From an uncultured Chloroflexia bacterium (GTDB lineage Bacteria; Chloroflexota; Ktedonobacteria; Ktedonobacterales; JADMIN01): 32,000 bases of DNA. The stretch spans positions 690,001 through 722,000 of the forward strand of contig CAVRAI010000015.1 in NCBI GenBank assembly GCA_963718915.1, read 5' to 3'. Within the stretch, counting starts at the first letter, position 1, and each line of letters begins with the position of its first letter. Below the pieces are notes generated by a model that saw only the letters and a program-made list of their open reading frames with translations, ran no database searches and was not told where the DNA came from. Positions 1 to 32,000 of this stretch are shown here, one piece after another. The translations under genes and the position numbers were made by a program.

Positions 1-366
1 CTGGCGCGCATTGTCTCGTGGGGTATTGTCGGCGTGGAGCCGGACATCATGGGCATCGGGCCAGCTCCGGCCATTCGCCAGGCGCTCAAGCGCGCCGATA
101 TGACGCTGGATCAACTGGATCGCGTGGAGGTGAATGAGGCGTTCTCGGCGCAGTATCTGGCTGTCGAGAAAGACCTCGGTCTGGATCGCGAGAAGACCAA
201 CGTGCATGGTGGCGCGGTCTCGCTGGGTCATCCGCTCGCCGCCAGTGGTACACGCCTGGCAATGACGCTGGTGAACGAGCTACGACGCAACGGCCTGCGC
301 TATGGCGCCGCGTCGCTCTGCATCGGCGGCGGCCAGGGAATTGCCGCCATCTTCGAAGCGCTATAA
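1..366 (+). CDS. acetyl-CoA C-acetyltransferase (thiolase), C-terminal part; 5' end lies outside the window
   Basis: Frame 1 is open from base 1. The translation ...[56 protein letters not shown] carries the thiolase C-terminal signatures (NEAF, GGA.SLGHP..ASG, C.GGG.G). Confidence 0.9.
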
Positions 367-656
367 CTACTCCCCCAATACGAGAACTGGTCTGGGATGT
401 TTGCTTCCACAGGCTCCCAGACCAGAGCATCCTGCCATGCGCCAGAGTATAGTCGCCCCGGCTCGCTGGTTCACATCAGATGCCGGGATACACAGGACGC
501 TCACCTTCATGATATACTCGTTATACTGCTTTCCCGGTGACATGCGCCCGCGCCGATGGATGCGCCCCGCGTGTTACGATACGTCACCACGCAATGATCG
601 CGGGTGATGGTGCTACGCCGCGCTGACGCACATACGCTCACACGGATCGGAATATT

Positions 657-2747
657 ATGGCGACATCACAAGATTCTGGAGACAGTAAGCAGTCTGGGCC
701 AGTTCCCAACGAATCTCCCAACCTCGACGAGGAGCCAACGGTGGTGCTGGGCATGGGCGCCGGTTCGGATGCGGCCACGGGAGAGTTGACGCCGCCCGAA
801 GGGATCTCCTCGCCACCACCGATTCCCACGCCAACGCTTGACGGCGATGGCGTGCTGGTCACGCATCTGGGCGAGCCATCGAAGGCGGCTCACGTTGCGG
901 GCGTGGCACGCGCCGCTCAGGCGCGCGCGCGTCAGGATGTTGCCTCGATAGCCGCTGGCCTCTCGGAAATCGCCGCCGCCATGCACCGCCTCGCCGGTTC
1001 GCTTGAGCCAGCCGCCGAAGGGCAATTCTCGGCTAATCTGAGCGATCCGCGCACCCGCCTGCTGGCGGAAGCGCTCGAGACCGCGCGCGCCGCCGATCTA
1101 CGCCTGGCGCAACTCGAGCATGCGCTCAAGCGGCTGAGTTCCTCGGTGCAGACCGCACAGGATAACGTCGCGGCGCTCCAGAACGAGCGCGAGCGGCTCT
1201 CGATGCTCTACCAGATTGCGCAGGATCTCAATACCTCGCTCGATCTTGACGACGTGCTGAGCCGTGTGCTCGACCAGCTCATCGACGTGGTGCATGCCGA
1301 GCGCGGCTTCCTGATGTTGCGCGACGCCTCAGGCGGGGATCTGCAATTCGCGGCGGCGCGCGGAGCCGATGGCCATCCGCTGGCCCAGGGTGATTTTGGA
1401 TTGAGCCGCAATATTGTGCGCGACGTCTGGGAGCGCCAGCGCCCGCTGCTGACCATCGATGCTCAGATGGATGAGCGGCTGCGACAGCACGAGAGTGTCG
1501 TGATTCAGGGTATTCACTCAGTCATGTGCGCGCCGTTACGGGTGCGCGGTGGCGCGGTGGGCGTCGTCTATGTGGATAGCCGGACGGAGCGCGCGCTCTT
1601 CGACAACGCGCATCTCGATCTGCTCGCCGCTTTCTGCAATCAGGCCGCCATCGCCATAGACAATGCCCGGCTCTTCGAGGATCTGCGCCACCATGTGCGT
1701 GAAATCACCGCGATGAAGACCTACATGGAGAATATCTACGCCTCCATTGCCAGTGGCGTCATTACCGCGGATACGGCTGGCATGGTGACGACCTTCAACC
1801 GGGCGGCTGAGGGCATATTTAACCTCGTCGCGTCCGGGGCTATCGGGCGGTCGTATCAGGAGGTGCTGGCGAGCATCGGCGACCCGACACTTGCCCATAT
1901 TCTCTTCCAGGCGATCAACGGCACGGCGGCGACGCTGGGGCATGAGGTGACGCGCACGTTACCCCAGCGCGGTGAGGTGAGCCTGCGGCTGAATGTCTCG
2001 CCGTTGCGCGCGGGGGACGGCCAGGGCGAGCCGCTGGGTGTCGCGATGGTGGTGGATGACCTGACTGAGTTGCGTCTGAGCCAGCGCCAGACCGAGGAGA
2101 TTCAGCGGCTCTTTGGGCGCTATGTGCATCCGGCGGTGGTGAGGCAGTTGCTGGCTGATTCGTCCGCCATCAACCTTGGCGGCGAGACTCGCGAGATTAC
2201 CGTGCTTTTCGCCGATATTCGCGGCTATACCCAACTCGCCGAGCGGATCGCTCCGGGAGAACTGGTACGAATCCTCAACGACTACCTCAACATTCTGACG
2301 GAGGCAATCTGGCACGAGGAAGGCACGCTGACGATGTTCATCGGCGACGCGCTGATGGCGATCTTCAACGCACCACTGCCGCAGGCGGACCATGCGACGC
2401 GGGCGGTACGGGCGGCCTGGGCGATGCGCGCGGCGCTCCAGCGACACCACGCGGCGCTGCCACCCGACGCCGAATCGGTTCACTATGGCATTGGCGTGCA
2501 TACCGGGTTGGCGGTCGTTGGTAACATTGGCTCGCGTGAGCGTCTGCAGAACTACACCGCCATTGGCGACGCGGTGAATATTGCCCAGCGACTTCAGGCA
2601 GGCGCCGCCGACCAGATCATCCTCAGCGCCGCGACCTATGGTGCGGTTGCCCCACTGGTTGTCGCCCATGCGCTCGATCCGCTGGTGGTCAAGGGCAAGA
2701 CGCTGCCGCTCCAGGTCTATCAACTCGACGGGCTGCAAGATATGTGA
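657..2747 (+). CDS. GAF/PAS-sensor class III adenylate/guanylate cyclase
   Basis: 696-codon ORF. It has an N-terminal low-complexity/coiled-coil-like segment and a GAF-like block (LDLDDVLSRVLDQLIDVVHAERGFLMLRD...VVYVDS). A PAS-like block follows (IYASIASGVITADTAGMVTTFNRAAEGIF). The C-terminus is a cyclase homology domain (REITVLFADIRGYTQLAE..MFIGDALMAIFNAP..GIGVHTGLAVVGNIGS..NYTAIGDAVNIAQRL). Confidence 0.85.
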   Translation: MATSQDSGDSKQSGPVPNESPNLDEEPTVVLGMGAGSDAATGELTPPEGISSPPPIPTPTLDGDGVLVTHLGEPSKAAHVAGVARAAQARARQDVASIAAGLSEIAAAMHRLAGSLEPAAEGQFSANLSDPRTRLLAEALETARAADLRLAQLEHALKRLSSSVQTAQDNVAALQNERERLSMLYQIAQDLNTSLDLDDVLSRVLDQLIDVVHAERGFLMLRDASGGDLQFAAARGADGHPLAQGDFGLSRNIVRDVWERQRPLLTIDAQMDERLRQHESVVIQGIHSVMCAPLRVRGGAVGVVYVDSRTERALFDNAHLDLLAAFCNQAAIAIDNARLFEDLRHHVREITAMKTYMENIYASIASGVITADTAGMVTTFNRAAEGIFNLVASGAIGRSYQEVLASIGDPTLAHILFQAINGTAATLGHEVTRTLPQRGEVSLRLNVSPLRAGDGQGEPLGVAMVVDDLTELRLSQRQTEEIQRLFGRYVHPAVVRQLLADSSAINLGGETREITVLFADIRGYTQLAERIAPGELVRILNDYLNILTEAIWHEEGTLTMFIGDALMAIFNAPLPQADHATRAVRAAWAMRAALQRHHAALPPDAESVHYGIGVHTGLAVVGNIGSRERLQNYTAIGDAVNIAQRLQAGAADQIILSAATYGAVAPLVVAHALDPLVVKGKTLPLQVYQLDGLQDM

Positions 2748-2863
2748 TGGCGCTGGTGTGTCTGAGGTTCCCTGCCGCAGACTGAAGATCCACGGCTAAT
2801 CCTGAGATGAGCGGGCCAGTTCGACGGGCAGGAAGCTGGAGCCAATCGCAGACGGTCTCGGCC

Positions 2864-3129
2864 TTAATGCAGTTTTACGATTTACCGGGGACAGCCATAT
2901 CGGCTGGCGGTTAAAACCGCGCCTGAACGGCCTCGCTGGCGCTCCGCCACAAAGCCTGCCTGCGCAGGCTCACCAGATCGCGCCCCACAGCGCGCTTGTG
3001 GGCGGGAGAGTCGTTGAAACCCGCGCAGGCGGGTTTTGTGGCCGCAGGCCGCTTAGGCGCGGTTTTAACCGCCCGCTCTCCGACGCAGCGGGATTACTCT
3101 GCCCCACGTAATTTCTAAAACCGCATTTA
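2864..3129. repeat. ~270 bp imperfect palindrome (nested inverted repeats) between convergent genes; possible MITE/REP-like element or bidirectional terminator
   Basis: The arms pair along the whole length around a centre near 2992. TTAATGCAGTTTTACGATTTACCGGGG (2864-2890) pairs with CCCCACGTAATTTCTAAAACCGCATTTA (3102-3129). GGCGGTTAAAACCGCGCCT (2906-2924) pairs with AGGCGCGGTTTTAACCGCC (3055-3073), a perfect 19 bp match. CCACAAAGCCTGCCTGCGCAGG (2947-2968) pairs with CCCGCGCAGGCGGGTTTTGTGG (3020-3041). The centre is CCCACAgcgcgctTGTGGG. Confidence 0.75.
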
Positions 3130-3156
3130 TGCCGCGACGTTGGCCCAACAGCAGCC

Positions 3157-4185
3157 TCACCCAAACATACCGCGCGTACGCTCAGTGGCTGCGACAGCCT
3201 CGCGCACCATCCGCTCGATCAGCACGCGGGCGGTTGGAATATCATGGATCAGGCCAACGCCCTCGCCCGCCCAGATGAAGCCTTCGTCGAGCCGCCCCTC
3301 GATGGCCGCGACCTTGTTCACCTCACCACGAATCAATGGATGGAGCGCCTCGAACGCCTCTTCACGGCTGGAGCCACGCCGAGTCAGATCCTCCTCGATG
3401 GCGAGGATGCGCTCCACCAGTGGGCCGCGCCGCAGGACACGCGCGGGTCGGCCCATCGTGCGCTCGATAATAACCGTGTCGGCCTCCGTCGCGGCCACCA
3501 GCGCATCCTTGTAGTTCTGGTGGGCGATGCACTCCTGCACAGCGATGAAGCGCGTCCCCAGTTCCACGCCCTCCGCGCCCAGCGCCAGACCCGCCGCCAT
3601 CCCCTGGCCATCCATGATGCCGCCGCTCGCCAACACTGGGATGCTCACCGATTCGACAATCTTCGGCGTCAGCACGAGTGTGCCAACATCGTCGCGTCCG
3701 AGATGGCCGCCGCCTTCATAGCCTACCGCGATCACCGCATCCGCGCCGAGGTCTTGCGCCTTGCGGGCCGCGCGAATCCCGGCGACCAGTACCATCGTCT
3801 TCGGTAGCGGATTCACACCGCTGGTGGCAATCTGGCGCAGCACGCCCTCAGGATTGCCAGCGGTGATCGAGATGACGTGCGCGCCCTCCTCCAGCGCGAC
3901 GGCGACGAATGGTTCGACGGGTATATGGCCCAGCGGGAAGTTGACACCGAACGGCATCGCGGTCAGCGTTTTCAGCCTGCGGATATCGGCGCGCATCTCC
4001 TCTGGCGTCTCGAAACAAGCCATGCCAATCTGGCCAAGCCCGCCTGCCTCAGAGACAGCGGCGGCCAGCCCGGAAAAAGCGAGGTGCGCCAGCCCGCCCT
4101 GGACAATGGGATAGCGGATGCCAAATAGCTCGGTGACACGAGTATGCATCGGCGACGGAGCAGCCTCGGATGTTGAATCAGCCAC
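3157..4185 (-). CDS. nitronate monooxygenase / FabK-like FMN-dependent oxidoreductase (NPD family)
   Basis: 342-codon ORF with a GTG start (complement of 4183-4185), 8 nt downstream of AGGAGG. The N-terminus FGIRYPIVQGGLAHLAFSGLAAAVSEAGGLGQIG and later ..VIAVGYEGGGHLG..IPVLASGGI.DG.. are typical of the TIM-barrel NMO/2-nitropropane dioxygenase family. Confidence 0.85.
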   Translation of the reverse strand: MADSTSEAAPSPMHTRVTELFGIRYPIVQGGLAHLAFSGLAAAVSEAGGLGQIGMACFETPEEMRADIRRLKTLTAMPFGVNFPLGHIPVEPFVAVALEEGAHVISITAGNPEGVLRQIATSGVNPLPKTMVLVAGIRAARKAQDLGADAVIAVGYEGGGHLGRDDVGTLVLTPKIVESVSIPVLASGGIMDGQGMAAGLALGAEGVELGTRFIAVQECIAHQNYKDALVAATEADTVIIERTMGRPARVLRRGPLVERILAIEEDLTRRGSSREEAFEALHPLIRGEVNKVAAIEGRLDEGFIWAGEGVGLIHDIPTARVLIERMVREAVAATERTRGMFG

Positions 4186-4407
4186 GCAAGATACCTCCTG
4201 GGACGGTGGGGAAATCGTGATATTGGCGCGCGTTAGGGTATTTTCGAGCGCGCGGTATATATCTGTAGCATAGCATGCGAAAGACGCCGGGAGATGTGCG
4301 GGCCGCTTTGGGATGCCAACAGCAGGGCGCCGTCACGCCAAAGCGGGCAGTATGTAGCTGGTTCAGATGGGAGCTGGTGTGGTATGCTGGCGGACAGACG
4401 CCAGCCT

Positions 4408-4492
4408 GGGGCGGTGGTGAAATGGCAGACACAGCGGACTTAAAATCCGTTGGGAGGAAACTCCCGTGAGGGTTCGAGTCCCTCCCGCCCTA
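4408..4492 (+). tRNA. tRNA-Leu (anticodon UAA), type II with long variable arm
   Basis: Manual cloverleaf fold. Acceptor GGGGCGG/CCGCCCT (G1-U72 wobble), D stem GTG/CAC with a GG-containing loop, anticodon stem GCGGA/TCCGT with loop CTTAAAA (anticodon TAA). The variable arm is T-GGGAG-GAAA-CTCCC-GT and the T arm is GAGGG-TTCGAGT-CCCTC, with discriminator A. No CCA is encoded. Confidence 0.9.
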
Positions 4493-5333
4493 CCCAAAAT
4501 ACATACAACACTCAGCACACTTATCGCATCGGAACCGTGAAATATCTTTACGCGCCTCACATTTCATCCCGGCGTTTCCTCGTTGGTGAAGGTGGCTTGA
4601 CTGCCCCGCGCTCGCGTGTATCAGGTTTCCCCGCTTGCAGCTTGCGCGATGCTCTTGCTTTTATATGATCGGATTGCCATTAATAAAATAAGTGGACTAA
4701 TAATCTATAGCAATAAATATACGAATATACATCGCGGACGTCCATTCGAGTATCTGAGCAAACGCTGGCTGTGTTTTACCGCCCATTTTCATCCCGTTGA
4801 TGACTTGTATTTTCCCTGCGAGCAGTTATACTAGGGATGCTCCTGAGGAGTGCGTCAGCGTTATTATTACCTCGCTTTCGTATCATGGTATGACCTTTCG
4901 GGCGGCATCAACAAAATGTACTATGCCCGCGCCTGGACATTACAGCAGGCGATAGGAGACACTCAGGCGCGTTCGCCATGGGGATTCGGCGCCTTTTTAC
5001 CAGAACGGCTGCCCGGCGCTGCCATTACCTACCCGTCCAGGAGCGCCGTTCATAAGGCGGTCTTGTAGCAGGTATCTGGCAGGCAACCCAACCAGCATCA
5101 CGTACGGTTCGACGACACCAGGATGAATCGTGAGGCGTAGACACCGGACATTGTACGTTTTCACTCCAGCGGCGACAGACCAGTCAAAGAAAAAGTGAGG
5201 TCTACTGGCGTCAAAGTCTGTAGAGAAGCAGACCAACTGAAGTACATCAACAGTTGGCAGACCCAACCTGGCGGCTTAGGGACCTATTGGGTAGATTAGC
5301 CCGATCCATTGTTGAGAGAAAGGTGAACTCATT

Positions 5334-6359
5334 ATGCCCGGTCTCCCCATTGGTATTCCCGCTGTGCCCGAGGCTATCACTAAGCGCATCTGGGATTTCG
5401 TTGTCCAGGGTATCGCAGATGCTTTCAAGTATCACGACAAAAAGGATATAGCGCGCCGCATCGAGGCTCTTCGCACGAGCCCCAACTTGCCGAGTCTCAT
5501 GACGGATGCTGTTCAGGAGGGGTGGCAGTACTGGCTCACCCACAGCCACGAGCATGCTATTATTGCCGCAGTGAAGCGCGATCTGCAGGATCACCTGCCA
5601 ACTCTTGTTGGTGTTAAACTCCTCGAAGCGCTGCAACGTCCCATTACTCGCCACGATGTGGAGGAGTATCTCGCGACCTGGTTCACAGAATTGCATAGCG
5701 GCGCCACGCTTGGAAAGTGTCGTGACGCCGCTCGCGATCTGCTTGATCGCATCTTACAGGCGACGCTGAGCGCGCCAGCTCTGCAGGATCTTGCTCAAGC
5801 TGTCCTCATGTGGGATGAAGCTCATCGGCGACCTCAACCAACACTTGGGCCTCGAATTGCCAAAGTGCGCGAGTGTGCTCGCGACCGCGCTCGCGCCGAC
5901 GGATATGCATTTGTGTCTTCAGCGCATCTCATGTATGGGCTTGCGAGCATTCAACCGCTCAGTTCCCCTCAGCAGATTCTTGGCACAAGGGGTATGGGGA
6001 TGAGTCCAGAGCAAATCCTCACAGCGATAGGGACTCTTCCACTCAGTGGTCGGCAAGAAGGTGGGCAGCTAAATAGCCCCGTGGAACCTGCGGAATCAGC
6101 GGGCATCAGAACGTTGCTTGGCGAAGCCCAGGCGCGTGCCGCTGAAGAGCATGCGCAGACTGTCGACGATGGCCATCTGCTGCGTGGCATCCTGGTGATT
6201 GTGGCTGACCGCTACTGCACCTGTAGCGGTAGCCTTCGTCTGCTGTTTAATCAGATGAACGTCGATCCGGTCTACTGGGCCAATAAACTCACCCAGGTGT
6301 ATGCCTGGCCCACGATCAACAACAGCATTGGGATGCGGTTGTCGGAATACGGCATCTAG
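5334..6359 (+). CDS. hypothetical protein with C-terminal Clp_N-like (Clp R) double repeat
   Basis: 341-codon ORF with ATG preceded by GAGAAAGG. The C-terminal half has two repeats resembling the Clp N-domain: AKVRECARDRARADGYAFVSSAHLMYGLASIQ...MSPEQILTAI and IRTLLGEAQARAAEEHAQTVDDGHLLRGILVIV...LFNQMNVDPVYWANKL. The N-terminal half is unrecognised. Confidence 0.6.
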   Translation: MPGLPIGIPAVPEAITKRIWDFVVQGIADAFKYHDKKDIARRIEALRTSPNLPSLMTDAVQEGWQYWLTHSHEHAIIAAVKRDLQDHLPTLVGVKLLEALQRPITRHDVEEYLATWFTELHSGATLGKCRDAARDLLDRILQATLSAPALQDLAQAVLMWDEAHRRPQPTLGPRIAKVRECARDRARADGYAFVSSAHLMYGLASIQPLSSPQQILGTRGMGMSPEQILTAIGTLPLSGRQEGGQLNSPVEPAESAGIRTLLGEAQARAAEEHAQTVDDGHLLRGILVIVADRYCTCSGSLRLLFNQMNVDPVYWANKLTQVYAWPTINNSIGMRLSEYGI

Positions 6360-6433
6360 CAAGGCATCAGCGAGCCACGTAGACAACCAGCAAGATACGC
6401 GCTCAATGATGAGAGCTGTAGGAGGAGGCGCTT

Positions 6434-8521
6434 ATGACCAACCAGGCTGGCAACGCGGGCACTCAGCCTCACCGCGCCGCGCAAGCCGATATTCCCGAAA
6501 TCGCCATCGGCACGCGCATCACTAACTTTAGCAATTTTGATATCACCGTGTCGGGGCTGGCTTCGGGCGGGATGGGGCTGGTCGTCTGGGGGCCCAACCG
6601 CGGAGGTGGTGGCAATGTGGAGGCCGTCAAACTGCCGCGCCCCGACCGGTTGGCGGCCGCCGATCCCCAACATCGGGCTGCTATCCTGGAGGACTTCGAG
6701 CGCGAGGCGCTCACCTGGTGTCATCTCTGGCGCCATCCCTGTATCGTCACTGCCGATAGCTTGCTGCTGTTGCGCGGACTGGGGGATCTGCCTGCGATCT
6801 TTCTCGAGTATGCGCCCAAAGGTTCGTTGCGTGATTTGCTTCATAAGGTGCATCGTCCAGGCAGCACACAGGCTTCGGGATTAGAGGGAGTCTTCGCCTG
6901 GGGGCAGATGATCGCCGAGGCGCTCGCCGTTATCCATCGGCCCGAGCCTGATCTCGATCGTCCGGAGCCACTGGTGCATTGCGACCTCAAACCCGAGAAC
7001 GTGCTGCTCGATGAGTGGGGCTGGGCGATGCTGACCGACCTGGGGCTGACCCGTGCCCTCGCCTCTCTCGCCGACACCGCGCCCCAGCCATCCGCTGGTA
7101 CCTTACCTGCGTCCGATGGCAGCGGTGGCGCAATGGAATTGAGCGAGTTGAGCGCGGAGCAGCAGGCGCAGGTGGCGCAGATGCGGCGCTTATTGGCCCA
7201 GGCAGGTATCACCGACATCACCCCACCCGCCACACCGACGGCGTCGCCATCTGATGGAGCGCTCTACAGCACGCGTACCATCTGTGTCTCGCCTGCCCTG
7301 CAAGCGGCTCTTACTGCTGCCCTGGCCGCTGCAGGGGACGGTTCGGCACAGTCCGCGCAACGTTCGCTGCCCGCGCTCCCTGCTCTTTCGCCCAGCGCGA
7401 CGGCGGTGATTGCGCGGATGGGCAGCCGTGGGCAGGTGGCGGGCACGCCACCCTATATGCCCCCCGAACAGTGGCTGGGACTGGATGCGGTCGAACCGGC
7501 GAGTGATGTCTATGCGTTGGGGGTGCTGCTCTTCGAGTTGTTCGCCGGGGTGGGGGGACGCGCGAGCTATCCGCACACCCCTGATCCCGTCTTGACACTA
7601 ACGGCCGGGCCGTTCGCCGCGTGGTGCGCCGCGCATGCGGGTGGACCGAGTCGCCGTCTCGCCGATGTAGAGGTGCGCGCGCTGAGCGATGGGCCGCTGG
7701 TGAAGTTAGTCCAGGAGGGGCAGCAGCCACTGGCGGAGGAGGTGCTCGCGGGGTTGGATGCCTTGATTGGCGACTGTCTGGCGGTCTCACCACAGGCGCG
7801 TCCGACGGCGCAGCGGGTGCGGGAGCGGTTAGCGACGCTGGCCGAGCAGGCGCGAGTGAAACCGCTGTCTATTCCAGTGTATCCACGTACCGACGAGAGT
7901 AAGGCAATCTTCTGGGGCAACCTGGGCATCACCTATGGTGAGATGGGACAGCATGAGGAGCAGTTGCGTCTGCTGCGGAAGTCGATTACGCTCACGCCTG
8001 ACAATCCCCAACGGCTTGAGACGTTGGGGATTGCGCTCAACGAGTTAGGACGAGCCGAACGACAATCAGCGCAACAAGCGAGAATAGCGGGCGAATATGC
8101 CCGAGCACAGGCGTTCGAGGCGCAGGCGCGTGCTCATCTGGAGGAGGGTGTGCGCATCTTCCAGGAGGCAGAAGGGCTACTAACCCCTGAGCAACTTGAA
8201 CGTTATTCACATCTGGCGAATTCGACTGCCTACAACCTGGGTGTAGTACTCTGCGATCTGGAACGCTATGCCGAGGCGGTGGCGGCGACCGAACGGGCGC
8301 TAGTTGCTGATCCCAACGATGCCATGTCCTTTCGCCACCTGGCACTCGTCTACTTGCGTTGGGCCGAGGAGGCGGAGACTCCTGCTGCTTTACAGGTGGA
8401 GAGGTTAGAGAAGGCAGAGGCGCAAATGCGGCAAACGCTCGCGATCGCTCCGCACTTCGTTAGCGGGCAGACGTTGCTGGATTCCATCCAGCGCGAGTTG
8501 GCCGCCGCACGCCGCGCATGA
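6434..8521 (+). CDS. Ser/Thr protein kinase (non-RD, HCD/DLG) with activation-segment insertion and C-terminal TPR domain; paralog 1
   Basis: ATG 6 nt after AGGAGGAGG. Kinase motifs: SGGMGLVVWG (Gly loop), AVKLPRP (Lys), DFEREALTW (Glu), HCDLKPENVLL (catalytic loop), LTDLGLTRAL (DFG equivalent), GTPPYMPPEQW (APE equivalent), DVYALGVLLFEL, ARPTA. The TPR-like tail is AIFWGNLGITYGEMGQHEEQLRLLRKSITLTPDNPQ.. plus further repeats. Confidence 0.85.
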   Translation: MTNQAGNAGTQPHRAAQADIPEIAIGTRITNFSNFDITVSGLASGGMGLVVWGPNRGGGGNVEAVKLPRPDRLAAADPQHRAAILEDFEREALTWCHLWRHPCIVTADSLLLLRGLGDLPAIFLEYAPKGSLRDLLHKVHRPGSTQASGLEGVFAWGQMIAEALAVIHRPEPDLDRPEPLVHCDLKPENVLLDEWGWAMLTDLGLTRALASLADTAPQPSAGTLPASDGSGGAMELSELSAEQQAQVAQMRRLLAQAGITDITPPATPTASPSDGALYSTRTICVSPALQAALTAALAAAGDGSAQSAQRSLPALPALSPSATAVIARMGSRGQVAGTPPYMPPEQWLGLDAVEPASDVYALGVLLFELFAGVGGRASYPHTPDPVLTLTAGPFAAWCAAHAGGPSRRLADVEVRALSDGPLVKLVQEGQQPLAEEVLAGLDALIGDCLAVSPQARPTAQRVRERLATLAEQARVKPLSIPVYPRTDESKAIFWGNLGITYGEMGQHEEQLRLLRKSITLTPDNPQRLETLGIALNELGRAERQSAQQARIAGEYARAQAFEAQARAHLEEGVRIFQEAEGLLTPEQLERYSHLANSTAYNLGVVLCDLERYAEAVAATERALVADPNDAMSFRHLALVYLRWAEEAETPAALQVERLEKAEAQMRQTLAIAPHFVSGQTLLDSIQRELAAARRA

Positions 8522-8556
8522 GTGCGCGCAAGAGTGCGGCTTGGTATCTGATTGTT

Positions 8557-8585
8557 TTGAGTTGAGTTGAGTTGAGTTGAGTTGA
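8557..8585. repeat. pentanucleotide tandem repeat (GTTGA), 5 full copies plus a partial
   Basis: ttga-gttga-gttga-gttga-gttga-gttga read directly at 8557-8585. It lies between the stop of kinase paralog 1 (8521) and the ATG at 8606. Confidence 0.9.
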
Positions 8586-8823
8586 CTTGTGCCTGGAGGT
8601 TCAGCATGGACTGGTTTCGCCGTCGTAATGATGAGCCAGAACAATCGCGTCCGGCTCTCGCGTTCAATCTCGCACCGACTCCACCTGCTCCCGTGGATCC
8701 CCCGATCCTTCGGCAGCATCGAAGCAGGGGAAAACCAACGCCACTCCCCCTACTTCAGCTGAGGTCAGCAAGGCCCTCGATGCGTTCATTGAAGCGCCCG
8801 ACTGGGAACTGACCCGCCAGGTA

Positions 8824-9738
8824 TTGGAGCAGCAGCAGGATGTGCTCCTCACGCTCGATGCCTGTCTGGCCCTTATTCGGCGCGTTGGCCACTCATCCAG
8901 CGCCCATAATCGCAGCATACTCAGCACCTGCGCCCGACTTCTGCTCATTGCCTATGATCGCGATATCCCAACCGCCTGGGAGTGGCTGGAGGATCGACGG
9001 CAAGCACGCGCCGCGCTCAACGCTGCCATGAAGGAGTTAGCTGATCTGCCCCCCGAACAGGCTGCCGGTCAGTTCCAGCGCACCTTCGATCAACTCTCGC
9101 CCGCTCAACAGCAACATGCCAACGACATCCTTGCCGAGGCGGCCAACGAAGCGCGTGAAGCGGAAGGCGGCAACGGCAACGGCGATGTACAGCAAAGGAA
9201 TGTGCCAGGACAAGCATCGCAGGATGCCTCCACGTTGGAGGCAGCGGTCAAAGAGATGCTCAGCGCGCGTGATGAAGCCGCGCTTCGTACGGTCATCGAA
9301 CGCCACCAGCAGGAGTTGCTCACCGGGGAAGCCGCGAGCATCCTGCGCTACAATGCCACACACGCGCGGCAAGATACGACACAAGAGCACGGCGAGGAGA
9401 TTGCGCGTCACCTGGAGCAACTCGCCGATCTGCTGGATCGCATACAGGCCGACCGTGAGGCAAAGCACCCCTCAATCCAACGATCTGCGCCCATGCCGAC
9501 GGCCCAGCCGACGCCCATGCATCCCGTGACGCCAGCGAGTTCCTTGGTTGTGCCACCGCCCACCGACCAGCAGCGCCAGTTGGCAGCAATGCTCCTCGCT
9601 CAGACGGACGGTCAACTCGACGAGGCGCTCCGGCGGGGATTGCTCGCCTGGATGGGAAATTCCGGGGTGACGGCGACCCCGGCAGAAATTACTGCTGCGT
9701 ATACCGTCTTCCTTGCAGCCACCGCATCAAGCAACTAG
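8824..9738 (+). CDS. hypothetical alpha-helical protein with an internal repeated motif; the true 5' end is probably upstream (ATG 8606 plus a frameshift near 8699-8703)
   Basis: The open frame runs 8635-9738, and the only in-frame start is TTG 8824. A motif FIEAPDWELTRQVLEQQQDVLLT (8785-8853) straddles that TTG and recurs as MLSARDEAALRTVIERHQQELLT (9256-9324), so coding very likely starts further upstream. ATG 8606 has a GGAGG 6 nt upstream but is in a different frame. Confidence 0.6.
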   Translation: MEQQQDVLLTLDACLALIRRVGHSSSAHNRSILSTCARLLLIAYDRDIPTAWEWLEDRRQARAALNAAMKELADLPPEQAAGQFQRTFDQLSPAQQQHANDILAEAANEAREAEGGNGNGDVQQRNVPGQASQDASTLEAAVKEMLSARDEAALRTVIERHQQELLTGEAASILRYNATHARQDTTQEHGEEIARHLEQLADLLDRIQADREAKHPSIQRSAPMPTAQPTPMHPVTPASSLVVPPPTDQQRQLAAMLLAQTDGQLDEALRRGLLAWMGNSGVTATPAEITAAYTVFLAATASSN

Positions 9739-9758
9739 CAACTAGCAACTAGCAACTA
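9731..9758. repeat. heptanucleotide tandem repeat (GCAACTA) x4 overlapping the stop codon of the preceding ORF
   Basis: gcaacta x4 read directly at 9731-9758. The first TAG (9736-9738) is the stop codon of the 8824-9738 ORF. Confidence 0.9.
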
Positions 9759-9769
9759 GCTATCTCAGG

Positions 9770-9802
9770 CCGAGCGTAGTATGTGGTTGATACTACGCTC
9801 GG
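9770..9802 (+). terminator. perfect 13 bp stem-loop (possible terminator or regulatory hairpin, no U-tract)
   Basis: CCGAGCGTAGTAT (9770-9782), loop GTGGTTG, ATACTACGCTCGG (9790-9802). It lies between the stop at 9738 and the RBS/ATG of the FHA gene at 9826. No T-run follows, so the intrinsic-terminator call is weak. Confidence 0.45.
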
Positions 9803-9825
9803 CTGGTAGAGAAAAGGAGTATCTC

Positions 9826-10482
9826 ATGGCTTTCCGCTCAGACAAGGCACGGCGTTCTTCCAGGAATCCAGCGGCACGCCAGAATGATGACCCATTAACT
9901 CCTCCTGATGATCCTACTGAGTTGCTGCCGGTAGTCAAGCAAGAAGCGCCTCCTCGCTCAAGGCGCAAGACAAAGAAGCGCTCACCGTCCTCAGAGGCAG
10001 CGGGAGAGCCAGTTCCAGAACCTCAAGAGGCGCCAGATCATACGGAACGCGGGGCGCCGTCTATTGAATTACTGAACGGCCCAGATGACGGCACACTTCT
10101 TACACTCACCACGCCATACACGATCATTGGGCGCGAGCCAGCCGCACGAGCGTTGTCTCTGCCGTTGAGCGGTAGCGGTAATGGTGATGCCTCCGGCGCC
10201 GAGGGAGGGGAGATGGGGCAGCGTCAGCATGTTGCGCTGGTCGCTATTCCATCAGACCCAAGACTTTCGCGCACTCACCTGTTGTTGCTGCAACAGGGCG
10301 ATGAATGGTTTATTCGCGATCTCGGTAGCTCCAACGGCACGTTTTTCTCTGCTACTGGTCAGCGAATCTCTGCGGAGACAAATCACCCACTTGCGCCGGG
10401 AGATGTCGTACGGGCTGGGGATACCTATCTGCGCCTGACGTACGCGCCTGCTGAATCACACCCTTCCAGCGAAAATTCCTGA
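9826..10482 (+). CDS. FHA domain-containing protein (phosphothreonine-binding) with a basic, disordered N-terminus
   Basis: ATG 9826 is 7 nt after AAGGAG; the ATG at 9781 offered by the ORF track lies inside the hairpin. The FHA signature is YTIIGRE...RLSRTHLLLLQQGDEWFIRDLGSSNGTFFSATGQRI....LAPGDVVRAGDTYLRL. Confidence 0.8.
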   Translation: MAFRSDKARRSSRNPAARQNDDPLTPPDDPTELLPVVKQEAPPRSRRKTKKRSPSSEAAGEPVPEPQEAPDHTERGAPSIELLNGPDDGTLLTLTTPYTIIGREPAARALSLPLSGSGNGDASGAEGGEMGQRQHVALVAIPSDPRLSRTHLLLLQQGDEWFIRDLGSSNGTFFSATGQRISAETNHPLAPGDVVRAGDTYLRLTYAPAESHPSSENS

Positions 10483-10600
10483 TACTCCTGTCAGATCTTT
10501 GCCGATCGAAGGAACAGCGTTGCCGTGAGATATCTCGTCGCGTAGCGCCGTCTATCGGATCATGCTATCGCGCATCACACGAAGAAAGTGAAAGCGACCT

Positions 10601-12685
10601 ATGACGGATGCTGGTTCACGCGCTACGCAAGCCGGAATACCTGAGATCACGATTGGCACGCGCATCACCAATTACGGAGTTCAGGATATCAGCGTATCCG
10701 GCATGGCTTCGGGAGGGATGGGGCTGGTCGTCTGGGGACCCAACCGTGGTCGTGGGGGCAGAATACAGGCGGTCAAACTGCCCAGACCCGACCGGTTAGC
10801 CAACGCTGATGCACACCATCAGGCTGCGATCCTGGCGGACTTCGAGCGTGAAGCGCTCACCTGGTGTCACCTCTGGCCCCATCCCTGTGTTGTCGCCGCT
10901 GAAAGTCTGCTACGGTTGCCAGGACTGGGGGATCTGCCTGCCATCTTTCTCCAGTATGCGCCCAAAGGCTCGTTGCGCGACCGGCTGAACATCGTCCATC
11001 ATGTGGGCAGTAACCAGGCGCTGGGGCTGCAAGCGGTCTTCGCCTGGGGGCAGATGATTGCGGGGGCGCTGGCCGCCATCCACCAGCCCGACCCAGCGTT
11101 TGAACGTCCAGATCCGCTGGTGCACTGCGACCTCAAACCGGAGAACGTGCTGCTCGATGAGCAGGGCTGGGCGCTGCTGACCGATCTGGGGCTCACCCGC
11201 GCGCTCGCCTCGCTCGCCGATACCACACCGCTCTCCCCCGTCGTGACAGGTGCGCGTGGAGTGATGGACGATGGAGGGAGTCACGCGAGCAGCCTGGGCG
11301 CGTTGAGCGCGGAACAACAGGCGCAGGTGGCGCAGATGCGGCGCTTGTTGGCACAGGCAGGAGGCGGCTTGCCCCCGAACGTCACGGTACCCGCTACACC
11401 CGCACTGCCCGATGGCGTGCTCTATGGCACGCGCACCATCTGTGTCTCGCCCGCGCAGCAAGCGGCACTTGCCAATGAGCTGGCTTCCACGCCAGGCTCG
11501 CCTGCCCAAGTCAGTGCGCCCCAGTTGCCCGCCCTGTCGCCCAGCGCGACGGCGGTGATTGCTCAGATGGGCAGCCGTGGGCATGTGGCGGGCACTCCAC
11601 CATACATGGCGCCCGAACAATGGCTCGGCCTGGATGCGGTGGAACCGGCGAGCGATGTCTATGCGCTGGGGGTGCTGCTCTTCGAGCTGTTTGCTGGGGT
11701 GGGTGGACGTGCGGGCTATCCCCACACACCGAACCCGTTGCTGCTGCTGAAGATGGAACCGTTCGCCGCGTGGTGCGCCGCGCATGCGAGTGGGCCGAGT
11801 CGGCGTCTCTCCGATCCCGAAGTGGCGGCGCTGAGTGATGGGCCACTAGTGAAGCTGTGGCAAGATGGCCAGCAAGCGCTGGCGGAGGAGGTGCTCGCGG
11901 GGTTGGATGCCTTGATTGGCGACTGTCTGGCATTCGCGCCCGCTGCGCGTCCGACGGCGCGGCGGGTGCGGGAGCGGTTAGCGGCGCTGGCCGAGCAGGC
12001 GGGGCTGGATCCGTTGCGCATCGTTGAAAATCCCCGCACTCCCGAGAGCGAAGCGATCTTCTGGGGCAATCTGGGCATCACTTATGGTGAGATGGGGCAA
12101 TACGAAGAGCAGTTGCGTCTGCTGCGGAAGTCGATCACGCTCACACCTGACAATCCTCAACGGCTGGAGACGCTGGGCAATGCTCTAGGCAAGGTGGCTC
12201 AGGTCGAGCAGCACGCGGCAGAGGAGGCTGTTAAGCAGCGAGACCACGCTGGCGCGCAACGTCTCGAAGTGCAGGCACGCGCTCACCGTGAGGAATCAGT
12301 GCGCATCTACCAGGAGGCGGAGGCGCTGCTGACTCCAGAACAGTTGGCGCGCTACCCACATCTGGCTAACTCTATCCCCTATAACCTGGGCGCGACGCTC
12401 GGTGATCTGGGGCGTTACGCCGAGGCGGTAGCGGCTCGTCAGCGCGCGCTGGCCTCTGATCCTAACGATGCCATGTCCTATCGCGGTCTGGCAATCATTT
12501 ACTTCCGTCGGGCTGAGGAGGCGGGAATCTCGCTCGCGGCACGTGTTGAACATCTCGAGCAGGCGGAGGCAAATATGCGGCAAGTGCTCGTAATAGCTCC
12601 CAACTACGTTAATGGGCAGGCGTTGCTGGCTACCATCCAGCGCGAGCTGGCTGCCGCGCGCCATGATGTGAAGCCAACCGAATGA
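10601..12685 (+). CDS. Ser/Thr protein kinase (non-RD) with TPR domain; paralog 2
   Basis: Same architecture and motifs as paralog 1: ASGGMGLVVWG, AVKLPRP, HCDLKPENVLL, LTDLGLTRAL, GTPPYMAPEQW, and TPR tail AIFWGNLGITYGEMGQYEEQLRLL... It ends ..AAARHDVKPTE*. Confidence 0.85.
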   Translation: MTDAGSRATQAGIPEITIGTRITNYGVQDISVSGMASGGMGLVVWGPNRGRGGRIQAVKLPRPDRLANADAHHQAAILADFEREALTWCHLWPHPCVVAAESLLRLPGLGDLPAIFLQYAPKGSLRDRLNIVHHVGSNQALGLQAVFAWGQMIAGALAAIHQPDPAFERPDPLVHCDLKPENVLLDEQGWALLTDLGLTRALASLADTTPLSPVVTGARGVMDDGGSHASSLGALSAEQQAQVAQMRRLLAQAGGGLPPNVTVPATPALPDGVLYGTRTICVSPAQQAALANELASTPGSPAQVSAPQLPALSPSATAVIAQMGSRGHVAGTPPYMAPEQWLGLDAVEPASDVYALGVLLFELFAGVGGRAGYPHTPNPLLLLKMEPFAAWCAAHASGPSRRLSDPEVAALSDGPLVKLWQDGQQALAEEVLAGLDALIGDCLAFAPAARPTARRVRERLAALAEQAGLDPLRIVENPRTPESEAIFWGNLGITYGEMGQYEEQLRLLRKSITLTPDNPQRLETLGNALGKVAQVEQHAAEEAVKQRDHAGAQRLEVQARAHREESVRIYQEAEALLTPEQLARYPHLANSIPYNLGATLGDLGRYAEAVAARQRALASDPNDAMSYRGLAIIYFRRAEEAGISLAARVEHLEQAEANMRQVLVIAPNYVNGQALLATIQRELAAARHDVKPTE

Positions 12686-12736
12686 TGCTGGGAGATGCTG
12701 GAAGAATGCTGAAGAGTAGTGAAGGGAACCTGGACG

Positions 12737-14767
12737 ATGACGGATGCTGGTTCACATAGCGCGCATGTCGGGATACCTGAGATCAAGATAGGCACGCGCA
12801 TTACCAACTTTGGGAGTCACGACATCACGGTGAGCGGGCTGGCCTCGGGCGGGATGGGACTGGTCGCCTGGGGACCCAACCGGGCCCAGGGCGGTCAGAT
12901 GGCGGCGGTCAAGTTGCCGCGCCCCGATCGGTTGGCTACCGCCTCCCGTGAGCAACGCGCTGCTATCCTGGCCGAGTTCGAACAGGAAGCGCTGACCTGG
13001 TGTCATCTCTGGTACCACCCTTGCATCGTCACTGCGGATAGCTTGTTACGGCTCCACGCACTGGGTGGAGTGCCTGCCATTTTCCTCGATTATGCGCCCA
13101 ATGGCTCCTTGCGTGATCTGCTTCATACGGTGCATCGTCCAGGCAGCACAGAGGCTTCGGGATTAGAGGGAGTCTTCGCTTGGGGACAGATGATCGCCGC
13201 CGCCCTCGCCACCATCCACCAGCCCGCTCGTGATCTTGAACGGCCAGATCCGCTGGTCCATTGCGATCTCAAACCGGAGAACGTCCTGCTCAGCGCACAG
13301 GGTTGGGCGATGCTGACCGATTTGGGGCTGACCCGCGCGCTGGCCTCCCTCGCCGAGACCGCGCCGCTCCCGTCTGCCACGGTACTCGCGAGCGGAACAG
13401 CAAGCGACTTGAGCGCGGAGCAGCAGGCGCAGGTGGCGCAGATGCGGCGCTTATTGGCCCAGGCGGGAGTCGCCTTGCCCCCGAACGCGACGGCGCCCGC
13501 TCTTGCCGAGGGAGCGGTCTATGACACCCGCACCATCTATGTCTCGCCCGCGCAGCAAGCCGCTCTCGCACAGGTCGCGTCGCACGTTGCGTCGGATTTG
13601 TCCAATGCGCCCGCTTTCTTGCCCAGCGCGACGGCGGTGATTGCCCAAATGGGCAGTCGCGGACATGTAGCGGGCACCCCGCCCTATATGCCCCCGGAGC
13701 AGTGGTTAGGGCTGGATGCGGTCGAACCGGCGAGTGATGTCTATGCCCTGGGAGTGCTGCTCTTCGAGCTGTTTGCGGGGGTAGGCGGACGCGCGAGCTA
13801 CCCGCACACACCCAATTCTGGGCTGCTGCTGGCGGCTGGGCCGTTCGCCGCGTGGTGCGCCGCGCATGCGAGTGGGCCGAGTCGGCGTCTCTCCGATCCC
13901 GAAGTGGCGGCGCTGAGTGATGGGCCACTAGTGAAGCTGTGGCAAGATGGCCAGCAAGCGCTGGCGGAGGAGGTGCTCGCGGGGTTGGATGCCTTGATTG
14001 GCGACTGTCTGGCATTCGCGCCCGCTGCGCGTCCGACGGCGCAGCGGGTGCGGGAGCGGTTAGCGACGCTTGCCGAGCAGGCGGGCGTGGATTCGCTCTC
14101 TATCCCAGATTTCCCCCGCACTCCTGACGCTGAGGCCACCTTCTGGGGCAACCTGGGCATCGTCTATGGTGAGATGGGGCAGTATGAGGAGAAACTGCGC
14201 CTGCTGCGCAAGTCGGTAGCGCTTACTCCTGATGATCTCCTACGGCGCGAGACGCTGGGCAACGCGCTCAACGAGTTGGGTCGGACTGAGAAGGAATCGG
14301 CGCAAAAAGCGAGAGCCGCGGGAGACCATGGCACAGCGCAGGCGCTTGGAGCGCAGGCGCGCGCGCACCTGGAGGAAGCAGTGCGCACCTTCCAGGAGGC
14401 GGAGGTGGACCTGACTCCCGAACAGTTGGCGCGCTACCCACATTTGGACAACACGATTCCCTATAACCTGGGCGCCGCGCTCTCGGATCTGGGGCGTTAC
14501 GCCGAGGCGGTAGCGGCTCGCCAGCGCGCGCTGGCCACTAATCCCAATGATGCCATGTCCTATCGCGGTCTGGCGCTCGTCTACCTGCGTTGGGTTGAGG
14601 AGGCGGACACCACGCCTGTGGCACGTGTTGAACGGTTGGAGCAGGCGGAGGCGCATGCGCGCCATGTGCTCAAAATTGCCCCGCATTTTGGCGGCGCTCT
14701 GGATCTGCTGGCTACCATCCAGCGCGAGTTGGTTGCCGCGCGCCGAGATGTGAGGCCGACCGAATGA
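12737..14767 (+). CDS. Ser/Thr protein kinase (non-RD) with TPR domain; paralog 3
   Basis: Start set at ATG 12737 (MTDAGSH..) by analogy with paralog 2. The ORF is open from GTG 12719. It carries the same kinase and TPR motifs and ends ..AARRDVRPTE*. Confidence 0.85.
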   Translation: MTDAGSHSAHVGIPEIKIGTRITNFGSHDITVSGLASGGMGLVAWGPNRAQGGQMAAVKLPRPDRLATASREQRAAILAEFEQEALTWCHLWYHPCIVTADSLLRLHALGGVPAIFLDYAPNGSLRDLLHTVHRPGSTEASGLEGVFAWGQMIAAALATIHQPARDLERPDPLVHCDLKPENVLLSAQGWAMLTDLGLTRALASLAETAPLPSATVLASGTASDLSAEQQAQVAQMRRLLAQAGVALPPNATAPALAEGAVYDTRTIYVSPAQQAALAQVASHVASDLSNAPAFLPSATAVIAQMGSRGHVAGTPPYMPPEQWLGLDAVEPASDVYALGVLLFELFAGVGGRASYPHTPNSGLLLAAGPFAAWCAAHASGPSRRLSDPEVAALSDGPLVKLWQDGQQALAEEVLAGLDALIGDCLAFAPAARPTAQRVRERLATLAEQAGVDSLSIPDFPRTPDAEATFWGNLGIVYGEMGQYEEKLRLLRKSVALTPDDLLRRETLGNALNELGRTEKESAQKARAAGDHGTAQALGAQARAHLEEAVRTFQEAEVDLTPEQLARYPHLDNTIPYNLGAALSDLGRYAEAVAARQRALATNPNDAMSYRGLALVYLRWVEEADTTPVARVERLEQAEAHARHVLKIAPHFGGALDLLATIQRELVAARRDVRPTE

Positions 14768-14818
14768 TGCTGGGAGATGCTGGAAGAATGCTGAAGAGTA
14801 GTGAAGGGAACCTGGACG

Positions 14819-15037
14819 ATGACGGATGCTGGTTCACATAGCGCGCATGTCGGGATACCTGAGATCAAAATAGGCACGCGCAACACCAACTTTGGGAGTC
14901 ACGACATTATCGTGAGCGGGATGGTCGGCGAGATGGGTCTGGTCGCCTGGGGACCGAATCGAGCCCAATGCGGCGAAATGCAAGCGGTCATGTTCCTCGT
15001 CCAGATCGTCTGGCCGACTTCGAGCAGGAAGCGCTGA
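14819..15037 (+). pseudogene. truncated, decayed N-terminal remnant of a kinase-TPR paralog
   Basis: MTDAGSHSAHVGIPEIKIGTR.. is near-identical to the paralog 3 N-terminus. The Gly loop is then damaged (GMVGEMGLV). An internal deletion and frameshift remove KLPRPDRL..AAIL. A remnant of LADFEQEALT is visible at about 15019-15049, after which homology ends. Confidence 0.8.
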
Positions 15038-15159
15038 CCTACCTATTATCCGATTATCCGAGGAACACCCGCTCACAGAAGAACACGCGTAAACGCGAGG
15101 CGCCAGCGCGCATACTGGCTCGATTGGTAATGATATAGTGCAGAAGGGAAGTAGCCTTT

Positions 15160-15792
15160 GTGAGTGATTCCGCGTCTGGCTGGCTAGGCCCTGATGAGAA
15201 CCGCACAATAGACGAGATGATCGCTCAGCCTGACTCACCCGGTTGGGCAGACTGCGATCTGTGGATTGAAATGATAGTTGCCGCACTTCTGTCTGACTTG
15301 CAGGAGTCAGACCGAGACGTTATCGCGAACAACGTGAAGCACAAGGTACGTACCGGCCTTCCGGGCTTCCGGCGCCACAGCAAACTAACGACATGGATCT
15401 TCGGCATCCTGAATCACGAGAAGATTGATTTCTACCGGCGAGGTAAGCCCCGGCGAAATGAGGCCTCACTTGAGGCGCTCGAGGAGGAATATGGGCATCT
15501 TGAGTTCATCACTATTGACCACGTCAGTCAACACGAATTCTACCGTGATCTGGCGCGCCGTGTTCTGGAAGCGGCACGCAAGTTTGCCCTGACACGAAAG
15601 GATCCCAAACGAGCGGTTGACATTATTCAGCTTTGGCTCGAGGGGGCCAAGCCAGCGGAAATCGCCGACCTGTTAGGCATTAGGCCGCAAATCGTCTCGA
15701 ATACGCTGTATCTCCTGCGAGGGTATTTGCAGCATTTCGCAGCTGAATGGTTCGGGGAGACTAATTCCCCAGATCCTCCAGACATCGACTGA
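15160..15792 (+). CDS. sigma-70 family RNA polymerase sigma factor (ECF-like)
   Basis: GTG start preceded by GAAGGGA. The region-2-like block is SKLTTWIFGILNHEKIDFYRR and the region-4 HTH-like block is AEIADLLGIRPQIVSNTLYLLRGYL. Confidence 0.7.
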   Translation: MSDSASGWLGPDENRTIDEMIAQPDSPGWADCDLWIEMIVAALLSDLQESDRDVIANNVKHKVRTGLPGFRRHSKLTTWIFGILNHEKIDFYRRGKPRRNEASLEALEEEYGHLEFITIDHVSQHEFYRDLARRVLEAARKFALTRKDPKRAVDIIQLWLEGAKPAEIADLLGIRPQIVSNTLYLLRGYLQHFAAEWFGETNSPDPPDID

Positions 15793-15866
15793 GGAACGAT
15801 ATCCCGTGAGAGCGACTCTGCTCAACGTCTCGATACGTCCGGCATTTCAAGTGATGGAGGCTATCT

Positions 15867-16919
15867 GTGATCCCTACATTCCCGACGCATACCACTGACG
15901 CGGGAAACGAGCACATTCTAGAGTTTCTCGTTGATCTTGTCGTAGGCACATCTGATCGGCCTGATATAGATATAGAGCGTCTCAGCGCTCATCTCGTCGC
16001 ATGCGAACAGTGTCGTGCTGGTCTTGCGCTTCTGCTGAAAGCTCAGGCGGAACGAAGCGATCTCTCGGATACCGACCGAAGCGGCTTTGGCGCGATGTTA
16101 GATAGCATTGCGCGGCTTGTCCATACCACCCCTGTCGCCAATACCGAAGCGCTTGCCGCATTCGCCGAGGAAATGATGATATCGGCGAATGAAGAGTCGG
16201 CACACCAGCGTTTTCCTGTCTTCGCCGCACATCTGGATCGTTGCCAGGAGTGTCGCGAGGAGCTTGCGGGATTCGTGAACCTGCTTGGGCAAGCGCAGGC
16301 GCTAGGCTTCTTTGAAGCGACCCCGATCGCCACAGCTCAAAGTAGCGCTCCCGCTCAGGAACAAGCCGTGACCGATCCACTCTGGCTACCGAGCGGGCAA
16401 GGCATTCTCCGGCTGAGGGAAGAGCTGACTATTCTCGTTGGCAAGCTGACCGTTGCGGTGGTGAGCGCTATACCAGGTATTCGTACCTTCGAGTCTCCGG
16501 TCGAGCCAGCCCTGTTGTCTCGCGAACTGGCGGTTGGTCGTGAAGAACGCCTGATATTTACAATTCGCGCGGCGTCTGATGGGATGCTCAAAACAGCGAA
16601 CTGGCTGCGTGTCAGCCTGGATCTCAGCGCCCGGTATGATCGCCGTTTGAAAGTGACGCTGCATGCAGAATCGGTGACGGCTCTGCAAGATATCCTCCCC
16701 GATCCTGAGCAGTCAGGTGTGCCAGAATCCGGGCTCGCCTGGCGGGTTGAGTTGATCGATGGCGCCACACGCCGCCTCGCCGGACGCGGCGCGACCGATA
16801 CCGCTGGAATCGCTTCGTTTCCGTTGCCAGACCCCGGTCATTATGAGCTGACCATTGCCAGAGGCGCGCAGTCCTGGGAAATTCCGCTGGAGATGCGCTA
16901 CCAGCCTGTGACAGACTAG
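15867..16919 (+). CDS. putative anti-sigma factor with two zf-HC2 (HxxxCxxC) motifs and a C-terminal beta-sandwich-like domain
   Basis: HLVACEQC at 15990-16013 and HLDRCQEC at 16230-16253 both fit the ZAS HxxxCxxC motif. The gene sits immediately downstream of the sigma gene. The C-terminus TDTAGIASFPLPDPGHYELTIARG resembles carboxypeptidase-regulatory/Ig-like folds. The start (GTG 15867) is uncertain. Confidence 0.6.
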   Translation: MIPTFPTHTTDAGNEHILEFLVDLVVGTSDRPDIDIERLSAHLVACEQCRAGLALLLKAQAERSDLSDTDRSGFGAMLDSIARLVHTTPVANTEALAAFAEEMMISANEESAHQRFPVFAAHLDRCQECREELAGFVNLLGQAQALGFFEATPIATAQSSAPAQEQAVTDPLWLPSGQGILRLREELTILVGKLTVAVVSAIPGIRTFESPVEPALLSRELAVGREERLIFTIRAASDGMLKTANWLRVSLDLSARYDRRLKVTLHAESVTALQDILPDPEQSGVPESGLAWRVELIDGATRRLAGRGATDTAGIASFPLPDPGHYELTIARGAQSWEIPLEMRYQPVTD

Positions 16920-16958
16920 TGGCAGACTAGCCCAGTTCAATGAAGGAGTGTTTCCTAC

Positions 16959-26656: not shown

Positions 26657-28732
26657 ATGAGCGACTCTGGTTCGCACGCCGCACAGACCGGGATTCCTGA
26701 GATCACCATTGGCACACGCATCACCAATTACGGAGGTGTCGACATTATCGTGTCGGGGATGGCCTCAGGCGGGATGGGGCTGGTCGCCTGGGGGCCCAAC
26801 CACGCTCGTGGTGGTCAGATGGAGGCGGTCAAACTGCCCAAACCCGACCGATTGGCCGCCGCCTCCCGTGCGCAACGCGCCGCGATTCTGGCGGACTTCG
26901 AGCGCGAGGCGCTGACCTGGTGTCACCTCTGGTATCACCCTTGCATCGTCGCTTCCGAAGGTCTGTTACGATTGAACGCGCTGGGGGATCTGCTTGCCAT
27001 CTTTCTTCAGTATGCGCCTGAAGGCTCGCTGCGCGACCGACTGAACATCGTCCATCATCCAGATAGCACGCAGGTGCTGGGGCTGCAAGCGGTCTTTGCC
27101 TGGGGGCAGATGATCGCCGCTGCGCTGGCCGCCATCCACCAGCCCACTCCTGATCTCGAACGGCCCGAACCACTGGTACACTGTGATCTCAAACCCGAGA
27201 ACGTGCTGCTGAGCGCGAAGGGATGGGCGATGCTCACTGACCTGGGCCTCACCCGCGCGCTCGCCTCCCTCGCCGACCCCGATCCCCAGGCGTCCCCCGT
27301 TGCCACATCCCCGTCTGCTGGCGGCAGCAACGCAAGCAGGATGAGTGGGATGAGTGAGATGGATGGCGCCCATGGGTTGAGCGTAGAACAGCAGGCGCAG
27401 GTGGCGCAGATGCGGCGCTTATTGGCCCAGGCAGGAGTCGCCCTGCCCCCGAACGTGACGGCGCCCGCGGCCCCCACACTGCCGGATGGAGCACTCTACG
27501 GCACGCGCACCATCTGTGTCTCGCCTGCCCAGCAAGCGGCTCTTGCGGCTTCGTTGACATCCCGTGCGGCGATGGATCAGCCCAACGCACCCGCGCTTTC
27601 CCCCAGCGCGACGGCGATGATGGCCCAGATGGGCAGCCGTGGGCCGGTTTCGGGCACCCTGCCTTACATGCCCCCGGAGCAGTGGCTCGGCCTGGATGCG
27701 GTGGAACCGGCGAGCGATGTCTATGCGCTAGGGGTACTGCTCTTCGAGCTCTTCGCTGGCGTTGGTGGGCGTGCGGGCTATCCCCACACACCGGACCCGT
27801 TGCTGGTACTGACGGCAGGACCGTTCGCCGCGTGGTGCGCCGCGCATGCGAGTGGGCCAAGTCGGCGTCTCTCCGATGCAGAGGTGCGCGCGCTGAGTGA
27901 TGGGCCTTTGCTCAAGCTGATGCAGGATGGACAGCAGGCGCAGGCGGACGAGGTGCTCGCGGGGCTGGATGCCTTGATTGGCGACTGTCTGGCATTCGCA
28001 CCCACAGCCCGTCCGACGGCGCAGCGGGTGCGGGACCGGTTAGCGGCGCTGGCCGAGCAGGCAGGCCTGGAGCCACTGACCATCTCCGAACCCACCCGTA
28101 CGGCTGAGAGTGAAGCGATCTTCTGGGGCAATCTGGGTGTCACCTATGGTGAGATGGGCCAGTATGAGGAAAAACTGCGCTTGCTGCGTAAGGCGGTGGA
28201 TCTCATGCCTGACAATCCCCAACGGCGTGAGACGCTGGGCAACGCATTCAACGAGTTGGCCTGGACTGAGCAGAAGGCAGCGCGGGCAGCAGACGCACAG
28301 GGAGACCATGCCAGGACTCAGGCGCTCGATGCGCAGTCGCATGCTCACCTGGAGGAGGCGGTGCGTACCTTCCAGGGTGCGGAGGCGCTGTTGACTCCTG
28401 AGCAATTGGCGCGCTACCCGCATCTCGCGAATTCGATCTCATTCAACCTGGGTGGCGCGTTCGGCGATCTGAGGCGTTACGCCGAGGCGATAGTGGCGAC
28501 TGAACGGGCGCTGGCTGCCGATCCCAACGATGCCATGTCCTATCGTCAGTTGGCGCTGATCTACCTCCGCTGGTCGCGCGTGGACGGAACTCCCGCTACC
28601 ACACAGGTTGAGCGGTTAGAACAGTCCGAGGCGAACATGCGCCATGTGCTCGAAATTGCCCCTTATTATGGTAGTGGGCAGGAGTTGCTTGAGACCATCC
28701 AGCGCGAACTGGCCGAGGCACGCCGTCGATAA
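26657..28732 (+). CDS. Ser/Thr protein kinase (non-RD) with TPR domain; paralog 6
   Basis: Start set at ATG 26657 (MSDSGSHAAQTGIPEITIG..), preceded by AAAGGGGAG. The upstream part of the 26474 ORF overlaps the pseudogene tail and is not homologous to any paralog N-terminus. It has the full kinase and TPR motif set. Confidence 0.85.
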   Translation: MSDSGSHAAQTGIPEITIGTRITNYGGVDIIVSGMASGGMGLVAWGPNHARGGQMEAVKLPKPDRLAAASRAQRAAILADFEREALTWCHLWYHPCIVASEGLLRLNALGDLLAIFLQYAPEGSLRDRLNIVHHPDSTQVLGLQAVFAWGQMIAAALAAIHQPTPDLERPEPLVHCDLKPENVLLSAKGWAMLTDLGLTRALASLADPDPQASPVATSPSAGGSNASRMSGMSEMDGAHGLSVEQQAQVAQMRRLLAQAGVALPPNVTAPAAPTLPDGALYGTRTICVSPAQQAALAASLTSRAAMDQPNAPALSPSATAMMAQMGSRGPVSGTLPYMPPEQWLGLDAVEPASDVYALGVLLFELFAGVGGRAGYPHTPDPLLVLTAGPFAAWCAAHASGPSRRLSDAEVRALSDGPLLKLMQDGQQAQADEVLAGLDALIGDCLAFAPTARPTAQRVRDRLAALAEQAGLEPLTISEPTRTAESEAIFWGNLGVTYGEMGQYEEKLRLLRKAVDLMPDNPQRRETLGNAFNELAWTEQKAARAADAQGDHARTQALDAQSHAHLEEAVRTFQGAEALLTPEQLARYPHLANSISFNLGGAFGDLRRYAEAIVATERALAADPNDAMSYRQLALIYLRWSRVDGTPATTQVERLEQSEANMRHVLEIAPYYGSGQELLETIQRELAEARRR

Positions 28733-28763
28733 GCGCGATTTCGAACGCGAGACAGACGACAGA

Positions 28764-28798
28764 CGAGAGACGAGAGACGAGAGACGAGAGACGAGAGA
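28764..28798. repeat. heptanucleotide tandem repeat (CGAGAGA) x5 in the leader of kinase paralog 7
   Basis: Five perfect copies read directly at 28764-28798, with degenerate copies from about 28748. The equivalent leaders of paralogs 5 and 6 carry only single degenerate GA-rich versions. Confidence 0.9.
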
Positions 28799-28820
28799 GG
28801 ATAAAGAGGAGCCTACCACT

Positions 28821-30879
28821 ATGAGCGACTCTGGTTCGCACGCCGCACACAGCGAGTTACCCGAGATCACCATTGGCACGCGCATCACCAACTTTGGCGC
28901 TTACGATATTACGGTGTAGTGGGATGGCCTCGGGCGGGATGGGGCTGGTCGCCTGGGGGCCCAACCGCGCTCGTGGGGGCCAGATGCTAGCTGTCAAACT
29001 GCCTAAACCCGATCGGTTGGCCGCCGCCGACCCGAAGAAGCGCGCCGCGATCCTGGCGGACTTTGAGCAAGAGGCGCTGACCTGGTGTCACCTCTGGGCG
29101 CATCCCTGTATCATCTCCGCTGATAGCTTGCTGCGGTTGCGCGCGCTGGGGGATCTGCCTGCTATCTTTCTCGAGTATGCGTCCGAAGGCTCGTTGCGCG
29201 ACCGACTGAACATCGTCCATCATCCAGATAGCACGCAGGTACTGGGACTGGAAGCGGTCTTCACCTGGGGGCAGATGATCGCCGTGGCGCTGGCCGCCAT
29301 TCACCAGCCCGCTCCTGATCTTGAACGGCCTGAACCGCTGGTACATTGCGACCTCAAACCGGAGAATGTGCTAGTCGATGCCCAGGGCTGGGCGATGCTG
29401 ACCGATCTGGGCCTCACCCGCGCGCTCGCCTCTCTCGCTTCTTTCGACGAGACCGCGTCCCAGGCGCCCACCGTTGCCTCACCCGCGCTCGATAGTAGCA
29501 ATGGCGCGAATGGAATAACTGGGATGACTGGCGCGGGCGCATTAACTGCGGAACAGCAGGCGCAGGTGGCGCAGATGCGGCGCTTATTGGCCCAGGCGGG
29601 AGTCGCCCTGCCCCCGAACGCGACGGCGCCCGCAGCCCCCACACTGCCCGATGGAGCACTCTACGGCACGCGCACCATCTGTGTCTCGCCCGCGCAGCAA
29701 GCGGCTCTTGTGCACGTCTCGTCTGCGCTCCCCGCCTTGCCGCCCACTGCAACCGCAGTGATTGCCCGGATGGGCAGCCGTGGGCAGGTGGCGGGCACGC
29801 CACAGTACATGCCCCCCGAACAGTGGCTCGGGTTGGAGGCGGTGGAACCGGCGAGCGATGTCTATGCGCTGGGGGTGCTGCTCTTCGAGTTCTTCGCTGG
29901 GGTGGGAGGGCGCTCAGGCTATCCGCACACACCAGACCCGTTGCTCGTTTTGACAGTTGGGCCGTTCGCCGCGTGGTGCGCCGCGCATGCGAGTGGGCCG
30001 AGTCGGCGTCTCTCCGCTCCCGAAGTGGCGGCGCTGAGTGATGGGCCGTTGGTGAAGCTGCGACAAGACGGGCAGCAGGCGCTGGCGGAGGAGGTGCTCG
30101 CGGGGTTGGATGCCTTGATTGGCGACTGTCTGGCATTCGCGCCCACGGCGCGCCCGACGGCGCAGCGGGTGCGGGAGCGGTTAGCGGCGCTGGCCGAGCA
30201 GGCAGGCCTGGAGCCACTGACTATCCCGGTGTATCCACATACCGACGAGAGTAAGGCAATCTTCTGGGGCAACCTGGGCATCACCTATGGTGAGATGGGG
30301 CAGCATGAGGAGCAGTTGCGCCTGCTGCGGAAGTCGATCACGCTCACGCCTGACAATCCCCAACGGCTTGAGACGCTGGGCAATGCTCTGGGCAAGGTGG
30401 CTCAGGTCGAGCAGCACGCGGCAGAGGAGGCTGTTAAGCAAGGAGACCATGCCAGGGCGCAGGCGCTTGCTGCACAGGCACGCTCACGCCTGGAGGAGGC
30501 GGTGGGCGTTTTCCAGGAGGCGGAGGCGCTGCTGACCCCGGAATGGCTGGCGCGCTACTCGCATCTCGCGAAGTCGATCCCATTCAATCTGGGCGCCGCG
30601 CTCGGTGATCTGCAACGCTATGCCGAATCTTTGGATGCCACTCGACGCGGGCTGGAGGTCGATCTGACCGATGCCATGTCGTATCGCCAATTGGGAGTAC
30701 TTTACTGGCGCTGGTCGCGCGTGGACGGAACTCCCGCTGCCACACAGGTTGAGCGGTTGGAACAGTCCGAGGCGCATATTCAGCAGGCGCTTGAGATTGC
30801 CCCCCTCTACGGCGGTGGGCAAGAGTTACTCGCCTTCATCCAGCGTGAATTGGCCACAGCACGGCATAATCTCGAGTAA
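28821..30879 (+). pseudogene. kinase-TPR paralog 7 with a single N-terminal frameshift and in-frame TAG; otherwise intact
   Basis: ATG 28821 (MSDSGSHAAHSELPEITIGTRITNFGAYDITV) runs into TAG 28917-28919. Here gtgtagtgggatgg replaces the gtgtcggggatgg of paralog 6, a 1-nt insertion. The remaining roughly 650 codons are open in frame 1 with all kinase and TPR motifs. A restart at ATG 28924 (MASGGMGLV..) is conceivable. Confidence 0.7.
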
Positions 30880-31113
30880 CGCCTGTTTTACACGCTTCTG
30901 CATTCCTACCCGCGCCAAAGAAATAAGCAGCGGAGCTTTCGCAATTCATCTCTTGATGGCTGTGCTGTCCAGCTATGACGCGAGCGACCGATGACGTCAG
31001 CGACCGGTCATGTTATACTGGGCGCTGCCTGGGAGAAGTATCCGATGCCAGAACCACCGGAGTGAGTTCCCAGCATCAGGAGGCGAGAACAAGCTGGGAA
31101 GGGATGCACTACT

Positions 31114-32000
31114 GTGCAGCATCTGACGATCCGCGTGGTCTGGCACGATAACAGGTGGAATGGACGGATTTGTAACGCGCCATCGCTCAATGGCTATTGT
31201 CTGGCGCAGGAGCGTATACGTAAGGATCGCGATGACGCGAAAGAGGATCGGCTGGCGGGGCGTTCATGGCGGAGCCTCAGGCGCGGCGAGTTGCCCCCAT
31301 GTGTAGCTGAATCCGGCGGCTTCATGAGCGACAACGAATGGGTACGCTCATTTGATCCACCGTTCCAGAACACCTTACCAGCAACCCATGGCGCTCTGCG
31401 CAAGACGACCATGCGCGTCGAGCCGTATACCGCGCTTGCCGTTCCCTTTCGCTGGATGCTACGCGAGCATCAGCGACGGATTGATGATAGGCTGCCAGAG
31501 CCACTCCCCGCCGACGAAACACCGCCACTCCACACGTCATGGGTGTTCAACCGCATCAGACAGGAAGCGATTGGCAGCCAGTTCTTCGGGCAACTCACAC
31601 CGGAGCAGTCACTGGTCTTCTTCTATTGCAAAGAGGGTCAACCCCTTGGCGACAGCATCTCGCGGCTGGTCGTCGGCGTTGGACGCATCCAGGCTATCGG
31701 GCTACAGAGCTACTATGATAGCGACGGTGAAGTGAGCTATCCAATCTGGGACCGCAAAATTCACCATACCATCCGGCCTGATGACGACGATGGGTTTCTG
31801 TTGCCCTATCACGACTACCTCACGCCTACTGGTGATCCCGACGAGGATCTGCGCCGCCGCAGCCTGCTGGAAACAATCGCCATCGCGGTTGACCCTGCGC
31901 ACATCCCGGCGTTCTCGTACTCGGCGGAACTGGCTTCATCCGATGTCGCCCTCGCGACGCTGATGCGCTGCCTGGATGCTGTTCGCCTTATTCGCATGCA
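31114..32000 (+). CDS. hypothetical protein, 3' end beyond the window
   Basis: My own translation; the ORF is missing from the track because it has no stop in the window. GTG 31114 is the first start after the in-frame TGA at 31063, and GGGAAGGGA lies upstream. The product begins VQHLTIRVVWHDNRWNGRICNAPSLNGYCLAQERIRKDRDDAKEDRL...SLVFFYCKEGQPLGDSISRLVVGVGRIQAIG... and stays open to base 32000. Its amino-acid composition looks like real protein. Confidence 0.6.
   Translation, partial: MQHLTIRVVWHDNRWNGRICNAPSLNGYCLAQERIRKDRDDAKEDRLAGRSWRSLRRGELPPCVAESGGFMSDNEWVRSFDPPFQNTLPATHGALRKTTMRVEPYTALAVPFRWMLREHQRRIDDRLPEPLPADETPPLHTSWVFNRIRQEAIGSQFFGQLTPEQSLVFFYCKEGQPLGDSISRLVVGVGRIQAIGLQSYYDSDGEVSYPIWDRKIHHTIRPDDDDGFLLPYHDYLTPTGDPDEDLRRRSLLETIAIAVDPAHIPAFSYSAELASSDVALATLMRCLDAVRLIRM

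Follow-up and report, generated by a model that had tools for sequence, protein, structure and literature searches.

A gene block within a 32,000-nucleotide stretch of DNA from an uncultured Chloroflexia bacterium (the window) is interpreted here as one recurrent cytoplasmic signalling-plus-proteolysis system. In this scheme, kinase-gated proteolysis of a putative anti-sigma factor by a CHAT protease and a Clp unfoldase would free a sigma factor, a proposal to which we give slightly less than even credence. The cluster is a real, recurrent system, given its conserved neighbourhoods and the CHAT-Clp fusions found in relatives. Its gene set is conserved yet apparently undescribed. PADLOC-DB v2 returned no system-level match: hits to mad6, PD-T4-6, PDC-M37B, DolB and BovA reflected generic kinase, AAA or CHAT similarity, and the sigma, anti-sigma, FHA, 341-aa and 304-aa proteins gave no PADLOC match. 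A search of the published literature found no paper describing the kinase-TPR/CHAT/Clp/sigma combination, in line with a sequence-only reading of this DNA that had recognised no described system. That reading had also proposed signalling plus proteolysis; its domain calls and gene co-occurrence stood and CHAT-Clp fusions strengthened it, whereas tRNA flanking did not survive, a controlling role for sigma became the less likely reading, a receptor repertoire found little support and a defence role drew on context.

Every homology-supported gene from position 5334 to the window end (32000) lies on the plus strand, as had been stated for all genes, and the seven largest minus-strand ORFs gave no Pfam match; gene coordinates below therefore refer to the plus strand. 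Profile searches upheld the domain assignments, with Pkinase and CHAT above cut-off, TPR, FHA and Clp models matched, the sigma factor below curated cut-offs and the anti-sigma factor identified by motif and position.

The proteolytic core starts with a protein (16959..19805) in which a CHAT protease is fused with a ClpC-type N-domain and then a D1 AAA+ module whose Walker motifs are degenerate, as assigned by Pfam, alignments and a family profile. The CHAT domain (PF12770, residues 86–359) scored 74.3 bits against a Pfam cut-off of 24. Its catalytic H218/H222 ('HYAGH') and C263 ('NACW') were invariant in 10 family members, and the same His and Cys residues are present in the fusion proteins P0198 and P0071. 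The C-terminal half matched residues 5–418 of ClpC, spanning N-domain and D1 (E 2e-38, family profile), and its D1 is paralogous to that of the neighbouring Clp protein. This D1 has a Walker A of GAHGSGKW (GxxGxGKW) and a Walker B of LRDLP (D-L-P), departing from the AAA+ patterns GxxxxGK[ST] and hhhhDE. Among family members Walker A takes several forms (GVGV, GVGR, GAGS, GVGK-Q), and Walker B reads [DE]DLP; judged by these motifs, the ring probably does not hydrolyse ATP. An AF2 model of the CHAT protein was too poor for use.

The next gene (19862..22282) encodes an 806-aa, ClpC-like two-ring AAA+ unfoldase. Pfam matched Clp_N (E 2e-8), AAA, AAA_lid_9, AAA_2 and ClpB_D2-small, and B. subtilis ClpC was the best PDB match (E 3e-135). 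With canonical Walker motifs in both D1 (GEAGVGKT/FFDELH) and D2 (GPTGVGKT/LLDEVD), it looks like an active unfoldase. Its 'RPLGF' aligns with 'KYVGF' of B. subtilis ClpC, a tripeptide absent from T. thermophilus ClpB, placing LGF at the predicted ClpP-docking loop. This [LMV]GF loop was kept in 11 of the 12 clade members read; P0195, from locus L040, has lost it, so coupling to ClpP is not universal. Unlike canonical ClpC, the protein gave no UVR (PF02151) match, its M-domain is unmarked, and only ~90 residues separate the AAA_lid_9 match from the start of D2. A ClpB disaggregase identity was considered and rejected given the missing UVR match, this ~90-residue D1-D2 gap and the LGF at the ClpP-loop position. 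NCBIfam equivalog scores fell short for ClpB (532 against 1232), ClpA (509 against 993) and ClpV (528 against 885), and we classify the protein from its sequence as a distinct ClpC-like clade rather than an equivalog. No ClpP or phosphatase gene was found in the window.

The gene pair preceding this core encodes the candidate regulators. A divergent ECF-like sigma factor of 210 aa (15160..15792) matched many ECF models, all below cut-off, including TIGR02937 (27.3 bits against 42.9), NF041236 (19 bits against 100) and Sigma70_r2 (E 0.005, below the curated cut-offs). A two-sequence profile combining it with its L003 ortholog gave only ECF sigma structures as top matches (E 5e-5), and orthologs were found in L001, L003 and L040. 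The following 350-aa protein (15867..16919) is a putative soluble anti-sigma factor, as its position and two HxxxCxxC (ZAS-type) motifs suggest; it matched Pfam zf-HC2 at only E 0.086. Both motifs, H43-C47-C50 and H122-C126-C129, are kept in L003 and L040 and lie in a helical N-terminal half, followed by a beta-rich C-terminal domain ending W-x-I-P. Only secondary structure was taken from its AF2 single-chain model, which was poor (pLDDT 45). The same architecture, with one or two HxxxCxxC motifs, recurs upstream of CHAT-Clp fusions in L036, L038, L041 and L042. No promoter motif common to the sigma gene and the other genes of the block was found.

Kinase-TPR genes surround this central set. 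As previously counted there are eight copies: five are intact, a sixth has a single frameshift, a seventh switches frame six times and the eighth is a stub of 57 codons. Their summed span is about 14.7 kb, not the 16 kb given earlier. The first intact copy, K1 (695 aa, 6434..8521), matched Pkinase at 63 bits together with TPR_1/2/8 and retains the catalytic Lys, HCD, DLG and PPE motifs. K2 (694 aa, 10601..12685), K3 (12719..14767, likely starting at the ATG at 12737), K4 (686 aa, 22375..24435) and K6 (691 aa, 26657..28732) are likewise intact, each with Pkinase and TPR matches in Pfam and catalytic motifs. K7 (28821..30879) shares these matches and motifs but carries one frameshift near codon 32–48; its TPR region is a mosaic, first K1-like and then K2-like. 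Comparison of K5 (24498..26595) with K6 by blastx gave seven HSPs in frames 3,1,2,1,2,3,1, with the indels mapped, marking it as a pseudogene. Directly after K3, at 14768..14989, sequence comparison revealed an exact repeat of the 51-bp K2-K3 spacer followed by the kinase stub (14819–14989, aa 1–58), which is what is left of another tandem unit. All six full-length copies exceeded the Pkinase cut-off of 31.7 bits (59.8–67.3) and matched TPR models, and AVKL, HCDLKPEN, DLG and PPE were invariant, completing the Hanks-type Ser/Thr kinase motif set. The family thus comprises predicted Hanks-type kinases with a C-terminal TPR array, up to six of them catalytically competent by sequence.

Smaller candidate partners complete the block. 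A stand-alone Clp_N-like protein of 341 aa opens it (5334..6359). Its own Pfam Clp_N match is below cut-off (E 0.008), and its top PDB matches are all ClpC N-domains (E 0.06–0.1). It is homologous (E 2e-4) to a 319-aa protein of L011 that clears the Clp_N cut-off, and it matches the Clp_N region of the L038 CHAT-Clp fusion (E 2e-6). Of three Clp_N-repeat proteins named in the sequence-only reading, the unfoldase is secure, the CHAT protein is supported through its central ClpC N-domain by profile search, and the 341-aa protein, marginal alone, gains support from its L011 homolog. The FHA-domain protein (9781..10482, Pfam FHA E 7.8e-12) has a disordered, S/T/P/R-rich N-terminal tail and is predicted to bind phosphothreonine; L011, L035, L037, L039 and L043 carry FHA genes too. 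A 304-aa protein (8824..9738) gave no Pfam, NCBIfam, PADLOC or PHROG match, and the related loci showed no homolog of it. By frame analysis it is probably frameshifted upstream, where an ATG at 8606 reads into the gene in another frame.

At least 12 independent loci share the gene set, with proteins 25–58% identical, and the system is known so far mainly from Ktedonobacteria and unassigned metagenomic contigs. Kinase(-TPR) genes adjoin CHAT and/or Clp genes in 12 of the 12 related loci with enough flank, so the association on which the earlier proposal depended extends beyond this genome. L003 and L040 combine kinase-TPR, sigma, anti-sigma, CHAT and Clp genes. Four loci encode CHAT and an entire two-ring Clp as a single protein of 1225–1281 aa, with sigma and/or zinc-motif genes before it and a kinase gene after it. 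Three of these (L036, L041, L042) carry a sigma gene, a ZAS-motif gene, a 1269–1281 aa fusion and a kinase-TPR gene; L038 has a ZAS-motif gene, a 1225-aa fusion and a kinase with no TPR match. A second TPR-CHAT gene is also present in L041. L009 contains three kinase-TPR genes, CHAT and Clp, and L011 a Clp_N protein, FHA, kinase-TPR, CHAT and Clp; no sigma/anti-sigma genes adjoin CHAT/Clp in either. No CHAT gene was called in L035, L037, L039 or L043. These absences indicate a broader Clp, FHA and kinase-TPR core that can dispense with either module, the sigma output or the CHAT effector. Large genomes rich in kinases are typical of Ktedonobacteria, and a chance gathering of paralogs and unrelated genes in such a paralog-rich genome might be entertained; however, recurrence at this many divergent loci, with two components fused in several, already contradicts it and leaves it hardly credible.

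Our preferred scheme, kinase-gated CHAT/Clp proteolysis of the anti-sigma factor, would run as follows. The TPR array of each kinase paralog would sense a distinct protein or peptide signal and thereby activate its kinase. Phosphorylation would then tag the protease itself, an adaptor or the anti-sigma factor, a mark to be read by the FHA protein and perhaps by the Clp_N modules. The CHAT-pseudo-D1 protein may dock on or co-assemble with the Clp hexamer, the two being a single polypeptide in relatives. CHAT would clip the anti-sigma factor, and Clp would unfold the fragments and probably hand them to a ClpP encoded elsewhere. The freed sigma factor would turn on a response regulon. The scheme is a proposal; gene co-occurrence is as far as its demonstrated steps go.

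A close parallel exists in M. tuberculosis, where PknB-dependent degradation of the ZAS anti-sigma factor RseA by ClpC1P2 releases SigE (Barik 2010, cited in PMC8999054). Its counterparts in the block are the Ser/Thr kinases, the putative soluble anti-sigma factor with ZAS-type motifs, the ClpC-type unfoldase with its ClpP loop and the ECF-like sigma factor, which would likewise be freed by phosphorylation-dependent proteolysis. The mycobacterial pathway comprises dispersed housekeeping genes and a single essential kinase, with no CHAT, FHA partner or paralog array described, whereas the window genes are clustered, their kinases bear TPR sensors and the Clp module has a caspase-like protease attached. 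A CHAT-based parallel is the type III-E Craspase (Cas7-11/gRAMP with the TPR-CHAT protein Csx29), which reportedly cleaves the RpoE-binding Csx30. There, as predicted for the block, a CHAT protease is encoded with an ECF-type sigma factor and a sigma-binding substrate, and the protease frees or alters sigma; in the window, by contrast, CHAT is fused to Clp N and D1 rather than to TPR, the trigger would be kinases rather than target RNA, and the sigma factor scores below the NF041236 cut-off. With RseA/ClpC1P2 and Craspase/Csx30/RpoE as precedents, the sigma/anti-sigma pair is likelier to serve as output or substrate of the protease than to control the system, the role it had first been given. 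A type III-E Craspase module as such was rejected: no Cas7-11 or other cas match was found by PADLOC among the products scanned, no Rfam CRISPR family or array was detected in the window, and CHAT is not fused to TPR.

Other precedents share parts of this logic. In CalpL-CalpT-CalpS, a signal-activated Lon protease is said to act on an anti-sigma-like protein and release an ECF sigma factor, and SAVED-CHAT/PCaspase reportedly forms a CHAT/caspase cascade on an anti-sigma-like protein, with ECF sigma release in an immune context. Both are triggered by cyclic oligoadenylate via SAVED and differ from the block in having no AAA+ unfoldase, kinases or FHA. McsB marks substrates of ClpC with a phospho-arginine degron read by the ClpC N-domain, and the stand-alone Clp_N paralogs ClpC2/ClpC3 of the ClpC1 N-domain modulate ClpC. 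Kinase-marked substrates and stand-alone Clp_N proteins thus resemble the block, but McsB phosphorylates arginine and adopts a different fold; the window kinases are Hanks-type, with FHA the likelier phospho-reader. The SAVED-CHAT/PCaspase cascade belongs to type III-B (bioRxiv 10.1101/2023.06.23.546230). Sigma genes of the ECF54 group, which lie near genes for CHAT, subtilase or carboxypeptidase proteins and for which proteolytic control has been proposed, likewise link an ECF sigma factor to a CHAT protein, but are described as having no anti-sigma factor, with no Clp fusion or kinase-TPR array reported (PMC8999054).

The ECF43/EcfP-PknT type, in which an ECF sigma factor encoded beside a Ser/Thr kinase is activated by phosphorylation (PMC8999054), suggests that the window kinases might act directly on sigma, with CHAT/Clp a merely co-located protease. 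The strong divergence of the window sigma factor would suit this. Against it, a ZAS-motif protein always lies between the sigma and CHAT genes, whereas phospho-activated ECFs typically have no anti-sigma factor (PMC8999054). The window sigma factor also retains acidic residues in region 2.2 ('ESDRDV'), and CHAT-Clp and kinase genes stay adjacent in L009 and L011, where no sigma gene was seen. We regard direct activation as very unlikely.

The genomic setting bears on what the anti-sigma proteolysis proposed here would serve. At the left boundary lies the sole tRNA of the window, a plus-strand tRNA-Leu (UAA) at 4407..4496 (ARAGORN; Rfam, 58 bits). The block is hence tRNA-adjacent rather than tRNA-flanked as had been claimed. 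The tRNA is followed by an 837-bp non-coding junction (4497..5333), recognised from composition and sequence, with 54–56% G+C against 62–65% elsewhere. The relative L016 (85–89% identical) has a different gene after the same tRNA, on a contig of only 1.5 kb, and its post-tRNA region showed no similarity to the junction. Of the features of an island, tRNA adjacency and a low-G+C junction are present, while mobility is unproven: no repeat of the tRNA 3' end (att) occurs within the window and no integrase domain was found among the products scanned (Pfam, NCBIfam). The right end of the block lies beyond the window. Beside the block lies an ORF matching PDC-S68 (E 7e-94), which PADLOC lists as a candidate defence gene.

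One alternative is abortive-infection defence, in which the kinase-TPR proteins sense phage proteins, CHAT/Clp is a terminal effector that destroys many host or phage proteins, and the sigma pair controls only expression of the locus. The PDC-S68 neighbour and the start right after a tRNA in a low-G+C junction, with different post-tRNA sequence in a close relative, speak for it. So do lineage-specific kinase expansions that include pseudogenes, the FHA-Clp-kinase-TPR core of L043 beside SIR2-TPR-EAD7 and EAD7 genes, and the second TPR-CHAT gene of L041. However, PADLOC matches were generic, and neither mobile-element genes among the products scanned nor an att site in the window was found. The kinase paralogs are old (dS 0.6–1.0) and under purifying selection (omega 0.19–0.29), with pN/pS at most 0.64 in every segment along them, which also undercuts the immune-receptor-like diversification suggested earlier. 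The sigma/ZAS pair, moreover, is tightly kept directly upstream of CHAT-Clp in seven loci, a pattern easier to reconcile with a substrate or output than with mere control of expression. This alternative seems unlikely. A defence role more broadly is suggested by context, namely the adjacent PDC-S68 candidate and one relative with SIR2-EAD7, and this context leans mildly towards an anti-phage or other conflict response rather than a stress or developmental one.

HetF, a CHAT protein, acts in heterocyst formation and ClpC/MecA in competence, and CHAT is named after HetF; Clp and anti-sigma proteolysis are classical stress and developmental biology. By analogy, the block could use regulated proteolysis to govern development or proteostasis in a multicellular, sporulating Ktedonobacterium and have nothing to do with invaders. 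The organism, from soil, belongs to the Ktedonobacterales, the kinase paralogs are old and maintained, and the fused CHAT-Clp of L036, L038 and L042 is found together with HSP70, GrpE and long TPR proteins, suggesting a protein-quality or assembly theme. Patchy distribution weighs against this: the patterns used found only two loci of this architecture among 185,579 species genomes, and homologs were few among 5.8 billion proteins. Module content also shifts, with sigma, CHAT or SIR2 swapped in and out, and the neighbour is a defence candidate. We consider a developmental role unlikely.

NTP-dependent conflict systems of multicellular prokaryotes use chaperone/AAA+ 'thresholding' of caspase-like and other effectors, with EADs recruiting effectors (Kaur, Burroughs, Iyer, Aravind 2020, PMC7159879). 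They share TPR, FHA, kinase, HSP70/GrpE and EAD modules with the loci described here and are enriched in multicellular bacteria, and L043 ties the Clp-FHA-kinase-TPR core to EAD7 and SIR2. Their cores, however, are MoxR-vWA, GTPase-GAP1 or EACC1-caspase; a search of the text returned no passage on a Clp-CHAT core with sigma/ZAS, and 'sigma' occurs 0 times (PMC7159879). A broader, doubtful extension of the proposed anti-sigma proteolysis is that CHAT-Clp represents a class of ATP-dependent protease not recognised before, with a caspase-like peptidase on a ClpC-type unfoldase or, in this genome, docked to one. In multicellular bacteria it would be the executioner and signal-releasing arm of phospho-signalling immunity. 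The kinase-TPR genes, in tandem, would then be a germline receptor repertoire, one invader protein each, and the effector slot would be exchangeable, holding CHAT in most loci and SIR2-EAD7 in L043.

The CHAT protein (16959–19805) scored 74 bits for its CHAT domain, and the family alignment showed an invariant His/Cys dyad. Over its last 520 residues the protein shows homology to ClpC, covering the N-domain and the D1 ring; the family profile matches residues 5–418 of B. subtilis ClpC at E 2e-38. Since the Walker motifs of this D1 are degenerate (GxxGxGKW for Walker A, D-L-P for Walker B) and vary further across the family, ATP hydrolysis by the ring is unlikely, and the N+D1 module as a whole is probably free of it. 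An AF2 model of the protein from a 3-sequence alignment (pLDDT 35.4) was too poor for fold search. The 806-aa Clp protein (19862–22282) carries two rings with canonical Walker motifs and is nearest to ClpC (E 3e-135), yet lies under all NCBIfam equivalog cut-offs. Its RPLGF sequence aligns with the ClpP-docking loop of ClpC (KYVGF), a loop absent from ClpB, and no UVR/M-domain is present. Assignment of the ATPase as ClpB was ruled out on these two grounds. The sole match in a PHROGs search was a generic ATP-dependent protease.

The CHAT–ClpN–D1 architecture is rare. A word-indexed CHAT search returned two full-length relatives only, and an exhaustive one, across 1.84 billion representatives, a handful of 860–980 aa proteins with this layout. 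Scanning genomes with a 3-sequence CHAT alignment found nothing; success required a broader alignment of 10 sequences. Re-searching with the CHAT family profile gave mostly generic Clp/CHAT proteins, not the family members of the representative library. Separate CHAT and Clp genes, in this order, come after a kinase-TPR C-terminus, sigma and anti-sigma in the related loci L003–L008 (CHAT identity 33%) and L040, after three tandem kinase-TPR genes in L009 (a Ktedonobacterales MAG), and occur with a Clp_N protein, FHA and kinase-TPR in L011 (a Ktedonobacteria MAG). Loci L035, L037 and L039 retain Clp, kinase(-TPR) and FHA, with no CHAT seen. The sequence-only reading had placed the kinase-TPR and CHAT/Clp genes in one system, a proposal that a lack of co-occurrence elsewhere would speak against. 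In each of the 12 loci whose flanks were long enough, a kinase gene was found within a few genes of Clp/CHAT, so the genes do co-occur in this limited neighbourhood sampling of mostly short contigs.

Searching with the Clp query identified proteins of 1225–1285 aa that join CHAT and a complete two-ring Clp in one chain; these fusions retain an [MV]GF loop, the CHAT dyad and canonical Walker motifs. In each of the four fused loci read, the fusion is preceded by a ZAS-motif gene and followed by a kinase gene, the kinase carrying TPRs in L036, L041 and L042 and lacking them in L038. A sigma gene was called upstream in three of the four (L036, L041 and L042). The upstream proteins of CHAT–Clp loci share an N-terminal HxxxCxxC motif, and of the six loci read, five also have W-x-[IL/F]-P at the end of the beta-rich tail. 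Fusion in relatives argues that the window CHAT and Clp act together. In the split form, labour seems to be divided: an N+D1 protein carries CHAT but has a dead ATPase, and a second protein is the active unfoldase. We infer an evolutionary step between the fused and split forms. Genes for chaperones and TPR proteins accompany fusions at 8895–15492 in L036, 7746–15154 in L042 and 1–1915 in L038. All three loci have HSP70, which in L036 is fused to TPR; GrpE is present in L036 and L042, and long TPR proteins occur in L041 and, very long, in L036 and L042. As fused loci carry HSP70, and some GrpE or TPR proteins, the CHAT–Clp system in its full form may include a second chaperone system. Between its sigma/ZAS genes and its fusion, L041 encodes a separate 1094-aa TPR-CHAT protein (2033–5317) with a Csx29-like domain order; this locus thus holds two CHAT proteases.

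The sigma assignment (15160–15792, 210 aa) lies under curated thresholds: many ECF sigma models matched, every one below cut-off, and a profile of the window protein with its L003 ortholog had ECF sigma structures as top matches (E 5e-5). The assignment of the 350-aa anti-sigma or ZAS protein (15867–16919), likewise under curated thresholds, comes with no family match and two HxxxCxxC motifs conserved in orthologs. A single-sequence AF2 model, too poor for fold search (pLDDT 44.9), predicted a helical N-terminal and a beta-rich C-terminal half. The FHA protein was matched at 9781–10482 (E 7.8e-12). The Clp_N call for 5334–6359 is marginal, supported transitively through a 319-aa L011 homolog above the Clp_N cut-off. 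The pattern GGAAC-N6-7-CCGTGAG, defined post hoc from its own two sites, occurs twice in the window (0.07 expected), upstream of the kinase-TPR gene K2 (10511–10529) and between sigma and anti-sigma (15793–15810). It was rejected as a sigma-dependent promoter, being post hoc and absent from L003. The pattern GGAAC-N14-19-CGTC had no match, and promoter and terminator scans gave no signal exceeding shuffled expectation.

Going beyond conserved neighbours with named domains and motifs, we infer the following mechanism. Cues sensed by the TPRs would turn on one or more kinases, and the phospho-mark would be read by the FHA protein, perhaps also by Clp_N modules. CHAT/Clp with ClpP would then remove the anti-sigma, and sigma would switch on the response. 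The conserved sigma/ZAS pair upstream recalls pathways in which anti-sigma proteolysis releases an ECF sigma. In type III CRISPR immunity, Craspase–Csx30–RpoE and CalpL–CalpT–CalpS follow the same protease-frees-sigma logic. The closest precedent, with the same kinds of parts minus CHAT, is the PknB-dependent degradation of RseA by ClpC1P2 in M. tuberculosis (Barik 2010, as cited in a passage of PMC8999054). The logic by which kinase, Clp and protease release a sigma is already known; what is new here is that CHAT is coupled to Clp, that FHA and kinase-TPR proteins form the front end, and that the array has eight copies. A full-text literature search found no description of the sigma/ZAS/CHAT–Clp/kinase-TPR module, and the passages of the Kaur et al. 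conflict-systems paper reached by term searches (PMC7159879) included none on a Clp–CHAT core. There is a real chance that CHAT–Clp represents a new class of AAA+ protease. If the model is true, CHAT–Clp would link a caspase-family protease mechanically with a Clp unfoldase, an architecture that to our knowledge none of the known AAA+ proteases has (ClpXP/AP/CP, Lon, FtsH, HslUV, proteasome). The protease-frees-sigma logic of type III CRISPR would likewise extend to a CRISPR-independent, kinase-driven pathway, and a paralogous sensor-kinase array in a bacterium would converge on one proteolytic effector, resembling eukaryotic innate-immune wiring. With the fused versions, which are compact sets of four genes (sigma, ZAS protein, CHAT–Clp and kinase-TPR), the idea can be tested directly, both in vitro and by expression in other hosts.

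A tblastn search of the window with K1 recovered the eight kinase-TPR copies that had been claimed. Five are intact: K1 (6434–8521), K2 (10601–12685), K3 (12719–14767), K4 (22375–24435) and K6 (26657–28732). K5 (24498–26595) has six frame changes, K7 (28821–30879) a single N-terminal frameshift, and a stub (14819–14989), directly preceded by a 51-bp exact copy of the K2|K3 spacer, retains codons 1–58. Every full-length copy exceeds the Pfam Pkinase threshold, matches TPR models and retains the catalytic Lys, HCDLKPEN, DLG and PPE motifs in the alignment. The activation segment contains an insert of ~110 residues in which two hypervariable low-complexity stretches flank an invariant helix, LSAEQQAQVAQMRRLLAQAG (alignment columns ~250–270; K1 aa 236–255). 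This helix may serve in docking or autoinhibition; the kinases of L009 and L011 do not conserve it. The window copies share 70–73% protein identity, with pairwise dS of 0.6–1.0 and omega of 0.19–0.29, and K7 has a mosaic TPR region made up of K1-like and K2-like segments. The family is old, with copies born and lost, and is kept by purifying selection. Local pN/pS maxima (0.4–0.64) lie on either side of the conserved helix within the insert and in some of the TPR helices. Of the proposed immune-receptor-like repertoire, birth and death of copies held up; diversification was not demonstrated, since neither omega nor the highest 40-codon window (0.64) showed positive selection among the window paralogs. 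The three L009 kinases are 56–62% identical mutually and ~29% to the window copies; the expansions are therefore lineage-specific. Such expansions, with pseudogenes among them, point towards a role of the block in conflict or defence, whereas the purifying selection on the paralogs speaks against a firm call of this kind.

The genomic setting bears on the same question. Window G+C is 62–65% and falls to 54–56% at 4–6 kb. The left end carries a GAF-PAS-cyclase gene (657–2747), a nitronate monooxygenase gene (3157–4185, minus strand) and the only tRNA in the window, tRNA-Leu(UAA) (4407–4496), followed by 837 bp without coding sequence. Past this junction all homology-supported genes lie on the + strand up to 32000, as had been claimed, and a domain search of large minus-strand ORFs gave no match. 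The 90%-identity cluster of the monooxygenase also includes proteins named 'Ktedonobacterales bacterium'. Cyclase, monooxygenase and tRNA (657–4496) are syntenic in the metagenomic relatives L012, L013 and L016 (82–92% nucleotide identity); in L012 the monooxygenase and tRNA are separated by an inserted methyltransferase-like ORF, and the contig stops 39 nt beyond the tRNA. That the block begins next to a tRNA, where G+C is low, points towards conflict or defence, as does the different gene, an ordinary ECF sigma, that follows the tRNA in L016, 85–89% identical through monooxygenase and tRNA. However, no mobile-element hallmarks were found, and the window has no further copy of the 3' end of the tRNA that could mark an att site. 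Directly downstream of K7, the N-terminal 295 aa of a large + strand ORF (31114 to the window end) matched PDC-S68, a candidate defence gene of PADLOC (E 6.8e-94, profile positions 5–294 of 1221), a further pointer towards defence; the ORF (31114–32000) had no Pfam match. PADLOC, a check proposed in the sequence-only reading, returned no system-level match, and the host lineage is known for complex development; both weigh against a firm call of defence. In one relative, L043, the FHA, Clp and kinase-TPR genes lie beside SIR2-TPR-EAD7 and EAD7 genes, again favouring conflict; no CHAT gene was called in this locus. Its 81-aa EAD7 protein and SIR2_2-TPR-EAD7 (4659–9296) are directly upstream of the FHA-Clp-kinase-TPR core. 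EADs are described in a passage of PMC7159879 as effector-recruiting adaptors of conflict systems.

The frame changes in K5 are off homopolymers and restricted to one gene, so pseudogenisation is a better reading than sequencing error, although the latter is conceivable given a noisy ENA assembly of this organism. Frameshifts in the window could in principle include assembly errors. On a 19.5-kb ENA contig from the same organism, the CHAT, Clp, sigma and anti-sigma products are broken into fragments (499/309/143 aa etc.), as would be expected if this locus had been assembled noisily there, and this calls for caution with frameshift calls. The gene for an unknown protein at 8824–9738 probably has a frameshifted 5' end: an ATG at 8606 starts a 68-codon frame overlapping it (8606–8830), and the gene's own frame is also protein-like upstream of the called start. 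This suggests a frameshift, placed by eye perhaps near a G4A4 run, or else a pseudogene or an error of assembly. Intergenic spacers contain the microsatellites (TTGAG)x6.6 at 8557–8589, (AGCAACT)x4.4 at 9730–9760 and (AGACGAG)x6.4 at 28754–28798, and shorter GAGAC-rich repeats lie ahead of K5 and K6; these could be slippage-prone spacers between tandem units.

Follow-up and report, generated by a model that had tools for sequence, protein, structure and literature searches.

Why do seven neighbouring kinase genes of a Chloroflexia bacterium carry very large insertions in the activation segment, and why do these insertions alternate between stretches that hardly change and stretches that differ in every copy? 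The usual model for bacterial Hanks kinases is PknB, which is activated by phosphorylation of a loop of about 30 residues. The window analysed here, a stretch of 32,000 nucleotides, contains seven tandem kinase genes (K1–K7), each with a 100–130 residue activation-loop insertion. An earlier note on this DNA interpreted the variable stretches as paralog-specific phospho-acceptor, docking or specificity elements, for example as a site for the FHA-domain protein encoded in the window. Taken as a whole, this interpretation is partly supported by our analysis.

Non-RD kinases with an oversized activation segment

K1 (6434–8521; like all kinase genes, segments and named neighbours below, on the forward strand) encodes a soluble non-RD Hanks kinase of 695 aa with a C-terminal TPR domain, as recognised by the Pfam Pkinase and TPR families. 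The Pkinase model (PF00069) matched K1 with 63.3 bits (cut-off 31.7) and K2 with 61.0 bits, the match being cut into two stretches around the insert. TPR families matched residues 493–643 of K1, and the AF2 model showed helical repeats at residues 487–694. This model (pLDDT 86.9, pTM 0.85), which like the other AF2 models was built on a shallow alignment of 36–39 sequences, has a bilobal kinase fold. Its nearest folds are of the PknB, IRAK and TGF-beta-receptor types, with PknB (5u94, TM 0.79) as the best solved Foldseek match and PknA at 0.71. Alignments revealed a complete catalytic set in K1 (G45/G46/G48, K66, E91, D184, N189, D202 and E345). Across a 36-sequence family alignment K186, P187, N189, G204 and E345 are invariant, and G45/G46/G48, K66, E91, D184 and D202 nearly so. 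With HCD or HAD in place of HRD, none of the window paralogs or long-insert relatives is an RD kinase; HRD occurs only in the short-loop DFG clade of the family, whereas the long-insert clade is non-RD and carries DLG. PADLOC matches to mad6, PD-T4-6 and MkoA were set aside as generic kinase-domain matches split by the insert, which are no evidence of membership in those defence systems.

In K1, codon 202 (nt 7037) encodes the Asp of DLG and codon 345 (nt 7466–7468) the Glu of PPE, 143 residues apart in an activation segment at 7037–7468. The segment comprises 144 aa in K2 (11183–11617; gene 10601–12685), 126 aa in K3 (13319–13699; gene 12737–14767), 153 aa in K4 (22933–23394; gene 22375–24435), 146 aa in K6 (27239–27679; gene 26657–28732) and 138 aa in K7 (29404–29820; gene 28821–30879), the last gene having a 1-nt insertion near 28917, close to its 5′ end. 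K5 (segment 25080–25531; gene ~24498–26590) is frameshifted in this assembly, first at 25190 within the first variable patch, and its orthologue in a sister strain is intact (locus L081, 12124–14220). The DLG-to-PPE distance of 126–153 residues in the window copies compares with 24–40, mostly 27–33, in unrelated bacterial kinases from the same search, and the coordinates given in the earlier note for K1 and K2 were exact. Long antisense ORFs run over the inserts (e.g. 7311–7793 on the minus strand) and differ in length in every copy; such ORFs are a usual by-product of coding sequence with 65–68% GC.

Three conserved blocks

The insert lies between DLGLTRALASLA and GSRGxVAGTPPYMPPE, that is, between the Mg-binding DLG loop and the phospho-acceptor and P+1 region. 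It contains three blocks, C1 to C3, of fixed length (20, 17 and 30 aa), with mean pairwise amino acid identities of 0.97, 0.83 and 0.85. The dN/dS ratio is 0.04–0.21 in the blocks versus 0.36–0.57 in the patches between them. The division into three nearly invariant blocks and three Ser/Thr/Pro/Ala/Gly-rich stretches had been proposed before, and our patch limits fall within a few bases of those figures. We found the alternation across the copies, with the reservation that in K5 of this strain it is interrupted by the frameshift.

C1 (LSAEQQAQVAQMRRLLAQAG; 7148–7207, K1 residues 239–258) is an invariant amphipathic helix and, with 97% identity and a dN/dS of 0.04, the most constrained stretch of the entire protein. 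Two AF2 runs predicted the helix at residues 241–256 with a pLDDT of 52–70, and it is poorly placed. A homologous helix (QARIARxRAALIQAG, HQAEVARLRAILQ) is present in relatives with 42–49% identity. C2 (LYSTRTICVSPALQAAL; 7262–7312, K1 residues 277–293) is a predicted helix-strand-helix, modelled at pLDDT 84–87 in two AF2 runs, with or without the TPR domain. This block carries T280-R-T-I283, and T-x-x-[ILV], although a low-information motif, recurs at the aligned position across the non-RD clade (TRTI, TRSV, TRTL, THTL, TRTV, TRYV and TRRL). C3 (7385–7474, K1 residues 318–347) consists of the helix LSPSATAVIA, a G-S-R-G phospho-acceptor position and the P+1 loop VAGTPPYMPPEQW; its pLDDT is 90–96 in the AF2 model of K1, and confidence is high without the TPR domain, too. 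At the start of C2 and of C3 the pLDDT is lower (60–78). S331 lies seven residues ahead of the GT Thr, where PknB has its phospho-sites T171/T173.

At synonymous sites the blocks have diverged strongly (pS 0.35–0.60); between K2 and K5, for example, pS is 0.60 and pN 0.04. Because the protein is conserved while synonymous sites have diverged, the blocks are under purifying selection, and all three block motifs are retained in relatives at 42–49% identity. Together with the predicted helices and strand, modelled at pLDDT 84–94 over most of C2 and C3, this selection shows the conserved blocks to behave as structural or recognition elements, in support of the structural scaffold suggested earlier.

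Three variable patches

The patches V1 to V3 differ in sequence and length among the paralogs. V1 (7073–7147, K1 residues 214–238) is rich in Ser, Thr, Gly and Ala and 18–34 aa long, with an identity of 0.32, a dN/dS of 0.57 and a pLDDT below 50. V2 (7208–7261) is Pro/Ala/Thr-rich and 16–24 aa long (identity 0.60, pLDDT below 50), and V3 (7313–7384) is Ala/Ser/Pro-rich and 9–27 aa long (identity 0.28, pLDDT 65–78). Of all 15-column windows in the full alignment, the three with the weakest conservation fall in V3 (the lowest), V1 and V2. Variability is concentrated rather than evenly spread, as the earlier note had expected: although the patches account for just 14% of all columns, they contain 64 of the 72 internal gap columns (binomial p ~6e-46). 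In composition, STPAG residues account for 64.5% of the patches versus 38.3% elsewhere and S+T for 20.8% versus 8.8%, while basic residues make up 1.9%. The patches are low-complexity linkers predicted to be disordered, with a pLDDT below 50 in V1 and V2.

The pN/pS ratio of the patches, 0.33–0.63, is above that of the rest of the gene and exceeds 1 in no region or pair, in a selection test that is weak because V1 and V3 are almost saturated in dS and the model does not allow for gene conversion. These values indicate relaxed constraint rather than diversifying selection. At the same time, given a pN/pS below 1 and the maintained S/T-rich, basic-poor composition, the patches may have some function, e.g. 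multi-site phosphorylation. None of the activation segments contained a tandem repeat by TRF, and repeat slippage was accordingly rejected as the source of patch variation.

Gene conversion and strain comparison

The kinase genes are mosaics, in which tracts of 96–100% nucleotide identity switch partner along the gene, as in an exact 202-nt tract common to K2 and K3. The longest conversion tracts cover the C-lobe and the TPR domain, not the blocks. The linkers are mostly spared this conversion, by which the paralogs are otherwise homogenised: apart from the K2/K5 pair, every copy has a V1 and a V3 of its own, and V2 is nearly identical in K6 and K7 through a conversion tract. That V1 and V3 have been kept unique despite frequent conversion elsewhere could reflect selection for distinct paralogs.

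Between the two strains a different picture emerged. The activation segments are 98.2–100% identical to their orthologues in the sister strain, the same as gene-wide identity; K4 is 100% identical at the nucleotide level and K6 99.8%, and K3 is without an orthologue there. The term hypervariable therefore applies to the patches between paralogs but not between strains, where orthologous segments are 98–100% identical, and programmed hypervariation, judged by differences between close strains at the variable sites, was not found. A DGR-type mechanism is unlikely, given that none of the listed ORFs encodes a reverse transcriptase, that indels contribute to the variation and that the orthologues are unchanged.

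Distribution of the insert and gene neighbourhood

Is the insertion a common feature of unrelated bacterial kinases? A profile of the insert alone matched five proteins out of 1.84 billion representatives, all of one subfamily, which answers this question in the negative; the insert is confined to one small soil-bacterial kinase family. Within the Ktedonobacteria-type family of soluble kinase-TPR proteins, segment length rises stepwise from 33 to 153 aa, and an independent paralog array has segments of 56–96 aa. The insert is also present in independent metagenomes from several sources. Scanning metagenome contigs with C1-derived patterns yielded no confirmed relatives, and a contig scan with the generic kinase motifs of the family alignment gave only distant kinases among the matches listed. 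Comparison of the insert with all other proteins of the window by BLASTP and HMM produced best E-values of ~0.2–0.8. An apparent likeness of C1 and C2 to the ORF at 8824–9738 (DQQRQLAAMLLAQ, LSPAQQQ) and to a Clp_N repeat motif (ITPRLHRALSAALA, ILGTRGMGMSPEQIL) was dismissed as chance in Q/A-rich sequence.

Several neighbours of the kinases recur in related loci. Directly upstream of K1 lies the gene for a Clp_N-like protein of 341 aa (5334–6359), the commonest gene partner beside the kinase family across the inspected loci. It is 37% identical to the product of the gene adjoining kinase P0017 in locus L082; in L088 a Clp_N protein adjoins kinase P0037, and the read-through fragment P0025 is a further basis for this partnership. 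The centre of the array is occupied by a CHAT (caspase-like) protease protein (16959–19805; Pfam CHAT, 74 bits), followed by a ClpB/ClpA-like double AAA+ ATPase (19862–22282). A CHAT protein with 30% identity occupies the equivalent position in the Ktedonobacterales loci L085/L086, where the ATPase has an equivalent arrangement, too; CHAT protease and ClpB-like ATPase form a conserved pair flanked by kinase paralog arrays. Between K1 and K2 lies the FHA-domain protein (9781–10482; Pfam FHA, 45.9 bits). It has the residues of the pThr pocket (GR, SRTH and NGT), which makes it a possible reader of phospho-Thr on the kinases. The related loci L082, L085/L086 and L088 showed no FHA gene.

Comparison with known kinases

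K1 shares with the mycobacterial kinases PknB and PknA the catalytic fold, and displays the GGMG-V G-loop, Lys66, FxREA Glu91, Asp184/Asn189, Asp202 and the GT-x-x-Y-M-x-P-E P+1 loop. In contrast to them, it has a non-RD HCD motif, a DLG Mg loop and the window family's segment of 126–153 aa instead of about 30; it is soluble, lacks a transmembrane or PASTA region and ends in a TPR domain. Large insertions between DFG/DFD and APE occur in the plant AGCVIII kinases and in Greatwall/MASTL, with regulatory or localisation roles. These are eukaryotic and unrelated in sequence, and are not known to show the pattern of three conserved blocks on disordered tethers.

The order of a soluble kinase followed by a TPR domain recalls actinobacterial PknG, which acts through its FHA-domain substrate GarA/OdhI (PMC8546545). 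PknG is among the fold matches of K1, but superposition is poor (TM 0.20–0.29) and its rubredoxin-type N-terminal domain was not found in K1 by Pfam. Unlike the window kinases, PknG has a short activation loop and is not known from paralog arrays. The atypically long activation segment of NDR1 obstructs substrate binding and keeps helix alpha-C in a non-productive position (PMC6087429). Both in NDR1/LATS and in the window kinases the insertion separates subdomains VII and VIII. NDR1/LATS, however, belong to the eukaryotic AGC kinases and have a hydrophobic motif, a MOB-binding N-terminus and a basic-rich insert of ~30–60 aa, whereas the window kinases have no AGC features, only 1.9% basic residues in their patches and an insert that is twice as long and unrelated in sequence. 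A very large, family-specific activation-loop insertion on a bacterial kinase fold is also found in the actinobacterial pseudokinase family ActPs2, with ~200 inserted residues and without the DFG Asp (10.1101/2025.01.12.632604). The window kinases, by contrast, retain D202 and all catalytic residues and belong to Ktedonobacteria-type Chloroflexota, an assignment based on homologues named Ktedonobacterales.

Discussion

We propose, with a probability of roughly 0.6, that the insert is regulatory and specific to this lineage, its conserved parts serving as gating or docking elements joined by relaxed, flexible tethers. The conserved elements would do the work: by analogy with NDR1, C2 and C3 would pack on the kinase domain beside the substrate and P+1 groove and gate or shape it. 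C1 may be a tethered recognition helix, either for a partner common to all paralogs or for a neighbouring kinase-TPR molecule. T280 (as pT-x-x-I) and S331 would be the likeliest regulatory phospho-sites. The variable patches would serve mainly as flexible tethers, and the differences among paralogs would largely represent drift rather than a specificity code. We count the long auto-inhibitory segment of NDR1 as a precedent for this reading.

The reverse assignment would make the patches paralog-specific phospho-acceptor or docking surfaces, e.g. for the FHA protein, which set partner or substrate specificity while the helices only act as a scaffold. Their enrichment in Ser and Thr, their pN/pS above the rest of the gene, the intact pThr pocket of the FHA protein between K1 and K2 and the position of V1 and V3 as the most divergent gene parts, unshared save in K2/K5 despite pervasive conversion, all fit this proposal. 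Nevertheless, we regard it as unlikely: pN/pS at no point exceeds 1, and the patches are predicted to be disordered, vary in length and are identical between the orthologues of the two strains. For the FHA protein in particular, the only conserved FHA-type motif of the segment, T-x-x-[ILV] (TRTI in the window), lies in C2 and outside the patches, and the FHA gene is missing from the related clusters inspected. Furthermore, activation-loop phosphorylation is generally held to be less central to the activation of non-RD kinases, which we counted against this proposal. A counter-example to this general view exists (PMC8463890).

Could the insert be a surface loop whose growth is tolerated and serves essentially no function, with blocks kept only to pack harmlessly on the C-lobe? 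Low-complexity composition, predicted disorder and the stepwise and haphazard changes of segment length in the family, including the independent array with 56–96 aa, would be expected for such a loop. This seems quite improbable, however, since C1, the most constrained stretch, is flanked by disorder and not confidently packed, the blocks persist at 42–49% overall identity, and the insert sits at a key regulatory site of the kinase fold.

We give very little credence to a recombination system in which the invariant blocks are homology anchors that shuffle variable cassettes in the style of antigenic variation. Mosaic genes with partner-switching tracts, the V2 common to K6 and K7 and the presence of K3 in this strain but not in its sister would suit such a system, but the longest conversion tracts lie away from the blocks, V1 and V3 are unshuffled and orthologues are unchanged between strains. 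Moreover, the high synonymous divergence of the blocks makes them poor DNA anchors. Finally, the frameshifts of K5 and K7 and the scattered 1-nt indels in both strain assemblies might point to an artefact, be it misassembly, a pseudogene region or an insertion in the kinase genes that is mobile or non-coding. In practice this is refuted by in-frame conservation across independent assemblies: six copies here and the intact K5 orthologue carry the insert in frame, and it is under purifying selection and present in independent metagenomes.

Returning to the regulatory insertion on flexible tethers, the locus also offers a caution: a sharp alternation of conserved and variable stretches can come from structured elements and disordered linkers, sharpened by gene conversion, without diversifying selection. 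Here, a catalytically complete non-RD family has at the regulatory site a structured module that exceeds 100 residues and is borne on flexible tethers. By analogy with NDR1, a module at this site points to a control logic different from that of PknB, which may consist of steric gating or partner docking, and the C1 helix, T280 and S331 are clear experimental targets.

Overall, this kinase family marks a conserved gene cluster in which kinase-TPR arrays surround a CHAT protease and a ClpB-like ATPase, in a phylum whose multicellular development is complex. As a speculative extension, to which we assign a low probability, the arrays together with the CHAT protease, the ClpB-like unfoldase and the Clp_N-like adaptor might constitute a hitherto undescribed system of filamentous Ktedonobacteria for conflict, immunity or cell fate. 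The paralogs would then be separate sensors whose individuality resides in the two places where they vary most, namely the patches of the activation segment and the TPR helical hairpin, and C1 would couple all of them to a shared protease/unfoldase effector. If true, such a sensor array would represent a bacterial analogue of the non-RD kinase receptor repertoires in eukaryotic innate immunity.

An oversized activation segment in seven tandem kinase paralogs

Our analysis of the 32-kb window (GC ~62%) identified one gene present as seven tandem paralogs, K1 (6434-8521), K2 (10601-12685), K3 (12737-14767), K4 (22375-24435), K5 (about 24498-26590), K6 (26657-28732) and K7 (28821-30879), whose soluble products of ~690 aa each combine a Pkinase domain with C-terminal TPR repeats. 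Homologues with a named source come from Ktedonobacterales (Chloroflexota). In K1, 143 residues separate the DLG Asp (codon 202, nt 7037) from the PPE Glu (codon 345, nt 7466) and in K2 144 (11183-11617), which agrees with the oversized segments described in the earlier note; the spacing is 126 in K3, 153 in K4, 146 in K6 and 138 in K7. Fifty-odd unrelated bacterial kinases from the same search have spacings of 24-40, mostly 27-33.

The insert was placed by comparing sequence and fold with PknB, the closest solved structure (TM 0.79), for which we take DFGIARAIADSGNSVTQTAAVIGTAQYLSPE as the reference sequence. DLGLTRALA of the window kinases aligns to DFGIARAIA of PknB, and G-S-R-G-x-V-A-G-T-P-P-Y-M-P-P-E is the counterpart of its phospho-acceptor and P+1 region. 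S331 of K1 lies 7 residues ahead of the GT threonine; PknB T171 and T173 are 8 and 6 residues ahead of theirs. Since these correspondences hold on both sides, the insert (~115 aa) lies between the Mg-binding loop and the canonical phospho-acceptor. Together with their DLG in place of the DFG of PknB, it distinguishes the window kinases from this relative. The alignments show the full set of catalytic residues, from which the window kinases are predicted to be active; with HCD in the catalytic loop, they are non-RD kinases.

Conserved blocks alternate with variable patches

Within the insert, three blocks of constant length in the paralog alignment (C1, 20 aa; C2, 17 aa; C3, 30 aa) alternate with three patches of varying length (V1, 18-34 aa; V2, 16-24 aa; V3, 9-27 aa). 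Mean pairwise identity is 0.97, 0.83 and 0.85 for C1, C2 and C3, and 0.32, 0.60 and 0.28 for V1, V2 and V3. The lowest-conservation 15-column windows of the entire protein fall in V3, V1 and V2, and the patches, which make up 14% of columns, hold 64 of the 72 internal gap columns (p about 6e-46). They are rich in S/T/P/A/G (64.5% vs 38.3% in the rest) and in Ser and Thr (20.8% vs 8.8%) and poor in basic residues (1.9% vs 9.0%). The alternation of invariant and variable S/T/P/A/G-rich stretches proposed previously is thus borne out by identity, gaps and composition.

The fourth most variable region is a long helical hairpin of the TPR domain (8030-8137, K1 aa 533-568, and its paralog equivalents; identity ~0.29-0.53), which is confidently structured in the K1 model (pLDDT 97-98). 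Ligand recognition specific to each paralog would more conventionally be sought in this hairpin than in the patches.

AlphaFold2, given the whole K1 sequence and an alignment of 36 family sequences, produced a model with pLDDT 86.9 and pTM 0.85. V1 (residues 217-239) and V2 (258-273) have pLDDT <50, and C1 is modelled as a helix (241-256) at only 52-55. C2 forms a helix (274-280), a strand (283-285) and a second helix (287-301), with pLDDT ~60 for the first helix and 85-86 over residues 281-300; V3 reaches 65-78, and C3 forms a helix (320-327) leading into the P+1 loop at 90-96. A kinase-domain-only run gave the same picture, with C2 and C3 unchanged (84-94) and C1 slightly higher (63-70). The confident parts of the insert are therefore independent of the TPR domain and, in these models, presumably rest against the kinase domain or one another.

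Selection, gene conversion and a sister strain

Nei-Gojobori estimates on the paralog codon alignment gave dN/dS of 0.04, 0.21 and 0.09 for C1, C2 and C3 (pairwise pN/pS 0.07-0.24) and 0.57, 0.36 and 0.36 for V1, V2 and V3 (0.33-0.63), with a pairwise pN/pS of about 0.3 in the remainder of the gene; the ratio exceeded 1 in no region. Near-saturated dS in V1 and V3 makes this a weaker test, as does gene conversion; within that limit, diversifying selection in the patches found no support.

Along the kinase genes, the closest match among the paralogs changes every few hundred bases, in tracts of 96-100% nucleotide identity. K2 and K3 are identical over 202 nt (11759-11960 and 13841-14042); other tracts join K1 and K7 as well as K2 and K7 in the TPR region, K5 and K6 in the C-lobe, and K6 and K7 across C1-V2-C2, and further examples are 7888-7947 with 30240-30299 and 25623-25712 with 27769-27858. 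This mosaic structure points to frequent exchange among the tandem copies by gene conversion. Apart from the K2/K5 pair, every copy has its own V1 and V3, while conversion tracts cover other parts, so that homogenisation of the flanks partly sharpens the contrast between blocks and patches. Recent homogenisation alone does not account for the invariance of the blocks: between K2 and the K5 orthologue of a sister-strain metagenome contig (L081) they show pS 0.60 and pN 0.04, and such synonymous divergence with a conserved protein points to purifying selection. Cassette shuffling anchored on the blocks was rejected, since the tracts show no arrangement centred on the blocks, which have also diverged at synonymous sites.

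L081 is 96-99% identical to the window over 17 kb. Activation segments match their orthologues there at the level of the whole genes (K4 100%, K6 99.8%, K7 99.0%, K2 98.2%), so the patches represent old differences between paralogs rather than ongoing hypervariation. K5 is intact in L081; eight indel events, each frameshifting and 1-2 nt long, set the window copy (24498-26590) apart from it (25190, 25396, 25621-2, 25855, 25967, 26137, 26148, 26356), and K7 has one additional T at ~28917 that creates an in-frame stop. Other genes of L081 contain scattered indels as well, and the K5 and K7 frameshifts may reflect consensus errors of the assembly and not genuine pseudogenes. L081 has no orthologue of K3 and passes from K2 nearly straight to the sigma-like gene (L081 1-2645). 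Together with an N-terminal kinase fragment of 88 codons after K3 (14819-15042), this looks like copy-number change via unequal recombination between paralogs.

Several short repeats were also observed. An AGACGAG heptanucleotide repeat (28754-28798) precedes the K7 start codon by ~25 nt and has ~6 copies in the window and ~9-10 in L081 (about 16350-16435). Others are (TTGAG)x6.6 at 8557-8589, (AGCAACT)x4.4 at 9730-9760, a short distance before the FHA gene, and duplicated GATGCTGGAA repeats after K2 and after K3. Slipped-strand length variation at these leader and intergenic repeats could possibly affect expression.

Origin of the insert and genomic context

A word-indexed search found ~40 relatives, every one of them from a metagenome or MAG, with activation segments graded in length across three groups: HGN pseudokinase-like members (33-48 aa), an HRD/DFG clade (43-96 aa) and the non-RD clade with HCD/HAD and DLG (51-153 aa), which includes the window kinases. 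Two short-loop relatives with H-G-N in place of H-x-D in the catalytic loop, P0037 (L088 5517-6995) and P0039 (L087 10001-11437), are probably pseudokinases inside the kinase-TPR family. Longer-insert non-RD members at just 42-49% identity keep three motifs, the helix [ED]xQAx[IV]AxxRxxLxxAG, T[RH][TS][ILV]x[IV]xP and G[ST]RGxVAG[ST]xxYM[AP]PEQW, and a Thr with I/L/V at +3 is conserved through the entire non-RD clade. The helix motif is first present in members with ~84-aa segments (P0017), and only the subfamily of the window has the C3a helix and a further helix following C2; the insert therefore grew stepwise. An insert-only profile matched five of 1.84 billion representative proteins, all of the same subfamily, and no similarity to other window proteins was detectable. 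The insert is not the feature common to unrelated kinases, with a known role, that by the earlier note would have refuted its reading. There is, however, precedent in bacteria for large activation-loop insertions, since one of ~200 residues has been reported in ActPs2 pseudokinases (preprint atlas, 10.1101/2025.01.12.632604).

Besides the kinases, the window encodes a Clp_N-like protein (5334-6359), an unknown ORF (8824-9738), an FHA protein (9781-10482), an ECF-sigma-like and anti-sigma-like pair (15160-16919), a CHAT protease protein (16959-19805) and a ClpB/ClpA-like double AAA+ ATPase (19862-22282). The sigma-like gene is divergent and scores under curated cut-offs, and the 350-aa anti-sigma-like protein is a weak match with an RsrA-type zinc motif; with the kinase array on one side and the CHAT gene on the other, the pair may provide the transcriptional output of the cluster. 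The window layout matches that of two other Ktedonobacterales loci, L085 and L086, with three kinase-TPR genes, CHAT, ClpB-like ATPase and two kinase-TPR genes (CHAT/ClpB-like pair at 16959-22282 in the window, 3905-9111 in L085 and 5231-10437 in L086), and the CHAT proteins are 30% identical. That a distant Ktedonobacterales MAG has this pair as well, with kinase-TPR paralogs on either side, suggests that the genes belong to a conserved multi-gene system.

The Clp_N-like protein (~330-340 aa) also adjoins family kinases in L082 (11980-12975, 37% identity) and L088 (4426-5418) and occurs in a read-through fragment (P0025). Found at three or four independent loci, short-activation-loop members included, it is, among the neighbours inspected, the one beside the family in most loci. 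The distant members on L082 (1-9000) and L083 (1-9400 and 18848-20569) have defence-island-like neighbourhoods with integrase, transposase, DUF1998/MZB-helicase, HEPN/DUF499 and STAND-NTPase genes. Among the loci inspected, the FHA gene occurs in the window and L081 only. Because the partners predate the long insert, no neighbour can be assigned to it by co-occurrence.

A probable regulatory insertion on flexible tethers

Overall, the insert is real and statistically unambiguous, and it adds a variant not described before to a known phenomenon, the family-specific activation-segment insertion. Our observations fit a regulatory insertion of conserved elements on flexible tethers, and the insert most likely has a regulatory role that its conserved blocks carry. 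The earlier note had proposed a scaffold function for these elements, which our data support, and the variable patches as paralog-specific specificity or FHA docking elements, a reading that may still hold but for which neither the selection ratios nor the L081 comparison give support. C2 and C3 would together make up a small sub-structure next to the P+1/substrate groove and gate or shape the groove; a precedent is NDR1, whose long activation segment is auto-inhibitory (PMC6087429). No other stretch of the protein is as constrained as C1, yet disorder lies on either side of it and AlphaFold2 places it poorly; C1 could be a tethered helix that recognises a partner which all paralogs share. The best candidate phospho-sites would be S331 and T280 (T-R-T-I), whose motif is of the FHA-type pT-x-x-[ILV] and conserved through the clade. 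The conserved cluster of the kinase-TPR array with CHAT and ClpB-like genes may be a more rewarding target than the insert itself.
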